Positions 1 through 64,000 of a stretch of DNA of 64,000 bases are shown piece by piece. The position numbers and the translations under genes were made by a program. The stretch covers positions 597,647 to 661,646 of the forward strand of contig JBBRLQ010000002.1 in the NCBI GenBank assembly GCA_038231275.1. Direction: 5' to 3'. This stretch comes from Polyangiales bacterium (GTDB lineage Bacteria; Myxococcota_A; Polyangia; Polyangiales; Polyangiaceae). Every line of letters starts with the position of its first letter. Position 1 is the first letter of the stretch. Under the pieces are notes generated by a model, which searched no databases, was not told where the DNA came from, and was given only the letters and a program-made list of their open reading frames with translations.

Positions 1-173
1 TCGGCGGAGGCATCGGCCGCGGCCATCGCGGCGCCCGCGTCGGAGGAGGCCGCGGCAGCGGACCCATCGTCGGCCGCATCGGCGCCGGCGTCCTTGGGCT
101 TGGGGCAGCCTACGAGCAGGGGGAGACACGTGAGGCCAGTGATGCCGGTGAGGAAGAGGACGCGGCTCTTCAT
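1..173 (-). CDS. Putative lipoprotein, N-terminal part (runs off the window edge)
   Basis: Translated by hand from ATG 173: MKSRVLFLTGITGLTCLPLLVGCPKPKDAGADAA..., with a signal peptide, LVGC lipobox and Ala/Asp-rich linker. Confidence 0.6.
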   Translation of the reverse strand, partial: MKSRVLFLTGITGLTCLPLLVGCPKPKDAGADAADDGSAAAASSDAGAAMAAADASA

Positions 174-219
174 GGAAGCCGCAGAATACACGGCCCGCAT
201 CCTGATATCGTCCGCGTTC

Positions 220-997
220 ATGAGCACGCTCGAATTCGTGGACGTCGCGACCGCGCGCAGCGCGCCGGGCGTGCGGATGGTCGTCTCCGGCCTCGTGCCG
301 AGCCCGTGGTCCGAGGCCGCCAAGGGTGTCTTCAAGATCGCCGGGGTCCCGGTGGTCGGCGTTCGCCGGATGCGCGACGGGGCCGAGATCGCCGCGTGGA
401 CCGGCGCCGATGCCGGTGGTGGTGTACGGCGCCGAGCCCGTACGCACGCATTGGGCGGCGATCACCACGCTCGCGGCGCGCCTCGCCGGACCCGACGTGG
501 TGCTCCCCACGGAGGTCGCGGCGCGCGCCGAGACGATGGGCATCCTCCACGAGCTCGCGGGCGAGGGCGGCCTCGGCTGGAACGCGCGCCTCGCGATGAT
601 CGACATCACCCTCACCACCGGCGGCGCGCGCGGCTTTCCCCTCCCGGTCGGCCAGCGTCTCGCGGAGCGCTACGGGTACACGCCGGAGGGTGCGCAGACC
701 AGCCGCGCCCGGGTCGAGCAGCAGCTAAAGTGGCTCCACGCACGTCTCCGCGCGCAGCACGCGCTCGGGCACGCCTACCTCGGCGGCGCGCGCATCTCCG
801 CGCTCGACGTCTATCTCGCGACGTTTCTCACTCCCCTCTCGGAGATCCGGGCCGAGGACTGTCCCGATCTCGTGCCGCTGCTGCGCCAAGCGTTCGGCTG
901 CGCGCACGAGGTGCTCGGCGCGCTCGTCCCCGCGGAGCTCGCGGCGCACCGCAAGATGATCTTCGAGCGTCACCTCACATGGCCGATCGCGCTCTGA
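220..997 (+). pseudogene. Glutathione S-transferase-like protein, frameshifted near 410 (pseudogene or sequencing error)
   Basis: MSTLEFVD...VPSPWSEAAKGVF...WTGAD lies in the 94 frame and continues as PVVVYGAEPVRTHW...YLGGARISALDVY in the 326 frame. The C-terminal motif is GST-like. Confidence 0.6.
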
Positions 998-1021
998 TCG
1001 CAGCAGAGCGACGCGCAATGC

Positions 1022-1450
1022 TCACTTTTTGGTGGTCTTCTTCGTGCTCTTCTTCGTGGCGCGCGCGGCGGAGTTGGCCGCCACCGCTGCGCGAACGAGC
1101 TGTTTGAAGGCAGTTGCGTTGATCTTCTCGCCCTCGCGGACATCGATCGCGCGCCGCGTGTTCCCTTCCAAGCTGGAGTTGAAGAGCTTCTTCGGATCGG
1201 CGAGGGAGGCGCCGCGCGCGAAGGTGAGCTTCACGACCTGCTTGTACGACTCCCCGGTGCAGACGATCCCGTCATGGGAAAAGACGGGAGTCCCCATCCA
1301 CTTCCACTCCTCCACGATCTCCGGCTCGGCGTCGTGAATGAGCGTACGGAGGTGAGCGAGCGTCTCTCCTCTCCAATCCCCGAGCTCTTCGATCCGCTCG
1401 GTGATCTTCGCGGAGGCGTCGTCGCCATTCGGATGCACTTTGGGAGTCAT
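1022..1450 (-). CDS. DUF1801 (YdhG-like) protein
   Basis: LGDWRGETL...IVEEWKWMGTPV...KLTFARGASLADPKKLFNSSLEGNTRRAID; AAGGAG RBS upstream of ATG 1450. Confidence 0.85.
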   Translation of the reverse strand: MTPKVHPNGDDASAKITERIEELGDWRGETLAHLRTLIHDAEPEIVEEWKWMGTPVFSHDGIVCTGESYKQVVKLTFARGASLADPKKLFNSSLEGNTRRAIDVREGEKINATAFKQLVRAAVAANSAARATKKSTKKTTKK

Positions 1451-1473
1451 GATCTCTGCGCTCCTTCGTAGCG

Positions 1474-1884
1474 TCAGCCCGCCGTGGCCAACGCCGACGT
1501 CTTCCGTCGATAGAAATAGTAGGAGAGGGCTTCGAGGACGAACGTTCCCACCGACCAGCCCCACGCCGCCACGCCCTCACCCACCGAGAGGTGCGCGATC
1601 AGCGCCGAGACGAGGACGATGGCGAACCCCGCATAGGCCCACTCCTTCAGCACCCGCGGGGCCATGGGCAGGACCAGGACGGCGATCCCAAGGAGCTTCG
1701 CGACGCAGAGCTCGATGCGAAAGTAGTCCGGGAATCCGAGGCGGGCGAAGACTTCGGCGGCTTGGGGGATGCGAAGGTGCGCGTACGCCGTGAAGCCCAT
1801 CTGGAGCGCGAACAGCGCCGTGAAGACCCAGTACGCGGTCACTGCGCCCTTGGAATTCTTCGTGCTGCCGTCCCGCGCCTTCAC
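1474..1884 (-). CDS. DoxX-like family membrane protein
   Basis: YWVFTALF...LGFPDYFR...KEWAYAGF motifs; GTG start overlaps the upstream TGA (GTGA). Confidence 0.85.
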   Translation of the reverse strand: MKARDGSTKNSKGAVTAYWVFTALFALQMGFTAYAHLRIPQAAEVFARLGFPDYFRIELCVAKLLGIAVLVLPMAPRVLKEWAYAGFAIVLVSALIAHLSVGEGVAAWGWSVGTFVLEALSYYFYRRKTSALATAG

Positions 1885-2321
1885 GCAATCTCCGCCAGAA
1901 CCGCGCCCAAGCGCTGGCCCACCATGAACTGCCAGCCCATCTTGGCGCCTTGGAAAAACCTCGCCTCCCCTTTGCCGGTCCGGAAGCCCGAGTGCTCCAG
2001 ACGCAGCAACGTGCCGCCGGTCCTGGTCGGCGTCAGCGTCCACGTGACCACCGTGTCGTCGAGGCCGCCGCCTCCCCACGAATAACGAAGGCGCGTGTGC
2101 GGCTCGATCTCCTGCATTTTGCAATTCACGGTCCCATCCCACCCCGGGCCCGACGGCGCCTTGAACGTGAAGGCTTTCCCGATGACAGGGTCCAGATCGG
2201 TCGACATGAGCCACTTCGCGAGCAGCGCGGGCTCGGTGAGCGCGCGCCACACCTTCGCGGGTGCGTGGGGGAGGTCGAGCTCCATCGAGATCGACTGTGT
2301 CTCTTCGGCCTTGTCGTTCAT
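1881..2321 (-). CDS. SRPBCC/AHSA1 domain protein
   Basis: PAKVWRALTEPALLAKWLM, LRYSW, GTLLRLEHSGF, GW motifs; ATGA overlap with the ArsR gene. Confidence 0.9.
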   Translation of the reverse strand: MNDKAEETQSISMELDLPHAPAKVWRALTEPALLAKWLMSTDLDPVIGKAFTFKAPSGPGWDGTVNCKMQEIEPHTRLRYSWGGGGLDDTVVTWTLTPTRTGGTLLRLEHSGFRTGKGEARFFQGAKMGWQFMVGQRLGAVLAEIA

Positions 2322-2635
2322 TCGTCCATCTCCTCGAGCAACGCTCGAAGCCCTTCGAGCCGTTCGACCCAGAACGCTTGGTAGTGCGCGATCCAATCGA
2401 CGAGCGGGCGCAGCCCCGTCAGCTTGACGCGGTAGTAGACGAGGCGGCCCTCGCGACGCTCGTCGACGAGGCCCGCCTCACGAAGCACCGCGAGGTGCTG
2501 GGACACGGCCGGCTGCGAAATGCCCGCGCGAGGGGTGAGGTCCCGCACGGCCGCCTCGCCCTTCGTCAGCTGCTCGAAGAGCGCTCTGCGACTCGGGTCG
2601 GCCAAGGCGCGGAAGACACGGTCCTGGCTGAGCAC
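2318..2635 (-). CDS. ArsR/SmtB family transcriptional regulator
   Basis: VFRALADPSRR...ISQPAVSQHLAVLREAGLV...REGRLVYY winged HTH. Confidence 0.92.
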   Translation of the reverse strand: MLSQDRVFRALADPSRRALFEQLTKGEAAVRDLTPRAGISQPAVSQHLAVLREAGLVDERREGRLVYYRVKLTGLRPLVDWIAHYQAFWVERLEGLRALLEEMDE

Positions 2636-2639
2636 GTCA

Positions 2640-2670
2640 AATCAATAAGCCACGGCTTATTGATTGTCAA
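2640..2670 (-). promoter_or_regulatory. 12-2-12 inverted repeat (probable ArsR operator) next to a TTGACA -35 element
   Basis: AATCAATAAGCC-AC-GGCTTATTGATT at 2640-2665; TTGACA on the minus strand at 2670-2665; directly upstream of the ArsR start. Confidence 0.8.
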
Positions 2671-2683
2671 GTCAGCCCCGCGC

Positions 2684-4468
2684 TCAGAGCCGTGGGCGCC
2701 ACATCGCGGTGCCGAGGACCATGAAGGCCTTCACGTCGTCGCCGGTGATGGCCTCGCCTTGCACCGTGAAGAGGAGCACCGAGCTCGGAAAGATCATCGC
2801 GGTGCCGCCGAACGCCGACTGCACGAGCGAGGAATGGATCGAGCGGTATTGAATGGTCGCGTAGCGGTAGTAGCTCGAGAGATCGAGGACATCGCGGAAG
2901 AGGCTCACGCCCGGGCCCGCGCTGCCGCCGTACATGTCGAGGTAGGTCGCGTGCGAGTAGTTCGCGGACGCGTCGATGCGAAGGATCTTGGCGATGCGAA
3001 CGACCCGGGCCGCGGCGAAACCGCCCGTCATGCTCGGCTCGTCGCTCACGCCGAGATCGCCGACCCTGGTGCCGCCGAGGACCAGCGAGAACGTGCCCAG
3101 CTCGACGCCGGCGTCGATCGCGCCGACCGCCCGCTTGCTCACCTTTCCGTCGCACACCTCGGGGGCCGGAGGAGCGCCGACGGCGGCGGGGATGGTTCGG
3201 CAGAACCAGGTGATGGGCAGGTACGAGGCGAGCCAGCGCGAGCGAATCGGTTGGCGAATGTCGGTACGGACGCCGAATTGGAAGGGGCCGATGCGCGTCG
3301 ACGCGTCGAAGCCCGCGGCGGTGAGCTCGATCGCCGAAGCTCCCCAAGGGTTGTCCTTCGAAAAATTCGTGACCTCGAACGTGCCGCCGATGCGCGCGGG
3401 TCCTGGGTAGATCCCGACCACGCCCGAGACGCGGCGCTCGTCGAGAGATCCGCCGAACGTCGTGCCGTGCGCGACGAGCGCGGCTTCGGGGCGCAGGTCC
3501 GCCTCCGGTCGACTGAACGCTGCTTCTACGCCGAAGCGCTGCGCGTCGACGGCCGGCGCGCCGCTCAGCGGATCGGGCAAGACGCCGCCGAACGCGCCGA
3601 CCGAGAATCCGCCGCCGACGGGCGCCCGCAGGCGGAGACCGTCGAGCGTGCCCAGCGTGCTCGCCGCGTAGCGCATGCGCCCGATCCCCGCGAAATAGCC
3701 GGCGCGGCTGTAGCTGGCGAGGGCCTCGCGGAGCCAGATCGTCGGACGCGCCGATCCCCCATCGCGTGTGCTGAGGGGCGTCGCGGCCCAACGCTGGACC
3801 GACGCGTCGAAGTCGAACGCGACCGGCGCGGCGAACGGCTCGGCGTGGATGCGCGCGTTGATCTCCACGTGGCCGATCCCCGCGCCACGCGGCCCGATCG
3901 GGAGCAGCGCGCCCGCCGATGTCGACAGACGAACGTCCCAACGCCGGCTGCGCTCCGCGTCACCCAGGGGGACATACTTCGGCTTCTGCGCGCTCGCCGG
4001 CGCGGTCTCGTCCGTCCACCCCTGCTGCCACGTCGCCAGCGGCCGCGGCGGCGGGAGCTCCTTCGCCTTCTCGGTATCCTCGCCGACGATCGAAGCCTTC
4101 CCCTTCTCCTGCTCGCGGAGGAGATCGTCGCCGGTGTCCACGATCGCGAACGACGCGGTCGATTGGACCACCGGGTATTCTTTGCGATCGATCGTGACCT
4201 TCGATCCTCTGTGCACGCCGCCCGCGGTGCCCGGCTTCACGTACGCCGCGCGGCCCGCGACTTCGACGACGACGACGTCGATCGACGTGGCGCCGCGCGG
4301 AGGAGGAGCCGGCGGAGGCACCGACACTGGACCGGGGGCTGGCGCGGGGACGTGCGCAGGCGCGGGCAGAGGCTTGGGCTTCGGCTTCCGCTGCGCCGCG
4401 GCCGTCGACGCGACGAGGCTCACGGCGAGCGCGAGGAGGCTCGCGACGTGGAGGATCGAGAGCCTCAT
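2684..4468 (-). CDS. Secreted protein, probable outer-membrane beta-barrel (candidate porin of a porin-cytochrome complex)
   Basis: Signal peptide MRLSILH...AAAQ, Pro-rich linker, then about 400 aa of alternating Gly/aromatic amphipathic strands (GFSVGAFGG, FGVEAAF, RIDASANYS, DLSSYYRY). ATGA-coupled to the decaheme gene. Confidence 0.65.
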   Translation of the reverse strand: MRLSILHVASLLALAVSLVASTAAAQRKPKPKPLPAPAHVPAPAPGPVSVPPPAPPPRGATSIDVVVVEVAGRAAYVKPGTAGGVHRGSKVTIDRKEYPVVQSTASFAIVDTGDDLLREQEKGKASIVGEDTEKAKELPPPRPLATWQQGWTDETAPASAQKPKYVPLGDAERSRRWDVRLSTSAGALLPIGPRGAGIGHVEINARIHAEPFAAPVAFDFDASVQRWAATPLSTRDGGSARPTIWLREALASYSRAGYFAGIGRMRYAASTLGTLDGLRLRAPVGGGFSVGAFGGVLPDPLSGAPAVDAQRFGVEAAFSRPEADLRPEAALVAHGTTFGGSLDERRVSGVVGIYPGPARIGGTFEVTNFSKDNPWGASAIELTAAGFDASTRIGPFQFGVRTDIRQPIRSRWLASYLPITWFCRTIPAAVGAPPAPEVCDGKVSKRAVGAIDAGVELGTFSLVLGGTRVGDLGVSDEPSMTGGFAAARVVRIAKILRIDASANYSHATYLDMYGGSAGPGVSLFRDVLDLSSYYRYATIQYRSIHSSLVQSAFGGTAMIFPSSVLLFTVQGEAITGDDVKAFMVLGTAMWRPRL

Positions 4469-5499
4469 CGGCGCGCTCCTCCCGGGTGGCAGCTGAGGCA
4501 CGAGGCACCGTCGCTCGCGACCGGTTTCTTGTGCTGCTGCATCAGGCGCATCGGATCGTGCGTGTGGCAGCCGATGCATCGCACCGCGCGGGGCACCGCC
4601 GGCGAGGAGTGGCAGTCCTCGCAGGTCGCGGTGCGGTGCACGCCGAACGAAATCGGGAACCGCAGATCGTGGCCGGCCGGCGCAGCACGCAGACCGCTCG
4701 TCACCGCGCTCGTCCCGGTTCCTGGGATCGTCGCCGGCACCCACGCGATCGCGCGGTGGCAAAGGCTGCAATCGCGAGGGAACGGCGGGGTCGTGGCGTC
4801 ACCCACGTGAGAAGGCCGCAGATCAGGCCGGCGGAAGTCCTTCTCGTGACAGGCGAAGCACTCGATGGGCGCGCCCGTCCAGCGGTGCTCGCTGGCGCGG
4901 CGATGGCACTCCGAGCAGTCCGCGAGCACGTGCATCCCGGTCAGCGGGAAGCGCGTCATGCGATGGATCTCGAGCGGCCTCGTCACCTTCCATCCGGCCG
5001 GCGAGTGGCAGTTGTCGCAGGATCGCGAGAGGCGCCCGCGATGGAAGTCCTCGTGGCAGCTGATGCACGATCGCTTGATGGCGCGCGTGCTGTTGTGGCA
5101 CGAGACGCACGACGCGTGAATGTGCTGTCCGGTGAGCGGAAAGCCGGTGGTCGAGTGATCGAACTTCACCTCGCCGCCCGCCGCGTCCTTGTCCTTCCAC
5201 GCGGTGGTGGAGTGGCATGCGCTGCACGCAACCGCGTCGGTGAAGCTCCGCTTGGCGGCCGCGCCCGCGGGGGATGGCGAGGTCGCGGCCTGCGTTGCGG
5301 ACGGGGCCGGTGCGGCGGGCGGGGGGGACGAGGCCGACGGCGGCGGCGGGGCGGACGAAGCGGACCACGCGGACGGCGCCGGCGCGAGAGGCGGGGGGCC
5401 GCCCGCCGGGGTTGCGCCCGGCTGCGCAAACGCGATCGGAGCGAGCGCGGCCACGAACAGGCACAGCGCGAGCGCGAGGGTGCGGGGCGCGGTCGTCAT
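4465..5499 (-). CDS. Decaheme cytochrome c, periplasmic (344 aa)
   Basis: Sec signal, Pro/Ala linker, 10 CxxCH motifs counted, H-x4-FPLTGxH spacers. Confidence 0.92.
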   Translation of the reverse strand: MTTAPRTLALALCLFVAALAPIAFAQPGATPAGGPPPLAPAPSAWSASSAPPPPSASSPPPAAPAPSATQAATSPSPAGAAAKRSFTDAVACSACHSTTAWKDKDAAGGEVKFDHSTTGFPLTGQHIHASCVSCHNSTRAIKRSCISCHEDFHRGRLSRSCDNCHSPAGWKVTRPLEIHRMTRFPLTGMHVLADCSECHRRASEHRWTGAPIECFACHEKDFRRPDLRPSHVGDATTPPFPRDCSLCHRAIAWVPATIPGTGTSAVTSGLRAAPAGHDLRFPISFGVHRTATCEDCHSSPAVPRAVRCIGCHTHDPMRLMQQHKKPVASDGASCLSCHPGGARR

Positions 5500-7337
5500 A
5501 GCTCCGCCCGCGCTTCGTGAGGGTTGGCGTGGCAGAACTTGCACTCGTTCGACGAGAGCCGCCACCGGATGGTCGGCTTGGCTTCACCGCGTACCGGCGC
5601 CATCGCGTGGCACTTCACGCACTCGGCCTTCGCGTGCTTCCCGGTCAACGCCCAGCCGGTGATCGCGACGTGATCGAAGCCCGGGATCTTGAACGCCTTC
5701 GTCGAGTGACACTTGTCGCACTCCTGCACCGGGGCCTTCATGCGGAACTGGCCGAGGTGAATGTCCTCGTGGCAGCCGCCGCAGTTGCGTGGCACGCCGC
5801 GGTAGCTCGCGCCGCTTCCCTTCTTGCGATCTTCGGGCGTCGGGTGGTGGCAGCTGTCGCACTGGGCCGTGGCGTGCACGCCGGTCAGCGGCCAGATGCG
5901 GTGATCGATCTTCGGGAGCTTCCATCCATTCGACTCGTGGCACTGCGCGCAGCCCCCGATCGCCATCTCTTTCGCGAACTGGTTGCCGTGCGGATTCGCG
6001 TGGCAGTCGGCGCACACTTGCTTGACGACGTGGAGATCCATGCGCGGGCGCGCCGCCTTGTGGCACTCGGAGCACGGCGTCGCGATGTGCTTGCCGATGA
6101 GCGGGAAGCGCGTCGTCGCGTGCGAGACCACGCTGAAGAGCGTGGGATAGAACCCCGGCGTCGCGTGGCACGGAGCGCACTCGCCTTTGTCCGCCTTGAC
6201 GAACTCGCCCTTGTGCTTGTCCTCGTGGCAGTCTGCGCAGCGACCGAACGCGAGCTTTCGGTAGCGTGCCTCTCGTGGGATCTCCGGTTTGTGGCAGCCC
6301 GCGCACGGCGTGGCCTCGTGCTTGCCGGTGAGCGGGTACTCTGTCCGCGGATGGGCGGCGAGGCCGACGGACCGCGCCAGACCGAGCCACTGGATCGACG
6401 CGTGGCAGCTCCCGCACGCGCGTCCGAACGGCGCCTTGTGGATCGGCCGATGGCACGACGCGCACTCTCGTCCCTTCGAAGGTGCGACGAGGTTGCCCTT
6501 GTCGTGGCACGTCTTGCACGCGACCTGCGCGTGTCCGTTGCCGAGGCTCGTGCCCGGATGCTTCGCGCCGCCGTGCTTGAACGTCACCGGCTTCCACTTC
6601 GTGTCCTCGTGGCAGTCGGGGCACGACGGACCGAGGCGCCCGTCGTGGACGTCCTTGTGGCAATCCTGGCAGACGGCGAACTTGAGCCCGACGTACTTCG
6701 GCGGCTCCATGTGGCACTTCGCGCAGAGGACCTTCTGGTGCGCGCCGCGCAGCGGAAACTTCGAGAGATCGTGGTCGAAGGTCTTGAGGTTGAGCTCCTT
6801 CCACGCCGTCTCGTTGTGGCAGTTGAGGCACGTCGCTCCGAAGCGCCCTTGGTGTTGATCCTTGTGGCACGGCACGCACGTCGTCCCGAGGCCGAGGAAC
6901 GTCGGGTTGCCGCGCGCGTTGCTCTTGGTGTGGCACTTGTTGCACGCCGTCGTCTGGTGCGCGCCGTTCAGCGGCCAGCCGGTCTGCGCGTGATCGAGCT
7001 TGGTCTGATCTCCACCGGGCCATCGCATGAGCGCCCTCGCGCCCAGGTGCTCGGCGTGGCATTTCTCGCACGCCTGCCCCTTGAACTGGCGGCCGTGGAG
7101 GCCTTGCCCCGCCGCGATCCGCCCGCCGAGATCGCCGTGGCACTTGAGGCAGCCGCTCTGGTCGACGCGCTTTCCGGAGCTGTGGCATTCGCTGCAGTGC
7201 GTGTCTCCTTCGAGCGAGGCGTGCGCCTTCGACATCGGCCCCGGCGAAAGAAGCTGCGCGCGCGCGACACGGGCGGACACCATCACCAGAAAGGCGACCG
7301 CAACGCCGAGGACCACGCGGACGAGCGTCCGCTTCAT
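5496..7337 (-). CDS. Multiheme cytochrome c with 23 CxxCH motifs (613 aa)
   Basis: Signal MKRTLVR...ARAQ, then SPGPMSKAHASLEG and 23 CxxCH motifs in triheme repeats separated by [FWY]PLxGxH. TAATG overlap with the upstream gene. Confidence 0.93.
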   Translation of the reverse strand: MKRTLVRVVLGVAVAFLVMVSARVARAQLLSPGPMSKAHASLEGDTHCSECHSSGKRVDQSGCLKCHGDLGGRIAAGQGLHGRQFKGQACEKCHAEHLGARALMRWPGGDQTKLDHAQTGWPLNGAHQTTACNKCHTKSNARGNPTFLGLGTTCVPCHKDQHQGRFGATCLNCHNETAWKELNLKTFDHDLSKFPLRGAHQKVLCAKCHMEPPKYVGLKFAVCQDCHKDVHDGRLGPSCPDCHEDTKWKPVTFKHGGAKHPGTSLGNGHAQVACKTCHDKGNLVAPSKGRECASCHRPIHKAPFGRACGSCHASIQWLGLARSVGLAAHPRTEYPLTGKHEATPCAGCHKPEIPREARYRKLAFGRCADCHEDKHKGEFVKADKGECAPCHATPGFYPTLFSVVSHATTRFPLIGKHIATPCSECHKAARPRMDLHVVKQVCADCHANPHGNQFAKEMAIGGCAQCHESNGWKLPKIDHRIWPLTGVHATAQCDSCHHPTPEDRKKGSGASYRGVPRNCGGCHEDIHLGQFRMKAPVQECDKCHSTKAFKIPGFDHVAITGWALTGKHAKAECVKCHAMAPVRGEAKPTIRWRLSSNECKFCHANPHEARAEL

Positions 7338-8245
7338 TAGAAGATCCACCGAAAGCCGTAGTACCAGGCGACGCCGATGTGCACCGACACGCTGAGGACC
7401 ATCAAGAGCGCGAGGAAGCGATGAATCGAGCGCCACGAGCGCATCACCGCTCCGCCGGCGTGCGTGTCGACTTCCGAGGCCGCGAGCTGGCCGAGCTCCT
7501 CGATGAGCGCGCGAACGAACTTGGGGTCTTTTACTTCGACCACGCGCGCGAGCTTGTCGCCTCGAACGGCCTCTCCCATTCCGCGCCGCCGTTGCCTGGC
7601 CTCGAGGATCCAACGCGGCATCGTCACAACCGCGCGAAAGATCGACGCGTCGGCCGGGAGCCGCGTCACCGGCGCCGTCTTGACGAACTCCTCCACGCGC
7701 TTCGCGACGCCGGGCAACAGCGGCTGAATCTCCGCGAGTCGGTCCTTGAGCGGCTTGAGACCCGCCTTTGGGACGAGCGCGTAGAGGTAGAGGCCGATGA
7801 GGCCCGTGAGGACCACGATGCCGAGGCTCACCGACGTGAGCGTCGCGATCGGCGTGCGCAGCTGGAACGCCGAGTGGAACACCACGAGCAGCGACCCCAC
7901 GAGCCCGGTGAAGACGTGGATGTTGAGCCACGTCTTCATGGTGCCGAACGAGTCTGGGATGTAACGGGCGAACCGCCGCCGCACGAGGTAGAGCAGGTTC
8001 GTCAGGATCAGCGCGGTCCCGACGATGCCGTAGCCGTGGCCCAAGAACCCGGAGGGGCTCAGCGTCCGGAAGTCCTGATGGTCGACGCGGGCGTCGAGGG
8101 AGAGCCGGTAGTAGCTCATGCCGCGCCAGAAGAGGAGCGCGGTCAGGAGCACGAGAATGAGCACCGTGAGGACCAGCGCGATGCGCCGCGGCTTCGCCGG
8201 CTCCGGCCCACCCGCGGGTCCGCTCGTCGTGACGACCTGGCTCAT
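7337..8245 (-). CDS. Polytopic inner-membrane protein, cytochrome b/ferric-reductase-like
   Basis: About 5-6 hydrophobic helices with paired His residues: WLNIHVFTG...VVFHSAF and WRSIHRFLALLMVLSVSVHIG (each pair 13-14 aa apart). Confidence 0.7.
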   Translation of the reverse strand: MSQVVTTSGPAGGPEPAKPRRIALVLTVLILVLLTALLFWRGMSYYRLSLDARVDHQDFRTLSPSGFLGHGYGIVGTALILTNLLYLVRRRFARYIPDSFGTMKTWLNIHVFTGLVGSLLVVFHSAFQLRTPIATLTSVSLGIVVLTGLIGLYLYALVPKAGLKPLKDRLAEIQPLLPGVAKRVEEFVKTAPVTRLPADASIFRAVVTMPRWILEARQRRRGMGEAVRGDKLARVVEVKDPKFVRALIEELGQLAASEVDTHAGGAVMRSWRSIHRFLALLMVLSVSVHIGVAWYYGFRWIF

Positions 8246-8365
8246 TGGCTCCCCAGGAGACCAGAGACGCGCGCGCTCGTACCAGACAAATCCGGCGCAC
8301 TCCTGCCCTCCGCGATCGATCCTCGAGCGGATCTTCGGCTCAGCGTCATCCGTGCCTGGTGTGAA

Positions 8366-8989
8366 TCAGAATCCGTCGGAGCGGCGCGCCGCGAGTGCGA
8401 CCGCGCTCACCGTCTGCGGCGGCGCCCGGCGAGGCGCGCGAGTGGCCTTGCGCGAGTTTCTCTTCTCCGGCGTCGCGGTGGCCGACGGCGCGTCCTTCGC
8501 CGGCTTCGCCTCCGGCGTGATCGGCTTGGCGGCAGGGGCGACCGGAGAGACCGCAGCGAGCGGCGAGACCGGTGCGACGTTGGTGACCGTCGGCGGTGCA
8601 GCGATCGGCGCGGCGACCGGCGCAGGTGCAGGCGCGGCTACCGCGGCGACGACTGCAGGAGCAGCGACGGGCGCATCCGTCGCGCCGCGCCCCAGAACGA
8701 TCGCGTGCCCTCGCTCGACGATGAACGACCGCGTCGACCCATCCACGAAGATCGCGCCGACGACGACGAGGAGGGCCGCGGCGATTACGTACCGGACCTT
8801 CCCGTGACGCTTCTTCGGGGCGATGCCCTGAAGCGCGTTGAAGAACGCCGGGCTCAGCTCGACGAGGGCCGTCTGAATTTCCGTGAGCGACTCGAACGCC
8901 CTGCGGATGACCGGCGGGTCGTAGTCCGTCGCGTCTAGGAGGGCCAATCGACGCGCGCTCGAGGGGGGAGGGTTAGCCACGTTCGACAT
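8366..8989 (-). CDS. Hypothetical single-pass membrane protein with Pro/Ala-rich tail
   Basis: TM segment YVIAAALLVVVGAIFV; low-complexity C-terminus. Confidence 0.6.
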   Translation of the reverse strand: MSNVANPPPSSARRLALLDATDYDPPVIRRAFESLTEIQTALVELSPAFFNALQGIAPKKRHGKVRYVIAAALLVVVGAIFVDGSTRSFIVERGHAIVLGRGATDAPVAAPAVVAAVAAPAPAPVAAPIAAPPTVTNVAPVSPLAAVSPVAPAAKPITPEAKPAKDAPSATATPEKRNSRKATRAPRRAPPQTVSAVALAARRSDGF

Positions 8990-9195
8990 GCGCTCTGTAG
9001 GTGGGGTGCCAGCCTTTGGAGGCGGCAGGAAAGAGCAGTCACCGGCAAAAAATCGCCTGCTTACCTGGATCTTCGACGCACCGGCGGCGTCGCGCCGCGC
9101 GCTTGAGCTATCGCCAAATGACCATGAATCGCGTAGTTAGAGTGGATCGTAAACGATCCAGCCGCTCGTTGCTCCTCTAGTTAGTACTCCAACGC

Positions 9196-10386
9196 CTACT
9201 TCACGCCGGCCGCGTGGCACTTCAGGCAATAGTTCGTCGTCACGTCCCCGGTCGGGTAGTTCGGGACGGGGCCTCCGCCGTCGGGCCGTGAGAGGTGCCA
9301 GGCGTCGATGGCCGGGCTGACGTGCGAGCCGAGGTGGCAGTGGATGCAGTCGGTGTTCGCGCCGCCGGCCGAAACGCCCTTCGCGAGGACGTGGCAATCC
9401 TGGCAGGTGATGCCGGGGTTCGCGTGGATGCCCGTAGTCACCGCGAACTTCGCCTCGGGGTGAGGCCCAGTGATCGCCGGCTTCCAGCCCGCCATCTGGT
9501 GGCAGTTGAGGCACGTATGCGGGAACGTCGAGTGGTTCGGGAACGTGCTCGCATCCGCAGCCGCCTTGTGACACGCGTAGCAATCGGTCGTCGTGCCTTT
9601 GTACACGGGCGTCGGGCCCGTATGGCAGCCGACGCACGCGACGAGGACGTGCTTCCCCTGAAGCGGCCACGTGTGATTGTAGGAGCTCGGCTTCCATCCG
9701 GCTGCCGTGTGGCAATCCGAGCAGCTCGTGGAGAGCCCCTTGTGGATCGGGCTCGCCGCCTTGTCGGCATCCTTCTGGTGGCAGTCGGTGCACCCCTTGG
9801 GCGTGCCCTTGTAGAGCGGCGGATCGCCGGTGTGGCAGGAGTTGCACGGCGTGGTCGCGTGCACGCCGTCGAGCGGCCACGGATGCTGGAACGTCGACGG
9901 CTTGAACCCGACGTCGTTGTGGCAAAGCTTGCAGTCGAGCGGAAAGCCGGTGTGCTTCGGAGCGGTCGCGCCGTCGTAATCTTTTTTGTGGCACCCCTGG
10001 CAGTCCGTCGGCGTTTCGTTTGGATGGAAGCCGGTCGTGTGGCACGCCGTGCACGTCGGGCCCACGTGCTTGTTCTGGAGCGGCCACCAGAAGTGGTTCT
10101 GCACTTGGGCGGGAACCCAGCCCTGCGTCGAGTGGCAGTCGTTGCACGTGTTCGGCAATTTGCCGACGTGCACGGGGTTCGCCGCCGCGTTGTAGCCCGC
10201 GGCGTGACACGAGTAGCACGCGGTGTTCTTCGCCTCCGCCGTGTCGTGGATGTTCTGCTGCCGGCCACACGCGAACGCGGCGACGAGCGCGGCGACGCCC
10301 AACGAAATCGTCAGGGCCGCGTGCGCTCGTCCTTTGGGGAGTGTGGCCGGTGGCTGCATCTCGTTCCGTTGCCTCGATGAGTCCAC
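9196..10386 (-). CDS. Multiheme cytochrome c lipoprotein, 14 CxxCH
   Basis: Lipobox AAFAC, 14 CxxCH motifs, WPLxGxH spacers. The start could instead be the ATG of MQPPA. Confidence 0.92.
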   Translation of the reverse strand: MDSSRQRNEMQPPATLPKGRAHAALTISLGVAALVAAFACGRQQNIHDTAEAKNTACYSCHAAGYNAAANPVHVGKLPNTCNDCHSTQGWVPAQVQNHFWWPLQNKHVGPTCTACHTTGFHPNETPTDCQGCHKKDYDGATAPKHTGFPLDCKLCHNDVGFKPSTFQHPWPLDGVHATTPCNSCHTGDPPLYKGTPKGCTDCHQKDADKAASPIHKGLSTSCSDCHTAAGWKPSSYNHTWPLQGKHVLVACVGCHTGPTPVYKGTTTDCYACHKAAADASTFPNHSTFPHTCLNCHQMAGWKPAITGPHPEAKFAVTTGIHANPGITCQDCHVLAKGVSAGGANTDCIHCHLGSHVSPAIDAWHLSRPDGGGPVPNYPTGDVTTNYCLKCHAAGVK

Positions 10387-10397
10387 CTAGCCGCGGC

Positions 10398-13300
10398 TCA
10401 CCACTTCGAGGCGCCGTGGCATGTGCTCGTGCACGCCAACGTCGTCGTATTGTACGTCGTCATCTTCGGGCCCGCGACGTCCTTCACCCCATTGAGGTGA
10501 AGGGTCATGTTGACGGTGCCCGCCCCGTTCTTGTGAGTGTAGCCGGTGCCGTGGCAATCGCCGCATACGTTGCCGCTGTGCGTGCCGTGCTTACCCGTGC
10601 TCGGCGGCGTGGTGTGGCAGGAGCCGCAGACCATCGCTCCGCCGGTCCAGGACGGCGCGAAGGCGGTGGTGCCACCGGGGAAGTCGCCGTGGCAATACGA
10701 GTTCGTGCAGGTGGTGCCGTTCCACGCGGGGACGACGCCTCCGGTCTTCGCGAACGCGCCGAAGTTCACCTGCACGACGCCGTCGCTGTGGAGGTTGGTC
10801 GACGGGACGGCGTGGCAGTCGTTGCACTGCACCGGCTTGGCGGCGAATGTGGCCTTGTTCAAGTGGCCCTGGTGAGCGCCGACCGCGAGGGTCGTCGTCG
10901 CGGTCTCGCCCTTGGTGCCGAGCGGAGGCGCCGAGGTCTGGCGGGTGTCGGCGCCTGCGATTCCGACGCGCGTGCCGTCGCCGTGGCACGAGTAGCAGCT
11001 GAGCGAGCTCTGATCGACATCGATGACGCCGTTGATGTGCGTCGTCTTGTTGACCGTTTTGCCAGTCGCCGAATAACCGGCGCCGTGGCACGCGGAGCAA
11101 ACGATCGCGGGGTTCGCGTGCGGCGGAGTGGCGGGAGGCGCTCCGTGGCACGAGGCGCACCCGATGGTGAGGTTGGTCCACGTCGCCGTGGCGTTCGCGC
11201 CGCCGGAGAAGTCGCCGTGACAGTACGACGTCGTGCACGTCGCGCCGCTCCACACCGGCGTCACACCGCCGGTCTTGGCGAGCGTGCCCCAGGACATGTC
11301 CACCTTGCCGTTGCTGTGGCTGTTGCTGATCGGGACCACGTGGCACTCGTTGCACTGGGTGGGCGTGGCGAACGTTCCGGTGTTGACGTGGCCGTCGTGC
11401 GCGCCGACCGCGCGCGTCGAGGTCGCGGTTTCACCCTTCGAGCCGTTCGGCGGCGACGCCTTCACCTGAGGATCGGCGCCTGCAACGCCCGCGCGCGCCG
11501 TCGTGCCGTGGCACGAGCTGCACGTCATCGTGGTCTGGTCGACGTCGATGACGCCGTTGATGTGGGTGGTCTTGTTGACCGTCTTCGCGGTCGCGTCGTA
11601 GCCAGCGCCGTGGCACGACGCGCACGGGGTCGCCGGGTTCGTGTGCGCCGGAGTCGCGGGCGGCAACGCGTGGCACGAGCCGCACGTGACCGTCCCGGTG
11701 CCCGTCCAGGTTGGCGCGGCCGCGGTGTTTCCACCGGTGAAGTTGCCGTGACAGTACGACGCCGTGCACGACGTTCCGTTGAACGCCGGAGCGACGCCGC
11801 CCGTCTTGGCGAGCGCACCGAAGAGCATGTCGATCTTGCCGTTGCTGTGCGCCGTGCTGATCGGAACGACGTGGCACTCGTTGCACTGGATCGGTGTGCT
11901 GAAGGTCCCCGTGTTGACGTGCGCTTGGTGCGCGCCGACCGGGAGCGTCGATCCCGCAGGCGAGACCGGTGGAGACGCCGCCACATCCAAGTCCGCGCCG
12001 GCCACGCCAACGCGCGTCGCCGTCCCGTGGCACGAGGTGCACGTGAGGTTGCCGTTGCCGGTGGGCGTGTCGATGACGCCGTTGATGTGCGTGGGCTTGT
12101 TGACGGTCTTCGCCGTCGCGTCGTAGCCGGCGCCGTGGCAGGTCGCGCACGGAGTCGCGGGGTTCCCGTGCGGCGCGACGCCGGGGTTGGGCGGCAACGC
12201 GTGGCACGAGCCGCACGCCTGCGCGCCGGGAACCGCCCACGACGGAGTGTTCGCGTTGGCGCCGCCGGTGAAGTTGCCGTGGCAGTAGTTGTTGCAGCCG
12301 GTGCCGTTCCACGTCGGCACGGCGCCCGCGGTCTTCGCCAACGCGCCGAACAGAATGTCCACGACGCCGTTGCTGTGGTTCATGCTCGTCGGCACGACGT
12401 GGCAATCCGCGCACTGCAGCGGCTTGCCGGTGAGATCGAGGGCATTGACGTGCGCCGCGTGCGCGCCGACCGCGCGCGTCGTGGCGAGCGTCTCGCCCTT
12501 CGAGCCGATCGGCGGCGCCGACTTGATGTTCGGATCTGCGCCCGCGACGCCGACGCGGGTGAGATCGCCGTGGCACGAGCTGCACGTGGCCGACGTAGTG
12601 TTCACGTTGACGGCGCCGTCGATGTGCGTCGCCTTGTTGACCGTCTTCGCGGTCGCCGAGTAGCCCGCGCCGTGGCAGGTGGAGCACTCCATCGCCGGGT
12701 TCGAGTGCGGCGGCGTCGGGGGCGGCGTTCCGTGGCACGAGCCGCAGTTCATCGGCCCGCTGGTCCACACCGGGGCCGACGTCGTCGCGCCTCCGGGGAA
12801 GTTGCCGTGGCAATAGCTGCTCGTGCAGGAGTTGCCGTCCCACACGGGAGACGCGCCCGCGGTCTTCGCCATGCCACCGAACGCGATGTCCACGATGCCG
12901 TTGCTGTGCGACATGGCCGTGGGGATGACGTGGCAGTCCGCGCATTGGAGCGGATTGGCAGACCAGTCGGATTTGTTCACGTGCGCTTGGTGCGCGCCGA
13001 CGGCGCGATCGGTCGTGAGGACCTCGCCGTTGGTGCCCTTCGGCGGAGCCACCTTCAGGCTCGGATCGGCGCCCGCGATGGCGACGCGCGTGGCGTCACC
13101 GTGGCACGTCGTGCACGTCGCGTTCGGGGGAACCGCGCCGGCGCAGAACCCGACGTAGTCGGCCTGCATCCACGCTTCGAACGCCTGGAGCTCGGCGGCC
13201 GTGGCGGGGTTGTTGAATGCCGACGGCGGCATCGGCGTCTGGATCTGCTGCATCCTCTCGAACGCGACCTCTCCGACGGTCTTGCTCTTGTCCACGGTCG

Positions 13301-13625
13301 ACCACTGGACCATGTCGGCCGCGGTCATGAGCGGGACGAGCGCGCCGCCCGCCGGCGGGTTCGAGTGACACACCTGGCATTTGGTGGTGAGGAGCGTCTT
13401 CACCTCGCACGTGAAGCCCGCGCCTTTCGGCAGCTGCGCCACCGGCCGGGGCGGACCGCCGAGCTCGTTCGGAATGCGATTCGCAGCCGTCGGCCCGGGG
13501 ACTCCGATCCCGTCGGCGCCCGCATCCTGCGCGCCCGCGTCGTCGGATTTGGCGCTGCACCCGAAGAGGAGCGCGCAGGCGACGAGGCCGGCGGCGAACC
13601 ATGCGAAGGGCGAGCGGACGACCAT
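10398..13625 (-). CDS. Large CxxxxCH/CxxCH-repeat multiheme cytochrome c lipoprotein (about 1075 aa, 27 heme motifs)
   Basis: Lipobox LLFGC; 21 CX2CH, 4 CX4CH and 2 CX3CH motifs; five tandem 173-181 aa pentaheme repeats. Confidence 0.92.
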   Translation of the reverse strand: MVVRSPFAWFAAGLVACALLFGCSAKSDDAGAQDAGADGIGVPGPTAANRIPNELGGPPRPVAQLPKGAGFTCEVKTLLTTKCQVCHSNPPAGGALVPLMTAADMVQWSTVDKSKTVGEVAFERMQQIQTPMPPSAFNNPATAAELQAFEAWMQADYVGFCAGAVPPNATCTTCHGDATRVAIAGADPSLKVAPPKGTNGEVLTTDRAVGAHQAHVNKSDWSANPLQCADCHVIPTAMSHSNGIVDIAFGGMAKTAGASPVWDGNSCTSSYCHGNFPGGATTSAPVWTSGPMNCGSCHGTPPPTPPHSNPAMECSTCHGAGYSATAKTVNKATHIDGAVNVNTTSATCSSCHGDLTRVGVAGADPNIKSAPPIGSKGETLATTRAVGAHAAHVNALDLTGKPLQCADCHVVPTSMNHSNGVVDILFGALAKTAGAVPTWNGTGCNNYCHGNFTGGANANTPSWAVPGAQACGSCHALPPNPGVAPHGNPATPCATCHGAGYDATAKTVNKPTHINGVIDTPTGNGNLTCTSCHGTATRVGVAGADLDVAASPPVSPAGSTLPVGAHQAHVNTGTFSTPIQCNECHVVPISTAHSNGKIDMLFGALAKTGGVAPAFNGTSCTASYCHGNFTGGNTAAAPTWTGTGTVTCGSCHALPPATPAHTNPATPCASCHGAGYDATAKTVNKTTHINGVIDVDQTTMTCSSCHGTTARAGVAGADPQVKASPPNGSKGETATSTRAVGAHDGHVNTGTFATPTQCNECHVVPISNSHSNGKVDMSWGTLAKTGGVTPVWSGATCTTSYCHGDFSGGANATATWTNLTIGCASCHGAPPATPPHANPAIVCSACHGAGYSATGKTVNKTTHINGVIDVDQSSLSCYSCHGDGTRVGIAGADTRQTSAPPLGTKGETATTTLAVGAHQGHLNKATFAAKPVQCNDCHAVPSTNLHSDGVVQVNFGAFAKTGGVVPAWNGTTCTNSYCHGDFPGGTTAFAPSWTGGAMVCGSCHTTPPSTGKHGTHSGNVCGDCHGTGYTHKNGAGTVNMTLHLNGVKDVAGPKMTTYNTTTLACTSTCHGASKW

Positions 13626-13685
13626 GGTGTCCGTGAGTGCCGCGGGCTCTCCGAAAGGTTGCACCAACGTTGGCGGAAAATCGCC

Positions 13686-13703
13686 ACGGGTGGATCCACC
13701 CGT
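13686..13703. promoter_or_regulatory. Perfect 18-bp palindrome upstream of the large cytochrome gene
   Basis: ACGGGTGGATCCACCCGT; function unknown. Confidence 0.4.
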
Positions 13704-13744
13704 ATCCAGGATCGCTTACGATCCAACGAAATTCGGCCGATTTT

Positions 13745-14479
13745 TCAATGTTGCACGAGGGTCCCCATCATCGTGTCGAACTCGGCGCGCGCCGCGAGGA
13801 CCGTCTTCGCCGGGCCGGTGATCTTGAAAAAGTGGGGCATTCCGGCCGTCGCGACGATGGACCCGAGCAACGCCCAGCCCGCGCCGCCATCCTTCCCCAT
13901 GCCGCCTTCGAACTTGCCCTGGACCTCGACGATCGTGACGGCGAGCGCGCCGACGTTGCGTGTGCTGCGCTTCGCCGTCTTGCGCGATTCGGCGTCGAAC
14001 TGGCCGACCCATCTGTCCGCGTTCGCTTCGACCGAGCCGCCTGCTTGCGTGATCGAGAGCTCCGCGTCCTCGGTGTCCCCCGGCGCGCGCGGCACGCGGT
14101 AGGTGGCGAGGCGCATCGTGCTCGCGTTCGGAACGAGCACCCACCGCGCCGGCGCCTTGTACTCGAGCGACGACTGCGCTCCGGCGGGAGACGGATTCAG
14201 CTGCGAGCCCGTGGGATCCAGCGGATCGACCGCAGGATGCCCCGCCGGCAACGGCTGCGCGCCCATCGGATCGGCGCCGCCCGTCGGCGGGTGCCCGGGC
14301 GGCAGCGGCTGGTCGTTGTCGACGAACGGCATCGCCGCAGGCGGCGGGCTCGACGGAGGAGACGTGGACATCGCCTCTGAGGCAGGCGGCGCCATCGATT
14401 TACCTGCGGCGAACGCAGCCGCAGAGGCGATGGCGACGAGGGCGAAGACCGAGGGGAGGCTGAGGCGCACATTGGTCAT
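13745..14479 (-). CDS. Conserved hypothetical exported protein with LPxGHP repeats
   Basis: Signal/TM, LPPGHP and LPAGHP, then STMRLATY, GGSVEANADRWVGQF and FFKITGP motifs. Confidence 0.75.
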   Translation of the reverse strand: MTNVRLSLPSVFALVAIASAAAFAAGKSMAPPASEAMSTSPPSSPPPAAMPFVDNDQPLPPGHPPTGGADPMGAQPLPAGHPAVDPLDPTGSQLNPSPAGAQSSLEYKAPARWVLVPNASTMRLATYRVPRAPGDTEDAELSITQAGGSVEANADRWVGQFDAESRKTAKRSTRNVGALAVTIVEVQGKFEGGMGKDGGAGWALLGSIVATAGMPHFFKITGPAKTVLAARAEFDTMMGTLVQH

Positions 14480-14591
14480 GACGTTAAGTGCATCCTACCG
14501 TCAGTTTTGCTCCACCGTTGTTCGCAGAATCTCCGTGATCCATCTTTGGGGATCGGAGTCGCGGCCTGCTACTGAGTAAATAAGGTGGAAC

Positions 14592-15260
14592 ATGGTGGAG
14601 AACGACCCGATGAAGACGAAGAGGCGTGCGCTCCGTGACTCGTTCATGCACATGTGGCCCCTCGTGCTCGCCGTACCGCTCTCTGCGCTCGCGTGCAGCA
14701 GCAGCAGCGCCAGCAAGTCCCAACCGGGCAACGATGGCGGCGCGCCGGGAGACGACGGTGGCCTGGCCGACGGCGCCGCAGGGGACGGCGGGCACGGCGA
14801 TCTCGACGCGGGGATCGATCCGTCGCTCAACCCCGATCCCAAGGACCTCGACCCGACCAACGGCGACCCGTCGCTCGACATCGGTGGCTCGCAGATCTAC
14901 TTCGACAAGGGCGCTCCGTGGGTGCGCGTCGAGTTTTACGGGGCGTGGCCGCCGGCCGCGACGGTGTACTCGTGGGCGTGCTCGGTGATCCTCGGCACGC
15001 AGAACGCGCCCGTGGTCACCTACACGGTTCAGTCCACGAAGGGAAAGCAGACCGATGCCGTCGACGGAATGGACAAGGCGAAGGTCACGCTCGCCGTCGA
15101 GCCGAGGGGCTTCCGCGTGCTGCTCGGGGACGCGACGCTCGTGTTCGATCGCTACGCCCTCGAGTGCAACGTCGAGTCGACGGACACCGGCACGATGGTC
15201 CAGGACACGAGCGGCTCCTTCGTCATCACCACGAAAATCGATCGCGCCTTCGGACCCTGA
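14592..15260 (+). CDS. Hypothetical lipoprotein
   Basis: Lipobox ALAC, Gly/Asp linker, beta-rich domain. Start uncertain. Confidence 0.7.
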   Translation: MVENDPMKTKRRALRDSFMHMWPLVLAVPLSALACSSSSASKSQPGNDGGAPGDDGGLADGAAGDGGHGDLDAGIDPSLNPDPKDLDPTNGDPSLDIGGSQIYFDKGAPWVRVEFYGAWPPAATVYSWACSVILGTQNAPVVTYTVQSTKGKQTDAVDGMDKAKVTLAVEPRGFRVLLGDATLVFDRYALECNVESTDTGTMVQDTSGSFVITTKIDRAFGP

Positions 15261-15296
15261 CGCGAATCGAACGGACGCCCTCTTCGAGCGTCGGTC

Positions 15297-16640
15297 TTAC
15301 TTCGACAACGGCTCTCCGTAGAGCGTTCGTATCCCGATTCCCATGCTCTTCAAGAAGTCGAAGGGCGGAATCGTCCCCATGAACAGGATGATGTAGTCGT
15401 TCGGGATCTCGACGCGCTCGCCCTTCTTGTCGAGGACCAACCTGTCCGGATGGATCTCCTTCACGCCGGTCGAGTAGAAAATGTGGACGAGCCCGGCCTT
15501 CTCCATCTGCTCGATTTTGATCTTGTTGTCGTCTTTGCAACGTGAGAGCGCGTCTCCACGCACGAGCAGGTGGACGGTGTTCCCGAGCTTCTGATCTCCC
15601 ACGCGCTGCGCCGCCTCGACCGCCGAGTCGCCGGCGCCGACGACGACGATCTTGCACCCCTGGTACTGCTCGGGGTCGCTCAGCTTGAAGGTGACCTTCT
15701 CGGTGTCCTCGTTCGGTAGCCCGAGCTTCCTCGGCGTGCCGCCCACGCCGACCGCGAGGATGACCTTCCTCGCGCGCACGATCCCGGCGCTCGTCTCGAC
15801 CTCGAAAACCTTTCCGTTGGTCTTCGCGTTGACGAACTTCACGCGCTCGTCGACTTGGAGGCCCACCTTCGCGCAGACGTCCTTCCAGTACTTGAGGAGG
15901 TCCTCCTTCACGATGCGGTTCTTCGGAAAGCTCATTTTCCCGATGAGCGGCAGCGCGGCGGGGTGGCTCATGACCAACTTTTGGCGGGGGAAGTTGTAGA
16001 CGGTGCCGCCGAACGTATTTTGCTCGATGCAGCGGAACTTGGCCTTGAGCTCGATGCACTTCAGCGACGCCGCGATCCCCGCGGGGCCCGCGCCGACGAC
16101 GAGGACGTCCACGTCGGCGGGAGCGGACCTGTCCAGGTTGGCGACCGCGTGGGTCGCCGCGTAGACGCCTTGCTTGATCGCGTTGGCGATGAGGCCCATC
16201 CCTCCGAGCTCGCCGGCGATGTAGAGACCGTGGACGTTCGTCTCGTAGTTCTCGTTGTAGTCGGGGACCTGCTTGCCGGTCTTCTCGCTGCCGAAGACCA
16301 TCGTGATCGCGTCGACGGGGCACGAGCGGTAGCAGAGCGTGTGGCCCACGCACTTGGTGGGGCTCACCAGCGCGGGTAGGCCGTTGACCATCTGCAAGAT
16401 GTCCCCTTCGGGACAGACCTGAGTGCAAATGCCGCAGCCCGAGCACTTGTCGAGATCGATCTTCGGGTAGAGGGCGTACGCGTCCGTCTTGCCGGACTTG
16501 ATGGTGGCTTGGAGCTTCTCTTCGGCCTTCTTATTTGCCTTCGCTCGGCGCCTTCCAAATATCGCGTAGATCACGATGGTGACGAGGATCACCAGGACGA
16601 CCGACAGACTGGTCTTGCTCAGGTTCGCTAAGAAATGCAT
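15297..16640 (-). CDS. Membrane-anchored FAD/NAD(P)H oxidoreductase with a 2x[4Fe-4S] ferredoxin domain
   Basis: N-terminal TM; CSGCGICTQVCP and CVGHTLCYRSCP; TNVHGLYIAGE, VVGAGPAG and VVGAGDSAVE motifs. Confidence 0.9.
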   Translation of the reverse strand: MHFLANLSKTSLSVVLVILVTIVIYAIFGRRRAKANKKAEEKLQATIKSGKTDAYALYPKIDLDKCSGCGICTQVCPEGDILQMVNGLPALVSPTKCVGHTLCYRSCPVDAITMVFGSEKTGKQVPDYNENYETNVHGLYIAGELGGMGLIANAIKQGVYAATHAVANLDRSAPADVDVLVVGAGPAGIAASLKCIELKAKFRCIEQNTFGGTVYNFPRQKLVMSHPAALPLIGKMSFPKNRIVKEDLLKYWKDVCAKVGLQVDERVKFVNAKTNGKVFEVETSAGIVRARKVILAVGVGGTPRKLGLPNEDTEKVTFKLSDPEQYQGCKIVVVGAGDSAVEAAQRVGDQKLGNTVHLLVRGDALSRCKDDNKIKIEQMEKAGLVHIFYSTGVKEIHPDRLVLDKKGERVEIPNDYIILFMGTIPPFDFLKSMGIGIRTLYGEPLSK

Positions 16641-17062
16641 CTCACGACCTCACCGTCCTTCGAAAATTCCAGCGTCACGAGGGGATCGTAGAGGGTCTCC
16701 TTGTACTTCCACTTCTTGCTCGCCCACGGGTTCCACGAGGAGTGCGCGGCGAGCGTCATCGTGCGGACCGTGCCGCTCTCGTGGAAGTCGAGCGGCGCGT
16801 TCGCCTTGACGTGAGCCATGACCCCGTAGGCGTCCAGCGTCGCCTCCTCGCAGAGGACGCACGACTTCAAGGTCCCGTCGGGGAAGAACTTCACGGCGTC
16901 ACCCGCCCTCAGCTTCACCTGACTCTTGGCGATCATCCACTCGGTGTCGATCTCCGGCACGAACGATTTGTAGCTGCCGTCCGGGTAGAGCTCGACGTGA
17001 GTATAGCCCGAGTTGTCCACCCAGTTCGTGGCGTCCTTCTTCTTCTCGTCTTCCTCGCCCAT
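16628..17062 (-). CDS. Hypothetical protein with MORN-variant-like repeats
   Basis: Repeats YPDGSYKS, FPDGTLKS, FHESGTVR, FSKDGEVV; overlaps the oxidoreductase start by 13 nt. Confidence 0.65.
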   Translation of the reverse strand: MGEEDEKKKDATNWVDNSGYTHVELYPDGSYKSFVPEIDTEWMIAKSQVKLRAGDAVKFFPDGTLKSCVLCEEATLDAYGVMAHVKANAPLDFHESGTVRTMTLAAHSSWNPWASKKWKYKETLYDPLVTLEFSKDGEVVRCIS

Positions 17063-17150
17063 GGTGCCCCCGCGCGTCCGCGTCAGGCTTCACGTTACCG
17101 CGAGGCATGGCACCACGACAGCTCCGGCTCGGATGGGCGCGCGGTCAGGG

Positions 17151-18263
17151 CTACCCGGTGCGCTCGGCCGCGAGCGGAAGCGTGAAGCGCAGTGCGGTAC
17201 CTCCGCCCTCGCGCCGCTCTGCCCAGATCCTGCCTCCGTGAGCCTCGACGATGCACTTCGAGATGTACAAGCCGAGCCCGTGTCCGCGCCGATCCCTCTT
17301 GACCTGCCCGAAGCGCTCGAAGATCGCCTCCTTGTGATCCTCGGGAATGCCCACACCCGTGTCGGTCACGGAGAAACGAACCTCCGAGCCCGTCACCGTG
17401 ACCGAGGACACGACGCGGCCTCCGGGCTCCGTGAATTTCAGGGCGTTGCTCAGGATGTTTGCGAGAACCTGGAGGATGCGATTGTGATCGAAGTTCGCGA
17501 TGATCGGGTCCAGCGCCATGTCCGCCGCCAGCACGATTTGCTTGGCCGAGAAGGAAGGCTGGAAGGCTTCGATGGCTTCGTTCACCACTTGGACCGCGTC
17601 GTGCGGCTGTAGCGTCACACGGAGCTTGCCCGCTTCGAGGCTCACGACGTCGAGAAGATCGCCAACGAGTCGGTTCATCCGCGCGGCGCCGCGTTGAATG
17701 CGACCGGTCTGCGCCTTCGTCTCTGCGCCGCCATCTTTCTCGGTGGCCGCTCGTTTGGCGAGCATGGCCGCGCTCATCGCGATGGTCCCGAGGATATTTC
17801 GCAGATCGTGGCTGACGATTCCCAGGAAGTCGTCCCGCGTGGCGACGACCTCGTCTGCGCGCGCGCGCTCGACGAGGAGCCCGTCATCGGTGGCCTCGCG
17901 CTCGAGTCGAAGCAGAGCCGAGAGCGCACGCTGGTGCTCTTCGCGATCCGCACGAAGGCGTTCTTCGGCAATGGTTCGCTCATCGGCGACGACTCTGTCT
18001 GCCAACGTGCGCTCGACCTCGACCTCGTGCTGGACCTTCCGCGGCGTGCCCGCCACCGCCATGGCCTGATCCGCGAGCTCTCGTGCTTTGCCGAGGGTCT
18101 GCTCGGCGCGTTCGCGGGCCACCTCCACGAGGTGATCCTCTTCTTCCTCGGCGGACGCTCTTTTCCTGACGAGCTCGGCGTCCGTCCTGATTCGCTCGGC
18201 GAGGAGGCTCGCGTCGGTATCTTCGCGCTCCTTCGTCGGCTTCGGCGGATGGGGATCGCTCAC
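17151..18263 (-). CDS. Cytoplasmic sensor histidine kinase (HisKA + HATPase)
   Basis: H-box VSHDLRN, N-box NILSNALKF, G1 DTGVGI, F-box IFERF, G2 GHGLGLYI; charged coiled-coil N-terminus and no TM. Confidence 0.93.
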   Translation of the reverse strand: MSDPHPPKPTKEREDTDASLLAERIRTDAELVRKRASAEEEEDHLVEVARERAEQTLGKARELADQAMAVAGTPRKVQHEVEVERTLADRVVADERTIAEERLRADREEHQRALSALLRLEREATDDGLLVERARADEVVATRDDFLGIVSHDLRNILGTIAMSAAMLAKRAATEKDGGAETKAQTGRIQRGAARMNRLVGDLLDVVSLEAGKLRVTLQPHDAVQVVNEAIEAFQPSFSAKQIVLAADMALDPIIANFDHNRILQVLANILSNALKFTEPGGRVVSSVTVTGSEVRFSVTDTGVGIPEDHKEAIFERFGQVKRDRRGHGLGLYISKCIVEAHGGRIWAERREGGGTALRFTLPLAAERTG

Positions 18264-18322
18264 GGCGTAATCCTACGCGAGATTCACCGGTGGAGCGATC
18301 CTCGCCACCGACACAGGCAGAG

Positions 18323-18847
18323 TCACACCAGCGCGCGCTCGGTCGCTTGGTAGAGCGCCTTCACGGACGGGCGGCTCAGCGCCAGGAGCGTCGCGATCCC
18401 GAGCGCGGTCCCGAACGGCACGTTCAAGCACGTGAGACACGCGACCACGAAGCTCAGCGTCGAGCGGCGATGGGAGCGAAGGCTGACCCCAGACCACACG
18501 ACGAGCGCCGCCTTCCCCCACATGAGGAACATCGCGAACGCGCCGATCGCCGCGAAAATCCCCCCGATCGCCTCGGGCGGCGGCCCGCCAGCACTACCCC
18601 CGCTCGGCGGCGGCGCGGTCGCCATCGCGACGCCGAGGATGATGTAGATGACGAAGAAGAGGCCCATGAGCCCGAGGAAGCCGGCATAGACGAAGTGGAG
18701 CACGGCGAGCAGCTTCAGGTGCGATGCGTCCTGCGCCGATGTGTCCGGCGCGTACGGGTACGCCTGCTGCGGATAGACCGGGTAGCCAGGCGGGGCGCCA
18801 TAGGGCCCGGGCGGCGGGTACCTTCGCGGATCGTAGCCTTGATTCAT
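18323..18847 (-). CDS. Hypothetical membrane protein with Pro/Tyr-rich N-terminus
   Basis: HLKLLAVLHFV...CLNVPFGTALGI; several TM helices. Confidence 0.8.
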   Translation of the reverse strand: MNQGYDPRRYPPPGPYGAPPGYPVYPQQAYPYAPDTSAQDASHLKLLAVLHFVYAGFLGLMGLFFVIYIILGVAMATAPPPSGGSAGGPPPEAIGGIFAAIGAFAMFLMWGKAALVVWSGVSLRSHRRSTLSFVVACLTCLNVPFGTALGIATLLALSRPSVKALYQATERALV

Positions 18848-18991
18848 CGGCCCAGACCTTAGCGCGCACGCGGCCCTGAGGCGAACGGAGCCGGACGGGA
18901 CGCAGTGGAGTCCGAGCTGTCAGGCTTCACGTTCGCGATCTCTTGCGCATCCGCGTCGAGATCCTCCGTGTTCACGGCCACGACGCCCAGC

Positions 18992-20080
18992 TCAGAAGCG
19001 CTCTGCGTCGCTCTGCGGCGCTTGCGGCCACGCCTTCGACGCCTGACCGTTGATGGTCGTGCCGCCAAAGACGAACGCGGGAACCATGGTGAGCATGTCC
19101 ACCGGGAACGGCAGCGACGGCGTGCTCGCCTTGTCGAGCGCCTCGATCTCCGCGGGCGTGAGCTTCACGTCGAGGGCGCCGATGTTGTCGTCCAGCTGCT
19201 CGATCGTGCGGGCGCCGATGATCGTCGACGTGACGCCAGGGCGACCCTGGACCCACGCGAGCGCGACCCGCGCCACCGTCGTGACATGCGTTTTTGCGAT
19301 GCCTTCGAGGATGTCGAGGAGGTCGAACGTGCGGTCATCCAGATAGTTCGTCACGCGAACGCCGCGCGCCGCCTCGTGCTTTCCTTTGTCGGCCCGCTTG
19401 TACTTGCCGCTGAGCGCGCCGCCGCGTAGGGGGCCCCACGGCGTGATGCCGAGCCCGAGCTCCTGTGCCATCGGGACGAGCTCGCCTTCTACCGTGCGCT
19501 GGAGGAGCGAGTATTCGATCTGGAGCGCGACGAGCGGCGACCACGCCCGGAGCGCGGCCATCGTCTGCGCCTGCGCGACCTTCCACGCCGGCGTGTCGCT
19601 GAATCCCAAATAGCGAACCTTGCCCTGCTCGACGAGAGTATCGAGCGCGCGCATCGTCTCTTCGATGGGCGTCGTCTTGTCCCAGGCGTGCATCCAATAG
19701 AGATCGATGTAGTCGGTGCGAAGTCGGCGGAGCGATTCTTCGCATTGGGCGACGATCGCTTTCCGACTCGCGCCACCGCCGTTCGGATCTCCCAAGTAGA
19801 GGTTCGTCACGAACTTGGTGGCGATCACCACACGGTCTCGCTTCTTGCGATCGTGCGCGAGGTGGTCGCCGATGATCACTTCGGAGTGGCCCTTGGTGTA
19901 GCCGTTCGCGGTGTCGATGAAGTTGCCCCCCCGCTCGATGTAGCGGTCGAGGATGCGGGTTGCGTCCGCCGGCTCCGAGCCCCAGGCCCCCCATTCCTTG
20001 CCGAAGGTCATGGTGCCGAGGCAGAACGGACTGACACGAAGCCCCGAGTGACCGAGCGTGACGTAGTGGGCGAGCGACAT
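18992..20080 (-). CDS. Aldo/keto reductase
   Basis: LGHSGLRVSPFCLGTMTFG, FIDTANGY, VIATK, DYIDLYWMH, GKVRYLG. Confidence 0.95.
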   Translation of the reverse strand: MSLAHYVTLGHSGLRVSPFCLGTMTFGKEWGAWGSEPADATRILDRYIERGGNFIDTANGYTKGHSEVIIGDHLAHDRKKRDRVVIATKFVTNLYLGDPNGGGASRKAIVAQCEESLRRLRTDYIDLYWMHAWDKTTPIEETMRALDTLVEQGKVRYLGFSDTPAWKVAQAQTMAALRAWSPLVALQIEYSLLQRTVEGELVPMAQELGLGITPWGPLRGGALSGKYKRADKGKHEAARGVRVTNYLDDRTFDLLDILEGIAKTHVTTVARVALAWVQGRPGVTSTIIGARTIEQLDDNIGALDVKLTPAEIEALDKASTPSLPFPVDMLTMVPAFVFGGTTINGQASKAWPQAPQSDAERF

Positions 20081-20130
20081 GCGCTCGTCGTACTGCGTCC
20101 GCCTAGTAGCGTCGAGAAGGATGCTTCAGA

Positions 20131-20535
20131 CTATCCTCCGCCCGCCGGGCGCGGGTCGATGAGGTCGAAGCGGTTGCCGTAGAGATCCTCGAAGACGGCC
20201 ACGGTGCCGTACGCCTCCTTCGTCGGCGGGCGCACGAACGTCACGCCTCGCGCAACCAGGTCCCGGTAGTCTCGCCAGAACTGGTCCGTCTCCAAGAAGA
20301 CGAAGACTCGGCCGCCGGTTTGGTTTCCGATACAGGTCATCTGCTCTTCCGAAACGGCCCGCGCCAGCAGAATGCCTGAACCCGTCGAGCCCGCCGGACG
20401 TACACGGACCCAGCGTTTGCCGCCCCCGAGATCCGTGTCCTCGAGGCGCTCGAAGCCGAGCTTGTCGACATAAAAGGAGAGGGCTTCGTCGTAATCGCGA
20501 ACGACCACCGAGAACTGGGCGATGTGCTGGGCCAT
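20131..20535 (-). CDS. VOC/glyoxalase family protein
   Basis: VVRDYDEALSFY...GNQTGGRVF...YGTVAVFEDLYGNRFDL. Confidence 0.92.
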   Translation of the reverse strand: MAQHIAQFSVVVRDYDEALSFYVDKLGFERLEDTDLGGGKRWVRVRPAGSTGSGILLARAVSEEQMTCIGNQTGGRVFVFLETDQFWRDYRDLVARGVTFVRPPTKEAYGTVAVFEDLYGNRFDLIDPRPAGGG

Positions 20536-20736
20536 GGCGATGCTACGTGGAGCGGTTCTTCGCTCCTCGAAGACCTACCACGCCTCGAACAAGAGGACTT
20601 AGAGGCCGCCGGTCCGGTGGAATCGTGCGGCCTTCATCGCGTACCGTCCGTCGTCGCGAGCGCCGTCACCGCATCGAGCCTCAGGTTCTTCCTGATTCCC
20701 GCCTCCACCGGCCCCCCTTCGCCGCTGCAGCGCTCC

Positions 20737-20855
20737 GAACGCGCGCGTCGGAGGAAGCAAGTGCGCAGATGCTCCGTGCGCGCGAGCACGATCGCACCGC
20801 GCTCGAGGTGCTTGTCAGACTGATGGGTACCGACATGGAGCTCACGCTCAGGTGA
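20737..20855 (+). repeat. 119-bp direct repeat, copy 1 (3' end of an unknown gene)
   Basis: 108/119 identical to 22721-22839; both copies encode TRASEEASAQMLRAREHDR.ALE.LVRLMGTDMELTLR-stop. Confidence 0.9.
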
Positions 20856-21008
20856 CGCGCGAGCTTCGAGCTCCATGTCGCGATCGTCCCAGCGAACGGC
20901 GGCGCCGACGATGACGCCATGAAGAACGAGCGCCGCTCCGCGCCCATCGACACGCGCTCTCGTGTCGCGCGCGTGCTCGCGCCGAAATGGTAAGATCGTC
21001 GAAGCATC

Positions 21009-21491
21009 ATGACGGACAGACATCAGACGCGGGCGGCAGAGGCCATGGTCGCCGCGCTGAAGCGCTTTCAGGACTCCGTCGATTTGTTCGACGCCACGGC
21101 CGCCGCCTCCCTGGGGATCAATGCGACGGACCTGCGTTGTTTGACGGCGCTTCGCGACCGAGGCGCCATGAAAGCCAGTGAAGTGGCGGACGGGCTCGGA
21201 CTAACGCGCGGAGCGACGACGACGGCGCTCGACCGACTGCAGGCGCGAGATTATCTCACGCGCAGCGCGAACGCCGACGACGGGCGCAGCGTGGTCGTGG
21301 ATTTGACGGACGAAGGGCGGGGTCGCCTCGATGCAATCTGGGGCCCCATGCGACGGCGCGGCAGCGAGCATTTGCGGTCGTATTCGGTCCCTGAGCTCCA
21401 GCTGCTCGAGCGATTCTTCAACCGGTCTGTCGAGCTGCAGACGCATTGCACCAAGAACATGCGCGCCTCTGATCGGCGATCGGCCCGCTAG
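21009..21491 (+). CDS. MarR family transcriptional regulator
   Basis: LGINATDLRCL...LGLTRGATTTALDRL...DGRSVVV. Confidence 0.92.
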   Translation: MTDRHQTRAAEAMVAALKRFQDSVDLFDATAAASLGINATDLRCLTALRDRGAMKASEVADGLGLTRGATTTALDRLQARDYLTRSANADDGRSVVVDLTDEGRGRLDAIWGPMRRRGSEHLRSYSVPELQLLERFFNRSVELQTHCTKNMRASDRRSAR

Positions 21492-21497
21492 CGATCG

Positions 21498-21944
21498 TCA
21501 CTTCTCCGCGTCGATGACCTTTCCGAAGCCGGAGTCCTTCGTCTGGTTCTGGCCACGTTTTCCTTGTGCGAACTCGACGGCGTACCCGTCGGGATCGAAA
21601 GCCGTCATCGATCGCTCCCACGGCTCGTCGTGCGGGGGCTGGTGGAAGACGACGCCCTTGCTCTTCAAGTCTTCGTAGAGACCACCCAGGTCATCGGTCG
21701 TGAACTCGACATGGATGGCCGACTTCTGCGCCGGTGAGGATGCCTCCACGCCCTCTTTTTGCGCCTCGGCCATGGCGAGCAGCCCGATCGTACCCGCACC
21801 CAGGCGGAGCATCGCGAAGGCAGGCACAGAGTTCCAAGCGACCTTCAGCCCGAGCTTGCCGCTGTAGAAATCGATCGACCGTTGGACGTCCGCCACAGTC
21901 AGCGTCAGGCCCTCGAACCGCATCTTGTCCGTCGTCTCGGGCAT
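21498..21944 (-). CDS. VOC/glyoxalase family protein
   Basis: LTVADVQRSIDFY...PHDEPWERSMTAFDPDGYAVEF. Confidence 0.92.
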   Translation of the reverse strand: MPETTDKMRFEGLTLTVADVQRSIDFYSGKLGLKVAWNSVPAFAMLRLGAGTIGLLAMAEAQKEGVEASSPAQKSAIHVEFTTDDLGGLYEDLKSKGVVFHQPPHDEPWERSMTAFDPDGYAVEFAQGKRGQNQTKDSGFGKVIDAEK

Positions 21945-22028
21945 CTCTTTACTCCACCGTCAGGCGCGGCTTGCGCAAGGTGCTCGATACCCGCGTCACC
22001 GCGGCACGGGCTTCACCGAGTCGCCAAT

Positions 22029-22066
22029 TATGGTTTTACAATAAAACCATATGATACGATTGTCAA
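22029..22066 (-). promoter_or_regulatory. Sigma70-type promoter with overlapping 10-3-10 operator
   Basis: TTGACA (22066-22061), 17-nt spacer, TATTGT (22043-22038); inverted repeat TATGGTTTTA-CAA-TAAAACCATA at 22029-22051. Confidence 0.8.
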
Positions 22067-22202
22067 AGGATCACCGCTTGTGACCGATCCCCTTCGGCAC
22101 CATCACCCTCCGTCGGATGCAGCGTGAGAGTGTGTAGACGAGGCGGGCGATGCGAACGTCGTACTCCTGACGCGAACGCGAAGCTGGGCTAAGCGTGATC
22201 TC

Positions 22203-22469
22203 GTGAGTAGCCGTAGAGTGCCCGGTGGCGTCGTGCACGAGCTTCCTGAAGACCTGCGCACGGCCCTGGTCGCCCATCCTGCGGCGCTCGCGGCCTGGAA
22301 TGACATCACGCCTCTGGCCCGCAACGAGTTCATCTGCTGGGTGGAGGATGCAAAGCAGGCGAAGACCCGGGAACGCCGCATTCGCCGAACCCGGGAGGAG
22401 CTCGAGGAAGGCCAGCGTCGGCCCTGCTGCTGGCCCGGGTGCAGCCACCGCGAACGCACCGGAAAGTAG
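22203..22469 (+). CDS. YdeI/OmpD-associated family protein
   Basis: LPEDLRTAL...WNDITPLARNEFICWVEDAKQAKTRERRI...RPCCWPGC. Confidence 0.88.
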   Translation: MSSRRVPGGVVHELPEDLRTALVAHPAALAAWNDITPLARNEFICWVEDAKQAKTRERRIRRTREELEEGQRRPCCWPGCSHRERTGK

Positions 22470-22720
22470 CTGCGCGTGTCGTTCCTGCGTGAGCAGGCTC
22501 AGCTGCGGACGGGCGGGCGGCGCGTCGAACGAGAGTGTGCCAAAGTAAGACGAGATGCCGCGAGCTACGATCCTCCCTGGCCCGCATCGGGGCGATCCGG
22601 ACGTCGATCCGACCAAGACCGAGCGCTGGGCGCCAAGCTCCGGCGCGCGGCGCATGGTCGATCGTGCGAGCTCGCCCTCGGCCTTCCCCGAGGCACGACG
22701 TTTCGAGACCATCTATCCTG

Positions 22721-22839
22721 GAACGCGCGCATCGGAGGAAGCCAGCGCGCAGATGCTCCGTGCGCGCGAGCACGATCGCGCCGCGCTCGAGAGCCTTGTC
22801 AGATTGATGGGCACCGACATGGAGCTCACGCTTCGGTGA
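22721..22839 (+). repeat. 119-bp direct repeat, copy 2 (end of a degenerate ORF, about 22476-22839)
   Basis: Matches 20737-20855; differences are mostly synonymous. Confidence 0.9.
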
Positions 22840-22957
22840 GTGGAGCGAAGCGCAGCGCAGCGAAACGCTCCTGAATCTCCTGAACCTAACGCGACGCCGC
22901 CGGCCCTGGAGAGCTCGGCGACGGACTCCCCTTGCATGCCGCCCATCCGTGCGTTAC

Positions 22958-22981
22958 ATACTGAACCATATGGTTCAGTAT
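22958..22981. promoter_or_regulatory. Perfect 24-bp palindrome over the ArsR start codon (autoregulatory operator)
   Basis: ATACTGAACCAT-ATGGTTCAGTAT; the ATG at 22970 begins the right arm. Confidence 0.8.
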
Positions 22982-23335
22982 TCGAAAGCCCGCCTCGATG
23001 AATCGTTCGCCGCGCTCTCGGACGCCACCCGACGCGGCGTTCTGGAGCAGCTCGGACGTGCAGACGCTTCGATCACGGACCTTGCCGAAAAGTTCCACAT
23101 GACCTTGACGGGCATGAAGAAGCACGTCGGCGTTTTGGAGCAGGCCGGTCTCGTGACCACGGAGAAGGTCGGTCGCGTGCGGACGTGCAAGCTCGGGCTG
23201 CGCCGGCTGGAGGATGAGACGGCGTGGATCGAGAGGTATCGCCAGCTATGGGACGCCCGCTTCGACGAGCTGGACAAGGTTATCGATGAACTGAAACGGA
23301 AGGAGAAGGTCGATGGACGCAAGAAAAGACAGTGA
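22970..23335 (+). CDS. ArsR family transcriptional regulator
   Basis: FAALSDATRRG...MTLTGMKKHVGVLEQAGLV...KVGRVR. Confidence 0.92.
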   Translation: MVQYSKARLDESFAALSDATRRGVLEQLGRADASITDLAEKFHMTLTGMKKHVGVLEQAGLVTTEKVGRVRTCKLGLRRLEDETAWIERYRQLWDARFDELDKVIDELKRKEKVDGRKKRQ

Positions 23336-23833
23336 GCCCACCCCCATGAAGAACCGCACGACGGTGAACGGAAGTCCGAGCGTGAGCTCGTCGTCACGCG
23401 AGCCTTCAACGGCCCGGCGCGCATCGTGTTCGAGGCGTGGACCAAGCCCGAGCTGCTCAAGCAGTGGTGGGTACCGAAGTCGAGTGGCTTGTCCTTGCTT
23501 TCCTGCGAGGCGGATGCGCGTGTCGGGGGCAGGTACCGTTTGGTGTTCAGCCACGGCGCCTCGACCATGGAGTTCTTCGGTAGGTACCTCGAAGCGACAC
23601 CGCACTCGCGCCTCGTGTGGACCAACGACGAAGGTGGTGACGGTGGGGCCGTCACGACAGTGACCTTCGAGGAAAAGGGCGGCAAGACGCTGGTGGTCAT
23701 GCGCGATCTCTATCCCTCGAAGGAAGCTCTCGACGCTGCGATCGCCTCCGGGGCGACGGCCGGGCTGCCCGAGACGCTCGAGCAACTGGAGGAGCTTCTC
23801 GTCACCCTCGGCGCGAGCATGGGACGGGCCTGA
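23313..23833 (+). pseudogene. SRPBCC/AHSA1 protein with a 1-nt frameshift near 23366
   Basis: Adding one G to GGTG^AACG gives TVERKSERELVVTRAFNGPARIVFEAWTKPELLKQWW. Confidence 0.8.
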
Positions 23834-23994
23834 GGTCATCGACCTACCGCATTATTTAGCCTCTACGCAAATGATTTAGGCTTGCAAACATTAGCATGTG
23901 CGCTAAACGTTGTCTCGCGATGACCGTGGGGGCGCCGCCGTCGACGACCGAAGATCCCCGCATCCGTGACCGCCACGTAGAAAGGAGCCAGAAC

Positions 23995-24333
23995 ATGAGC
24001 GCAGACGTGAAAAAGCCGATGTGGGTGCACTGCATTTACCGCCCAAAGGTCGGCCAGGAAGAGGCGCTCTTCGCCCTGGTCAAGAAGCACTGGCCGGCGG
24101 TCCGCCGCTCCGGGCTCGGCGCGGACGCGAAGCCAATCGTCTACCGCGCGACCGACAAGCGAACCGGGCGCCCGTTCTTCGTGGAGATCTTCGCGTGGCG
24201 CGACGAGGACGCGCCGCGCCTCGCCCACCAGACGCCCGAGATGATGGCGATCTGGGAGCCGATGGGGCCGATGATCGAAGGCGGCCCCTCGCCGGAGCTC
24301 GCGGTCCTCGAAGCCGTGAGTGTCGAAGAGTAG
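23995..24333 (+). CDS. Hypothetical protein, possible dimeric alpha/beta barrel (ABM-like)
   Basis: AAGGAG RBS; YRPKVGQEEAL...FVEIFAW...AHQTPEMMAIWEPM. Confidence 0.75.
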   Translation: MSADVKKPMWVHCIYRPKVGQEEALFALVKKHWPAVRRSGLGADAKPIVYRATDKRTGRPFFVEIFAWRDEDAPRLAHQTPEMMAIWEPMGPMIEGGPSPELAVLEAVSVEE

Positions 24334-24685
24334 TGCCGAGGAGCGCCTCGACGCGCTCGAGGCCGTGTGCGCCGCGCTTGCCCACGCGGCGCGGCGTCAG
24401 ATCCTGCTCACCGTGCACTTTCGGGGCGGAGCGATGCCGGCGGGGGAGATCGCGGGGCGCTTCGCACACGCGTGGCCAACGACGACGCGCCACTTGAAGG
24501 TGCTCGAAGCGGCCGGCTTGCTCGTCCACGAGAAGGTCGGTCGCACGGTGGTCTACTCCATCAACCGCGAGCGCCTGGCGGTGCTCCAGGAGTGGCTCGC
24601 GTGGTTCGGGCCGTTGCCGGAGCGCGCCCCGCCGCAAGGCGACGCCCCGCGGCGCGCGAAAACGAGAACCGCGCGGCACGATTAG
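24320..24685 (+). CDS. ArsR family transcriptional regulator
   Basis: ALAHAARRQIL...AGEIAGRF...WPTTTRHLKVLEAAGLL...GRTVVY. Confidence 0.9.
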   Translation: MSKSSAEERLDALEAVCAALAHAARRQILLTVHFRGGAMPAGEIAGRFAHAWPTTTRHLKVLEAAGLLVHEKVGRTVVYSINRERLAVLQEWLAWFGPLPERAPPQGDAPRRAKTRTARHD

Positions 24686-24726
24686 ACCGTTTGGAAAGTT
24701 CGAACTGGACACTGGGAGAAGAAGCG

Positions 24727-25128
24727 ATGCCGCGAGCGAAAAACCCCTCCAACGCCGTGCTCAAGGACCTGCGCGCGTACGGCCTGGCGTACCCCGGAGC
24801 TCACACGAAGAGCCCTTGGCCGGGTCACCTCGATCTGGCGGTCAACGACAAGACGTTCGCGTACTTAAACGTGGAGGGCGAGCCGTTCGGGATCTCGTGC
24901 AAGCTCCCGCACTCCGCCGCGGCCGCGTTGATGCTCCCGTTCGTAACGCCCACCGCCTATGGCCTGGGGAAGAGCGGGTGGGTCTCGGCCAAGTTCCCCG
25001 AGGGGAAGCCGCTGCCGGTCGACATGCTCAAGTCGTGGATCGACGAGAGTTACCGCGCGCAGGCGCCGAAGAAGCTCGTGGCCACGCTGCCGTCGAAGGG
25101 CGCAGTGTTCGCGTACCGCTCGAGGTAG
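24727..25128 (+). CDS. MmcQ/YjbR family protein
   Basis: PWPGH..LAVNDKTF...PTAYGLGKSGWV...WIDESYRAQAPKKL. Confidence 0.88.
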   Translation: MPRAKNPSNAVLKDLRAYGLAYPGAHTKSPWPGHLDLAVNDKTFAYLNVEGEPFGISCKLPHSAAAALMLPFVTPTAYGLGKSGWVSAKFPEGKPLPVDMLKSWIDESYRAQAPKKLVATLPSKGAVFAYRSR

Positions 25129-25220
25129 ACGCGCGTGGACGTACAGATAGCGGCAGCGGGCACCGACGATCAAACGCGTGCGGCGATATCGACGCCGCGG
25201 GGTCGGCGTGCGCGCAGCTG
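25111..25220 (+). pseudogene. Internally deleted 5' remnant of the GNAT gene at 36241
   Basis: 25111-25173 matches 36217-36279 (61/63); 25179-25220 matches 36518-36559 (40/42). Confidence 0.9.
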
Positions 25221-25364
25221 GCTTCCAGCGGCCGTCGCACGGGGCTGTCCCCGGCACCCTTCGCATCCAGTCTTTCGCGCGTCATCCTGCGATGTGCGTC
25301 AGGGGCGCCGAAAAGATCTCGTGGCGCTGGCCGATTTCCGCTTTTCCCGCGCTACAATGGAAAG

Positions 25365-26600
25365 ATGCGCCTGATCCACGCGCTCGCGCTCATGCCGCTC
25401 GCGGCATGTACGTCACTCGCCGGCCTCTCCGCGAGCGATCCGCCTTCGGGTGACGACGCGGGAGACTCCGGAAATGGAGTGCCCGACTCGTCGATTCCGC
25501 CCACCCCGCCCGGCAACGACGCCGCATCGGATACCGCGACGCCGGACGGAGGATGCTCCGGTGCATCGTGCGGGCCGGCGTGCGACGGCGGGCTGACCTC
25601 ATGCTCGGGAGCATGTGTCGACACGCGGGTGGACAAGCTGAACTGCGGCGCTTGCGGCCACTCGTGCCTCGGCGCCACGTGCACCGCGGGCAAATGCGAT
25701 CCGGTCACCCTCACGACGACGCTCGCTCTGCCCTCGGCCGTTCGTGGCGTGGGCCAGAACCTGTACGTCCTTCGCACGGGCGGGATCGATCGCGTTCCAA
25801 AGGCCGGCGGCGCTCCGGTCTCCCTCGTTACCCCCGGCACGTTGAGCGGCGTCGTATCGCTGCCCTACGCCCTCGCCGTCGATCCCAACTACGCCTACTT
25901 CTTCGCGGCGGGCGGCGCTGCGACCACGGTCTTCCGGTGCGCGCTCGGCGGATGCTTCACCATTCCCCAGGCGCTGGTCCCGACCGGCATCTCCAACCCG
26001 CTCGCGATCGATGTGGACGCGACGACCCTCGCGTGGGGCGCGACCTACCAGGAGATCAAGTCCTGCGCGAGCGCGAGCTGCACCGCCGCGAGCACGCTCG
26101 CCCCGTCCGAAGAGGGGAGGACGCAGATCTCGCTGACGAAGGGCTACGTCGTCTGGGCGAACGAGTTCAATCGCGCGGTCTACCGTTGCGAGCGCGTCGG
26201 TTGCACCGCGCCCACCGAGCTCGCCGGCTCCAACGTGCTGGCGTCGCCGCCGGGCCCGCTCGTCGTGTACGGAGACACTGCTTATTTTGCGACGAGCGCG
26301 TCGATCTACTCCTGCGCGGTCGCGGGGTGCGGAGGCGCACCGACCGCGATCGCCCAGATGCCCGGCGTCGCATCGGCGATCGCGGCAGATGCGTCGGGGG
26401 TCTATTGGACGGTCCCCGCCGCGGGCAACGCGGGAGTGGTGGCTTCGTGCGGCGCCGGCAAGACCTGCGGGGCAACCCCTGTCCTCGTCGCGTCTGCGCG
26501 CGCCAACCCGGTCTCCTTGGCCCTGGACGACACCGCGGTTTATTGGGTCGAGGCAGACGGCGCGAACAACAAGGGAAGCGCGTTCAAGCTCGCAAAGTGA
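25365..26600 (+). CDS. Secreted Cys-rich lipoprotein with beta-propeller-like repeats
   Basis: Lipobox LAAC; CSGACVDTRVDKLNCGACGHSC repeat; repeated xAxDxxxxYW blades. Confidence 0.85.
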   Translation: MRLIHALALMPLAACTSLAGLSASDPPSGDDAGDSGNGVPDSSIPPTPPGNDAASDTATPDGGCSGASCGPACDGGLTSCSGACVDTRVDKLNCGACGHSCLGATCTAGKCDPVTLTTTLALPSAVRGVGQNLYVLRTGGIDRVPKAGGAPVSLVTPGTLSGVVSLPYALAVDPNYAYFFAAGGAATTVFRCALGGCFTIPQALVPTGISNPLAIDVDATTLAWGATYQEIKSCASASCTAASTLAPSEEGRTQISLTKGYVVWANEFNRAVYRCERVGCTAPTELAGSNVLASPPGPLVVYGDTAYFATSASIYSCAVAGCGGAPTAIAQMPGVASAIAADASGVYWTVPAAGNAGVVASCGAGKTCGATPVLVASARANPVSLALDDTAVYWVEADGANNKGSAFKLAK

Positions 26601-26799
26601 GTCGGTCTTCCCGCCGGGCCCGATGGGTTCGCCGCCGGGGCGCGCACGGCGCGGCGATCTACCCTGATTCGTGCATCGCGCAGGCCGCCGCCGCGCTACC
26701 TACGCGCGTTGGGCGACAACGCGACTTTCGGGGCACGATCGCGGACGATGCAGCAGTAGCGCGACGCGACGATCGCGCTGAGGTTATAAGCGGAGTGCC

Positions 26800-28251
26800 A
26801 TGAACGTCACTCGCCTGCCGCTGCGCCTTACCGCCGACCCGCAGCGAGTCATCGCTCGGTCGTTTCTTCCCGGTGGCCCATCGCGGATCCGCGCCGTGAT
26901 CGAGCGCGTAAAGGCGCTTCCGGACGCCGAGATCTCGACGATGGTGACGGCCCTCGTCAACGACTACCGGCAGCGCCACAAGGACATCCGCGGCATCTTC
27001 CGGCAGAACTACGCGACCGCCCTCGACGTGATCGGCGACCTCCCCGACCCGAGCGAGGAGCGCCGCCTGCTCCTTGGCGCCTACTTCACGAGCGAATACT
27101 CGCTCGAGTCCGTCGCGCTCTTCAACCCATCGATGGTGGAGCACCCCGATCAGAACGGCGCGCCCACCGGCTCGGTCCGCTTCGTGATGAGTCTTCGCGC
27201 ATGCGGTGAAGGGCACATCTCGTCAATCGAGTTTCGCACCGGATCGGTGGGCGCCGACCATGGCATCGTCGTCGATCCACCGACGCGATTCGCGGTCACA
27301 GCGCGCCCCGTCCACGACGCGCTCTATGACAAGGAGAGCTACGTCCTCAAGCTCCGCGAAATGAAAGCTCACCGGCCGCTGGCCGAGCCGATCCTCGCGA
27401 TCCTCGACTCACGCTTCACGATCAGTGACCTGAACTACGCCATCGACCGCTGCCGACCGCAGACGGGGCACACGCAGTACAAGGAGCTCGCCGACAACAT
27501 GCTCTGGCTTGCTCACTCGAACTACCAACTCGAGTTCTCGCCCGACGTCCCCATCTCCGAGCGCGTGATCTTCCCCGTGAGCGAGAGCGAGAGTCGCGGA
27601 ATCGAGGATGCGCGCTTCGTGCGCTTCGTCCATCCCGATGGGCGCGTGACCTATTACGCGACGTACACCGCTTACAACGGCCTCCGCGTCCTTCCTCAGC
27701 TCATCGATACGAGCGACTTTCGCCACTTCAAGATCAACACCCTGAACGGCGCGTGCGTGCAGAACAAGGGAATGGCCCTGTTCCCGCGCCACGTCGGCGG
27801 CCAATTCATGATGGCGTCGCGGCTGGACGGCGAGAATATTTTCCTGCTCGCGTCCGACAACATTCACTTCTGGAACGAGTCAAAGCTCATCTATCGGCCG
27901 AAGCACCCATGGGAATTCGTCCAACTCGGCAACTGCGGCTCGCCGATCGAGACAGAGGCCGGCTGGATCCTGCTGACCCACGGCGTCGGCCCCATGCGCC
28001 AGTACTGGCTTGGCGCGCTACTCCTCGACCACGCGGACCCGTCGAAGGTGATCGGTTCGCTGAGCGAGCCGATGCTCGTGCCCAACGCGAACGAACGCGA
28101 CGGCTACGTGCCGAACGTCGTTTATTCGTGCGGCGCGTTGCTCCATGGCGATCGTCTCGTCATTCCGTACGCGGTCTCCGACAGCCTCACCACCATCGCC
28201 ACGGTCTCCGTCACCGAGCTTCTCGAGCGCCTAACCTCGTCATCGATCTGA
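26800..28251 (+). CDS. Glycoside hydrolase family 130 protein
   Basis: EYSLESVALFNPS, GEGHISSI, GIEDARFV, NKGMALFPR, GNCGSP, GYVPNVVYSCG. Confidence 0.9.
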   Translation: MNVTRLPLRLTADPQRVIARSFLPGGPSRIRAVIERVKALPDAEISTMVTALVNDYRQRHKDIRGIFRQNYATALDVIGDLPDPSEERRLLLGAYFTSEYSLESVALFNPSMVEHPDQNGAPTGSVRFVMSLRACGEGHISSIEFRTGSVGADHGIVVDPPTRFAVTARPVHDALYDKESYVLKLREMKAHRPLAEPILAILDSRFTISDLNYAIDRCRPQTGHTQYKELADNMLWLAHSNYQLEFSPDVPISERVIFPVSESESRGIEDARFVRFVHPDGRVTYYATYTAYNGLRVLPQLIDTSDFRHFKINTLNGACVQNKGMALFPRHVGGQFMMASRLDGENIFLLASDNIHFWNESKLIYRPKHPWEFVQLGNCGSPIETEAGWILLTHGVGPMRQYWLGALLLDHADPSKVIGSLSEPMLVPNANERDGYVPNVVYSCGALLHGDRLVIPYAVSDSLTTIATVSVTELLERLTSSSI

Positions 28252-28382
28252 ACGACACGTGGTGGCAGCGCGGGGTCATCCGGCCGGTGGAACTGGACGG
28301 AGAGGCTGATGGTCGGTCGGCGCCAGCGCCATCTTCCCCGGGTGCGCCCGAAGGCCGGAGGGCAAGCTCGCCAAGTGAGTCG

Positions 28383-29426
28383 TCATTTGCGGTCGACCAA
28401 TCGCCAGATGCGCATCGCGAAACTGCCGTCGTCGTTTCTACGTGACTCGAGAAAGCTATCGCTGCTGACGGCGTCGACGATCTCGAGGCCGGCGTCGTCC
28501 TGGGCGTCGCCGAAGCCACGGCCGACCCAAGGGATGAGCGCCTTCTCCTCGAGCGTCGGCAGCGCGAGGATCCACAACGCCGAGTCATGCGTTTCGCGGG
28601 CTTCTGCGGTCTGCGTTTTGGGGTCGTAGACGATCTCCGCCTTCGAGTGGCGTTCGGTCACGAGGTGGTCTCCGACGATCATTCCGACCGGACGGCCCTC
28701 GTGGTCTGGCTCGAAGGACGCCTCTTCGCCCGGCGCATAGGTTGGCCAGGAGAACGCCATCAGCCGCGTGAACGGATCGAGGCCGATGAGGAAGCGGCCA
28801 TCCTGGGTAAAGCCGAGACACGGGTAGTCGATGTCTCCTTCGTCGAAGACGATCGTGGCCTCTCCTTGCACGATCCGGACGCCCACGCGGCGTGCGCCCG
28901 CCTGAGGATCGTCCTGATCCTCACTCAACGTGAGCACGAACGCGTCTTCGCTCGGATGGACCTGGATGGGCCAGCCCGCCGGGGACAAGGTGAGCGGCGG
29001 GCGGTAGTCGCCGACCAGCGCCAGCGCGCGATCGTACGCAAGCGCACGAAAGGTGGAGTCGACGAAGCCGAACAACCAGAGCCGCTCACCGTCCAGCCGA
29101 AAGCAGAGGAGCTCGAGGGAGATTTCGTGCGGCACCTGCACAGCCGCCACCTCGGCCCCCGTCATGCCGAGAAGAGAGAGGCGCCCGCCGTCGAGACAGG
29201 CGACCACCTCGCCGCGAGGATCGAGCGCGAGCTGCGCGTTCGCCGGCAAGCTCAGCGACGCGACGACCGGCGCGCCCGCGACCGGCCTTCGAACCGTCAG
29301 CGATCCGTCGCCGAGGAACACGCCGACCATGCCCGGGACGACCTTCAGCCACTGATGCTGAAATTCCCGGTCCGGGGTGCACGACCACGACGCGACGAGC
29401 TCGAGCTGCATGCGCTCTCGTATCAC
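28383..29426 (-). CDS. Hypothetical protein (beta-propeller-like)
   Basis: 347-aa ORF with globular composition; LALDPRGE, FRLDGERLW, FTQDGRFL repeats. Confidence 0.65.
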   Translation of the reverse strand: MIRERMQLELVASWSCTPDREFQHQWLKVVPGMVGVFLGDGSLTVRRPVAGAPVVASLSLPANAQLALDPRGEVVACLDGGRLSLLGMTGAEVAAVQVPHEISLELLCFRLDGERLWLFGFVDSTFRALAYDRALALVGDYRPPLTLSPAGWPIQVHPSEDAFVLTLSEDQDDPQAGARRVGVRIVQGEATIVFDEGDIDYPCLGFTQDGRFLIGLDPFTRLMAFSWPTYAPGEEASFEPDHEGRPVGMIVGDHLVTERHSKAEIVYDPKTQTAEARETHDSALWILALPTLEEKALIPWVGRGFGDAQDDAGLEIVDAVSSDSFLESRRNDDGSFAMRIWRLVDRK

Positions 29427-29468
29427 GGGCCGCCGACCCGGCGGATGGCCACCGCGAGCGCGACCCGG

Positions 29469-30758
29469 TCACTCTCCGACCATGGCGAACCAGGTCGTGG
29501 CACGGCCCTCGAGCGTCGAGGTGATCTGGAACGAGTGGTACCGCGTTCGGAAGATGCGCGGGTTGCGCGTGATCGTGAGGTGGAGGACGTCGCCATTCAC
29601 GCCCTGGCGTGCGTCGAGCGCGAACGCGAGCGAGTCGGGGTCCGCCCCCACGAGGTGCCCATCACCTTGGTCGACCTCGACGGTGATCGGGCTCGTCGTC
29701 GGCGCGTCGCTGAAGACGCGTAGCGCGATCGTACGCGACTGACCCGGCGGGATCGCCACGCCGAGGACGGGAGCGTTGGCGACGCCGTGCACGGTGTCGG
29801 CGAGGTCCGGCGCGGCGCCGAACGCGGGCCCGAGGGGCGCTGGGACGCATGGATCGTGTCCGAGAAGCGCCGCGGCGTTCGACCAGGTTCTTTGGACGAC
29901 GTACGGCGTACCTGCGAGCGGGACGACGGCCCCGCTCACGAAGGTGCACATGTCCCCGAGCTCCGAGCCCGTCGCTCCCGTAGCCAGCGCCCAGCCGCTG
30001 CCCCCGAAGTCGGTGCCAATGAGGGCCGGCGCGCCATCCGGATCCGGATCGGTGGCACCCTCGACGATCTCGTGCGAGAGCGATTCGGTCAACGCGTCGA
30101 TCCCGAAGAGCCCTCGGTGCTCCGCGCATCGCGGGAGAACGGCGTACGCCACGCCATTGAGTACCGTTCCCGCGTGGTATCCGCCGTAGCTCGCGCACGA
30201 CTTCAAGCCTGGAAACGTGATGCTCGTGCTCTCGGGAAAAAAGAGGAGGTAGTAGGAGCTCGCGTCGTAAGGCGGAAGCGGCGACGTCGGGATCGAGGAC
30301 GCTCCGTCCGCCCCGGCGTCCGAGGGGCCGAAACCCAGCGAGGCTTCGAGCCAGGTCTCCACGTCTCGGCCGCTGATCGACGTCGGCGGGCTGCTCGGCA
30401 CGTGCACGACGGGCGCGACCGTCGGCACGCCGATGGAGTACTCGCCTAGCGTCGCGCCCCAATACGAGGACGCGGCGAGCTTCCCCAAGAAGTCCAGCAC
30501 CTGACCCTCGAGCGGATCGTTCGGGAAAAAGACGGGGATGAGCGTCGGGCTCGTGAGACGACGACGCCCGTGCGACGTTACCTGTGGCAATGCGGCGTGA
30601 GGCGCGGGATAGGGCCCGTCGTTCCTTGCCGCGTCCGCGAGCGGCGTCGCGCCCGCGTCGTCGGACGGGGGTGCGCTCGTCGCGGCGCCGCGCGAGCACG
30701 CGAGCGCAAGGAGCAAAGAGAGAGAGGCCCAGACGGCGCGAAGCGGAGGTGCGGACAT
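29469..30758 (-). CDS. Secreted lipoprotein with SHExxExxTDP motif (Phi-1/EXORDIUM-like, possible metalloprotein)
   Basis: Lipobox ALAC; GGYH, SHEIVEGATDP, ELGDMC, VQRTWSN motifs. Confidence 0.75.
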   Translation of the reverse strand: MSAPPLRAVWASLSLLLALACSRGAATSAPPSDDAGATPLADAARNDGPYPAPHAALPQVTSHGRRRLTSPTLIPVFFPNDPLEGQVLDFLGKLAASSYWGATLGEYSIGVPTVAPVVHVPSSPPTSISGRDVETWLEASLGFGPSDAGADGASSIPTSPLPPYDASSYYLLFFPESTSITFPGLKSCASYGGYHAGTVLNGVAYAVLPRCAEHRGLFGIDALTESLSHEIVEGATDPDPDGAPALIGTDFGGSGWALATGATGSELGDMCTFVSGAVVPLAGTPYVVQRTWSNAAALLGHDPCVPAPLGPAFGAAPDLADTVHGVANAPVLGVAIPPGQSRTIALRVFSDAPTTSPITVEVDQGDGHLVGADPDSLAFALDARQGVNGDVLHLTITRNPRIFRTRYHSFQITSTLEGRATTWFAMVGE

Positions 30759-30962
30759 GCCGCGCCCCTGAGCAATCGCCGCGCCATCTCCTCGCGTTCG
30801 GCGGGAACGAGGGTACGCGCCGAGGATCGCCACGCGCGGCGCTCGCCGGCTCGCGCGCGGCACTGGCACGTTGTCCCTCAGCGGGAGCGCGGGTGAGACG
30901 CCGCGACCGCCTCTGCGTCCTTGTCGCCGAAAGAGACGCCGTTTGGATTTTTCGCCCGGCGC

Positions 30963-30995
30963 GGGCCCGTGCAGCGTTTCTACGGCGTGAGGTGA
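30963..30995 (+). repeat. 3'-end remnant of the GNAT gene
   Basis: 27/33 identical to 36706-36738; GPVQRFYGVR-stop versus GPVQRFDSAR-stop. Confidence 0.7.
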
Positions 30996-31054
30996 TCGCG
31001 TACGGGATACGTCGGTGCTCCAGCGCGACGATGCGCGCCAGCGACATGCGCATC

Positions 31055-34036
31055 TCACGGCGCCGAGAGCATGCTCGTCATCTCTGCGACCGCCAAGACG
31101 GTCATGTCGACGAGCCTCCACGCGTCCGCGACCCGCTTCGCGAGTGTTCGGGCGCGTTCTTTGTCACCCTTCGTCCAGGCGCGGCGCGCGGTCCTCAACG
31201 TGGCCAAGCTCGCGCCGTGGAGGTTGCGGTCGTCGACGTGCGGGAGATCGAACGCCTCCGCGAGCTCGGGCACGTTGCCGCGATCGAAGACGTCGACCAG
31301 AAAGTCGCCCATGCGAACGCCGTAGTACGCGTAGTAGCGCGAACCCATGAAGCCGCGTGCAACGTCGGCCGCCTTCGCGAAGTCGCCGACGACGTAGCGT
31401 TCGACGACTTGCTGGATGAGACGCCAATCCTCGCGCTGAAGTTTCGGCGCGTCCGCAGAGGGCGCCAACGCCGCCAGGCATCGGGCCGCGAGGGAGGCCT
31501 CGGCCAGCGCACACGATGCCGCGAGGTTCGCACGCACCGTCACGTTGGTCGTGGCGATGCGAAGAGCCGTCGTGCCTTCTGCGATCCCGCGCGCCACCGC
31601 GTTTCCAATCGATCGCTCGGCCCCGATGGCATAGGCAAGCTCGCGGGCCGACGTGATCCGCGGGTTGTCATCGTCGGTGTCCCCGAGCACGGCTCCCGGG
31701 GCGGTGAGCTCCTGGCTCCACCGCGCGAGCGTCCGCGCGAAGGCGCCATCGAGCACCGCCGCCCGACTCGAGAGGAGCCGGCCCAGCTCCCGAGCGTCAC
31801 CGTCGGCGGATCCTTCCAGGTACGCAATGACGACACCCAACTCGCCCGCGTTGCCCTCTCGCAGAAGCGAGTCCGCGTAGAGGGCGGGAACCACGTCGTA
31901 AGGAAACAAGAGGAACTCGCGCCGAAGAAACTCGGAGGTGCCGGCGCGGTCGGATGGCGCGAGCGCACGCGTCGCCGTAAGCCACCAGTCCGGATGGTCC
32001 GGCGCCCACATGAGGGCACTCGAGATGACGGTCGGGTTCGCGGTCCCCATTCCCTCCCGGACGGCGTTCCAACCCGTTCGCGGTTCGGCGCTGACCACGG
32101 CGAGGATGCCGGTGTGCTCGTCGTCGCCCGTTGGGTCCTCCATCGACAAGGCGGTGGCGAGGGCGAGGGCTTTGCGTTGTCCCGGTGGGCCGGAGGCGAT
32201 TTCGTGGTCGAAGCGCGTACGCAGCGCGGGCGTGATCACGCTCGGCTCCTGGGCAATCGCACGTGCCAGAGCCGCGGCCGGGAGCGTCGAATCAACGGCG
32301 TGACCCGCACACGACTCCTGCAGGGCCACGCGCCACGACGCGGGAAGACGCGGGGGCGTTGCGACCTTGCAGCGCACCGGAGCCTGGCGGCCACGGGTCG
32401 CCAGCTCAAGATCGGCGATCGCATCCTGCTCTTCCGCCGAGCCCACGCCTTGCCATGCGCGGTACTCCGGATCCATCGCGTGCGGACGGCCGAGCGCGCC
32501 GGTCGCCCGCAGCTTGCGGCTTACGTCGAGCGCCACCGCACGCAGTGGAGTGCCGCTCCCACTGGCGCGCCCGAGCTCGCGGCCGCTCGGACTCCGCACG
32601 ATCACGGTCAGCGCGACCACCGTGCCATGCGCGTGGGCCTGGCCGTCGATCCACGGCAAGCCCGAGCTCGCGGCGGCTCGCAGACTTTGCTCGCGCAGCC
32701 CCGGCACCGCCCAGGGATCGAGCTCACGGGCGTCCTGGGAATAGCCCCGGCGCGCGAGGAGCGCTCCGGGCACGCGGACGTGCTCGTTGAAGCCTCCGAG
32801 CATCGGCGCGAGGTCGTCGGCGAGTGCGTACGCCGCCGCAGCCCCCAGCCACGGCGCCGGCTTTCCATCGATCGTGCCGTCGAGCACGGGACAGGCGAGA
32901 ACAGGAACGGCGGTATCGAGCGGGTTGGCCCGGGTTCGCCAGAGCCCCAACGCCAAGGCCGCCACCGCGAGCGAAAGCGCGCCGCCCAGGAGCAGCCTCC
33001 ACGCGCGACGTGAGCGAGGCGCGACCCCGACGTTTGAGCTCGGCGCAATGACCGTCTGCGCGAGCGCCGCATGCGCGAGGTCCATTCGCGCCGTCGACGC
33101 GAGGCCATCCGCAGGCACGCCAATGTCAGGAGGTCGATGTTGCAGCACTGCGGGGCCGGACTTCGGCGATGGCGGGACGCCCGCCGCGTGCGCGAGCGCA
33201 TCGGCAAACGCGTCGGCGTCGGGGTACCGATCGTCTCGTCGTTTTTGCAGCGCGCGCTCGATCACGGGACGGATCGCGTCGGCGAGCGCCGCGTCCGAGA
33301 GCCGCAGGTGTGTGGGGGGATCGTTGAGGATGGCCGCGACGACCGCCATCGTCGACGTTGCCGACCACGGAATGGAGCGTGAGAGCAGCTCGTACGCCGT
33401 GACGGCGAGTGAGAACTGATCGGTACCCGCATCGAGGGGTTGGTTGCGCGCTTGTTCGGGCGAGAGATACGAAGGCGTACCCACGACGTCGCCACTGCTC
33501 GTGAGGTTCCTCTCCACCGAGCCGACGGTCGGCTTGACGATGCCGAAGTCGAGCAGCACGACGCGACCGTCCTGCCGCAGCATGAGGTTGTCCGGCTTCA
33601 CGTCGCGATGGATGAGGCCGGCGCGATGAGCCGCGGCGAGCGCACGCGCGGCTTCGATGATGGCGAAAACGCGCTGCCTCGTGGTCCAAGCGTCATCGCC
33701 GATGAGGGCGCGAAGAGAGGTGCCGTTGATCAGCTCCATCACGAGGAACGCGCCGCCATCCTCGGTTTCGCCAACGTCGTAGACGTGAACGATCCCTGGA
33801 TGCTGGAGGGCTGCGCACGCGAGCGCCTCACGGACGAGCCGTTGCCGCGCGGCCTGATCTCCCAGCGCTTTGGCGGGCAGGACCTTGATCGCGACGTCGC
33901 GCTTGAGCCGCGTGTCGGTCGCGACATGCACGGCGCCCATACCGCCGACCCCAATGCGCACACCTAGGCGGTAACGACCGGCGAGCAATTGGCCCTCGCT
34001 GTCGACTCCGCCGGTCACATACGCAGGATAGGCCAA
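31055..34036 (-). CDS. Transmembrane Ser/Thr protein kinase
   Basis: IGVGGMGAV, VAIK, HRDVKPDN, DFG, GTPSYLSPEQ; TM LLLGGALSLAVAALALGLW; helical C-terminal domain. Confidence 0.93.
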   Translation of the reverse strand: MAYPAYVTGGVDSEGQLLAGRYRLGVRIGVGGMGAVHVATDTRLKRDVAIKVLPAKALGDQAARQRLVREALACAALQHPGIVHVYDVGETEDGGAFLVMELINGTSLRALIGDDAWTTRQRVFAIIEAARALAAAHRAGLIHRDVKPDNLMLRQDGRVVLLDFGIVKPTVGSVERNLTSSGDVVGTPSYLSPEQARNQPLDAGTDQFSLAVTAYELLSRSIPWSATSTMAVVAAILNDPPTHLRLSDAALADAIRPVIERALQKRRDDRYPDADAFADALAHAAGVPPSPKSGPAVLQHRPPDIGVPADGLASTARMDLAHAALAQTVIAPSSNVGVAPRSRRAWRLLLGGALSLAVAALALGLWRTRANPLDTAVPVLACPVLDGTIDGKPAPWLGAAAAYALADDLAPMLGGFNEHVRVPGALLARRGYSQDARELDPWAVPGLREQSLRAAASSGLPWIDGQAHAHGTVVALTVIVRSPSGRELGRASGSGTPLRAVALDVSRKLRATGALGRPHAMDPEYRAWQGVGSAEEQDAIADLELATRGRQAPVRCKVATPPRLPASWRVALQESCAGHAVDSTLPAAALARAIAQEPSVITPALRTRFDHEIASGPPGQRKALALATALSMEDPTGDDEHTGILAVVSAEPRTGWNAVREGMGTANPTVISSALMWAPDHPDWWLTATRALAPSDRAGTSEFLRREFLLFPYDVVPALYADSLLREGNAGELGVVIAYLEGSADGDARELGRLLSSRAAVLDGAFARTLARWSQELTAPGAVLGDTDDDNPRITSARELAYAIGAERSIGNAVARGIAEGTTALRIATTNVTVRANLAASCALAEASLAARCLAALAPSADAPKLQREDWRLIQQVVERYVVGDFAKAADVARGFMGSRYYAYYGVRMGDFLVDVFDRGNVPELAEAFDLPHVDDRNLHGASLATLRTARRAWTKGDKERARTLAKRVADAWRLVDMTVLAVAEMTSMLSAP

Positions 34037-34058
34037 CGGCAGTGGGATCGCACCGAAA

Positions 34059-34754
34059 CTAGCGGGCGAGCTTTCGCGCGCGGAGGTGGAGGAAGAGCGG
34101 AAGCCGGCTCCAGGACGCGTGTCCCTCGGTGACGGGCTCGCGGAGCGCGTCGACGACGAGCCCTGCGGCCGCGAGCGCGTCGAAGTACGCGGAGATCGGC
34201 CGATGCTGGCTCTCGAACGTCATGGTGAGCTCGTCGCGCGCGACCACGTCGGAGGTGCGAAACGAGTCGAGGTAGCTTCCGCGAATCACGAATCGGCCGT
34301 GCTTCTCGAAGCGGCCCGCCGAATTGAGCGGATGGACGACCGCGAGGCAGGCGACGCCACCGGGCTCGAGCACGCGCGCGATTTCCAGGACCGCGCCGCC
34401 GAGGTCATCGACATCATGCAGGCACATGAACGAGACGACCTGATCGAACGACGCATCGTCGAAGGTGAGCGCAGATGCATTGGCGACGTGAAGCTCCATG
34501 TCCGGTGCCACGTCGCGCGCGGCGGCGACGAGCGTGGGAGACGCGTCGATGCCGACCACGCGATGGCCGAGCGATGCGAGGTGCCGCGTGAGCCTCCCCT
34601 CTCCGCAGCCGACGTCGAGCGTACGCCGGCCGGGCGGAGGGACGAGCGGGAGGAACTGATCGCGATGGTAGCGGTCGTAGCTATCGTGCCCTGGCTTCCG
34701 TACCCACGTGATCCAATCTCGCGCGTGCGTCTCCCAGGCCTCGCTCAACGTCAT
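34059..34754 (-). CDS. Class I SAM-dependent methyltransferase
   Basis: LDVGCGEG motif I, FDDASFD, RVLEPGG. Confidence 0.92.
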   Translation of the reverse strand: MTLSEAWETHARDWITWVRKPGHDSYDRYHRDQFLPLVPPPGRRTLDVGCGEGRLTRHLASLGHRVVGIDASPTLVAAARDVAPDMELHVANASALTFDDASFDQVVSFMCLHDVDDLGGAVLEIARVLEPGGVACLAVVHPLNSAGRFEKHGRFVIRGSYLDSFRTSDVVARDELTMTFESQHRPISAYFDALAAAGLVVDALREPVTEGHASWSRLPLFLHLRARKLAR

Positions 34755-34852
34755 GCGCCATCGGTATGTGGCTCACGGGACCTGGGCAAGCTTGGATCGC
34801 TGATCATGACGCTCCTTGCGCCTCTCGAGCGCGGAGATCATATACTCCCGGC

Positions 34853-35782
34853 ATGTGTGACGACGACTCCTTCGACGACATGGTCGCGTACCGCCTTCGC
34901 TCCGAGCTCGTCTCGCGGCGGGCCTTCAGCTCGCTCTCGCTCGGCGCTGGCCTCGCGTCGCTCCTGCCGATCGGGTGCAAGTCGACCGATCCGACGCCGG
35001 GCCCGGTGCCCGCACCGACCGCAGCGACAGCGGCGATCGCGACGGCCGAGTCGGAGGTCAGCATCACGACACCGGACGGCGCGTGCGACTCGTACTTCGT
35101 CCATCCGACGACCGGCACGGCTCCGGCCGTCCTCGTCTGGCCGGACATCTTCGGGCTCCGTCAGGCGTTCCGTCAGATGGGAAGGCGGCTCGCCGAGTCG
35201 GGATATGCCGTGCTCGTGGTGAATCCCTTCTACCGCACGAAGAAGGCGCCGACGGCACCTCCTCATCCGAACTTCGACGATCCGGCGACGCGCGACGCGC
35301 TGATGGGTCTGGCCCATTCGCTCACCGCGGAGACCGCGGTCACTGACGCGAAGGCGCTGACGGCGTGGCTCGACCAGCAACCGTCCGTGGACAAGTCTAG
35401 AAAGATGGGGACGACGGGCTACTGCATGGGCGGGCCGCTCGTCATGCGCACGGCGGCGACGAATCCGGAGCGCATCGGAGCCGCCGCGACGTTCCACGGC
35501 GGAGGCATGGTGACGGACAAGCCGGACAGCCCGCACCTTCTGATCCCGAAGATGAAGGCGCAGTTCCTCGTCGCGATCGCCGCCAACGACGACGCGAAGC
35601 AACCGGATGCAAAGGCGACGCTCAAGGCCGCGTTCGCCCAAGCGTCTCTCCCCGCGAAGGTCGAAGTGTACGAAGGAGCCATGCACGGCTGGTGCCCGCC
35701 TGATTCGCACGTGTATAACCGCGACGCAGCGGAGAAGGCATGGGGCGAGCTCTTGACGCTGTTCAAGACAGCGCTCGGGTAG
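34853..35782 (+). CDS. Dienelactone hydrolase family protein with Tat (lipo)protein signal
   Basis: SRRAF twin-arginine motif, PIGC, WPDIFGLR, GYCMGG nucleophile, AMHGW. Confidence 0.92.
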   Translation: MCDDDSFDDMVAYRLRSELVSRRAFSSLSLGAGLASLLPIGCKSTDPTPGPVPAPTAATAAIATAESEVSITTPDGACDSYFVHPTTGTAPAVLVWPDIFGLRQAFRQMGRRLAESGYAVLVVNPFYRTKKAPTAPPHPNFDDPATRDALMGLAHSLTAETAVTDAKALTAWLDQQPSVDKSRKMGTTGYCMGGPLVMRTAATNPERIGAAATFHGGGMVTDKPDSPHLLIPKMKAQFLVAIAANDDAKQPDAKATLKAAFAQASLPAKVEVYEGAMHGWCPPDSHVYNRDAAEKAWGELLTLFKTALG

Positions 35783-35783
35783 A

Positions 35784-36170
35784 TTAGAGGGCCTTCCCGT
35801 CGATGACCTGGAGTTCGAGCGAGAGCACATCGAGGTCACGAACGCACCCGAGGTTGACCCGATAGGCGCCCGGCCTTGCGGGTCCTCGATAGTCGGGTGG
35901 CACCGAGGCCACCGTGCTGAACGGAGAGATGCCGCAGGTGCGGCAGAAGAAGTGGTTCATGTCCTTGTCGCCGAACTGGTACAGCGCCAGGCGCTCTTTG
36001 CCTTCCACCTCGACGTCCGATGGGCGGAGGTAGCTCGAGGACATCACCGCCCCTCTGCGGATGCAGATGGAGCAGTTGCACCGTTGGCCGCTCGTGATCT
36101 CCTCGCAGGCGAACGTGAAACGGATGTCACCACAATGGCAACTGGCACTGTAGGTTCTCGGCGTCGTCAT
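35784..36170 (-). CDS. GFA/CENP-V family protein
   Basis: SCHCG, CNCSIC, FCRTCG, VNLGC. Confidence 0.92.
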   Translation of the reverse strand: MTTPRTYSASCHCGDIRFTFACEEITSGQRCNCSICIRRGAVMSSSYLRPSDVEVEGKERLALYQFGDKDMNHFFCRTCGISPFSTVASVPPDYRGPARPGAYRVNLGCVRDLDVLSLELQVIDGKAL

Positions 36171-36240
36171 GTTCGTTCCCGATCGGAAGCTGTCTCAACG
36201 TCTCGGCACACTGCTAGCGTACCGCGCGAGGTAGACGCGC

Positions 36241-36738
36241 GTGGACGTACAGGTAGCGGCAGCGGGCACCGACGATCAAGAGCGCTTGGCGGGGCTCTTC
36301 GCGCTCTACACGTACGACTTCAGTGAGATCCTGGGCATCGATGTCGAGGAGGATGGTCGCTTTCAGCTGCCGGCGCTCGGACCTTACTGGACTGTTCCTG
36401 GACATCACCCGTTCCTGATACGGGTTGACGCGAAGCTTGCCGGCTTCGCGCTCGTCCAGGAAAGGAGTCGGCTCACCGGCCACGAGGGGGTGCGCGACAT
36501 GGCCGAGTTCTTCGTCATGCGGCGATATCGACGCCGCGGCGTGGGCGTGCGCGCAGCTGTATTCCTCTTCGATCGATTTCGGGGACCGTGGGAAGTGCGC
36601 CAGAGGCCAGAGAACCTCGACGCGACCGCGTTCTGGCGCCCCGCAATTGCGCGTTACACCGGCGGACGATTCGACGATGTGCTGTGGAACGACGAACAGT
36701 GGCGTGGGCCCGTTCAACGTTTCGACAGTGCGAGGTGA
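36241..36738 (+). CDS. GNAT family N-acetyltransferase
   Basis: LYTYDFSE, MAEFFVMRRYRRRGVG, WEVRQ...ATAFW. Confidence 0.92.
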   Translation: MDVQVAAAGTDDQERLAGLFALYTYDFSEILGIDVEEDGRFQLPALGPYWTVPGHHPFLIRVDAKLAGFALVQERSRLTGHEGVRDMAEFFVMRRYRRRGVGVRAAVFLFDRFRGPWEVRQRPENLDATAFWRPAIARYTGGRFDDVLWNDEQWRGPVQRFDSAR

Positions 36739-36748
36739 GGGCGTTCGC

Positions 36749-37768
36749 TCACCAGTGCGGCGCCGCGCCCGCTTCGGCCATCGCATCGATCTCCGTCTGA
36801 CCGCCGTGCACGAACACCGCCTGCCCCGTCGGGCCGTACTTCCCGGCGATCTTGGCGCTCGCGTCGAGCGCGGCGCGGAGCTCCTTCGACACGACCCAAG
36901 GTTTCGACGGCGGGAGTGGCCCCCACTTGTCGCCCATCGTGTACTCCTGCGGAATCTCGTCGCCGTTCCAGTCGTACTCGAGGACGACCCAACGCGACGA
37001 AGCGCGCGGATCGGGCGCGGCCGGCTCGCCTCGCTCGTTGGTCACCGCGATCGTCGTGGGCATCGCGCCGGTGCGCATCGCGCTCACCAGGACCCCGTCC
37101 TTCCGCTGCGCGCCGTCCAGCGGCTTCCATTGAAGCGTGGGCGCGGTCCCCTCCTGCGCGAGCACGTTCTCGGCGCGCACCAGGACGCGCAGCGCCTTGG
37201 CGTCCTTCGTGAATCGCGTCACGGCGTAGCGCGGGAGCTTCGGCCACACGGACCCGTCGTCGGCGAGCGTGAGGGGCGTCTCGCACCGGACCTCGTCCCC
37301 GATCGTCTGGCTCCGCGTGACGAGCTTCATCTTGGACGTCCCCTTTGGCACCGCGCCGATCGCCACCACGTCGAGCGGTCCCGTGTACGCGGTCGTCCGG
37401 CCATGGAAGCGGTCGAGCGGCGCCCCCTTGGCGTCTGCCCGCACGAGCTGCATCTCCGTGTCGAAGCGCTCGCCCTTCTCGTCGGCGAAGCCCACCACGA
37501 TCCCCTCGCGCGCGCGCGTCGTGACGTACACCGCGGCGACGTCGGCCACCGCGCTCGGGACGAGGGTCGACTCGCCGCGAAATCGCCACGCGCGATGCAG
37601 CGTGACCTGATCGCACGCGAAGCCCCCGTCCGTCGCGGCGAGAGGGACCGTCGCAGGCGCGGCGTCCACCGGCAGCCCGTAGCTCTCGGCGATCGACGTG
37701 TCGCGTTTCTTGTCGCACGCGCTCGACATCAGCGAAAGGAGGCCCAGAGCGACCGCAGTCTGACGCAT
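36749..37768 (-). CDS. Hypothetical lipoprotein
   Basis: MRQTAVALGLLSLMSSAC lipobox; 339 aa. Confidence 0.7.
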   Translation of the reverse strand: MRQTAVALGLLSLMSSACDKKRDTSIAESYGLPVDAAPATVPLAATDGGFACDQVTLHRAWRFRGESTLVPSAVADVAAVYVTTRAREGIVVGFADEKGERFDTEMQLVRADAKGAPLDRFHGRTTAYTGPLDVVAIGAVPKGTSKMKLVTRSQTIGDEVRCETPLTLADDGSVWPKLPRYAVTRFTKDAKALRVLVRAENVLAQEGTAPTLQWKPLDGAQRKDGVLVSAMRTGAMPTTIAVTNERGEPAAPDPRASSRWVVLEYDWNGDEIPQEYTMGDKWGPLPPSKPWVVSKELRAALDASAKIAGKYGPTGQAVFVHGGQTEIDAMAEAGAAPHW

Positions 37769-37848
37769 CCTCGTATCCTAACGCCGGCAGCGCATCACGT
37801 TGAACCCGCCGTGGTGACACCACCGAAGGAAGGGCGCAGGTGCGCGCG

Positions 37849-38127
37849 TCAATCCTTGCCGTGACCTTTTCCGTGGCCACGCGGGGATGGACCGCCGGTC
37901 GGGGGAGCGGGCACGGGCGCGGGCGCGGGCGCGGGCGCGGGCGTCGCGACGGCAGGCGCGGATGGGCGTTGCGGCGCCGGTGCGGCCTTCGTCCGATCCG
38001 CGTAGCTCAGCCACGCCATCACTGCGGAGAAGATCCCGAAGGCGAGGGAGATGCTGATCCCGATCAGCCAGCGCCGATGATCGGCCGTATCTGGCTTAGG
38101 AGAAGGCGCATCGGCGTTGCTGTTCAT
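37849..38127 (-). CDS. Small membrane protein with Pro-Ala tail
   Basis: TM WLIGISISLAFGIFSAVMAWL; (PA)n tail. Confidence 0.6.
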   Translation of the reverse strand: MNSNADAPSPKPDTADHRRWLIGISISLAFGIFSAVMAWLSYADRTKAAPAPQRPSAPAVATPAPAPAPAPVPAPPTGGPSPRGHGKGHGKD

Positions 38128-38300
38128 CGGAAGACGCCAGGTGTTTCCGAATCAGACCACGACATCGCTGCGGGCGATCGTTCGGTGTTCCTTTGCTCGC
38201 GTTTGCTCGACGAATTCGCCTTCGTGCAGATCACCGCGTCGAGAGTATCCGAACGCCGGCCAGCGCGCGACCGGATCCAAGGTTCAATCCGGCACGCTGC

Positions 38301-38379
38301 TCCAGCCGAAAGCAGAGGAGCTCGAGGGAGATTTCGTGCGGCACCTGACCCGTGCAGCGTTTCGGCAGTGCGAGGTGAG
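38301..38379 (+). repeat. Mosaic of two copied gene fragments
   Basis: 38301-38347 is identical (47/47) to 29092-29138; 38349-38379 is 28/31 identical to the GNAT end at 36709-36739. Confidence 0.9.
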
Positions 38380-38421
38380 TCCGTGCGAGGGCGCGCCGGC
38401 CCCGCGGCGTTCCGCCGACGG

Positions 38422-38796
38422 CTAATCGTGGTGGCTGAGCGACAGCAGGTGACCCTCGGGGTCCTTGAACCACACCACCCGTGTGCCTGAAGGGGCCTTC
38501 CAGATTCCCAGATCGTCCTGAACCATGCCCGGGAAGCGCTCGAACGTCACGCCGCGATCCATCAGCGAGCGGACCGTGGTCTCCATGTTCTCGACGTCCC
38601 AACCGAGCGCGGTGAACGGATGCGGCGTGACTTCCTTCACGACCTGGATTCGAATCTTCGTGCCGTTCGCGCCGTAAACCAGTGCCACCGGGTCTGAGTG
38701 GATGAGAGGAAGGCCGAGCGTGGTGCCGTAGAAGGCCTTCGCCCTTTCGACGTCTCGCGTGGAGATGAAGGCTACGAGTCTCTGGTTCGAAAGCAT
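38422..38796 (-). CDS. VOC/glyoxalase family protein
   Basis: DVERAKAFYGTTLGL...VVWFKDPEGHLLSL. Confidence 0.9.
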   Translation of the reverse strand: MLSNQRLVAFISTRDVERAKAFYGTTLGLPLIHSDPVALVYGANGTKIRIQVVKEVTPHPFTALGWDVENMETTVRSLMDRGVTFERFPGMVQDDLGIWKAPSGTRVVWFKDPEGHLLSLSHHD

Positions 38797-38967
38797 CGCC
38801 GCGAGGTTACGTCACGAATGCTCACGCAGGCAACGGAACCCCGTAGAGCTCCGGCGCGATCCGAAGCCCGCAACAGAAGTAGGCGACGGTTCTGTAGAAG
38901 CCGGCCAGGGCGATCAGGGCGTCACCCATCCGCGGCCGCATGGACCCTTTCGTGCATCCCGTGGCGC

Positions 38968-39141
38968 ATGTCGTTCGGAATCTACGTCGGCGGACTCCTG
39001 CTCGTCATCGGCGGTCTCGTGTACGGAGCTGCAATTCTCCACGCGCCGACCCATTGGATCGTCGTCGGTGCACTCGTCCTTCTCGGATTCGGAGTCCTGG
39101 CGGCCGTCAAAGCGACACGCCAAAAAGACTCACCGAGCTGA
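38968..39141 (+). CDS. Small two-TM membrane protein
   Basis: MSFGIYVGGLLLVIGGLVYGA...WIVVGALVLLGFGVL...TRQKD. Confidence 0.8.
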   Translation: MSFGIYVGGLLLVIGGLVYGAAILHAPTHWIVVGALVLLGFGVLAAVKATRQKDSPS

Positions 39142-39227
39142 ACGCGTGGCGGTCCTGCTCTGCGTCCGTCGCGCGGACGATGTCGGTGGCGTCGGACCCG
39201 TGGACACACACGGTCTCTCCGGTGACC

Positions 39228-40064
39228 ATGACCACCATGTTGGCACCACGCCCCATCCTCGCTCCGGAAGACGTTTGGCGAGCGTATGACCCGATGGAGG
39301 CGCGCCTGACCGCGCCCCTCACGGAGCGGATGCTCGATCTCGCGCGGGTCGGCCTCGGAATGCGGGTCCTCGACTTGGCGAGCGGCCGCGGTGAGCCCGC
39401 GATTTCCGCCGCACATCGGGTGGGACCGCGCGGAAGCGTCTTCGGCGTCGACGTCTCGTCGAGCATGCTCGCGATGGCCGCCGAGCGCGCGACGCGTGAG
39501 GGGCTTTCCAACCTCGAGCTCCACGCGACGGACGCCGCTTCTGCCACCGACCTCCCGCCCGCCCACTTCCACGCAGCCCTCGCGCGCTGGGGGCTCATGT
39601 ACATGGACGCGCCGGTCGCGGCCCTCACCCACGCGTGTCGCGCGCTATTGCCTCGAGGCCTGTTGGTCGCGGCGGTGTGGGTCGAGCCGGCGCGGGTGCA
39701 CTACTTTTCATGGCCTCGGCGGCTGCTCGAAACGTATCGATCGCTCCCGCCGATCGACTTCGACGCGCCCGGAACGTTCTATTACGCAGATCGCGACCGG
39801 CTGCACCGCGACCTCCGCGCCGCGGGATTCCATGTGGAGCACACCGAGGAGTTGGAGGTCCCCGTCGTCGAAGTGGACACCCCCGCCGAGCTCCTCGCCT
39901 GGACGCGCGCGTTCGGGCTCACGCGCCTTTTGAACGATCTCTCCGATCGAGACCAGCGCGCGTGGGAGGAGGATCTGACCGCGGCAGCGGAATCGCTACG
40001 GAGCGAGCATGGAATCCGCCTCGGCGGCGTCACGCGGATCGTCGTCGCCAGCGGCCGAGCTTGA
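39228..40064 (+). CDS. Class I SAM-dependent methyltransferase
   Basis: VLDLASGRGEP, GVDVSSSML, RWGLMY. Confidence 0.9.
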   Translation: MTTMLAPRPILAPEDVWRAYDPMEARLTAPLTERMLDLARVGLGMRVLDLASGRGEPAISAAHRVGPRGSVFGVDVSSSMLAMAAERATREGLSNLELHATDAASATDLPPAHFHAALARWGLMYMDAPVAALTHACRALLPRGLLVAAVWVEPARVHYFSWPRRLLETYRSLPPIDFDAPGTFYYADRDRLHRDLRAAGFHVEHTEELEVPVVEVDTPAELLAWTRAFGLTRLLNDLSDRDQRAWEEDLTAAAESLRSEHGIRLGGVTRIVVASGRA

Positions 40065-40097
40065 CCGCCGCGGGCAGAGCGACCGGCGGCCTTTTTT
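40065..40097 (+). terminator. Possible intrinsic terminator
   Basis: CCGCCG...CGGCGG stem followed by a T6 tract directly after the stop codon; the loop is long. Confidence 0.45.
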
Positions 40098-40270
40098 GCC
40101 CTACGAGCGCGGAACGGCGTTACGTTCATCACGCTTTCCTTCGCCGACACTCAAACGGTCACGGGAAGTCGACGGCGCGCAACCTGCCCACCGCGTGGGG
40201 AGCGACGCGGCGCCGCGACCCCGCGACGGATGGAGCCCTAGCGCCGTCGCCCACCGACCGAGGAGACACC

Positions 40271-40537
40271 TTGACACTAGAAACCATGCTGTTGTGGGCC
40301 GTCGTTGGACTCTTCGCCGGGTGGTTGGCCTCGGTGGTCGTTGGAGGCAGCCTCGGCGTGCTTGGCGACATCATCGTCGGTATCGTCGGCTCGTTCCTCG
40401 GTGGGCTCATCTTTCACGCGCTGCACATCAACGCCCCCTTCACGGGGCTGGCACAGACCATCTTCGTGGCGTTCTGCGGGGCGGTCGTGCTGCTGCTCAT
40501 CTTCAGGCTGCTTCGTCGCCATAAGAGCTGGCGCTGA
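40271..40537 (+). CDS. GlsB/YeaQ/YmgE (transglycosylase-associated) membrane protein
   Basis: AGGAG RBS plus TTG; VVGLFAGWLA...DIIVGIVGSFLGG...GAVVLL. Confidence 0.9.
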   Translation: MTLETMLLWAVVGLFAGWLASVVVGGSLGVLGDIIVGIVGSFLGGLIFHALHINAPFTGLAQTIFVAFCGAVVLLLIFRLLRRHKSWR

Positions 40538-40655
40538 CTTTTTTCGCGGGGGCCTGATGCCGCGACTGCTGGCTGGATCGACTCCCTCGTAATCGCCCCG
40601 ATTGCGGGAGAGCAAAGGCCCGCGCGCGGCTCGGATGGTGCTAGACCGCGAGAGC

Positions 40656-41873
40656 ATGCCCGTGCACCGTCGTCGCGCTCTGACCCCCCTCACCACCGCG
40701 CTCGTACTCGCGCTCTTCGCGTGCGGGGGCGAGCCGCCTACCTCGGCGCCGCAACTCCGCGAAGCCTCGCTGAATCTCGCGGGGGAGCGTGGCAATGCGG
40801 ACGACGACGAGGACGCGCCGGGGCCGGTTTACCAATATCCGGGCCAGTTCCCGTCGCTGCAAGACGCGGTCGACGCGGCGCCGCGTGGTGCGACGATCCA
40901 GATCGCGGCGGGCAGGTACTACGAGCAGGTCCACGTGTTCGGCAAGCGCCTGACGCTCGCGGGGGCGGGGCGTGGCCAGACGACGTTCGACGGGAGCAAC
41001 CTCTCGGGAGCCCTCGTCGTCATCGGCGGGTCGGCGAACCTCACCTTGCGCGATCTCTCGCTCTCCAGCGCCGCGGACGCGCTCGTCGGCGGTGGCCCCA
41101 ACGGTGGCACGCCCCCGAGCCTGCGCGCCACGCGCGTCGGCGTCGACCATGCGGTGCGCGGCATCGGCGGAACGTTCTCGCGCCTCGTGCTGAACGACGT
41201 CGTCCTCCGTGGCATCGCGTTCGCGCCCCTCGACGTCATCGATACCCCCATCAGCGTGTTCCGACACCTGACCGCCGACGCGACCGGCTCGACCGGCTCG
41301 ATCATCTACAACACGCACAAGCCGGCGCCGGTCTGCGCGATCCGGATCACCGACTCCGAGTTCATCGGTGGGGAGCTCGGAGGCCTCATGGTCGTCGGCG
41401 GGGCGTGCCCCGTGTTCATGCAAGACGTACGCGTGCACGACGCCGCGATCGCCGGCATCGGCCTGTTCAACGTGAGCGGGGGCCGCCTGCTACGCACCAC
41501 CGTCGAGCGAACGCGCGCCGACGCCACGGGCAGGTGGGGCGACGGCATCATCGTCTGGGGCACGGTCATGGACATTTTCGACCCGACGCTGAGCGATAAC
41601 GCGCGCGAAGGGCTCACCGAGTTCGGCTGCGACGTCGCCGGCGCGATCTCCAGCGTGCGGCTCAGCGGCGGCTCGTTTTCGTGCAACAGGGGCGGCGACA
41701 TCGACGTCGAGCAGGCTGACCTCGACAAGGGCGGGGCGCCCTGCGGCCCCGGCTCCGCGACGCTCAACGACGAAGGCCTGAACACGTGCCTCGCGTGCGG
41801 CTCCACGACTCCCACCCACTGCGTCGCTCAGTCCTCGCGCATCGACCCTCCCGCAACTCCGCCGGAACGTTGA
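40656..41873 (+). CDS. Secreted lipoprotein with right-handed parallel beta-helix (pectin-lyase-like) fold
   Basis: Lipobox LFAC; FPSLQDAVDAAPRGATIQIAAGRYYE N-cap; GDGI repeats. Confidence 0.8.
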   Translation: MPVHRRRALTPLTTALVLALFACGGEPPTSAPQLREASLNLAGERGNADDDEDAPGPVYQYPGQFPSLQDAVDAAPRGATIQIAAGRYYEQVHVFGKRLTLAGAGRGQTTFDGSNLSGALVVIGGSANLTLRDLSLSSAADALVGGGPNGGTPPSLRATRVGVDHAVRGIGGTFSRLVLNDVVLRGIAFAPLDVIDTPISVFRHLTADATGSTGSIIYNTHKPAPVCAIRITDSEFIGGELGGLMVVGGACPVFMQDVRVHDAAIAGIGLFNVSGGRLLRTTVERTRADATGRWGDGIIVWGTVMDIFDPTLSDNAREGLTEFGCDVAGAISSVRLSGGSFSCNRGGDIDVEQADLDKGGAPCGPGSATLNDEGLNTCLACGSTTPTHCVAQSSRIDPPATPPER

Positions 41874-42060
41874 AGCCCCGCCGGTCGTCCGATGTTCGCG
41901 CGTGGACTCCCACGCCAAGCCCGGAGCCGTATCGAGCTCGTCACGGTGACAAAGGGCCGATCCGTTCCGGAACCGAGCCTTCTTCGTGTGTGCTGGATCG
42001 ACGTGTCGTCATCCAGCGAGAGTTGCGCGGGGGTGCTACGCGCGCTGGAACACGATGCGC

Positions 42061-44154
42061 TCAGAGCAACTGCGCAATCTCGGCTGCGGCGCGGGCGGCG
42101 CCGCGCACCTCCACTGCCGCGTTGACTACAGGCCTCGCGATCTCCGCGACGATCGCGGCGGCGATCTCAGAGGGCCCCGAGAGCTGGAAATCCATGCAGC
42201 GGCCAGCGCCCAGTTGCTCGAGCCGGTGACGCACGTGGAAGTTCTGCTCGAAGTGGTGGCGAAGTGGGAAATAGAGGAACGGACGCCGATTTGCAGTTAG
42301 CTCCATCGTCGTCGTCAGGCCTCCCTGCACAACGGCGAGATCGCACGCCGCGAGATGCCGATACAGCTGATCGACGTACGGGCGCAGCTCGAGGCCCGGC
42401 TTCGGTGTCGCGAGGAGCGAAGCGGGGTCGATGCGCGGCCCGGCAACGACGACCATTCTCAGCGCCGGTAGCTGTCGCTTCGCCTCGGGGAACGCCGCGA
42501 TGACGCGCTCGAGGAGCGAGCGACCGACACCCGTACCGCCGACCGTGACGATGCAAACCTGCTCGTCGGGTCGATAGCCGAGCTCCGCACGTAAGCCCGC
42601 GCGATCGGCGAAGGTGGCAGGATCGAAGCCGGTCACGTAACCGGAGAAGCGGTAGTGCTCCTCCGTCCAGGCACGGATCTCCGGCAGCCCGTCGCCGAAG
42701 CGGTCGGGCACGATGTCCGCCGGCTCACCGACGAAGATCGCGCGATCACGTACGCGTGGGTGGCGCGCGATCTGCGCGATCATCTCGGCGTTGTAGTCGG
42801 CCGTGAGCGCCCTCTCGTGAGCGCCGCCGTCGGGCATCGGGAGCCAGCCGACGAAGTCCGTGAGCCATGCGTAGGGAGCGCGCTTCTCCTCGGGGTTCTC
42901 GTGGAGGAAGTAATCGACTTCCCAGGCTTCATCACCAATCCACAGATCGTACCGGTCGTCCCGGATTGCGTCGTGAAACACCATGAAGTTGGCGACCATG
43001 ATTTCGTCCATTCGCCGCCATGCTTGGAAACAGTGAAGATCGTGTTCGGACGCCTCGCTCTCCATGTGGGCCGAATCGCTCGCGAGGAATTTGCTCGCCG
43101 GATGAATGCGCTCTTTGCGCGCCTCGAGGACCCGCGTGACCGGGCTCTGCGCGAGCCAGTCGATCTCGAGACCGGGGTGGAGCTTGCGGAGCTCGTCCGC
43201 GATCGCGATGTCGCGTTGCGCATGACCGAGACCGATCGGCGAAGAGACGAAGAGCGCTCGCTTCTTCCGCGCCGCCGCCCGCGGCCAGCGAGCGGCAGGT
43301 GGACGCGGCGCCGCGAAGTCGCGCAGGAGTAGATTCACTTTCACCGGATCGCGCGCGTAGGGGCCGTGCCCCGCGCCTTCCAGCGTCACGAGCTGCCCGT
43401 GGGTCGCCTCCGCGGTTGCCGCGCCGCGCGCGAGAGGCACGAGCGAGTCCTCGTCGCCGTGGATCACCAGCACCGGTCCCGGCACGCGCCCGCACAGCTC
43501 GCGCACCTGATCGACCGACAACGCGGGGGCTTCGAGCGTGGCGATGAGCGTCTCCGGAGTCGTCTCCAGCGCCCAGCCGATGCAGTCCTCGATCTGCTTG
43601 GTCGAGTGCGGCTCGGTGAAGAGATGCCCGAAGAAGAACTCGAGGAAGCCGCGGAAGTCGGCAACCCATGAGTGACGGTTGAACTTGTGCCAGCCCTCGT
43701 TGTCCGGGTGATGAGCGTTGAAGTTGATATCGCGCCCGGCATGACGCGGTGCGAGTGGCAACGACGGTGCGATGAAGACCGACCCTTCGACGCGCTCCGG
43801 ATGCTCGCCCGCAAGAATGAGGTGCCAGTACGAACCCGACGAGTGCGAGACGACGGTGGCGCGCTCCGCTCCTACCGCGTCGAGAACAGCGAGGGCATCG
43901 GCGGCGAATTCGCGGTCGTCGTACTTGGCGGCTTCTGCAGGGCGATCCGAGCGGCCGTTGCCTCGACCGTCGATCGTCACCACACGCATGTGACGCGCCA
44001 AGTACGGTACCTGCGCCTTCCACATACGAGAGTGGCCGATCGACCACGACGGCAAGAAGAGCAGCGTGCGCGGTCCTTTGCCGAACACTTCGTATCCGAC
44101 CTTGACGCCGCCCCTCTCGATGAATCCCTGCTCGTCCGGTTCTCTTGCTCTCAT
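42061..44154 (-). CDS. Alpha/beta hydrolase fused to a GT-B (GT28-like) glycosyltransferase domain
   Basis: DGRGNGRSDRP, SHSSG, IHGDEDSLV, GAGHGP; then SPIGLGHAQRD, VTVGGTGVG, DLAVVQGGLTTTME, HFEQ. Confidence 0.85.
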   Translation of the reverse strand: MRAREPDEQGFIERGGVKVGYEVFGKGPRTLLFLPSWSIGHSRMWKAQVPYLARHMRVVTIDGRGNGRSDRPAEAAKYDDREFAADALAVLDAVGAERATVVSHSSGSYWHLILAGEHPERVEGSVFIAPSLPLAPRHAGRDINFNAHHPDNEGWHKFNRHSWVADFRGFLEFFFGHLFTEPHSTKQIEDCIGWALETTPETLIATLEAPALSVDQVRELCGRVPGPVLVIHGDEDSLVPLARGAATAEATHGQLVTLEGAGHGPYARDPVKVNLLLRDFAAPRPPAARWPRAAARKKRALFVSSPIGLGHAQRDIAIADELRKLHPGLEIDWLAQSPVTRVLEARKERIHPASKFLASDSAHMESEASEHDLHCFQAWRRMDEIMVANFMVFHDAIRDDRYDLWIGDEAWEVDYFLHENPEEKRAPYAWLTDFVGWLPMPDGGAHERALTADYNAEMIAQIARHPRVRDRAIFVGEPADIVPDRFGDGLPEIRAWTEEHYRFSGYVTGFDPATFADRAGLRAELGYRPDEQVCIVTVGGTGVGRSLLERVIAAFPEAKRQLPALRMVVVAGPRIDPASLLATPKPGLELRPYVDQLYRHLAACDLAVVQGGLTTTMELTANRRPFLYFPLRHHFEQNFHVRHRLEQLGAGRCMDFQLSGPSEIAAAIVAEIARPVVNAAVEVRGAARAAAEIAQLL

Positions 44155-44804
44155 CGCCCCTCCGCTTCTCGTTCGAGTGTCACCAGCCAGCCATCGATGG
44201 CTCGCAACAGTGCCGTGTGCCCGTGGCTGATTCCAGAAAGTCTCTCGAGCATGATCCCCTGGTTGAAGGTTGCGACGAGCGCGACCATCGCCTCGACGCG
44301 CAACGGACCATCCGCGATCCCGTAGCGATCCATCGCCTGACCGAACGCTTCCGTGAGTACGGTGACCCACTCCTTGTGCACGGCCTTGATGCGCGCCCGC
44401 ATGGCTGGCCGGTTCCACCCCATGGCCTGGAGCTCGAACCAGACCTTCGGATACCCGGCGGCGAGGTCGTCTTCGAGAAACCCCATCGCCTTGCGCCACT
44501 TGACGACGAAGGTGGTGTTGGCGGCGTACATCGCACGCTGGCGCACGATGAGCCGCGCCGTGAAGCGCTCGAGCACTGCGAGAAAGAGCTCCTCCATTGC
44601 CCCGTAGTAGTAGTGAACGAGGCCCTGGTTCAGACCTGCCTCTTTGCTCAGGAGGCGCGTGGTGATGGCACCGTAGCCAACCTCGATGAGAAGACGCTCG
44701 GCCGCGTCGAGCAGCCGCGAACGAGGATCGCTCTGTTGCGACTCCGCGGGTGACGCGGCCCGTTTCGCTTCACTACGCTTCCGTCGTTCTCGCGTGATGG
44801 CCAT
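44151..44804 (-). CDS. TetR/AcrR family regulator
   Basis: RLLDAAERLL...ITTRLLSKEAGLNQGLVHYYYG. Confidence 0.92.
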   Translation of the reverse strand: MAITRERRKRSEAKRAASPAESQQSDPRSRLLDAAERLLIEVGYGAITTRLLSKEAGLNQGLVHYYYGAMEELFLAVLERFTARLIVRQRAMYAANTTFVVKWRKAMGFLEDDLAAGYPKVWFELQAMGWNRPAMRARIKAVHKEWVTVLTEAFGQAMDRYGIADGPLRVEAMVALVATFNQGIMLERLSGISHGHTALLRAIDGWLVTLEREAEGR

Positions 44805-44875
44805 CCAAGCTAAATCACCTACCCCACCTCGATCCCGTCGTCAGTAGAACACGCCGGCCGTGCACCGCGTACGCG

Positions 44876-45934
44876 TCATGGGCGTGCTTCGAGCACGAGG
44901 TTGAATGCCGTCTGCGTCGCCCGACGGAAGCGCTTGAAGCCGCCTTGATCGACGACGACCTCGCGGAGGCGTGTCTCCCCAGCTTGTGCGCCGAGCCCGG
45001 GCCCCTGGTGCGCGAGCGAGTGCGGGACGCAGAGGAGCGTCGACGCGGAATAGAAGACGCGGCCAACCGGGTTGTGGTTCTCCTCCACTTTGTCGCTCGC
45101 GAACGGCTCGACGATGAGCCACGTGCCGTCCTTCGCGAGCGTCTTGCGCGCGTGCTTGGCGGCGCCCGCGGGGTCCTCCATGTCGTGAAGGCAGTCGAAG
45201 TGCGCGACGAGATCGTAGTTGGTCCCGGGGTAGTCCGTCGATTGGGCGACGCGGAAGGTCACGCGATCGGCGACACCGGCTTCCTTCGCGCGCTTGCTTG
45301 CAATGTCGATCGAGCCTTGGTGGTAGTCGAAGCCGTGGAAGGTCGACCTTGGGAATGCTTTGGCCATCAGAATGGTCGACGCACCGCATCCGCATCCGAC
45401 GTCCGCGACCTTCGCCCCCGCCTTCAGCTTCGCCTCCACCCCCTCGAGCGCCGGGATCCAAGAGCTGATGAGATTGCCGATGTAGCCGGCGCGGAAGAAG
45501 CGCTCGGTCCCCTCGAAGAGGCAAGGATGCTGGTGCCCCCACTCGAGCCCCCCGCCGGTACGGAAGTTTTCTTCCATCTTGTCGAGCGCACTCCACATCG
45601 CACGGGCGATCTGAAACGCACCCGCGACGGAGGCGGGGCTCTCGTCGTCGGCGAACGCGAACGCTTGCTCGGGGGGCAAGGTATAGCGACCCGTCGTCGG
45701 CTCGTACGTGACGTACCCAGACGCAGCTTGCGCGCCGAGCCACTCGCGAACGTAGCGCTCGTTCGTCTCCGTCCGCTTCGCGAGGTCGGCGGACGTCACG
45801 GGCCCGAGCGCGGCCATCGCCTTGTACAGGCCGAGCCGGTCGCCGAGAACGAGGAGCGCGCTGCTCATCGTCACGCCGAGGTCGCCCACGATTTTCCCCA
45901 TGAACGCGTTCAACTTCGTCTCGTCGATCGGCAT
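44876..45934 (-). CDS. Class I SAM methyltransferase with N-terminal winged helix (Rv2258c-like)
   Basis: LGDRLGLYKAM, ERYVREWL, VADVGCGCG, FDCLHDM, GLGAQAG. Confidence 0.9.
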   Translation of the reverse strand: MPIDETKLNAFMGKIVGDLGVTMSSALLVLGDRLGLYKAMAALGPVTSADLAKRTETNERYVREWLGAQAASGYVTYEPTTGRYTLPPEQAFAFADDESPASVAGAFQIARAMWSALDKMEENFRTGGGLEWGHQHPCLFEGTERFFRAGYIGNLISSWIPALEGVEAKLKAGAKVADVGCGCGASTILMAKAFPRSTFHGFDYHQGSIDIASKRAKEAGVADRVTFRVAQSTDYPGTNYDLVAHFDCLHDMEDPAGAAKHARKTLAKDGTWLIVEPFASDKVEENHNPVGRVFYSASTLLCVPHSLAHQGPGLGAQAGETRLREVVVDQGGFKRFRRATQTAFNLVLEARP

Positions 45935-45974
45935 CTCGTGCTCCTTCGCCTGGTCGCCAGGCTGGTTGAGTCGT

Positions 45975-46032
45975 GTTTAGTCATATGACTTAGTCGAATG
46001 ACTAAACTGACCGATGGTGTTCGCCTTGTCAA
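45975..46032 (-). promoter_or_regulatory. Tandem palindromic operator (probably TetR) and -35 element
   Basis: GTTTAGTCAT-N13-ATGACTAAAC at 45975-46007, made of overlapping AGTC-N4-GACT sites; TTGACA at 46032-46027. Confidence 0.75.
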
Positions 46033-46143
46033 GCGTTGTTGTCCTCGTACCGTCAGGGCGGCGAGGGGCGTGCTCTCGGACGTGTAACGCGAAGGAGCAC
46101 GCGCCCCTGCACGACAGTGGGGGCGGAGTATCCTCTGGATGCG

Positions 46144-47034
46144 ATGACTCTTCTGCGACTCGCGAGCGCCTCGGAAGGCCGCGCGATCCTCGCGGCGGAG
46201 GACGACTTCACGCGCGCGCTCGGCGGCTTCGACCGCTCCTTCCGAATGCGCACGACCGCGCCGGTCGAGGACGCGGAGCTCCGGCGATTCCTCGGCGAGC
46301 AGGCGGTCGACTTCACCGCCGAGGAGGCGGCGGCGTGGGAGGAGGCACTCACCGCGGTCGCGGAGGGCGCGCGGGGAATGAGCGCCGTCCTCCCGCAGGA
46401 GGTGCTCGTCGTGAAGACGACCGGCCGCGAGGAGCGCGACCACGCCTATACGCGGGCGAACGCGATCGTCCTGCCGACATCGCGTGTTCAGAGACTCCGA
46501 GGCGAGCGCGCGCTCCGCCTCCTCGCTCACGAGCTGTTCCACGTCGCGTCACGTTCGTCGCCCGCGCTGCGCGACGCGACCTACGCGCTCCTTGGGTTCG
46601 TGCCGATCGGGCCCATCCCACCGCCGCCGGAGCTCGACGGGTGCCGGATGACGAACCCCGATGCCCACGGGCTCGGCCACTACGTGCGGCTCGGAGAGCG
46701 CGCCGTCGTCCCCCTCCTCACCTGCCCGCTGCCGCTCGCCGAGGTGCTCGAGCGAACGTCGGTGCTCGGCGTCGTGCGCGCGACGCTGCTCGAGATCGAT
46801 GCGGACGCGGGGACGGTCGTGCGCGACGCCGGCGGCGCACCCGTTCTCATCGATCCGCACGCGACGGACTGGTCCGAACGGCTCGCGCGAAATTCGACGT
46901 ACACCATCCACCCCGAGGAGGTCCTCGCCGACAACCTCGCCCTCCTCGTCCGCCGCCGCCTCGGCGTCGGGCCGCCACCGGCCGACTCCGCCTTCCTCGC
47001 CGCGTTCGAACAGGCGCTCGCGAACCACCCATGA
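46144..47034 (+). CDS. Hypothetical protein with HExxH zinc-metallopeptidase-like motif
   Basis: AYTRANAIVLP, LLAHELFHV, TNPDA, YTIHPEEVLADN. Confidence 0.7.
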   Translation: MTLLRLASASEGRAILAAEDDFTRALGGFDRSFRMRTTAPVEDAELRRFLGEQAVDFTAEEAAAWEEALTAVAEGARGMSAVLPQEVLVVKTTGREERDHAYTRANAIVLPTSRVQRLRGERALRLLAHELFHVASRSSPALRDATYALLGFVPIGPIPPPPELDGCRMTNPDAHGLGHYVRLGERAVVPLLTCPLPLAEVLERTSVLGVVRATLLEIDADAGTVVRDAGGAPVLIDPHATDWSERLARNSTYTIHPEEVLADNLALLVRRRLGVGPPPADSAFLAAFEQALANHP

Positions 47035-47060
47035 CGGAAACGATTCGCTAACCTTCCCAT

Positions 47061-47336
47061 GTGACCGAACGAGACCGTCAGCCCTTCCTCAACTACGAGA
47101 CCGGGACCTTCGCGCCGACGTCGCAGGAGTGGGTCCTTCGCGCCGACCAGTGGTCGCAGACGTACTACCAACTTCGCGACGGCAATCTGTACTTCGTCGA
47201 GAATGACAACAAGGAGCAACAGCACAGCGAGCAGATGCTCGACATCCCCGGGTTCATCCGCGAGCACGGCGCGACGGTGGCGAGCCCTTACCCCGAGCTC
47301 CTCGCGTTCCTCGCCAGCCTCGGCCACGGGCCCTGA
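47061..47336 (+). CDS. Small hypothetical protein
   Basis: 91-aa ORF with protein-like composition. Confidence 0.55.
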   Translation: MTERDRQPFLNYETGTFAPTSQEWVLRADQWSQTYYQLRDGNLYFVENDNKEQQHSEQMLDIPGFIREHGATVASPYPELLAFLASLGHGP

Positions 47337-47419
47337 GGTACACGTCACCGAGCAGCTACGAGCTGCATGCGATCTCCTGGTCGGCCAGGAGCTCATCGAC
47401 CTCTGCTAACGTCTGCCGC

Positions 47420-47926
47420 GTGTACGTCGGCGTCCAGCACACCGTCAAAGAGACAGCGAGTGTCGAGCTCCCGTTCGCGTGCAATGCGTGCGGCTTTCAG
47501 TCGCCCGTACGCATCCGTACGGAAGGGTTCGGCGCCGGCGTTGCCCACTTCGGCGTCGGCAACCAGACGGCGCACGACGCCGCGCGGCGTCGGGCGGTCG
47601 TGAACGTACGGCGTTCGGCCAAGATTATGTGGGAGGCCTTGGCATGCCCTCGCTGCGGAGCACGCAGCAAGAACGGCGATCGCACGCGCCTCGTTTGGAT
47701 CGTCGTGCCGGTGGCGATGGCGAGCGCGTTCCTCACGAGCCTCATCGCGAGCGCCGTCGTCCTCCAGGTCTTCGCCGACACGATCGGCAGCGCCGGCATC
47801 TTCCTGGTCGCGGCCACGCTCGTGAGCCTGGTGTGCGTGATGCCTTCGGTGATGCTGGTCATCGCTCGCAGTCTTCCCATCGCGAAGCTCCGGAGGAACG
47901 CCGCGAAGCACGCGGAGTTTCTGTAA
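47420..47926 (+). CDS. Hypothetical membrane protein with a zinc-ribbon-like CxxC pair
   Basis: CNACG and CPRCG followed by two TM helices. Confidence 0.6.
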   Translation: MYVGVQHTVKETASVELPFACNACGFQSPVRIRTEGFGAGVAHFGVGNQTAHDAARRRAVVNVRRSAKIMWEALACPRCGARSKNGDRTRLVWIVVPVAMASAFLTSLIASAVVLQVFADTIGSAGIFLVAATLVSLVCVMPSVMLVIARSLPIAKLRRNAAKHAEFL

Positions 47927-47956
47927 GCTCGTCGCGTGCCCGCCGACCGCATCCGC

Positions 47957-49419
47957 GTGACCGCCAAGATCGTGCTGCTCCTCGCGGGGCTCGCGTTGGC
48001 GGGAGTGACCGCGTGCCGGTCGCAGGAGCCGGTGCTCGTCAGCCCGCCTTCGGCTCCTCCCCGAGCCCCGTTTCGCTCGTCCCTCCGCAGCCGTTGCCGA
48101 CGTCTTCGTGCGGTCAACCGCCCCCTCCCGCTTCGAACCCCGCGGCGGCGGCGGAGCGAACGACCCTCGACATGCCGACTCCCACGCCGTGTCGCAACGC
48201 GCCGAGCACGGGCCCGGGAGGCGGCCGGATTCGAGGGGTAGCGTCGGTGGTCGCGGTCCCGTGGGGCCTGGCTTCGGTGGGGGGTGCCGAGCTATGCGTG
48301 CTCCGTCGAGGCGGAGGCGGATGGGAGCATCTCTTCGATGTGCGTGGTGACAACCTTTATCGGGTCGCGGGCGATGCCTCCGGAAAGCTGCTCGCTACGT
48401 GGGAGAAAGATCCCGACATTCATCTCTTCGACCGCGAGAAAAAGCAGCACGTACGCATCCGAAAGCCCGCCGCACCGTCGCCGGCGATCTTCGAATATGG
48501 AGTGTCGAACCTGTACTTCGCAGACGATGGTCGCAGCGCCGTCGTCTTCATGGAGGACCGTCCCGCGAGGCCGCCGACGACGCATGGTGCTTACCTGCTC
48601 GACCTCGAAAACGCCGCCCCGCCGAAGCCCTTGTTCGTGCAGACCGGCCTTCTCTTGCGTAGCTCGCTCTCGGCGTCCGTGTTCGCGGTTCCGAAAAACG
48701 AGGCGAGCGCGTGCTTCGATCTCTGCTGCTGGCCGATCGCCGAGATTCGCGCGTGGGAGGTGAGCGGCGGCGTCGCGGGGTGCAAGACGCTGCTGTCTGG
48801 CGCTGGGGACTGGCTCGAGCGGGCTCGCGCGCTACCGGGAAGCGACGAGCGCCACGACGTGGCCGTGCTGATCGCGGAGCACTCGCGGAAGCGTGGACTC
48901 TTGCGATGGCGGTTCGGCGACGCGAAGGCGGACTACCGATCCCTGCCACCCCCCGCCGGCCCCGTCTGGGCGTCGAACGCCAGTCGTTTCACGGGCGCCG
49001 GGGATCTCGTCGAGGTGTGGGATACCGATGCGTGGGGCCTACGGATCCAGCGGCACTCGCCGGCGGGAACGGCGCAGTCCATCGTGCTGCCGCCCCTGCC
49101 GCGACGAGGGGGGTTGACCGACACGCAAGGCGCGCACGTCGTCGAGGAGCGCGCCAACGGCGATCTCTTCGTGCACTGGAGCGACTACCTCTTGCTCCTC
49201 TCGGCGAACGCGCCGATCCGTCTCATGAACCTCGAAGCCGTCCCCGGCAGACGCGAATGGGCATGGGTCGACGTGTACGTTCCGCAGCCGGAGGCGCTGT
49301 GGATCGGCGTCGAGAGCGGCGGCGCTCGGGAGCTCGACCCACTCCCCTTTGCCACGATCGAGCACGCTGCCAAGCCGTGGCCCCTCGATCGCGCGCAGGT
49401 CCGAGCGACCGTGCCCTGA
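47957..49419 (+). pseudogene. Secreted lipoprotein (beta-propeller-like), frameshifted near 48060
   Basis: Signal and lipobox KIVLLLAGLALAGVTAC in one frame; one extra C in the CCCC run joins it to the long 47479 frame. Confidence 0.6.
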
Positions 49420-49490
49420 CGCGTATCCGACTCACTCGGCTGCCGATGCCGCCCTCCGCGCGCGTCATGGCGTCGGTCCCGCCCGCCGCA

Positions 49491-49799
49491 TCAGCCATCC
49501 TTCGGCGCGTCGGCGGCTGCGTCGATCCCTGCGTCGGCCGCGTCGACCTCCCGTGCGGCATCGACGGGTATGCAGTCGCTCTGCGTGCAGCTCCAGCGGC
49601 CCTGGTAGCAAAAGAAATGGCTGCCCAGAGAGCAGCCGATGGGGCAGGGGTCACCGATCTGATCCTCCACGCACTCCGCGTCTGCCACCGAGGAGTCGGA
49701 GGGTCCGGCATCGGGCTTTACGTCGCTGCTGCATGCCGCGACGGCCGCAAAGGCGGGCACGAGAAGAAGGAGAGGAAGAAGAAGAGCACGCGACAGCAT
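49491..49799 (-). CDS. Small Cys-rich lipoprotein
   Basis: Lipobox VAAC; six further Cys; DAG-rich tail. Confidence 0.7.
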   Translation of the reverse strand: MLSRALLLPLLLLVPAFAAVAACSSDVKPDAGPSDSSVADAECVEDQIGDPCPIGCSLGSHFFCYQGRWSCTQSDCIPVDAAREVDAADAGIDAAADAPKDG

Positions 49800-49929
49800 C
49801 GTGCCCCCATCAACGCAGGAAACGTACCGCGTGAAGGGGGCACGAAGTGGCTGATTTCAGGAATCCTCGTGTGCCAACTGGCACGCGCGCAGGATCCGGG
49901 CGGCACACGCGTTGTGCTAGAAGACGCGT

Positions 49930-50249
49930 GTGGCGGAGTTGCCGGGGCACATCGCCCGTCTCGAGAGCTGGCTGCGCCGTAGCGCGGACGCCCCCGCGTG
50001 GGCCGCCGTGCTCCTCGTCGAGGCGCGCGACATGCGCTTCGGACCGCGCGACTCTCGGCGCTGGGCGTCTACGAGGGATTGCTCCTCGTGTGCGTCGAGC
50101 TCCCGCGCGACGCCACGGGAGTGCCGCAGGGCCGGACGAGCGTGAACCTCTCGGGCCCCCCGCTCGACGTCAGGAGCGGCGCCTGCGTCTGGGACGTGAA
50201 CGTCCGGATGGACGTGCTCGCGCGAGCGGACTTCGCGGGCGGCGCGTAG
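49930..50249 (+). pseudogene. Possible frameshifted or truncated hypothetical gene
   Basis: Protein-like text switches from the 49930 frame to the 49998 frame near 50055. Confidence 0.3.
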
Positions 50250-50325
50250 GATCGTCGCATGCGAACGCTCCTCAATCTGGTCGGCAGCTTGTAACGAACC
50301 GGACCAGGAGAGGCCAGGACGAGAG

Positions 50326-50520
50326 CTAGTGCTCGGCGACGACCAAGCAGACCGCGCGCCGCGCTTGCCTCACGGCCTCGATCCGATCCGCGCTGGGCAC
50401 CTGCGGAGCTCCCGCGTCCTGGGCCAAGAGGGCGGACGCGTACTCGCCCTTGATCGCCCAGTTGACCCCCTGGGGCAACGCGCCGGTCGCTTCGATGAAC
50501 GGGAGAACCGCAATCCCTCG
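50326..50520 (-). pseudogene. C-terminal remnant of a trypsin-like peptidase gene
   Basis: ATGALPQGVNWAIKGEY...VRQARRAVCLVVAE resembles the end of S1C proteases. Confidence 0.5.
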
Positions 50521-50577
50521 TCGTCCAAGGGCGGGCTGTTGTGCACCGTGCGGCGGCGGATCTATCGTCCCGACGCC

Positions 50578-52566
50578 ATGGTGCGTTCGTTCGCCCTGCT
50601 CGCCGTCTTGCTCCTCGTCGCCGCGCCCGGCTGCGCGTCGCCGTCGTCGGGCCGCATCGCGCTCTCGGCGTCGACCACGCGGGACCTCGCGGCCGGCGTC
50701 TTCGAAGTGGTCATCCCTCGCGTCGAGGACACGCCGGGGACGAAGTATGCAATCCCGCTTCCGTTCGAGCTCCTTCCGTTCGCGCAGCGCAACGAAATGC
50801 TTCGCGGCATCGGCACCGCGTTCGCGATTTCGCGCACTCGGTTCGTCTCGGCGGCGCACGTGATGCCCCTGCTCGGCGCGTCTGCCGAGCGCTACTTTTT
50901 GCGCGACTCCGGCGGCGCGACGTACGAAATCGGGCGAATCGTGAAGTATTCGAAGTACCGCGACCTCGTCGAGTTCGAGCTCGTGACCCCGATCCCGAAC
51001 GTCCTGCCGCTCGTCCCGAGGAACGACGTCGAGATCGGCGAGCTCGTGCTCACCGTCGGCAACGCGATCGGGGAGGGTATCGTCGCGCGCGCCGGGGCGC
51101 TCACGTCGCGCACGCCGGAGCCGGTGGACGGGGCGTGGAGCTTCCTTCGCTACACGTCGCCCGCGTCGCCGGGAAACAGCGGCGGCCCGCTGATAGACGG
51201 GGCGGGCCGCGTCGTCGGCGTAGTGGTCCAGAAGAGCCCCGCCGAAAACCTGAACCTCGCCGTTCCGATCGCCGAGCTCGCGGCAGTCAGCACGGCGACC
51301 AGTGACTACGGCGCCAAGGGGGTTCGCTTCGACGAAGACCACAAAGAGATGCTGGCGAACTGGGTCGCGTCGTCCCCCTTGCCCGACTCGCTCGCGTCGC
51401 TCCGCGTCGCCACGAAGCAATCAGGGTACGAATTTTTTCAGGCGAAGCTCGGCGAGTTCGACGCGAAATTCGGGAAGGAGACGTTTCCGAACGCCCCTCG
51501 CCTCGGCGCATACTTGAGGCAGCCACTGGTGCGGAGCGGCCTCGGGCACGTCACCGTCGATCCGACCGGCACGTGGGCGATCACCGAAACGAGCTACGCG
51601 TCGAAGGAGCTCGCGCCGGGGTACTTCGGCGAGTTCTTCGCCGACTCGCGAACGAGCGGACAGATCATGCTGACGAGGCCGCCCGGCGCGGCGCTCGCGC
51701 GGTTCTTCGCGTCGCCCAAGCTCCTGGCCGACGCGCTCCTCCGCAACTACGAGTGGACCATTTCGTTCGCCGGCCGACCGGTACGCGTGGAGACGCTGGG
51801 CGAGCCGGCGCGGACGGATCGGTGGGTGGACGAGTACGGGCGCCCGTGGTTCACGTTCGTCTGGCCGATACGTCGCGCCGACGAGGTCCTCGAGCTCGAT
51901 TGCCTGACCAACGCCGCAGGATGGGCGTGTTACTGGGAAAAGGCGCCGGCGCCGAACGAGGCCTTTCTGTCGATCTGGGCCAAGCGCCGCGCGCGACGGA
52001 CGACCATGGCGTATTTCGGGCACCTCGTCGATTGGGCGGAGTTTCTGGCGCTCCCCGAGACCCACCGCCCGCCGATCTTCGCGGGCGCGTCCGTGCGTCT
52101 CGACGGAGGGTTGACGTTCGCGTTCCGCCCGTTCGCCGGGAAAATCGATCTGCCCGCTTGGTCGAGCGCGAGCTTGCTCGACGTCTTCGTCGTCCCTGAG
52201 CCGCCGCCCGCGCTCACGCAACGCATTCTCGAAATCACGCTGCGACCTGAACCGGCGGTGAAGACCTTCACGTTGTCCTTGACCGCGCTCTCGAGCCCGC
52301 GCGACGGCATGCTCCCGGGGTACGCGGACGCGTGGCAAAAGCTGCGCACGTCGGCCGCGCCGTTCGACAACGTCCTCAAGACCGACGGCGGCGCCGGCAC
52401 GATCCAGCGCGCGATCGATCGGGCCCCGCCCGCGGGCGCCGACCGCGGGTACTTCACCACGTGCCACAGCCGAACGGACTACACTAAGGTGGACTTGCGA
52501 TCCGCCTGCACCAAGCTTCAGGAGGGCGTGAGGATCATCGGCGAGCCCGGGCCCCGCGGGCCCTAG
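50578..52566 (+). CDS. Trypsin-like (S1) serine protease, secreted lipoprotein
   Basis: GTAFAI, SAAHV, RDLV, ASPGNSGGP catalytic triad; signal ending APGC. Confidence 0.88.
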   Translation: MVRSFALLAVLLLVAAPGCASPSSGRIALSASTTRDLAAGVFEVVIPRVEDTPGTKYAIPLPFELLPFAQRNEMLRGIGTAFAISRTRFVSAAHVMPLLGASAERYFLRDSGGATYEIGRIVKYSKYRDLVEFELVTPIPNVLPLVPRNDVEIGELVLTVGNAIGEGIVARAGALTSRTPEPVDGAWSFLRYTSPASPGNSGGPLIDGAGRVVGVVVQKSPAENLNLAVPIAELAAVSTATSDYGAKGVRFDEDHKEMLANWVASSPLPDSLASLRVATKQSGYEFFQAKLGEFDAKFGKETFPNAPRLGAYLRQPLVRSGLGHVTVDPTGTWAITETSYASKELAPGYFGEFFADSRTSGQIMLTRPPGAALARFFASPKLLADALLRNYEWTISFAGRPVRVETLGEPARTDRWVDEYGRPWFTFVWPIRRADEVLELDCLTNAAGWACYWEKAPAPNEAFLSIWAKRRARRTTMAYFGHLVDWAEFLALPETHRPPIFAGASVRLDGGLTFAFRPFAGKIDLPAWSSASLLDVFVVPEPPPALTQRILEITLRPEPAVKTFTLSLTALSSPRDGMLPGYADAWQKLRTSAAPFDNVLKTDGGAGTIQRAIDRAPPAGADRGYFTTCHSRTDYTKVDLRSACTKLQEGVRIIGEPGPRGP

Positions 52567-52590
52567 AGCGCGGCCGCTACCGGCGCCCCC

Positions 52591-53150
52591 TCACGGGCAT
52601 GCGGCCAATGGGAACCACGCATCGTCCCAGCTCGGCCGCGCCGAGGTCGTGAAGTCGAAGGCGCCGAGCAGATCACCGTCGCTGCCCGCGTCCCGCGCCC
52701 CTGGCCCCAGCCGCGCGCTCCACGCGAAGACGTCTTCGACGAGCTTCGCGATCGCGCCGAAGCTGGTTGGAGTGGACACGACCGCGCCTCCGAGCGACAT
52801 CCCCCCGCGCGCCGCGCGAACGGAGAGATGACCATGAGCGGCACGCGCATGGCGCGCGAGTGGGTCGGGCAGTCGGCCGCTGCAGGTGGGACGTGATCGA
52901 ACGCAGAGCTCCAATCGCACGTGACCACGATGACGACCCCCTTGCCGGTCGCCGCGTCGTACCAGACGTTGCGACCGTCGCTCTCCTTCGCGTGCGCCAC
53001 GCCTTGCAGGATCTGCCGCGTCCAGTTCTCGCCGTAGCAGACGTCGACCCCTTCCTCGCTGCAGCTGACGCCGCCGGAGACCACGTTGCCGGTCGCGTCG
53101 CACGTCGCCTTCGGGTACTGGACGAACGTGACCGTCGCGAGGTCGCCCAC
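52591..53150 (-). pseudogene. Phosphoesterase/phospholipase C family remnant
   Basis: IVVTCDW..FDHVPP, RVPLMVISPFAR, then in another frame SFGAIAKLVEDVF...DLLGAFDF. Confidence 0.65.
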
Positions 53151-53159
53151 GCCCGACGG

Positions 53160-53425
53160 CGAACGGACGCAGGACCCCGGAGAAATCGCCGAGGTGCTTT
53201 CCCGGATAGGTGACCTGGATATTCGCCGCTCGCCACGACTGGTCGACCGGCTCGAGGAAGAGCGTCGCGCCAGGGACTTCGATCGTGGAGGCGAGCCGCT
53301 CGAAGAAGTCCTTTTCGTGCCATCGCTTTTCCAGTTGGTGACCGCGGGAACGCCGGTCACACGACCTGGCTCAACCTTCAAGTCGAGGTCCTCCGAGAAC
53401 CGCTCGATCAGCCCAAAACCTTCGA
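53160..53425 (-). pseudogene. AbiEii/AbiGii-like nucleotidyltransferase fragment
   Basis: GFGLIERFSEDLDL signature; frameshifted downstream; no start. Confidence 0.7.
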
Positions 53426-53434
53426 CGGCGAGTC

Positions 53435-53718
53435 CGACGCTTCTCCGGGACGCACGTCGTCCACCACGCGTCTCCGACCTCTTCAAGTAGGCGCCTCTCA
53501 ATGAAGTCCCGCGCCGAGTTCTCGAACGCAGCAATAGCCACGTAGACGACGGACATTTCACGCGCGCGCCCCAGCAACGGCATCATCCATCAGCGAAGGG
53601 GAAGACGCGCAGCAATCTTCTCGGCCCTCACAGCGGAGTTCGGACGCTCGTGGTTGTCGGCCGTCGCCTGCCGGGCGAGGAGGCCGCGATACGCGAAGGG
53701 GTCAACCTTCTGGCTCAT
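53435..53718 (-). pseudogene. Swt1-like HEPN protein, 5' fragment with internal stop
   Basis: MSQKVDPFAYRGLLA...stop...MSVVYVAIAAFENSARDFI...VGDAWW. Confidence 0.6.
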
Positions 53719-53805
53719 CGAGCGAATCTTGCGGACGACGTTTTCCTCACCGAGCGTTTGAGCACCCGCCGTGCGCGTTTGGTTCCCCTCCGAGTTTCCA
53801 TCACC

Positions 53806-55944
53806 ATGAATTTTCAGATCCTCAACGCTCCGGCGCTGGTCGCGTGTGCGGCTGCCGCCCTCGTAGCGGTTTCCTGTGCGGCGCCCTCGATTCGGCAGCC
53901 CCCGCGAAACGCTTCATCCGCCCCAGGTGCACGCCCCGCGCCTGCAGTGTCGCCGCACCCCCCGTCTTCGGGGCCCTCGGAAGAGGACGTTCTCAAGCAG
54001 CAAATTAGGCCTCACTGGCTGCCAGACGGCCATCGCTTCTGGTACCGCCACGAGCTTGCGGACGGCACGAACGCGTTCGTCGTCGTGGACCCCACAACCG
54101 GGGAGCGCAAGCCTGCGGTCAACCATGAGCACCTCGAGGAACAATCCAACGGCCTCGAAGCCGCAATGAAAGCGGCGGCGACCACCGAGAAGGCTCCTGG
54201 TTCCGAGGTCATCGTGTCGCCGGACGGTCACCGCGAGGCGTTCATCAAGGACCACAACGTCTGCGTGCGCACTCGGGCAGGTCGCGACACCGTTGTGCTG
54301 AGCCACGACGGGACCGAGGACGATGCGTATGCGCCCGAAGATCTCTCCTGGTCCCCCGATTCGACGAAGCTCGTCGCGATGCGTACCCGCAAAGGTGACG
54401 AGCGGAAGGTCTCCCTCATCGAATCGTCGCCGGCCGATCAGCTCCAGCCGAAGCTCAGCTCCTACGACTATCTGAAGGCGGGCGATCGGATCCCGATCGC
54501 CAAGCCGCAGCTCTTCGACGTCCGAACGCGGGCGCACATTCTGCTCGACGACCGGCTCTTCGCGCAGCCGTGGAGCTTGACGCAATGGCACTGGTCGCCT
54601 GACTCCAAGCGATTCAGCTTCCTCTACAACCAGCGCGGTCATCAGGTCGCACGCGTCGTCTCGCTGGACGTAGCCACCGGGGAGACGCGAGCGCTGATCG
54701 ACGAACAGAGCAAGACGTTCATCGATTACACAGGCAAGGCCTACTATCGAATCCTCGACGACACACGCGAGATCGTCTGGATGTCCGAGCGCGACGGGTG
54801 GAGCCACCTCTATCTTTACGACGCTGACACCGGGACCGTAAAAAACCAGATCACCCGCGGACAATGGGTCGTTCGCCGTGTGGAACGCGTCGACGCGAAG
54901 CAGCGGCAGATCTGGTTTCTCGCGGGCGGCGTGCGAAAGGGCCAGGATCCCTATTACCTTCATCTTTGCCGCGTCAATTTCGACGGTTCCGGTTTCACGG
55001 TGCTCACCGAGGGGGACGGCACGCACGCGGTCGACTACTCCCCGGACGAGCGCTTCTTCGTCGATACCTGGTCGCGTGTCGACCATCCGCCCGTTACCGA
55101 GCTACGGAGCGCGAGCGATGGTCGGCTCATCATCGAGCTCGAGCGGGTCGATGCCGGCCGGTTGATCGAGACCGGCTGGACCCCACCCGAGCGTTTCGTC
55201 ACGAAGGGGCGCGACGGAACGACAGATATCTACGGCATCATCATTCGCCCGAAGCGTTTCGATCCGACCAAGAAGTATCCCGTGATCGAGGACATCTATG
55301 CTTCGCCGAAGCGCGCGCACGTATCCAAATCTTTTGGAACCGACACCAGTCGCCGCGCGCTCGCCGAGAGGGGATTCATCGTCGTTCAGATCGATGGCAT
55401 GGGGACCTCCTATCGATCTAAGTCCTTCCAGGACGTGGCGTGGAAGAATCTTGCCGACGCCGGGTTTCAGGACCGCATCGCGTGGATAAAGGCGGCCGCG
55501 GGAAAGCACGCCGAAATGGATCTGACGCGTGTGGGCATCTACGGCGGCTCGGCCGGCGGACAAAGCGCGATGCGAGCGCTCCTCTCGCACAGCGATTTTT
55601 ACAAGGTCGCTGTGGCGGACTCGGGTTGCCACGACAACCGAATGGACAAGATTTGGTGGAACGAACAGTGGATGGGCTGGCCCGTCGATGACAGCTATGC
55701 CAGGAGCTCGAACGTGGTCGACGCGCACAAGCTCCAGGGCAAGCTGCTTCTCATCGTGGGCGAGCTCGATCACAACGTCGACCCGTCTTCGACGATGCAG
55801 GTCGTCAATGCCCTCATCGAGGCAGACAAGGACTTTGACCTGATCGTGGTGCCCGGCGGCGGCCACATGGTGGGGGATAGCCCCTACGGGGCCAGGCGCC
55901 GCGCGGACTTCTTCGTGCGGAGCTTACTGGGATCGACGCCCTAG
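53806..55944 (+). CDS. S9 family (DPP IV-like) peptidase, exported
   Basis: Beta-propeller with SERDGWSHLY; GIYGGSAGG, GELDHNV, GGGH triad. Confidence 0.93.
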   Translation: MNFQILNAPALVACAAAALVAVSCAAPSIRQPPRNASSAPGARPAPAVSPHPPSSGPSEEDVLKQQIRPHWLPDGHRFWYRHELADGTNAFVVVDPTTGERKPAVNHEHLEEQSNGLEAAMKAAATTEKAPGSEVIVSPDGHREAFIKDHNVCVRTRAGRDTVVLSHDGTEDDAYAPEDLSWSPDSTKLVAMRTRKGDERKVSLIESSPADQLQPKLSSYDYLKAGDRIPIAKPQLFDVRTRAHILLDDRLFAQPWSLTQWHWSPDSKRFSFLYNQRGHQVARVVSLDVATGETRALIDEQSKTFIDYTGKAYYRILDDTREIVWMSERDGWSHLYLYDADTGTVKNQITRGQWVVRRVERVDAKQRQIWFLAGGVRKGQDPYYLHLCRVNFDGSGFTVLTEGDGTHAVDYSPDERFFVDTWSRVDHPPVTELRSASDGRLIIELERVDAGRLIETGWTPPERFVTKGRDGTTDIYGIIIRPKRFDPTKKYPVIEDIYASPKRAHVSKSFGTDTSRRALAERGFIVVQIDGMGTSYRSKSFQDVAWKNLADAGFQDRIAWIKAAAGKHAEMDLTRVGIYGGSAGGQSAMRALLSHSDFYKVAVADSGCHDNRMDKIWWNEQWMGWPVDDSYARSSNVVDAHKLQGKLLLIVGELDHNVDPSSTMQVVNALIEADKDFDLIVVPGGGHMVGDSPYGARRRADFFVRSLLGSTP

Positions 55945-56062
55945 CAGGGTGGTGCGGGCGAGCGCGGCGAGAGGCTTGGCGGCGGGCATGGGGCGACGAT
56001 ACCAAGGCGGGTTGGCGGGGGGTCTGCGTTTCCGGGCGAGGTCAACGACGGGCGGGTGCGAT

Positions 56063-56839
56063 TCAGCGGCAGTACTCCGGATCCGTGTTGTTCGCGTGGC
56101 AGCACGTCGCGCCGAGGGCGCAGCGGCCCGCGTCGGAGAACGGGCAGTAGGGGCCGACGCCGCCGTCGGTCGGGTGGAGCGTGGGCGGCGGACCGCAGTT
56201 GGATCCGGCGTCGGAGCCTCCGTCACCTCCGCCATCCCCTCCGCCGCCGCCACCCGCCGTCGTACAGAGGCCGAACGTGTGTCCCTTCGACGAGAACGCG
56301 ACGCACCCGGTGCCGGGTACGCCGGCGCACTGCGCGTCGGTGGTGCAGAGCGCGATCTCGCCGGTGCCGCACGCCGCGCGGCACGCGCTCTCGGTCACCT
56401 TGGTGCCGTAGAGCCTGCCGCACACCGGGTCGCTCTGGACGCCGCCCTTTAGGCAGCACACCGGCGCCGCGCCTGAGCACATCGTCGCGTCGTCGCACTC
56501 GAACGCGTTGCCCGCCTCGGTGGCGAAGCCGCAGACGCCGGGCCGCGCCGAGCCGTCGGCGTTCGCGCCGGTGTCGTCGCCGGCGCCTGTGTCGGCCGCG
56601 CTGCTTCCGTCGGCGGGCGGCTGCGTCGTCGTCTGATCGGCGCCGCCCGAGTCGACGCCAGGCCCCGCGCCGCTCGAGCCGTCGCCGCCGCCGCACCCCT
56701 GCGCGCCGCCGCCGAGCACGGCCATCCCGAGGCCGCCGCAAAGAGCGAGCGCGCGTGCTACGGAGAGCGGCGGCCGCCCCTGGCTCCCGCGTCGGTCGTC
56801 GCTGCGCTTCGTGAGGTTCTTTGCGTGATCTCGTCCCAT
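56063..56839 (-). CDS. Cys-rich secreted lipoprotein, possibly 3'-truncated
   Basis: Hydrophobic stretch ending AQGC; Gly/Asp linker; many Cys; GPYCPFS motif. Confidence 0.65.
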   Translation of the reverse strand: MGRDHAKNLTKRSDDRRGSQGRPPLSVARALALCGGLGMAVLGGGAQGCGGGDGSSGAGPGVDSGGADQTTTQPPADGSSAADTGAGDDTGANADGSARPGVCGFATEAGNAFECDDATMCSGAAPVCCLKGGVQSDPVCGRLYGTKVTESACRAACGTGEIALCTTDAQCAGVPGTGCVAFSSKGHTFGLCTTAGGGGGGDGGGDGGSDAGSNCGPPPTLHPTDGGVGPYCPFSDAGRCALGATCCHANNTDPEYCR

Positions 56840-57184
56840 GACTTCGCTTGGCGAGAGGGGCGGCGCCTCATTTCGAAATCGACCTGCCCCTTCTCGACGC
56901 GCCGAGATCGCTGGGGTTACTTCCGCCGACTTCACGCGCGCGCTCCTCACCGTTCGTTCACTGCGAAGTGCACGCAATAGTTCCGCGCGTCGTGCCGTCA
57001 CGCAGAAGTTTTGGCAGCTCCTGCGCCGCGTAACGGTCGCCAAGGTGCCGGCCGAGGCGGGCGGGAGTGTGCTCATCTGATGGGGCCACTTCAGGCCTCA
57101 TCGATGGTGAACGAGTTCCGCGATGTCCTCCGGCTGAGCGCCGAGAGCCTCATGGTAGCATCGAGCAATGCGTACGGGCTCGTC

Positions 57185-57712
57185 TTGAAAAGACCCCGCA
57201 TCATGTTCGTGAACGCGGCGCTCGGGCTGTTGGCGGTCACGCTCACCGCGTCCGGCTGCGGCAACAAGAACGCTACGCCCGCCGGAACAAAAGTCCTCGA
57301 CTGGAGCATCGCGAACAGCGACCGCGCCGCGATCAAGACCGCGACGGTCGACGCACGCAAGACGAGCGATCGCGTCGCGACCTTCACGCTCGCCAACGAG
57401 GACGTGAAGCTGAAGCTCCATATTGAGAGCGGCACCGCGAAGTACGAAGAAGGCGGCAAGCCGATGCAGGTCTCGTCCGTCACGGCCGTCACTGCGTCGG
57501 TAGAGGACGGCAAGGACTACACGTTCACGGCGGGCACATGCCGCGGACCGGATTACGCGACCATCACGCCGGGCGCAGCTCCGGGAGATGCAGTCCTCGA
57601 CTGCCTGATCCACGCCGACAAGCCGAGGTATCAGATGCTCGTGACCTTCCAAATGAAAGGCGACGGCAGTCTCCTGCCGCAGAACGCGGGCACCACCCTG
57701 AAGGTGAAGTGA
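57185..57712 (+). CDS. Hypothetical lipoprotein
   Basis: KRPRIMFVNAALGLLAVTLTASGC lipobox; start is TTG 57185 or ATG 57203. Confidence 0.7.
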   Translation: MKRPRIMFVNAALGLLAVTLTASGCGNKNATPAGTKVLDWSIANSDRAAIKTATVDARKTSDRVATFTLANEDVKLKLHIESGTAKYEEGGKPMQVSSVTAVTASVEDGKDYTFTAGTCRGPDYATITPGAAPGDAVLDCLIHADKPRYQMLVTFQMKGDGSLLPQNAGTTLKVK

Positions 57713-57714
57713 GC

Positions 57715-57830
57715 GGTAGACGCAACGAGCGGCGCCCATGCCGGCCTCCACGCGAAAGCGGACCGTCTCGTACCCGTACTGCTGCTCCCGGGCGAAGAAG
57801 AGGAAGGGCCGCTTGCACATCCGGCAGCCA
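57715..57830 (-). pseudogene. Fragment of a zinc-ribbon (zf-trcl-like) protein
   Basis: CRMCKRPFLFFAREQQYGYETVRF. Confidence 0.45.
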
Positions 57831-57954
57831 CCTGAAACGACAAAGCCTTCGTCCAGAGGTTACGAAATCCTCCTTCCGTGCCTTTCCGCGAGCAAGCTCG
57901 CCGTCACATCGGGATCTGCGATCTGCACCGACTGCGGCCGAGAATCTTCTGGAG

Positions 57955-58000
57955 CGTGAAGAGGCGAACGTGTGCCGTAGGTCGTGAAGGCGAAAGCGAC
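57955..58000 (-). pseudogene. Tyrosine recombinase box II fragment
   Basis: FRLHDLRHTFAS; no flanking integrase sequence. Confidence 0.65.
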
Positions 58001-58100
58001 ATCGGAAACCTTCGCCAAGCGGAGGTCGCTGCGCGAGCTCCTGCGGGATAACGTCGACGCGTTCGCACGCGCGACGCCTCGACGCTACTCTGCTGCCGAC

Positions 58101-58214
58101 ATGTTTGCGCTCTACGCGACTCCGTTGTCCGCGAACGGGCGGAAGGTCCTTGCCGTGAGCCGCCACCTCGAGCTCGAGGCCCGGCTTCCAGCGGTACTAG
58201 GGGCCACGACGTGA
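58101..58214 (+). pseudogene. Glutathione S-transferase N-terminal fragment
   Basis: MFALYATPLSANGRKVLAVSRHLEL, after which similarity stops. Confidence 0.55.
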
Positions 58215-59128
58215 ACGCGGTGCTTCGGCTACAAATTGGACTGCTCGCGATCGGCGACGGCGACTGCGCGCTCGTCCAACCATGCGCGACGTTCGTCCCG
58301 CTGTCGCCGCTGTCGGATCAGAAGCGGGCGTGGCACGTGGTGCGGCGGGACGACGTGAACAACGAGGTGCGCCGCGCGCTCGATTTGTTCGACCCGGTCG
58401 AGCGCGTGCCGGAGGCGCAACCGCTCGATCGCCTCATGGTCGAGACGTGCCCGCTCGTGATCGTGTCCGACGAGGTCCGCGCCGAGCTCGTGTCGCGCGA
58501 CGTTCGCGTGTGGACCGTGGGGTACCATCGAACACCGGACCTCTTGTTCGTGGCCGGGGCGGGCGGCGACGCTCCGATGCGCTGGGCGGCGACCCCGTAC
58601 GACATGTCTCGCGCGGGTCACACGCAAATTGCTCTCGTCGATCGAGTGCTTCGAGCGGCGACGGGTGGCGCGATCGACGAGCCATCGCTCATGCTCGCGG
58701 CGGAGCTCCAACGTCTCGGCTGGGACGACTGGTCGCGACCCGTGGCCGAGCGCGCGCACGCGCGCCAAGTCATCGAGATGGTTCGTGACGATCCCGAGGA
58801 GGCGCGCGCGTGCTTTTACGACTCGTTGCAGAGCTCGTTCGCGCGCCACTTCGGCGCTCGAAGCGTCCCGCCCTACGACGAGGCGACGGTTCGCACGGTG
58901 CGCGCGATGCGGACGGCGTCTGGGCCCGAGGAAGTGCGCATCGAAGACGCGGGTGTGTTCCGCCGCGAATCGTCGCCCGAAGTCGTGGTCGCCATTCCGA
59001 ATTCGCCGGACGATTGGGTGGCGAAATGGTTCACCGCGTTCGATGTCGTGGCGATAGACCCCTTCGGCGCGACGAGCCGGGTGCTGCGAATTCCGACTGC
59101 CTATCGTTACGTCCGAAGAGGCAGGTGA
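58211..59128 (+). CDS. Hypothetical protein
   Basis: 305-aa ORF, globular composition, no motif recognised. Confidence 0.6.
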   Translation: MNAVLRLQIGLLAIGDGDCALVQPCATFVPLSPLSDQKRAWHVVRRDDVNNEVRRALDLFDPVERVPEAQPLDRLMVETCPLVIVSDEVRAELVSRDVRVWTVGYHRTPDLLFVAGAGGDAPMRWAATPYDMSRAGHTQIALVDRVLRAATGGAIDEPSLMLAAELQRLGWDDWSRPVAERAHARQVIEMVRDDPEEARACFYDSLQSSFARHFGARSVPPYDEATVRTVRAMRTASGPEEVRIEDAGVFRRESSPEVVVAIPNSPDDWVAKWFTAFDVVAIDPFGATSRVLRIPTAYRYVRRGR

Positions 59129-59169
59129 CGTGCAGGAAGCAACATTCGTTGCAGTCCGCGCTGCTCACG

Positions 59170-60273
59170 TTACCGCGAGACCGCGAGACCGGCGGAGCGG
59201 AGCAACGCCATCCAGGTGGCGCTCGGTTCGCCGTGCGTCGCCTCGAAGTGGAGTGCGATGAGCTGAAACGACAGTCCGGCGCGACGAGCCCAGATGAAGA
59301 GATCGCGAGGGCGTCGGATACGGGGGTTTGGCCGGTCGTCGAAGATGGCGCGGAGCATATCCTCCTTCGTCGAGATGCCCTTTTTCTCCGGCTCGTCGTC
59401 GTCGTCGTCCTCCGGCGCCTCGCTCAGCATGTCCGTCATGAAGTCGGTCGCGAGATCGTCATCGATGAGGCCCGCTGAGGCTGCCATACAGATCGTCCCG
59501 GCCGTGAAGAGCTCGAAGACGCCCTCCTGAACGGCGTTTTCTTGGTCCACCACAATCAGGCTAAGATCCGAGCTGAAGGAGATCGGCGGCAAGCGCGTGC
59601 GTCGCTGCTCTTGTGTGAAGACCGACCGAAGGGTGGCGCGCGCGTTGGGATGTTGACCGCGCGATGCATCGACGGAACGAAGCGAGAGCGGAGCGACGGG
59701 GATGGCGCCGAGAAACATATCTGCGGGCGTGAGGCCGCACGCGTCGAGCTTGGCCAGCACACGACGCCCCGCGTCGACGAGCACGGAGCGCTCATGGTCG
59801 GACAATCGAGAGAACGAATCCAAGGCTTCGCCGTCGGCGAGACGATCGAGGCGCGCCTTGCATGTGGTCAACGACGAGAGTCGCGCGAGCGCCCGCATGG
59901 CGGATGGCCCCGTCGACACCTCGAGCTCGGTCCCATGTCGCTCGACGAGCGCGCCGACCTCGCCGCTGCGGACGAGCGTGCCCGCCGGCAGGGTGGAAGT
60001 TGGCGACCTCTCGATCACGGCGATGCCGCCAAACATCATCCTTTCGAGCGTTGCGAGCGGAAGCCCACAGACCGCCGAGAAATCAGAGGCGAGCCACGGA
60101 TGCAAGACCGGCGACACCTCGAAATAGCCCAAACGGGCCTCACCCGTCGGACCGAGCCCGTCCACCGAATCGAGGTCGTTCGCGTCGGTGATGCAGGTGC
60201 TCGCCGACTCGATCACATCTGCCTTCTTCGCGGGAACGATCCGCCACGAGGCCGAAAGTTGAAAATAGCTCAT
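59170..60273 (-). CDS. Stand-alone divergent homologue of the RNA polymerase beta-prime clamp region
   Basis: Colinear blocks [86 protein letters not shown] resemble RpoC residues of about 100-310. No zinc-finger cysteines and no NADFDGD. Confidence 0.65.
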   Translation of the reverse strand: [367 protein letters not shown]

Positions 60274-60489
60274 GAACAATCAGCTTACGAGCGCGCCGGT
60301 CCGGTCTTCCCCGTCGGCTTGGCTGCAATTCAAGTGGTCAGACCAGCGACACGAATGCGTCGACGTGCACCTAAACAGAGTTGCCCGTTCGGCGGGTTGG
60401 CGGCAAGACAGCGGACCACGGGACGTCCCATCCACGCAGGGTCTTGCATTCAGCTGCGCCCTCTTCGAGGTAGTGTTCTTCGGGTCGCC

Positions 60490-60531
60490 GGAAAGGAACT
60501 CCGCCCCGTCCAGGGAAGGAAGGGCGGAGTT
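60490..60531 (-). terminator. Hairpin downstream of the tRNA 3' fragment
   Basis: AACTCCGCCC (60497-60506) pairs with GGGCGGAGTT (60522-60531), followed by CCTTT on the minus strand. Confidence 0.6.
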
Positions 60532-60541
60532 TCCATCTCTT

Positions 60542-60563
60542 AGTTGCGCGGGTAGGATTTGAA
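60542..60563 (-). mobile_element. 3' fragment of an initiator-type tRNA-Met; probable att site of an integrated element
   Basis: Minus strand reads TTCAAAT-CCTAC-CCGCGCA-A-CT: T-loop, T-stem 3' arm and acceptor arm ending GCAA. No 5' half of the tRNA. Confidence 0.7.
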
Positions 60564-60614
60564 GCCAGAAAAGCTGAGCGATTACAGCAGCATTCGCACA
60601 CTTCTGAGCGCGAC

Positions 60615-60836
60615 TTGGTCCAAACCCCCTCCGAAACCCCGCGATACCCCGTCGACCAAAACGAGTTTGGACCAACCGTTGGACCAATCGAAGCGGCGCT
60701 CGCGAATGCGCTCGAGGCGGCAGCGGCAGCGGGCAGGTTCGACGTCGTGGCGCAGCTCGCGAAGGAGCTCGAAGCGCGGCGACTGGCCAGCGCGGGGAAT
60801 GTCGTCGTGCTCACACAGCACCGCGACCGACGCTGA
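60615..60836 (+). other. Detached C-terminal tail of an integrase (attP-in-int type) or small ORF
   Basis: PIEAALANALEAAAAAGRFDVVAQLAKELEARRLASAGNVVVL, directly beside the tRNA fragment. Confidence 0.5.
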
Positions 60837-60963
60837 CTGGCCGCGTCGACCGAGGACGGTCGCCCCAGTGGACGCCGCTCTAGGCGGCCGCGTAGGCTCA
60901 GAGGATGTCGGGGGGGACGCAGCGTGCGTGGCCATCGAGCCGTCGTTCGCCTACTCTAGACAA

Positions 60964-62160
60964 GTGACCGAGTCGGGGGACGAGAGCCGGGACCTGTACA
61001 AGGTGCTCGGGGTCGACGCAACAGCATCGGCGGACCAGATCGGTGCCTCGTTCAAGCGGCTCGCCGCCCGCCTTCACCCTGACCGCAACCAAGGCGACCC
61101 GACCGCGGCGGTGAAATTCAAGCGCGTGAACGCCGCATACCAGGTGCTCAGAGACCCGCAGAAGCGAAGTCAGTATGACGACCTGACTCGCCCTGTCGAA
61201 GACTTCGACGAAGAAGCGCCCGGCTTCGATTCGAAGGCTCTTTCTGCAGCAGTCTCGCGAGGCCTGCTGCTCGCCTTGCAGGCGGCGATGGCGCGTGACT
61301 TGGACGTCACCGACGACGATTTGGCAGAGATCGCGATGGCATGGCTACACAAGCACATGGGGGGCGGGGCACCGGGGTCCCCTTCTCAGGCCATACTCGC
61401 GTCCCTCACTCCCGCCTTTGTGGCCAGGATGATGGCAAAGATGGCCGCAGGCATTCGCCTGGTGGCGAGTCGCGCAGTCGCTGCCGCGCTTGACGAGGAG
61501 GCGGGGGCCGGGGACCCTCCCGTCGCCGCGTTCGTGGAGGTGTGTTTTCGAAACGACCTACCCAAGCTCGCGGACCACATCGACCCGGCATTTACGTTTC
61601 ATCTTGGGCGCAGCTATGCCGGCATGTGTCGGCAATCGGGCCGGCATCCCGAGGCGTGGTTTGCGTGGTTCGCGCGGCGCGTGCAGGATGGTTACTGGGC
61701 ATACCGACGAAACAAACGGCATGGCCCACAGAGCGAGCCGCGCCCCTCGCCTCGTCCCGGACCGAACGCGAATTGCGAAGCGGCGCAACGGCCGCCCGCG
61801 AGCGAGCCGCCGAAACGGAAAAAATCACCCCCGCAAACGGCGCAACGGCCGCCCGCGAGCGAGCCGCTGAAATGGAAGAATCCGCCTCACCAGGAGGCGC
61901 CGCCGACCGAGGCATGGGCTGGATCCAACATCGCAGTTCTGGCCGGGCTCGGATTCGTTCTGGTGGGCGCCCTTGCCGCGGGCGGTGCCTTCTCGTCTCA
62001 GCCGGCGACCCCGGTACCGCAAACGGAAGCACCCGCAGCAGCGTCCGCCCCACTCTACGTCCCGCCACCCCCGCCGAAGATCTACACGGTCCAAGCAGGA
62101 GACGGTTGGTCGATCATCGCCGCGCGCACTGGGGTCAAGATGCACGACCTGTTGCTGTGA
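60964..62160 (+). pseudogene. J-domain + TM + LysM protein truncated by IS insertion
   Basis: DLYKVLGV...LHPDRN...AYQVLRDPQKRSQYD; TM IAVLAGLGFVLVGALAA; YTVQAGDGWSIIAARTGVKMHDLL stops mid-LysM at the IS end. Confidence 0.8.
61781..61890 (+). repeat. 57-bp tandem coding repeat (2 copies)
   Basis: CGGCGCAACGGCCGCCCGCGAGCGAGCCGC at 61781 and 61838 (AQRPPASEP). Confidence 0.85.
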
Positions 62161-63692
62161 TCTTCACCCGCTTCCGTCTGGCCATTCATCGCAATTTTCC
62201 CTGTGATTTAAGAACCTCCAGAGCGACGGCGACCGGAGTGATGAAGTCGAGGCCGCGCCGAAGCGTGACGGCGCCTGGTAGCCCGCTCGACTTGTGACCC
62301 GCGTATCCGCCCAGGTCGGCGAGCCATCGCACGGCCTGGGCGATCGTCGGCATCTCGTCGGGGATGTGCTCGGTGCGCTTCGCGTAGCGGCGCTTCATGA
62401 GGATGAGCGCGTCGATCTCGTGCTGCGTGAAGGTTCCCAGCGCGGGTTCGTCGGGGGTCGTCCGTGCGAGCACTCTCAGGCGTTCGATCCGAGCGGCGGT
62501 CACGACCGCAAGTATTGCCCACTTGATGACGCTCGCGGAGGATCGGAGTTGGGTCTCCTCGACGCGAAGCGCGCCGGACTTCCAAACGCGATGAAGCTCC
62601 TCGATTCTCCATCGCTTCGTGTACCCGTCGATGACGGCGAGGACGTCCTTCATCGTCGTCACGGAGTGGTTCGTCAGGAGGCGCCAGTGCAGCGGCTTCT
62701 CGCCGCGTGGCGTCGTGCCCACCTCCAAGATGTCGACAACGTTCACGCCGAGCGCGAGGCTTTGCTCGGAATGGGCTTCGACCATGTCGAGCGTCGTGGT
62801 CGCCGTACGGATCCGAAGCTGCGCGCTACGCCCCGCGCGATGCAGTCGCGCCGGGATGTAGAGGCTCACGGTGTCTCGATATTTTCCTCTCCGCGCGACG
62901 TTCCGGAGGCGACGCCGTCGTCCCGCTCCGTCTGGTGCTACGAAGCGATGACCGTACGTCGAGCGCACGGTAAACCACTGGCCGGTGAGATGGATCGCCG
63001 CCAACGTCCAGTACCGATCTCCCTCCCGGTCGACCTGAAACCACGCGCGGCAACCGGCCAGCACAAGCGCTCGCGTGGCCTGGTCGATCGCCCGGACCCA
63101 ATGGACGGTCTCCTTCTCTTCGAGCGGCCGCTTCGTGCAGTCGCTGCGCTTCCTGCGTGCTCGGCGCGTCCACCACTGCTAATTCAGGACCCCAATCGGC
63201 GTGCCGTCCGCGGAGACGGCATAGGCATGGATCACCTTCAATCCCCGCGCGCCATTCAACGTCGAACCCACGCCGCCGAAGTCCTTGCGGCGCTCCCAGT
63301 CGGCCAGCTTCAGACTCGTGCCATCGACGACGACGTGAACCCACGGCGCCTGCTCGCATCGCCGCACGGTCGCGGTCTCCGCGGCCGCGAGGATCGCTTC
63401 ACGGGGAACGCGAGAGTTGCCGAGAAGATCGTAGGCCCCCTGCCGCTCGGCACTGCTTCGAAAGACATCCAGCACCTTACCCCCGGGACGCTCGGCGAGC
63501 GCTGCTGCCATGTGAACCAACCGCGTAGTGCGTCGCGGATCGCGCAGCTCCGCGTGCCCGAACTCCTCGTACGCCCAGTCTCGCGCATCCCCATCGCCGG
63601 TTTGCATGCCTCGGAAACGGCGCCCTTCCCCTTGAAATTCCCGAGGAACACCGACTTCCGATCAATGGCCAGACGAGACCGGGGGAGGATCA
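62158..63692 (-). mobile_element. IS4 family (IS50/Tn5-like) insertion sequence
   Basis: Imperfect 34-bp inverted repeats at 62158-62191 and 63659-63692 (6 mismatches) enclose the transposase. No target duplication found. Confidence 0.85.
62186..63607 (-). pseudogene. IS4 family transposase with in-frame TAG at 63179-63181
   Basis: WAYEEFGHAELRDPRRTTRL, VVVDGT, VDREGD, WRLLT, YTKRWRIEELHRVWKSG, WLADLGGY; both ORF pieces are in the same frame. Confidence 0.9.
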
Positions 63693-63705
63693 ATGCGCGC
63701 GTCGC

Positions 63706-63779
63706 CGGATGGCGATCGGACAAGACGGCGCATCGCGATCACACAAGATGGCGGATGGCGATCGGACAAGACGGCGCAT
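63706..63779. repeat. 28-bp exact direct repeat, 46-bp period
   Basis: CGGATGGCGATCGGACAAGACGGCGCAT at 63706-63733 and 63752-63779. Confidence 0.9.
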
Positions 63780-64000
63780 TCAGATCATCCCCTGAGCTAA
63801 CGCTCTCCCGGGCGGGGGGAAGATCATCCTGCTTTCGACTGTCGCTCACGACGTCAAGCTGGGCGACGTCCCGGTCTCTGCTGAAATTTGAAGGTGGCGG
63901 TTCCACCGGCCCCGATCGAAAGATCGAGGTGCTTAACCCGAAAGGAACCGCCAATGAAAGACACTGCCAGGAAGAAGGACCGGCGCCAAGCGGCGTCGCC

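What the first reader, a model, noticed from the sequence alone, without database searches (positions are those of the whole stretch)
2684..17062. 74-heme porin-cytochrome locus with its own NAD(P)H flavoprotein: candidate cytoplasm-to-surface electron conduit in a myxobacterium-like genome
Seen: co-oriented genes for a TM-anchored 2x[4Fe-4S]/FAD/NAD(P)H enzyme, 27- and 14-heme lipoproteins, and a translationally coupled block (TAATG, ATGA, ATGA overlaps) of 4-His membrane protein, 23-heme cytochrome, 10-heme cytochrome and beta-rich secreted protein. Established: porin-cytochrome complexes (MtrCAB, Geobacter Pcc) use a periplasmic multiheme plus a barrel plus a surface lipoprotein, and are usually fed by quinol oxidases (CymA/NapC, ImcH, CbcL). 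Inference: no NapC- or NrfD-type quinol module is visible here, so electrons may pass between NAD(P)H, Fe-S, heme b, periplasmic hemes, porin and surface, possibly bypassing quinones. Direction is unknown. I recall similar cassettes in other phyla but know of no functional characterisation.
Basis: partly seen in the sequence, partly recalled or inferred. Interest (0 to 1): 0.88.

Follow-up and report, generated by a model that had tools for sequence, protein, structure and literature searches.

The report
Myxobacterial porin-cytochrome electron conduit locus
This soil myxobacterium carries a gene set for a chain of heme proteins running from the inner membrane to the cell surface. In its relatives that chain is consistently paired, and sometimes fused, with an enzyme that reads the cell's NAD(P)H, so electrons may leave the cell without passing through the usual quinone pool.

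Summary
All genes lie on the minus strand: a 22-strand outer-membrane barrel, a 10-heme, a 23-heme, a 5-helix membrane protein with two W-x3-H-x13-H motifs, 14- and 27-site lipoprotein cytochromes, and a membrane-anchored Fe-S/FAD/NAD(P)H flavoprotein (74 heme sites in total).

The core belongs to the uncharacterised PCC3/PCC4(Ptd) class of porin-cytochrome clusters, which the papers I read do not record from Myxococcota.

In 57 Polyangia loci the block membrane protein>23-heme>10-heme>barrel is invariant wherever the contig reaches. A flavoprotein of the same architecture lies beside it in 52 of 57 loci (28 of 29 with full flanks), in shifting positions, and is translationally coupled in three.

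In Myxococcus and Archangium relatives the flavoprotein and the membrane protein are a single ~740-aa polypeptide (110 of 120 listed hits). That is a Rosetta-stone fusion, and it argues for a NOX-like NAD(P)H>FAD>Fe-S>heme b input rather than a quinol input.

Caveat: the window's own flavoprotein belongs to a paralogous clade nearest Bdellovibrionales proteins and sits 7 kb upstream, so its membership is inferred. Complex prediction gave only weak support. Direction (outward) is argued from energetics, not shown.

Verdict: a new variant of a known but untested kind. Interest 0.65.

The parts
2684..4468 (-). Outer-membrane beta-barrel protein, 594 aa. Signal peptide, Pro-rich linker, a small N-terminal beta domain, then a 22-strand barrel.
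   Evidence: AlphaFold2 on a 34-row alignment: mean pLDDT 85.9, 22 strands between mature residues 150 and 564. Foldseek against PDB hits only outer-membrane barrels (MOMP, Occ/OprD, AlgE, FimD), E about 1e-8, TM 0.3-0.5. No Pfam or NCBIfam family. Present downstream of the 10-heme gene in 42 of 42 loci long enough to show it.
4465..5499 (-). Decaheme c-type cytochrome, 344 aa. Signal peptide, Pro/Ala/Ser-rich linker, 10 CxxCH. Candidate barrel-inserted cytochrome.
   Evidence: 10 CxxCH. Cytochrome_C7 and Cytochrom_CIII Pfam matches. ATGA overlaps on both sides. Present in 46 of 46 loci long enough to show it. Insertion into the barrel is inferred and was not tested.
5496..7337 (-). 23-heme periplasmic cytochrome, 613 aa, Sec signal peptide.
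   Evidence: 23 CxxCH. Cytochrome_C7 84 bits. TAATG overlap with the membrane-protein stop. Follows the membrane-protein gene in 52 of 52 loci with at least 1500 bp downstream. Homologs carry 20-23 sites in 13 of the 14 loci surveyed; one over-long ORF call counts 30.
7337..8245 (-). Inner-membrane protein, 302 aa, 5 TM helices, putative di-heme b carrier. Motifs: W106-x3-H110-x13-H124 on TM3, T147-G-x2-G151 on TM4, W271-x3-H275-x13-H289 on TM5. About 100 aa of cytoplasmic helical loop at residues 159-270.
   Evidence: Invariant residues in the 22-row alignment. Model pLDDT 77 with 5 long helices plus a helical loop. Sub-threshold DUF4405 match, 22.5 bits against a cut-off of 26.7. The signature matches the PCC3/PCC4 inner-membrane protein described in PMC5566968. 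Heme binding is not shown.
8366..8989 (-). 207-aa protein with one TM helix and a Pro/Ala-rich tail. Lineage-specific, function unknown.
   Evidence: Translation. Only weak sub-threshold matches. A full-length homolog is seen only in L007; L006 and L040 give partial weak hits.
9196..10359 (-). 14-heme lipoprotein cytochrome, candidate surface or outer-membrane cytochrome. ATG at 10359; an alternative GTG lies at 10386.
   Evidence: 14 CxxCH and Cys at the end of the signal peptide. Cytochrome_C7 78 bits. A similar small or medium multiheme gene (5-29 sites) lies in 43 of 57 loci. In the 14 loci surveyed, a strict lipobox pattern matches it in 9. Surface exposure is not shown.
10398..13625 (-). 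27-site lipoprotein cytochrome, 1075 aa from the ATG at 13625, made of five ~177-aa repeats. Candidate extracellular cytochrome.
   Evidence: 21 CxxCH plus 6 CX3CH/CX4CH. TIGR01904 CxxxxCH/CxxCH domain, 177.5 bits, 5 stretches. Lipobox LFGC. A strong homolog is seen only in L007; L004, L005 and L006 give weak hits.
13745..14479 (-). 244-aa secreted protein of unknown function that recurs in the neighbourhood.
   Evidence: Signal peptide. No family. Homologs lie next to the barrel gene in L001, L002, L005 and L040, and elsewhere in L007 and L035.
15297..16640 (-). Membrane-anchored flavoprotein, 447 aa. N-terminal TM helix, two Fe-S motifs (C66-x2-C-x2-C72-x3-C76P and C97-x2-H100-x2-C103-x3-C107P), then a YpdA/TrxR-type FAD/NAD(P)H domain without CxxC. 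Candidate cytoplasmic electron donor.
   Evidence: Pyr_redox_3 133 bits and Fer4_21/Fer4_10 matches. YpdA model 163.7 bits, below its cut-off of 339.9. Closest solved relatives are YpdA/Bdr and TrxR-type ferredoxin-NADP reductases. Belongs to clade B of the family tree, not to the cluster-linked clade A. GC3 0.899, like its neighbours.
16628..17062 (-). 144-aa ORF of unknown function. Its end overlaps the flavoprotein start by 13 nt.
   Evidence: Translation and junction. No family. Its only homolog in the fetched loci sits elsewhere in L007, on the other strand.

Best explanation
The locus encodes a trans-envelope electron conduit of the PCC3/PCC4(Ptd) class.

A 5-helix inner-membrane protein carries two b hemes. 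One lies near the cytoplasm (H110/H275) and one near the periplasm (H124/H289). It hands electrons to a periplasm-spanning 23-heme cytochrome. From there they pass to a decaheme lodged in a 22-strand outer-membrane barrel, and on to lipoprotein multiheme cytochromes at the surface (14 and 27 sites).

The cytoplasmic input is not a quinol module. It is a membrane-tethered enzyme that couples NAD(P)H to FAD and to two Fe-S clusters, one of them His-ligated, and docks on the cytoplasmic face of the heme-b protein. The whole would work like a bacterial NOX or ferric reductase extended through periplasm and outer membrane: NAD(P)H > FAD > Fe-S > heme b(in) > heme b(out) > 23 hemes > 10 hemes in the barrel > surface hemes > extracellular acceptor such as Fe(III)/Mn(IV) minerals, humics or O2.

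Shown by computation: the parts, the barrel fold, the conserved gene block, the flavoprotein adjacency, and the flavoprotein-membrane protein fusions.

Inferred: heme b binding, the cytochrome-barrel insertion, surface exposure, that this window's clade-B flavoprotein is the donor, and outward direction. Outward flow is favoured because an electron leaving a negative-inside cell is helped by the membrane potential. Inward flow to NAD(P)+ would need donors far below -320 mV. On this reading the path disposes of reducing power and does not itself conserve energy.
For: Parts and heme counts.

Barrel: pLDDT 85.9, 22 strands, only outer-membrane barrel matches.

Membrane protein:
- Invariant W-x3-H-x13-H on TM3 and TM5 and TGxxG on TM4.
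- 5 TM helices in the model.
- The same signature is described for the PCC3/PCC4 inner-membrane protein (PMC5566968).
- A DUF4405 protein was shown experimentally to bind heme b (PMC11334425). The window's match to that family is below cut-off.

Synteny in 57 Polyangia loci:
- 23-heme in 52 of 52, 10-heme in 46 of 46, barrel in 42 of 42.
- Flavoprotein in 52 of 57, and in 28 of 29 loci with full 10-kb flanks.
- Its position shifts while adjacency is kept: 42 divergent upstream (median gap 211 bp), 7 co-directional upstream, 3 after the barrel.
- A 4-nt stop/start overlap with the membrane-protein gene occurs in L010, L051 and L056.

Fusion:
- 14 of the 150 best representatives of the membrane-protein family are 700 aa or longer.
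- Pfam shows Fer4 plus Pyr_redox_3 N-terminal to the membrane domain in 11 proteins of 739-761 aa, and in 2 longer ones.
- Motifs occur in the expected order.
- 110 of the 120 listed hits to the membrane domain of P0309, in the 412-1313 aa length class, have the complete fused architecture. Source names are Myxococcus, Archangium, Myxococcaceae and Archangiaceae, including one isolate.

The cluster-linked and fused flavoproteins form one clade with support 1.0.

Complex prediction, membrane protein plus window flavoprotein with 2 hemes and 2 Fe-S clusters riding along: weak support.
- Score 0.53 (runs 0.57, 0.48, 0.53); best of 3 controls 0.00.
- The mark was reached by 116 of 157 solved complexes and 2 of 215 mismatched pairs. 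At 0.60 or under it was reached by only 18 of those 157 solved complexes and by both passing mismatches.
- The runs agree in at least 58% of contacts; partner pLDDT is at least 74.
- My own alignments and the ligands differ from the calibration.

No quinol-oxidising module in the locus or its flanks.
Against: The window's flavoprotein is in clade B with Bdellovibrionales-type proteins (50-53% identity). It shares only 31-39% identity with the cluster-linked clade A proteins.

It lies 7 kb upstream of the membrane-protein gene, behind an 817-bp gap, and is paired with an unrelated 144-aa ORF.

The genomic context of clade B elsewhere could not be examined.

L009 has full flanks and no flavoprotein.

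Published PCC3 clusters are described as four genes without a flavoprotein, and their authors proposed a quinone link for the membrane protein (PMC5566968). The membrane protein may therefore work with other donors.

The membrane-protein model has no significant Foldseek match in PDB, best E 0.43, and no solved sequence relative. Heme b binding is unproven.

Complex support is only weak.

Outward flow through this route would dissipate membrane potential, so the physiological gain is unclear.

There are no expression, localisation or activity data.
Confidence: 0.55

Rival explanations
1. Quinone-coupled conduit. The 5-helix di-heme protein is a quinol dehydrogenase or quinone reductase, functionally like CymA, CbcL or the cytochrome b of hydrogenase, as originally proposed for PCC3/PCC4. 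The flavoprotein is then a side player, for example a dedicated NAD(P)H:quinone reductase or a repair or regulatory enzyme, and not a direct partner.
For: The authors of PCC3/PCC4 hypothesised exchange with the quinone pool (PMC5566968). From general knowledge, many transmembrane di-heme b proteins are quinone-reactive. L009 has the cytochrome block without a flavoprotein. PCC3 as published has no flavoprotein. Complex prediction was only weak.
Against: The flavoprotein is adjacent in 52 of 57 loci despite rearrangements, and is translationally coupled in 3. Covalent fusion of flavoprotein and membrane protein occurs in 110 of 120 listed Myxococcia proteins; a mere quinone-mediated link would not select for that. 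No quinone-site motif was identified, though none could be tested either.
Confidence: 0.2
2. The general NAD(P)H-linked mechanism is right for the family, but the flavoprotein at 15297-16640 is a chance neighbour. It would be a clade B paralog with its own unrelated role. The locus in this genome would then use a clade A partner encoded elsewhere, or another donor.
For: The tree places the window and L007 proteins with Bdellovibrionales-type proteins, apart from the cluster-linked/fused clade, with support 1.0 for both clades. An 817-bp gap and 7 kb separate it from the membrane-protein gene. It is overlapped by an unrelated 144-aa ORF. The only other locus with this arrangement, L007, is too close (93% membrane-protein identity) to be independent.
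Against: The window and L007 lack the clade A gene at all three of its usual positions, and no second copy lies in the 64-kb window. The architecture is identical, including the invariant His in Fe-S motif 2. The secreted 244-aa protein between it and the cytochromes is itself a recurrent member of the neighbourhood. One weak lead: a clade B protein at 86% identity and a membrane-protein homolog at 65% identity report the same longest-contig length, 31262 bp. Complex prediction with this very protein scored 0.53 against controls of 0.00, which is weak support.
Confidence: 0.3
3. Inward electron uptake. The conduit oxidises extracellular Fe(II), Mn(II) or reduced humics, as proposed for PCC3 in iron oxidisers. 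It would deliver electrons to the inner membrane and possibly on to NAD(P)+ through the flavoprotein.
For: PCC3 was found in iron-oxidiser genomes and is discussed as a candidate iron oxidase. Its inner-membrane component was upregulated in iron-oxidising Sideroxydans cells (PMC5566968, PMC12442390). Multiheme conduits such as Mtr/Mto are discussed there as reversible (PMC10734462).
Against: My inference from energetics: reducing NAD(P)+ (-320 mV) with Fe(II), while also moving electrons towards the negative side of the membrane, is strongly uphill, and no energy-coupling subunit is present. From general knowledge, Polyangia are organotrophs.
Confidence: 0.08

Closest known systems
PCC3 porin-cytochrome cluster (He et al. 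2017, PMC5566968; Gallionellaceae survey PMC10734462); bioinformatically defined, function untested
   Same: Beta-barrel porin. Very large periplasmic cytochrome: 21-27 hemes there, 23 here. Large extracellular cytochrome: 10-35 hemes there, 14 and 27 sites here. An inner-membrane protein of about 300 aa with 5 TM helices and two W-x3-H-x13-H motifs on TM3 and TM5.
   Different: Here there is an extra decaheme between the 23-heme and the barrel. TM4 carries TGxxG instead of SGxxG; among 122 wider relatives, 99 have TGxxG and 18 have SGxxG. A flavoprotein partner is conserved. The host is Myxococcota, whereas PCC3 is listed from Alpha-, Beta- and Gammaproteobacteria. Sequence homology to reference PCC3 proteins was not tested, because no reference sequences were at hand.
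PCC4 (He et al. 2017) / ptdABCDEFG operon (bioRxiv 10.1101/2023.11.21.568154); function unknown
   Same: [quoted passage not shown] This is the same logic of a cytoplasmic flavin/Fe-S input next to a porin-cytochrome output.
   Different: In Ptd the Fe-S and the flavin functions are separate genes: PtdE, which has a cyclic-nucleotide domain, and PtdC. The other cytochromes there are a tetra- and a pentaheme, and no extracellular cytochrome is present. Here a single TM-anchored Fe-S/FAD polypeptide is used, fused to the membrane protein in Myxococcia, and the cytochromes are far larger. That PCC4 and Ptd are the same thing is my reading of the two descriptions; neither paper states it.
MtrCAB with CymA of Shewanella, and Geobacter Pcc (OmbB-OmaB-OmcB) with ImcH/CbcL (recalled from general knowledge)
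   Same: Periplasmic multiheme plus barrel plus surface lipoprotein cytochrome forming a trans-outer-membrane wire.
   Different: No family-level sequence match. DmsE/MtrA model TIGR03508 scores 30.6 and 47.8 bits against a cut-off of 192 and only on the lipoproteins; the barrel has no family. The barrel has 22 predicted strands; MtrB has 26 (recalled). There is no NapC/CymA, ImcH or CbcL-type quinol oxidase.
NADPH oxidase / ferric reductase (FRD superfamily) and MsrQ with the flavin reductase Fre (PMC3591440, PMC5566968; the MsrQ-Fre pairing is recalled)
   Same: Cytoplasmic NAD(P)H and flavin feed two stacked b hemes, held by two H-x13-H helices, that carry electrons outward across the membrane. 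The split and fused forms parallel MsrQ+Fre and NOX.
   Different: There is no Pfam match to the ferric reductase domain or to the NOX FAD/NAD domains. The dehydrogenase here is TrxR/YpdA-type with an added 2-cluster ferredoxin domain. The acceptor is a multiheme wire, not O2, Fe(III) chelates or MsrP. The 2013 FRD survey mentions no 4Fe-4S or thioredoxin-reductase-like fusion (0 term hits).
Tmc/Hmc transmembrane complexes of sulfate reducers (recalled from general knowledge, not checked here)
   Same: A periplasmic multiheme cytochrome c, a membrane cytochrome b and a cytoplasmic Fe-S protein form a quinone-independent transmembrane electron path.
   Different: Different protein families: NarI-like cytochrome b and HdrD-like CCG protein. 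There is no NAD(P)H flavin domain and no outer-membrane module, and electrons are thought to flow inward to sulfate reduction.

Membership tests
PCC3 (He et al. 2017) | Outer-membrane beta-barrel porin gene in the cluster | tested here: met
   22-strand barrel model, pLDDT 85.9; Foldseek hits only outer-membrane barrels.
PCC3 (He et al. 2017) | Periplasmic multiheme cytochrome with about 21-27 heme sites | tested here: met
   23 CxxCH and a Sec signal peptide; the range is quoted in PMC10734462.
PCC3 (He et al. 2017) | Extracellular multiheme cytochrome (10-35 hemes) | tested here: inconclusive
   14- and 27-site cytochromes with lipoprotein-type signals. Surface location cannot be tested with these tools.
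PCC3/PCC4 inner-membrane protein | About 300 aa, five TM helices, W-x3-H-x13-H on TM3 and on TM5 | tested here: met
   302 aa; W106/H110/H124 and W271/H275/H289 invariant in 22 of 22 sequences; 5 TM helices in the model.
PCC3/PCC4 inner-membrane protein | SGxxG motif on TM4 | tested here: inconclusive
   The window has T147-G-x2-G151. Among 122 wider relatives with both His motifs, 99 have TGxxG, 18 have SGxxG and 5 have neither.
PCC3 (He et al. 2017) | Sequence homology to the reference proteins of Sideroxydans/Leptothrix | not tested
PCC3 (He et al. 2017) | Four-gene composition (porin, two cytochromes, inner-membrane protein) | tested here: not met
   An additional decaheme is conserved (46 of 46) and a flavoprotein is adjacent (52 of 57).
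PCC4 / Ptd operon | Tetra-, penta- and decaheme periplasmic cytochromes, and no extracellular cytochrome | tested here: not met
   Only the decaheme has a counterpart; the others here have 23, 14 and 27 sites. Descriptions.
PCC4 / Ptd operon | Separate 2x[4Fe-4S] protein and FAD/NAD(P) oxidoreductase beside a ferric-reductase-like membrane protein | tested here: inconclusive
   The same cofactor set is present, but in one TM-anchored polypeptide. Homology to PtdC/PtdE was not tested.
MtrCAB / MtoAB | MtrA/DmsE-family decaheme and MtrB-family porin | tested here: not met
   TIGR03508 scores 30.6 and 47.8 bits against a cut-off of 192.2, on the lipoproteins only; the 10-heme and the barrel match no Mtr family.
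NOX/FRE ferric reductase domain superfamily | Pfam ferric reductase TM domain with NOX-type FAD and NAD binding domains | tested here: not met
   No such Pfam match at E<=0.01. Only the H-x13-H pair geometry is shared.
DUF4405 (PF14358) heme-b proteins | Match to PF14358 above the gathering score | tested here: inconclusive
   22.5 bits against a cut-off of 26.7, on TM5 only. Of the 120 listed homologs, 13 carry a precomputed PF14358 hit.
YpdA / bacillithiol disulfide reductase (TIGR04018) | Score above the equivalog cut-off | tested here: not met
   163.7 bits against a cut-off of 339.9. It carries an extra TM helix and a ferredoxin domain. No CxxC is seen in the flavin domain of the translation.
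TrxR-type ferredoxin-NADP reductase fold | Two-Rossmann FAD/NAD(P) domain of the TrxR type lacking the redox CxxC | tested here: met
   Pyr_redox_3 133 bits. The profile hits YpdA (E 3e-38) and ferredoxin-NADP reductases 3ab1, 2zbw and 3lzw (E 1e-24 to 1e-20).

The most novel reading that the evidence does not exclude
Myxococcota possess a previously unrecognised, quinone-independent electron-export machine. A ferredoxin-FNR-type NAD(P)H dehydrogenase is wired directly to a di-heme-b membrane protein, as a separate partner in Polyangia and as one polypeptide in Myxococcus/Archangium. It is a non-homologous analogue of eukaryotic NOX/ferric reductase. In Polyangia it is plugged into a more than 70-heme wire through periplasm and outer membrane. 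It would let largely aerobic, predatory or polymer-degrading soil bacteria discharge NAD(P)H onto minerals, humics or O2 outside the cell, for redox balancing, reductive iron acquisition or extracellular superoxide production. It would also imply that the inner-membrane proteins of PCC3/PCC4/Ptd in other phyla take electrons from cytoplasmic donors rather than from quinols.
Probability: 0.4. Interest if true: 0.82.

Novelty: new variant of a known kind. Interest (0 to 1): 0.65.

Why it matters
Every well-studied route for extracellular electron transfer in Gram-negative bacteria starts at the quinone pool (CymA, ImcH, CbcL; recalled). PCC3 and PCC4 were modelled the same way.

The conserved adjacency and, above all, the natural fusion of a ferredoxin/FAD/NAD(P)H enzyme to the PCC-type inner-membrane protein point to a direct cytoplasm-to-surface path. 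That would change how the energetics and ecology of these widespread but untested clusters are read. It would be an electron dump rather than a respiration.

It would also extend electroactivity to Polyangia, a group not known for it.

Finally, it offers a compact genetic part, the ~740-aa fusion present in a named Myxococcus isolate, on which the idea can be tested directly.

Tried and rejected
- The promoter/terminator scan of 2000-18500 gave 0 promoter-like sites and 7 terminator-like sites, fewer than the shuffle mean of 10.2. It says nothing about operon structure.
- Foldseek of the membrane-protein model against PDB found nothing significant: best E 0.43, with STEAP1 only at rank 49. The profile search of PDB sequences found only a chance hit at E 0.21.
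- phmmer of the 27-site and 23-heme cytochromes against PDB gave 0 hits. The 10-heme gave one weak nonaheme cytochrome hit, E 7e-4.
- Recent horizontal transfer of the flavoprotein is not supported. Its GC3 is 0.899, against 0.84-0.91 for the other locus genes. Its lower overall GC (0.618) goes with a Lys-rich sequence, though I did not compute amino-acid composition.
- No second copy of any locus gene lies in the 64-kb window.
- Text search of the 7 held supplementary files of PMC5566968 for pfam, FAD, pyridine, oxidoreductase, Myxococc and Sorangium gave 0 hits. Its supplementary figures, including the domain drawings of the PCC4 'other redox genes', could not be seen.
Taxon names came instead.
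- The ESM Atlas look-alikes of the membrane protein (Gemmatimonadota, Acidobacteriota, Myxococcota) and of the barrel (Myxococcota, Planctomycetota) are all unnamed clusters and serve as leads only.
- Literature searches for this system in Myxococcota/Polyangia found nothing specific.
- MtrCAB membership was considered and rejected on family scores.

Full report
**1. Observation**

All genes of the finding lie on the minus strand of a 63-71% GC window. Translation gives, from 3' to 5' of the region:
- a 594-aa secreted protein (2684-4468);
- a 344-aa cytochrome with 10 CxxCH (4465-5499);
- a 613-aa cytochrome with 23 CxxCH (5496-7337);
- a 302-aa membrane protein (7337-8245);
- a 207-aa Pro/Ala-rich single-pass protein (8366-8989);
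- a 14-CxxCH lipoprotein (9196-10359);
- a 1075-aa lipoprotein with 21 CxxCH and 6 CX3CH/CX4CH sites in five repeats (10398-13625);
- a 244-aa secreted protein (13745-14479);
- an 817-bp gap;
- a 447-aa flavoprotein (15297-16640);
- a 144-aa ORF (16628-17062) that overlaps the flavoprotein by 13 nt.

Pfam and NCBIfam confirm the following:
- cytochrome c7/c3-type repeats in the four cytochromes;
- the CxxxxCH/CxxCH domain (TIGR01904, 177.5 bits, 5 stretches) in the largest cytochrome;
- a Fer4 dicluster domain and a Pyr_redox_3 domain in the flavoprotein;
- no family for the 594-aa, 244-aa and 144-aa proteins.

The Pfam scan of flanking ORFs finds nothing related. Below the locus are DoxX_2, DUF1801 and AHSA1 proteins. 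Above it are a histidine kinase, an aldo-keto reductase, glyoxalases and MarR.

**2. The parts**

*Barrel.* The 594-aa protein, modelled with a 34-row alignment, is a confident beta-barrel (mean pLDDT 85.9). It has a small N-terminal beta domain and 22 strands. Foldseek against PDB returns only outer-membrane barrels, at low TM-scores of 0.3-0.5, so it belongs to no solved barrel family.

*Membrane protein.* It has 5 long helices and a ~100-aa helical loop. In 22 homologs the residues W106-x3-H110-x13-H124 (helix 3), T147-G-x2-G151 (helix 4) and W271-x3-H275-x13-H289 (helix 5) are invariant. By the positive-inside rule (my inference) the N-terminus and the loop are cytoplasmic. That places H110/H275 near the cytoplasm and H124/H289 near the periplasm, which is the geometry of two stacked bis-His b hemes. 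The DUF4405 match is below cut-off (22.5 against 26.7 bits). A DUF4405 protein has been shown to bind heme b (PMC11334425, passages). The model has no significant structural or sequence match in PDB.

*Flavoprotein.* It has an N-terminal TM helix followed by basic residues, then the motifs C66-x2-C-x2-C72-x3-C76P and C97-x2-H100-x2-C103-x3-C107P, then a YpdA/TrxR-type domain. I see no CxxC in the flavin domain in the translation. Its nearest solved relatives are YpdA/Bdr and TrxR-type ferredoxin-NADP reductases.

**3. Comparative genomics**

The membrane protein has 792 database homologs. The named ones are Polyangiaceae, Labilithrix or Myxococcota MAG proteins, all annotated 'hypothetical'. 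A scan of one genome per species returned 72 loci. Of these, 57 are Polyangia loci encoding a clear homolog.

| Feature | Loci | Basis |
|---|---|---|
| 23-heme gene directly after the membrane-protein gene | 52 of 52 | loci with enough downstream sequence |
| 10-heme gene | 46 of 46 | loci with enough downstream sequence |
| Barrel gene | 42 of 42 | loci with enough downstream sequence |
| Further small or medium multiheme gene (5-29 sites) | 43 of 57 | all loci |
| Flavoprotein of the same architecture (~438-445 aa: TM, two Fe-S motifs, GxGxxG) | 52 of 57 | all loci |
| The same flavoprotein | 28 of 29 | loci with full 10-kb flanks |

 In the 14 loci surveyed, a strict lipobox pattern matched the extra multiheme gene in 9.

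The five loci without a flavoprotein are four short contigs (L004, L006, L026, L054) and L009.

The flavoprotein's position varies while adjacency is kept:
- 42 are divergent upstream, with a median gap of 211 bp;
- 7 are co-directional upstream;
- 3 lie after the barrel.

In L010, L051 and L056 its stop codon overlaps the membrane-protein start by 4 nt. No such gene was found in the 14 Poribacteria loci that matched only a short motif.

**4. Rosetta-stone fusion**

A profile of the membrane protein, searched against 1.84 billion representatives, found 2353 relatives at E<=0.001. Of the best 150, 14 are 700 aa or longer.

Pfam shows that 11 proteins of 739-761 aa, plus two longer ones, carry a Fer4 dicluster domain and a Pyr_redox_3 domain at residues ~50-445. 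The membrane domain follows at ~460-750. They have an N-terminal TM helix, both Fe-S motifs, GxGxxG, a polar linker and both W-x3-H-x13-H motifs, in that order.

I then searched the membrane part of one fusion (P0309) among proteins of 412-1313 aa. This gave 344 hits. Of the 120 listed, 110 have the complete fused architecture. Source names are Myxococcus sp., Myxococcaceae, Archangium sp., Archangiaceae and Myxococcota MAGs, plus one isolate, Myxococcus sp. RHSTA-1-4. All are annotated only as 'NAD(P)-binding domain-containing protein'.

A fusion this consistent cannot be a gene-calling artefact. It argues that the flavoprotein and the heme-b protein form one electron-transfer unit.

**5. The window's own flavoprotein is a paralog**

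It is 92% identical to that of L007, the closest locus (93% membrane-protein identity). It shares only 31-39% identity with the cluster-linked proteins of the other loci. It shares 50-53% identity with proteins named from Bdellovibrionales.

A FastTree of 110 sequences, midpoint-rooted, gives two clades, each with support 1.0:
- Clade A holds the 45 cluster-linked Polyangia proteins and 18 fused proteins.
- Clade B holds 24 Bdellovibrio-type proteins and 22 window-type proteins, including the window and L007.

One fused protein sits alone on a long branch.

Clade B has Cys at position 2 of Fe-S motif 1. In the alignment the cluster-linked clade A proteins have Ser there in 44 of 45 rows; the exception is the frameshifted L040 row. 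Motif 2 has His in all 47 rows, clade A and clade B alike.

In the window and L007 the usual clade A gene is absent from all three of its usual positions. The space upstream of the membrane-protein gene is filled by the 207-aa protein and the two lipoprotein cytochromes. The short loci L004 and L006 show traces of the same arrangement.

The gene's GC3 (0.899) matches its neighbours, so there is no sign of recent transfer. Whether clade B proteins pair with membrane-protein homologs elsewhere could not be checked.

A complex prediction was run with the window's membrane protein and its flavoprotein, with 2 hemes and 2 Fe-S clusters riding along. It gave weak support:
- Score 0.53 (runs 0.57, 0.48, 0.53); best of 3 controls 0.00.
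- The mark was reached by 116 of 157 solved complexes and 2 of 215 mismatches. At 0.60 or under it was reached by only 18 of the 157 solved complexes and by both passing mismatches.
- The runs agree in at least 58% of contacts; partner pLDDT is at least 74.
- My own alignments and the ligands differ from the calibration.

**6. Mechanism**

The best-supported reading is a NOX-like input joined to a porin-cytochrome output. The proposed path is:
1. NAD(P)H to FAD to two Fe-S clusters, in the cytoplasm, tethered to the membrane;
2. then heme b(in) to heme b(out);
3. then the 23-heme cytochrome, which at about 25 residues per heme is long enough to cross the periplasm, as argued for PCC3 in PMC5566968 and PMC10734462;
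4. then the decaheme in the 22-strand barrel;
5. then the lipoprotein cytochromes;
6. finally an external acceptor.

The steps after heme b rest on analogy with MtrCAB and were not tested.

Direction is my inference from energetics. Outward electron movement is assisted by a negative-inside membrane potential. Inward reduction of NAD(P)+ by Fe(II)-level donors is strongly uphill, and no coupling subunit is present. Such a path would dissipate rather than build proton-motive force. Its likely uses are therefore redox balancing under oxygen limitation, reductive iron acquisition, or extracellular reduction of O2, humics or Mn. None of these is shown.

**7. Comparison with what is known**

The core matches the four-part PCC3 cluster: porin, extracellular multiheme cytochrome, periplasmic 21-27-heme cytochrome, and a ~300-aa five-helix inner-membrane protein with two W-x3-H-x13-H motifs and SGxxG. 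PCC3 was defined from iron-oxidiser genomes and listed only from Proteobacteria. Its authors proposed that the membrane protein talks to the quinone pool (PMC5566968; passages and section 16 read). PCC3 is still called functionally unverified in 2023 and 2025 papers (PMC10734462, PMC12442390; passages).

PCC4 of the same paper appears to be the same cluster as the 'ptdABCDEFG operon' of a 2024 preprint (10.1101/2023.11.21.568154; passages and section 8 read). That cluster combines:
- a porin;
- tetra-, penta- and decaheme cytochromes;
- a ferric-reductase-like membrane protein;
- a 2x[4Fe-4S] protein;

Its function is stated as unknown. It is reported from Alpha- and Gammaproteobacteria, Nitrospirales and Planctomycetes.

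The present locus is therefore a variant of a known, untested kind. It has a PCC3-like cytochrome complement, an extra decaheme, and a Ptd-like cytoplasmic input condensed into one polypeptide. Membership of Mtr, NOX/FRE and YpdA is not met on family scores.

**8. Novelty in print**

None of the following turned up a description of this cluster in Myxococcota or Polyangia, of the ferredoxin/TrxR-like fusion to a PCC-type membrane protein, or of an explicit NAD(P)H-to-surface model:
- searches;
- passages of PMC11495043;
- a term search of the FRD-superfamily survey PMC3591440, with 0 hits for 4Fe-4S, pyridine nucleotide, thioredoxin reductase and Myxococc.

Supplementary figures of PMC5566968 and all supplements of the preprint could not be seen. 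They may show domain architectures that bear on this.

**9. Limits**

- There are no experimental data of any kind.
- Heme b binding, barrel insertion and surface exposure are inferred.
- tblastn-based gene calls in the loci have approximate starts.

Noticed in passing
window 13745-14479 (-); L001 15324-15986, L002 15287-15655, L005 15466-16044, L040 15402-15920: A 244-aa secreted protein with no family recurs beside the barrel gene in four related loci (37-45% identity). In the window it sits between the 27-site cytochrome and the flavoprotein. It may be an unrecognised component of the system.
   Followed up: partly
window 16628-17062 (-): A 144-aa ORF with no family overlaps the flavoprotein start by 13 nt. 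Its only homolog among the fetched loci (50% identity) lies at L007 8509-8901, on the opposite strand, between the 14-heme gene and the 207-aa gene, not next to the flavoprotein.
   Followed up: partly
window 14480-15296: An 817-bp stretch (GC 0.652) between the secreted-protein gene and the flavoprotein gene has no assigned gene. It holds only a 126-aa low-complexity ORF at 14501-14881. It may hold a promoter or regulatory region that separates two transcription units.
   Followed up: no
window 15297-16640, Fe-S motifs at residues 66-77 and 97-108; alignment: The second Fe-S motif has His in place of the second Cys in 47 of 47 family members. The first motif has Ser at that position in 44 of the 45 cluster-linked proteins but Cys in the window type. 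This suggests one His-ligated cluster and, in clade A, a 3-Cys (possibly [3Fe-4S] or Ser-ligated) cluster.
   Followed up: partly
P0375 (873 aa) and P0341 (949 aa): Two fused flavoprotein/membrane proteins carry extra material. P0375 has an FHA domain inserted between the ferredoxin and flavin domains, and P0341 has a ~200-aa insert before the membrane domain. This hints at regulated variants.
   Followed up: no
L019 5227-9876; L018 4144-8510: Some Polyangia loci are expanded. L019 has two flavoprotein genes and several extra multiheme genes. L018 has 29-, 14- and 8-heme genes upstream of the core block.
   Followed up: no
L058 (Nitrospira MAG) 534-2918: A weak homolog of the membrane protein (37% over 115 residues) is followed by a multiheme cytochrome gene in a Nitrospira contig. 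No flavoprotein hit was found, but only 533 bp lie upstream. Ptd clusters are reported from Nitrospirales in the preprint.
   Followed up: no
window 17151-18263 (-): A 370-aa cytoplasmic histidine kinase (HisKA plus HATPase_c, with a long charged coiled N-terminus) lies 88 bp upstream of the 144-aa ORF on the same strand. It is a possible regulator of the locus. No response regulator was seen next to it.
   Followed up: no
window 8366-8989 (-): A 207-aa single-pass protein with a long Pro/Ala/Val-rich tail lies directly upstream of the membrane-protein gene. A full-length homolog occurs only in L007. It occupies the place where relatives have the divergent flavoprotein gene.
   Followed up: partly

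Follow-up and report, generated by a model that had tools for sequence, protein, structure and literature searches.

Every sigma factor is anchored mainly at two places on RNA polymerase (RNAP), the clamp helices of the beta' subunit (RpoC) and the flap-tip helix of the beta subunit. NusG-family factors are held by the clamp helices as well, NGN domains binding at the tip of these helices, and in the enzyme the two halves of the beta' clamp enclose the C-terminal segment of beta. From work in E. coli, the flap, clamp and alpha-CTD parts are known to dock sigma and activators. An isolated clamp is available as a crystallised archaeal construct (3qqc), which we take to have been engineered by fusing pieces of archaeal subunits. 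The docking sites on the core enzyme are the beta' clamp helices for sigma region 2 and the beta flap-tip helix for region 4 (PMC6755090), and holoenzyme formation is impaired by the substitutions R275Q, E295K and A302D (PMC8321222).

We describe here a gene found in the window, that is, in the whole stretch of 64,000 nucleotides of Polyangiales DNA that was analysed. Our data support the view that its product, P0001, is an intact, stand-alone and non-catalytic derivative of the beta' clamp. This is what the original prediction had proposed, and it agrees with significant profile and structure matches and with homologues that are open and full-length. Full-text searches of the literature other than subscription journals brought up no article on clamp paralogues that stand alone, and a stand-alone clamp piece devoid of the catalytic part may be a natural protein so far undescribed in the full-text literature.

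The gene and its homology to beta'

The open reading frame lies on the minus strand and extends either from a TTG (59170..60279, 369 aa) or from the ATG at 60273 (59170..60273, 367 aa). The ATG fits as the start since the homologue P0003 likewise begins M-x-Y-F-x-L-S. The 367-aa frame first noticed was thus recovered with its ATG start, and the GC content at codon positions 1, 2 and 3 (0.65/0.50/0.79, in a genome of 69% GC) is a coding signature. By arithmetic, 367 stop-free codons would arise by chance in random 65% GC sequence with a probability of about 1e-4. Between 58900 and 60800 no promoter-like site was detected, and the one terminator-like site, located within the ORF, was at chance level; no clear Shine-Dalgarno sequence was seen upstream of the gene. 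Among the sequencing runs listed as containing the source organism, two are of DNA, both from one study, and none is of RNA. We consider it very probable that this is a real gene encoding a clamp-only beta' paralogue.

All six colinear blocks that had been aligned by eye with E. coli RpoC were reproduced by phmmer against the K-12 beta' subunit, residues 46-259 of P0001 aligning to beta' 100-310 with three short gaps. When P0001 alone was compared with 177,635 distinct PDB sequences, phmmer gave 49 matches at E<=10, all to RNAP largest-subunit chains and all over one and the same stretch of residues (best E 7.9e-5; E. coli 2.2e-3). Comparison of profiles with the RpoC clamp was also significant. 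The four-row family profile, in which P0004 is a fragment, gave 77 matches in the PDB, the best 60 of the 77 being all beta' or cyanobacterial gamma (best E 3.6e-13; E. coli E 3.3e-12), and hhalign against the beta' N-termini of 14 relatives gave a probability of 97.6% and an E of 3.9e-12 over residues 45-259.

Identity to the beta' of relatives is 23-25% in the 23-row alignment, and P0001 falls under every curated family threshold tried in Pfam and NCBIfam. Pfam returned no family at E<=1 and NCBIfam returned rpoC_TIGR (TIGR02386) alone, with 18 bits and E 4.7e-4 for a cut-off of 963.5. The Pfam family PF04997 (RNA_pol_Rpb1_1, gathering score 39.7 bits) gave 11.4 bits with P0003 and 12.6 bits with P0005, both below, and nothing at E<=1 in the source genome. 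Annotation pipelines miss so diverged a family altogether. The homology is real nonetheless: P0001 is a very diverged homologue of beta' ~100-310, which comprises the clamp core, the lid and the clamp helices.

The AF2 model of P0001 reached a pLDDT of 82.3 and a pTM of 0.82; since beta' rows were part of its input alignment, some of the resemblance to beta' in residues 46-259 comes from the input itself. With the four family rows alone, the pLDDT was 37.7. The top Foldseek matches of the model were all beta' (best 8.7e-11), and VIA-align superposed model 9..349 on E. coli beta' 19..1353 with a Z of 17.7 and, for 258 residues, an rmsd of 4.0, so that AlphaFold and Foldseek bear out the structural match to the beta' clamp. 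A Foldseek-independent fold search among 48,161 chains placed multisubunit RNAP largest subunits at all of ranks 1-12 (Z 15.1-6.8), the first unrelated chain having a Z of 6.1. Within a viral fold library, the matches were weak and went to viral RNAP large subunits alone (best E 1.2e-5).

Domain anatomy and the sigma-contact surface

The features of the gene, in window coordinates, are as follows.

59170..60273, minus strand: whole CDS, 367 codons plus stop (ATG at 60271-60273; GC3; N-terminus common to P0003)
60169..60249, minus strand: residues 9-35, N-terminal strand/helix corresponding to beta' ~19-45, the ...SHGEVKKPE... region (MAFFT, VIA-align)
60139..60168, minus strand: residues 36-45, short junction replacing the beta' zipper/zinc-binding domain (alignments)
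59680..60138, minus strand: residues 46-198, clamp core corresponding to beta' ~100-249 (sequence matches; pLDDT 86-96)
59644..59679, minus strand: residues 199-210, loop at the beta' lid position (alignments; length kept, sequence not)
59497..59643, minus strand: residues 211-259, clamp helices (coiled coil) corresponding to beta' 265-310 (alignments, model)
59416..59496, minus strand: residues 260-286, family-specific helical block (common to 4/4 members; model)
59311..59415, minus strand: residues 287-321, acidic low-confidence linker at the place of the beta' catalytic core (pLDDT 37-40)
59392-59412, minus strand: acidic tract E288-E294, within linker 287-321
59332..59376, minus strand: residues 300-314, short helix possibly resembling the beta flap-tip helix (weak support)
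59173..59310, minus strand: residues 322-367, two confident C-terminal helices (pLDDT 77-92; VIA-align model 349 = beta' 1353)

At the N-terminus, the MAFFT alignment sets residues 18-35 opposite E. coli beta' 28-45 and VIA-align begins at model residue 9, equivalent to beta' 19; residues 9-35 taken alone found no HMM support. None of the four zinc ligands of E. coli beta' (C70, C72, C85, C88) has a counterpart in the alignments, in agreement with the absence of the zinc-binding domain noted earlier. The loop at the lid position has a pLDDT of ~56 over residues 201-210. In the model the clamp helices span residues 211-226 and 236-266. At their tip, 3 aa are inserted as compared with beta', and a 7-aa indel separates P0001 from P0003.

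Against full-length beta', the HMM match runs no further than the DNG of the clamp helices. Sequence similarity ends at beta' 310, and the structural alignment runs to ~349 and then jumps to ~1330. The family-specific block 260-286 structurally spans beta' ~311-349, model residue 282 being equivalent to residue 349 of the cyanobacterial gamma chain. The acidic tract had been assigned to the rudder position; it lies instead about 30 residues past the clamp helices, in the linker between the N-terminal and the C-terminal part of the modelled clamp. For residues 287-313, MAFFT proposes a pairing with beta' 311-337 that is statistically unsupported and at odds with the flap-tip resemblance discussed below. 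Helices 322-367 are predicted to sit where beta' has its C-terminal clamp segment (E. coli ~1330-1354). This correspondence is structural only, as hhalign against beta' region H gave E 0.46 and HMMER nothing, and the C-terminal part had no match anywhere in beta' (E>0.4).

P0001 has neither the catalytic NADFDGD loop nor the double-psi barrel nor the remaining ~1000 residues of beta'. With 367 aa and a beta' similarity that stops at the equivalents of residue 310, it does lack a catalytic region, as had been stated. Two other assignments were tried and rejected. A 15-aa block proposed as a relic of the NADFDGD loop was unsupported (hhalign E 0.44), and the C-terminal part was not recognised as a degenerate alpha-CTD, PF03118 at E<=10 finding rpoA and three weak others in the genome but not P0001. 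Judging from the model, P0001 looks like everything that beta' contributes to the clamp, the enzyme part having been excised. With the structural alignment interrupted between ~349 and ~1330 and sequence similarity over at 310, most of the switch-region pocket is missing, and a function as a decoy for switch-region antibiotics, one of the roles suggested at the outset, is unlikely.

The retention of the sigma-contact residues known from E. coli is not clear-cut. The second clamp helix is the block best conserved with beta', and it is among the best conserved within the family too. The counterpart of R275 depends on the alignment (Q221 in two of them, R224 in a third and E222 in a fourth), so that its proposed replacement by Q holds in two alignments and fails in the other two; the position also varies within the family, being Q in P0001, R in P0003 and L in P0005. 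The counterpart of E295 is Q244 (Q, Q, Q and H in the four members) and that of A302 is G/A. The equivalents of R278 and R281, R224 and R227, are present in at least 90% of the 23 alignment rows. The basic residues had been described as lost, but no general loss was observed, the pI of residues 46-259 being 6.1 as compared with 5.0-7.1 for the same beta' stretch in E. coli and five relatives.

Helix 300-314 of the linker may resemble the flap-tip segment of beta (..PEEKLLRAIFGEK..). In 3/3 motif-bearing members, the C-terminal part finds its best local match in the whole of beta at this segment, with shuffle p values of 0.007 for P0003, 0.009 for P0004 and 0.43 for P0001. The match gave E 0.0019 and a probability of 14% in hhalign, and the C-terminal profile had three matches in the PDB, two of the three being RNAP beta and one of these two an isolated flap domain. 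When a 38-aa flap-tip profile was run against the 90,404 six-frame ORFs of the genome, P0001 ranked 40th with E 98. The motif is absent from P0005, and in P0001 it is not colinear with its place in flap-clamp fusion paralogues. At the level of sequence, these results weakly suggest a resemblance to the flap-tip helix.

Family, genomic setting and candidate roles

The P0001 family is tiny: a search of 1.84 billion representatives gave 3 matches at E<=0.001, P0001 itself being one of them. P0003 is 51% identical to P0001 by BLASTP (59% over aligned columns, 99% query coverage) and the 10 indels between them are all in frame; P0005 is a full-length member with 24-28% identity in one comparison and 24-32% in another. 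Profile and P0005-query searches gave no further members, none of the pattern matches of a related-locus search was confirmed (0 of 130 in genome contigs and 0 of 212 in metagenome contigs), and the ESM Atlas gave no usable match to the whole protein or to residues 259-367. No orthologue was found in 60 relatives, both same-genus genomes included, nor in 400 genomes of the class. The identity between P0001 and P0003 is spread evenly over the whole length (permutation p 0.38) and singles out no surface as particularly constrained. In a tree of clamp paralogues (22 rows, P0004 being left out as a fragment) the family forms its own very long branch with an SH-aLRT of 94; the branches are saturated and the tree gives no origin.

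The frames of P0001, P0003 and P0005 are open, and P0001 is only 25-28% identical to the rpoC of relatives; of the resident rpoC, the 3' end alone is assembled. This true rpoC 3' end was all that the beta and beta' profiles found in the whole genome. The homologues collected, P0003 and P0005, are full-length open frames rather than evidently decaying rpoC copies. These data speak against P0001 being a decaying duplicate of the resident rpoC.

The gene is located in an accessory region without synteny, adjoining an IS element, and is not adjacent to rpoB; it is flanked by genes for a J-domain protein and a transposase and by an unassigned 305-aa ORF. Among the sigma factors of the genome are an RpoD (C51:2879-4807), three paralogues of it and ECF sigmas. 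There is no sigma or anti-sigma gene near the P0001 gene, no evident regulator or antidote gene nearby and no other RNAP-like ORF in the last 14 kb of the window. PADLOC and PHROGs returned nothing for P0001 and J-domain matches only for its neighbours. No conserved partner gene was seen near family members, on homologue contigs of 1.8-3.3 kb.

The reading that we favour, if only tentatively, is that P0001 may be a soluble mimic of the sigma-docking surface of core RNA polymerase. The protein comprises the clamp core, a lid-like loop and the clamp helices, joined by the linker directly to the predicted clamp-closing C-terminal helices, and the zipper/zinc-binding domain, the rudder and the whole active-centre part are gone. 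The clamp-helix surface of such a mimic would be open to sigma region 2, and the tethered flap-tip-like helix of the linker may add a second site, for region 4. A sigma factor could in this way be held or sequestered from the core polymerase, P0001 acting as an anti-sigma factor or sigma holder, and the gene was probably acquired with mobile DNA. It is conceivable, if doubtful, that P0001 is the first natural core-polymerase mimic in a fuller sense, with two-contact sigma capture, a polymerase-derived anti-sigma factor and the minimal member of a wider, so far undescribed pseudo-polymerase set that includes the fusions of flap, clamp and alpha-CTD in related large-genome bacteria.

The free clamp could also bind another clamp ligand, either a NusG-family elongation factor or a foreign protein aimed at the clamp of the host, for instance an inhibitor from a phage or a competitor, towards which it would act as a decoy or sensor. 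A stand-alone clamp can indeed fold and bind an NGN domain, as illustrated by the isolated archaeal clamp crystallised with Spt4/5 (3qqc_A, rank 5 in the fold search, Z 9.9, 187 aligned). The non-syntenic location beside an IS element would also be in keeping, since defence and counter-defence genes often lie in accessory regions beside such elements. We nevertheless regard this as somewhat unlikely: the tip of the clamp helices, with its 3-aa insertion and 7-aa indel, is the least conserved part, neither P0001 nor its neighbours have a PADLOC or PHROGs family except for the J-domain, and no conserved partner gene lies nearby.

Another explanation is that P0001 competes with beta' for beta or for the alpha2-beta intermediate, clasping the C-terminal segment of beta that normally completes the clamp; it would then interfere with assembly or chaperone it, as a dominant-negative or growth-arrest protein. 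Such a competitor would be toxic unless tightly controlled, yet no regulator or antidote gene is evident, and at 23-25% identity to beta' the retention of the beta interface is uncertain, which makes this explanation unlikely even if the model keeps both beta' clamp halves and P0001 has no beta-derived piece, whereas P0006 and L113, two of the fusion paralogues, include C-terminal sequence of beta in their own chain.

It also appears improbable that P0001 is an evolutionary relic, that is, a fragment of a duplicated or transferred rpoC, once or never functional, carried open in mobile DNA and devoid of a present role. Three divergent members have kept full-length colinear frames, with 10/10 indels in frame relative to P0003; a frame of 367 stop-free codons has a chance of ~1e-4 and carries the coding GC3 signature; and the C-terminal helices are confidently predicted to pack as a clamp. 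Consistent with a relic are the extreme smallness of the family (3 among 1.84 billion, self included), the lack of an orthologue in the 60 relatives or 400 class genomes, the accessory region with its IS flank and the even divergence from P0003.

That P0001 is one subunit fragment of a split divergent RNA polymerase of the jumbo phage, plastid or cyanobacterial type, the other parts lying elsewhere, is suggested by fold matches to phage AR9, whose beta'-like chains are split (Z 10.4), and to the plastid polymerase (Z 13.5) and by the weak viral RNAP subunit matches (best E 1.2e-5), but it is highly improbable given the absence of a catalytic motif or double-psi barrel, the end of beta' similarity at the 310 equivalents, the lack of an RNAP-like ORF in the last 14 kb of the window, a genome that yields only the rpoC 3' end, and no PHROGs match.

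Comparison with known systems

With RpoC, P0001 shares the clamp core, the lid position, the clamp helices and, in the predicted fold, the C-terminal clamp-closing helices. It differs in its size (367 aa vs ~1400 aa), in lacking the zinc-binding cysteines, the rudder and the catalytic DFDGD region, and in having the family-specific block 260-286 and the acidic linker. Unlike split RNAP subunits (cyanobacterial gamma, plastid RpoC1 and the beta' pieces of jumbo phages), P0001 has no active-centre part and no RNAP-like neighbours.

Genomes of the same order or class that are related to the source genome, large and high in GC, encode other non-catalytic RNAP-derived paralogues. Some are short (L039, 288 aa; L040 and L118, 336 aa each) and others longer (P0006, 918 aa; L113, a 991-aa frame). 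Like P0001, they are stand-alone or fused N-terminal clamp pieces of beta' without the catalytic motif, and the zinc cysteines are missing from L039 too. As a group they resemble beta' far more closely than P0001 does, most of them passing the Pfam Rpb1_1 cut-off of 39.7: the stand-alone pieces L039 and L040 score 99.7 and 133.7 bits and P0006 45.9, the L041 protein being below with 22. None contains the C-terminal region of P0001. Pieces of the beta flap and of the beta C-terminus, together with an alpha-CTD, are present in several of them, and in several the chain finishes with an acidic/aromatic tail. Independent fusion paralogues join a beta flap piece, flap-tip helix included, to the beta' clamp and an alpha-CTD without the DFDGD motif. 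These fusions suggest a whole class of polymerase-derived regulators, which pipelines would label as rpoB/rpoC fragments or pseudogenes.

By analogy, the role proposed for P0001 would be that of the anti-sigma factors Rsd, FlgM, the RseA/ZAS family and T4 AsiA, namely to cover those surfaces of sigma regions 2 and 4 that bind the core. Neither Pfam nor the 48,161-chain search showed a relation to these factors in sequence or fold, and to our knowledge none of the known anti-sigma factors derives from a polymerase subunit. If the sigma-docking mimic is correct, transcription would be regulated in a new way, by titration via a mimic of the enzyme instead of a dedicated anti-sigma fold.

Finally, the 3qqc clamp matches model residues 8..349 of P0001 (Z 9.9, rmsd 4.2, 187 aligned). 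P0001 is a natural bacterial gene product and 3qqc an engineered one, and the NGN-binding tip is not conserved in P0001. It would provide a small, expressible tool for studies of clamp ligands. On the evidence of its model, P0001 looks like the natural counterpart of this laboratory construct, evolution having apparently repeated the isolated clamp domain that structural biologists built by hand.

The clamp-like ORF and its genomic surroundings

The predicted ORF is present on the minus strand and encodes, from its ATG, a protein of 367 aa (P0001), a candidate stand-alone clamp of the RNA polymerase beta' subunit (RpoC). The ATG at 60273 is the likely start, because the closest homologue, P0003, opens with the same M-x-Y-F-x-L-S. 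With GC contents of 0.65, 0.50 and 0.79 at codon positions 1, 2 and 3, the ORF has the usual coding pattern for this genome (genome-wide GC 0.692).

Clamp gene and neighbouring features

60279 (TTG) or 60273 (ATG) down to 59170, minus strand, P0001 ORF, 369 or 367 aa
60559-62160, plus strand, putative membrane J-domain protein, divergent from the clamp gene, DnaJ domain E 7e-23
62186-63064 and 63179-63661, minus strand, Tn5/IS4-like transposase, two separate frames

The clamp gene is solitary, and an unknown 305-aa ORF (58211-59128) is convergent with it. On its other side, the 533-aa frame at 60559-62160 has its J domain at residues 145-207, carries a proline-rich stretch and a hydrophobic segment, ends in a weak LysM start, and looks like a membrane-anchored J-protein. 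Beyond this gene lie the two pieces of the Tn5-like transposase, one being the DNA-binding N-terminus and the other the DDE and dimerisation C-terminus, and just after them contig C2, and with it the window, ends. Two frames without a family match, a Cys- and Gly-rich one of 337 aa (56063-57076, minus strand) and one of 233 aa with a lipoprotein-like N-terminus (57011-57712, plus strand), lie between the ORF next to the clamp gene and a DPP-IV-like peptidase gene (53650-55944).

Positions 1-20000 of the window share long matching blocks (83-91% identity) with a same-genus genome. Only two short conserved islands (44876-45928 and 46121-47338) were found for positions 30001-50000 against same-genus genomes, and nothing beyond fragments of less than 150 nt for 50000-64000 in either of two such genomes. 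As judged from these comparisons, the 30-64 kb part belongs to a large variable region. In its last 11 kb the window has a GC of 0.62-0.66, down from about 0.69. Lost synteny and this GC drop, together with the solitary gene and the transposase, thus place the clamp gene in accessory DNA that is probably mobile.

Likeness to the beta' clamp

When P0001 alone was compared by phmmer with 177,635 distinct PDB sequences, all 49 matches at E<=10 were RNA polymerase largest-subunit chains (best E 7.9e-5; E. coli beta' 2.2e-3), aligning residues 46-259 (142-259 in the weakest) with the stretch that is 100-310 in E. coli beta'. The signal was far stronger with A2, a profile of P0001 and its homologues P0003, P0004 and P0005 (best E 3.6e-13; E. 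coli 3.3e-12); no chain other than beta' or cyanobacterial gamma was among the best 60 of its 77 PDB sequences at E<=10. Comparison by hhalign with 14 N-terminal beta' sequences from related genomes gave 97.6% probability (E 3.9e-12), residues 45-259 being the robust part, and the six colinear blocks of the original prediction were all recovered in the alignment with E. coli K-12 beta'. On this sequence evidence the likeness to beta' is real. P0001 nevertheless escapes curated family libraries: Pfam gave no family at E<=1, and NCBIfam gave rpoC only, at 18 bits for a cut-off of 963.5.

With full-length beta' of five relatives, the HMM match stops exactly at the DNG closing the clamp helices (P0001 residues 211-259), which in beta' dock sigma region 2. 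Residues 18-35 align with beta' 28-45, P0001 then lacks some 55 residues that form the zipper and zinc-binding domain in beta', and homology restarts at R-x-G-H/Y; the claimed absence of the zinc-binding domain is borne out, as P0001 has no equivalent of any of the four cysteines that bind zinc. The lid loop has retained its beta' length but not its beta' sequence. R275, E295 and A302 of beta' are important for sigma binding, according to PMC8321222. E295 is replaced by Q244, and A302 by G251 (A in the other family members). The proposed Q at R275 stood in two alignments (Q221), whereas one gave R224 and another E222. The equivalents of R278 and R281 (R224 and R227) are retained in at least 90% of 23 aligned rows. 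A loss of other basic residues, also proposed, is not a general feature, since the pI of residues 46-259 (6.1) falls within the range of the same beta' stretch (5.0-7.1).

AlphaFold2 with the four family rows alone reached a pLDDT of 37.7. A 23-row alignment (A3: the four members, five paralogues and 14 beta' segments of about residues 85-345) gave a model with pLDDT 82.3 and pTM 0.82, of low confidence only at residues 1-8 and 287-321. Part of its likeness to beta' over residues 46-259 comes from the input alignment itself. The best 49 listed Foldseek matches in the PDB were all beta' (top E 8.7e-11, TMq 0.50). Among 48,161 representative chains searched by a method that does not rely on Foldseek, ranks 1-12 were largest subunits of multisubunit polymerases (Z 15.1-6.8), the first unrelated chain scoring Z 6.1. 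VIA-align superposed the model on E. coli beta' with Z 17.7 and rmsd 4.0 over 258 residues, model 9..349 corresponding to 19..1353 (model 9..340 to 7..1448 in Thermus). With the cyanobacterial gamma subunit, which is without the C-terminal half of beta', the alignment ends at model 282, residue 349. Because of this difference, the confident C-terminal helices of the model (325-345 and 352-360) are placed in the position of the beta' C-terminal clamp segment. No beta' row spans those columns (one misaligned paralogue row excepted), so the placement is more than a copy of the alignment; no sequence similarity to beta' was found to support it. The modelled P0001 thus looks like the complete beta' share of the clamp with the enzyme core excised.

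A very small family and other polymerase-derived ORFs

A word-indexed search of 5.8 billion proteins turned up, besides P0001, a single relative: P0003, a protein of 327 aa with 99% coverage that is 51% identical by BLASTP and 59% identical when aligned columns are counted. An exhaustive HMMER scan of 1.84 billion representatives gave three at E<=0.001: P0001, P0004 (a 136-aa fragment, 56% identical to P0001 residues 228-357) and P0005 (286 aa, 28% identity, E 2.1e-4). P0005 has in common with P0001 the HPW and PxAP..LR motifs, the second clamp helix and the C-terminal ...LLxSAGLAI, and is therefore considered a full-length distant member. Searches with A2 and with P0005 yielded no additional members, and pattern-based scans of genome and metagenome contig collections no confirmed ones; the family is very small.

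No P0001 orthologue was found in 60 related genomes, two of the same genus included, where consistent matches were genuine rpoC only (frames to 1444 aa, 25-28% identity over residues 46-259). A profile search of 400 genomes of the class likewise found only rpoC (E 1e-16 to 1e-11; 1.8e-142 for the P0001 gene itself). As far as sequence comparison goes, P0001 is not a recent copy of the resident rpoC. The source assembly (94% complete, 164 contigs) mostly lacks the resident rpoBC: PF04997 and PF00623 had no match in it, and the relatives' beta and beta' profiles found one piece at a contig edge.

C50:32745-33671, minus strand, rpoC 3' end in source genome G000, last 297 residues of beta'; rpoB-rpoC otherwise unassembled

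A relative, G163, carries a second rpoC fragment (L035, G163:C153:43730-46500) in which regions A and B are separated by a long insertion of the kind seen in actinobacterial beta'; the fragment could be assembly contamination or a transferred second rpoC.

More non-catalytic polymerase-derived ORFs occur in other genomes of the class and order.

Polymerase-derived ORFs (L, locus in a related genome)

L039:7737-8600, plus strand
L040:7389-8396, minus strand
L041:6496-8568, minus strand
L038:1201-3267, plus strand
L042:6363-9116, plus strand
L113:1054-4026, minus strand
L114:1336-3741, minus strand
L115:1764-4433, minus strand
L116:978-3341, plus strand
L118:1757-2764, minus strand
L119:1344-2438, minus strand
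L120:1466-2221, plus strand

One group comprises stand-alone pieces of 252-365 aa from the beta' N-terminus, of which one is also without zinc cysteines. Proteins of about 690 aa form another; their N-terminus is clamp-like and their C-terminal half unknown. In a third, frames of 800-990 aa, a flap piece of beta that includes the flap-tip helix is fused to the C-terminus of beta, to beta' from residue 1 to about 490 and to the alpha C-terminal domain, the activator-docking part. These fusions have lost the DFDGD motif and often finish with an acidic/aromatic tail (tails of the polymerase-derived ORFs: DDFDFD, DDEDEYDF, DDDDFEDFD, HDFDDLDDID). Read from the match table, such extra ORFs occur in about 9 of 121 genomes of the order; in three more genomes, the two matches look like one rpoC broken where contigs end. 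The majority of the paralogues clear the Pfam cut-off and are far nearer to beta' than P0001, whose family forms its own very long branch in a tree of 22 rows (P0004 left out). Because the fusions retain parts known to dock sigma and activators (for sigma, according to PMC6755090 and PMC8321222), their make-up lends indirect support to a docking-platform role for clamp paralogues in general.

A possible sigma-docking role and its alternatives

In place of the catalytic core stand P0001 residues 287-321, which include an acidic tract (E288-E294) and, at 303-311, a short helix in the model. This helix is similar to the flap-tip helix of beta (TQLTPEEKLLRAIFGEKA, residues 893-910 in E. coli), which docks sigma region 4 via L901, I905 and F906, according to PMC6755090. 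P0001, P0003 and P0004 each found their best local match within a relative's beta in the flap-tip segment (shuffle p 0.43, 0.007 and 0.009, respectively). HMMER against five beta sequences gave E 0.004-0.01, and hhalign E 0.0019 with a probability of just 14%; the C-terminal profile had three PDB matches in total, two of them RNA polymerase beta (E 0.77 and 1.3), one a flap-domain fragment. In contrast, a 38-residue flap-tip profile places the P0001 ORF 40th of 90,404 six-frame genome ORFs, and the motif is missing from P0005. Support for the flap-tip likeness is at best moderate.

In the preferred, though tentative, reading P0001 may be a sigma-docking mimic: as a molecular mimic of core polymerase, it would bind sigma region 2 through its free clamp-helix surface, possibly aided by the flap-tip-like helix. 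In a full-text literature search, no publication turned up that deals with stand-alone paralogues of the clamp or with sigma decoys derived from polymerase. The source genome has four RpoD-like sigma genes (C51:2879-4807, C2:34215-34955, C25:357-1046 and C10:115275-115961; 100%, 62%, 46% and 48% identity to principal sigma regions 2-4), one of which shares the window's contig, about 560 kb off.

It is somewhat unlikely that P0001 instead binds another clamp ligand, either a NusG-family factor, whose NGN domain binds at the tip of the clamp, or a foreign inhibitor; no defence-system or phage family matched P0001 or its neighbours, J-domain matches aside. Competition for the beta subunit is unlikely. 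That P0001 is a relic is doubtful: three divergent full-length frames, a stop-free run of 367 codons (chance about 1e-4 at this composition, by simple arithmetic) and the coding GC3 pattern speak for a working gene. So do the 10 indels that separate P0001 from P0003, every one of which keeps the frame. Identity between these two proteins is even along the length (p 0.38). A subunit of a split polymerase is very improbable, and the remaining weight goes to something unforeseen.

Rank 5 in the search of representative chains was 3qqc_A (Z 9.9), an isolated archaeal clamp domain made in the laboratory and crystallised with Spt4/5. P0001 looks like a natural counterpart of that construct.
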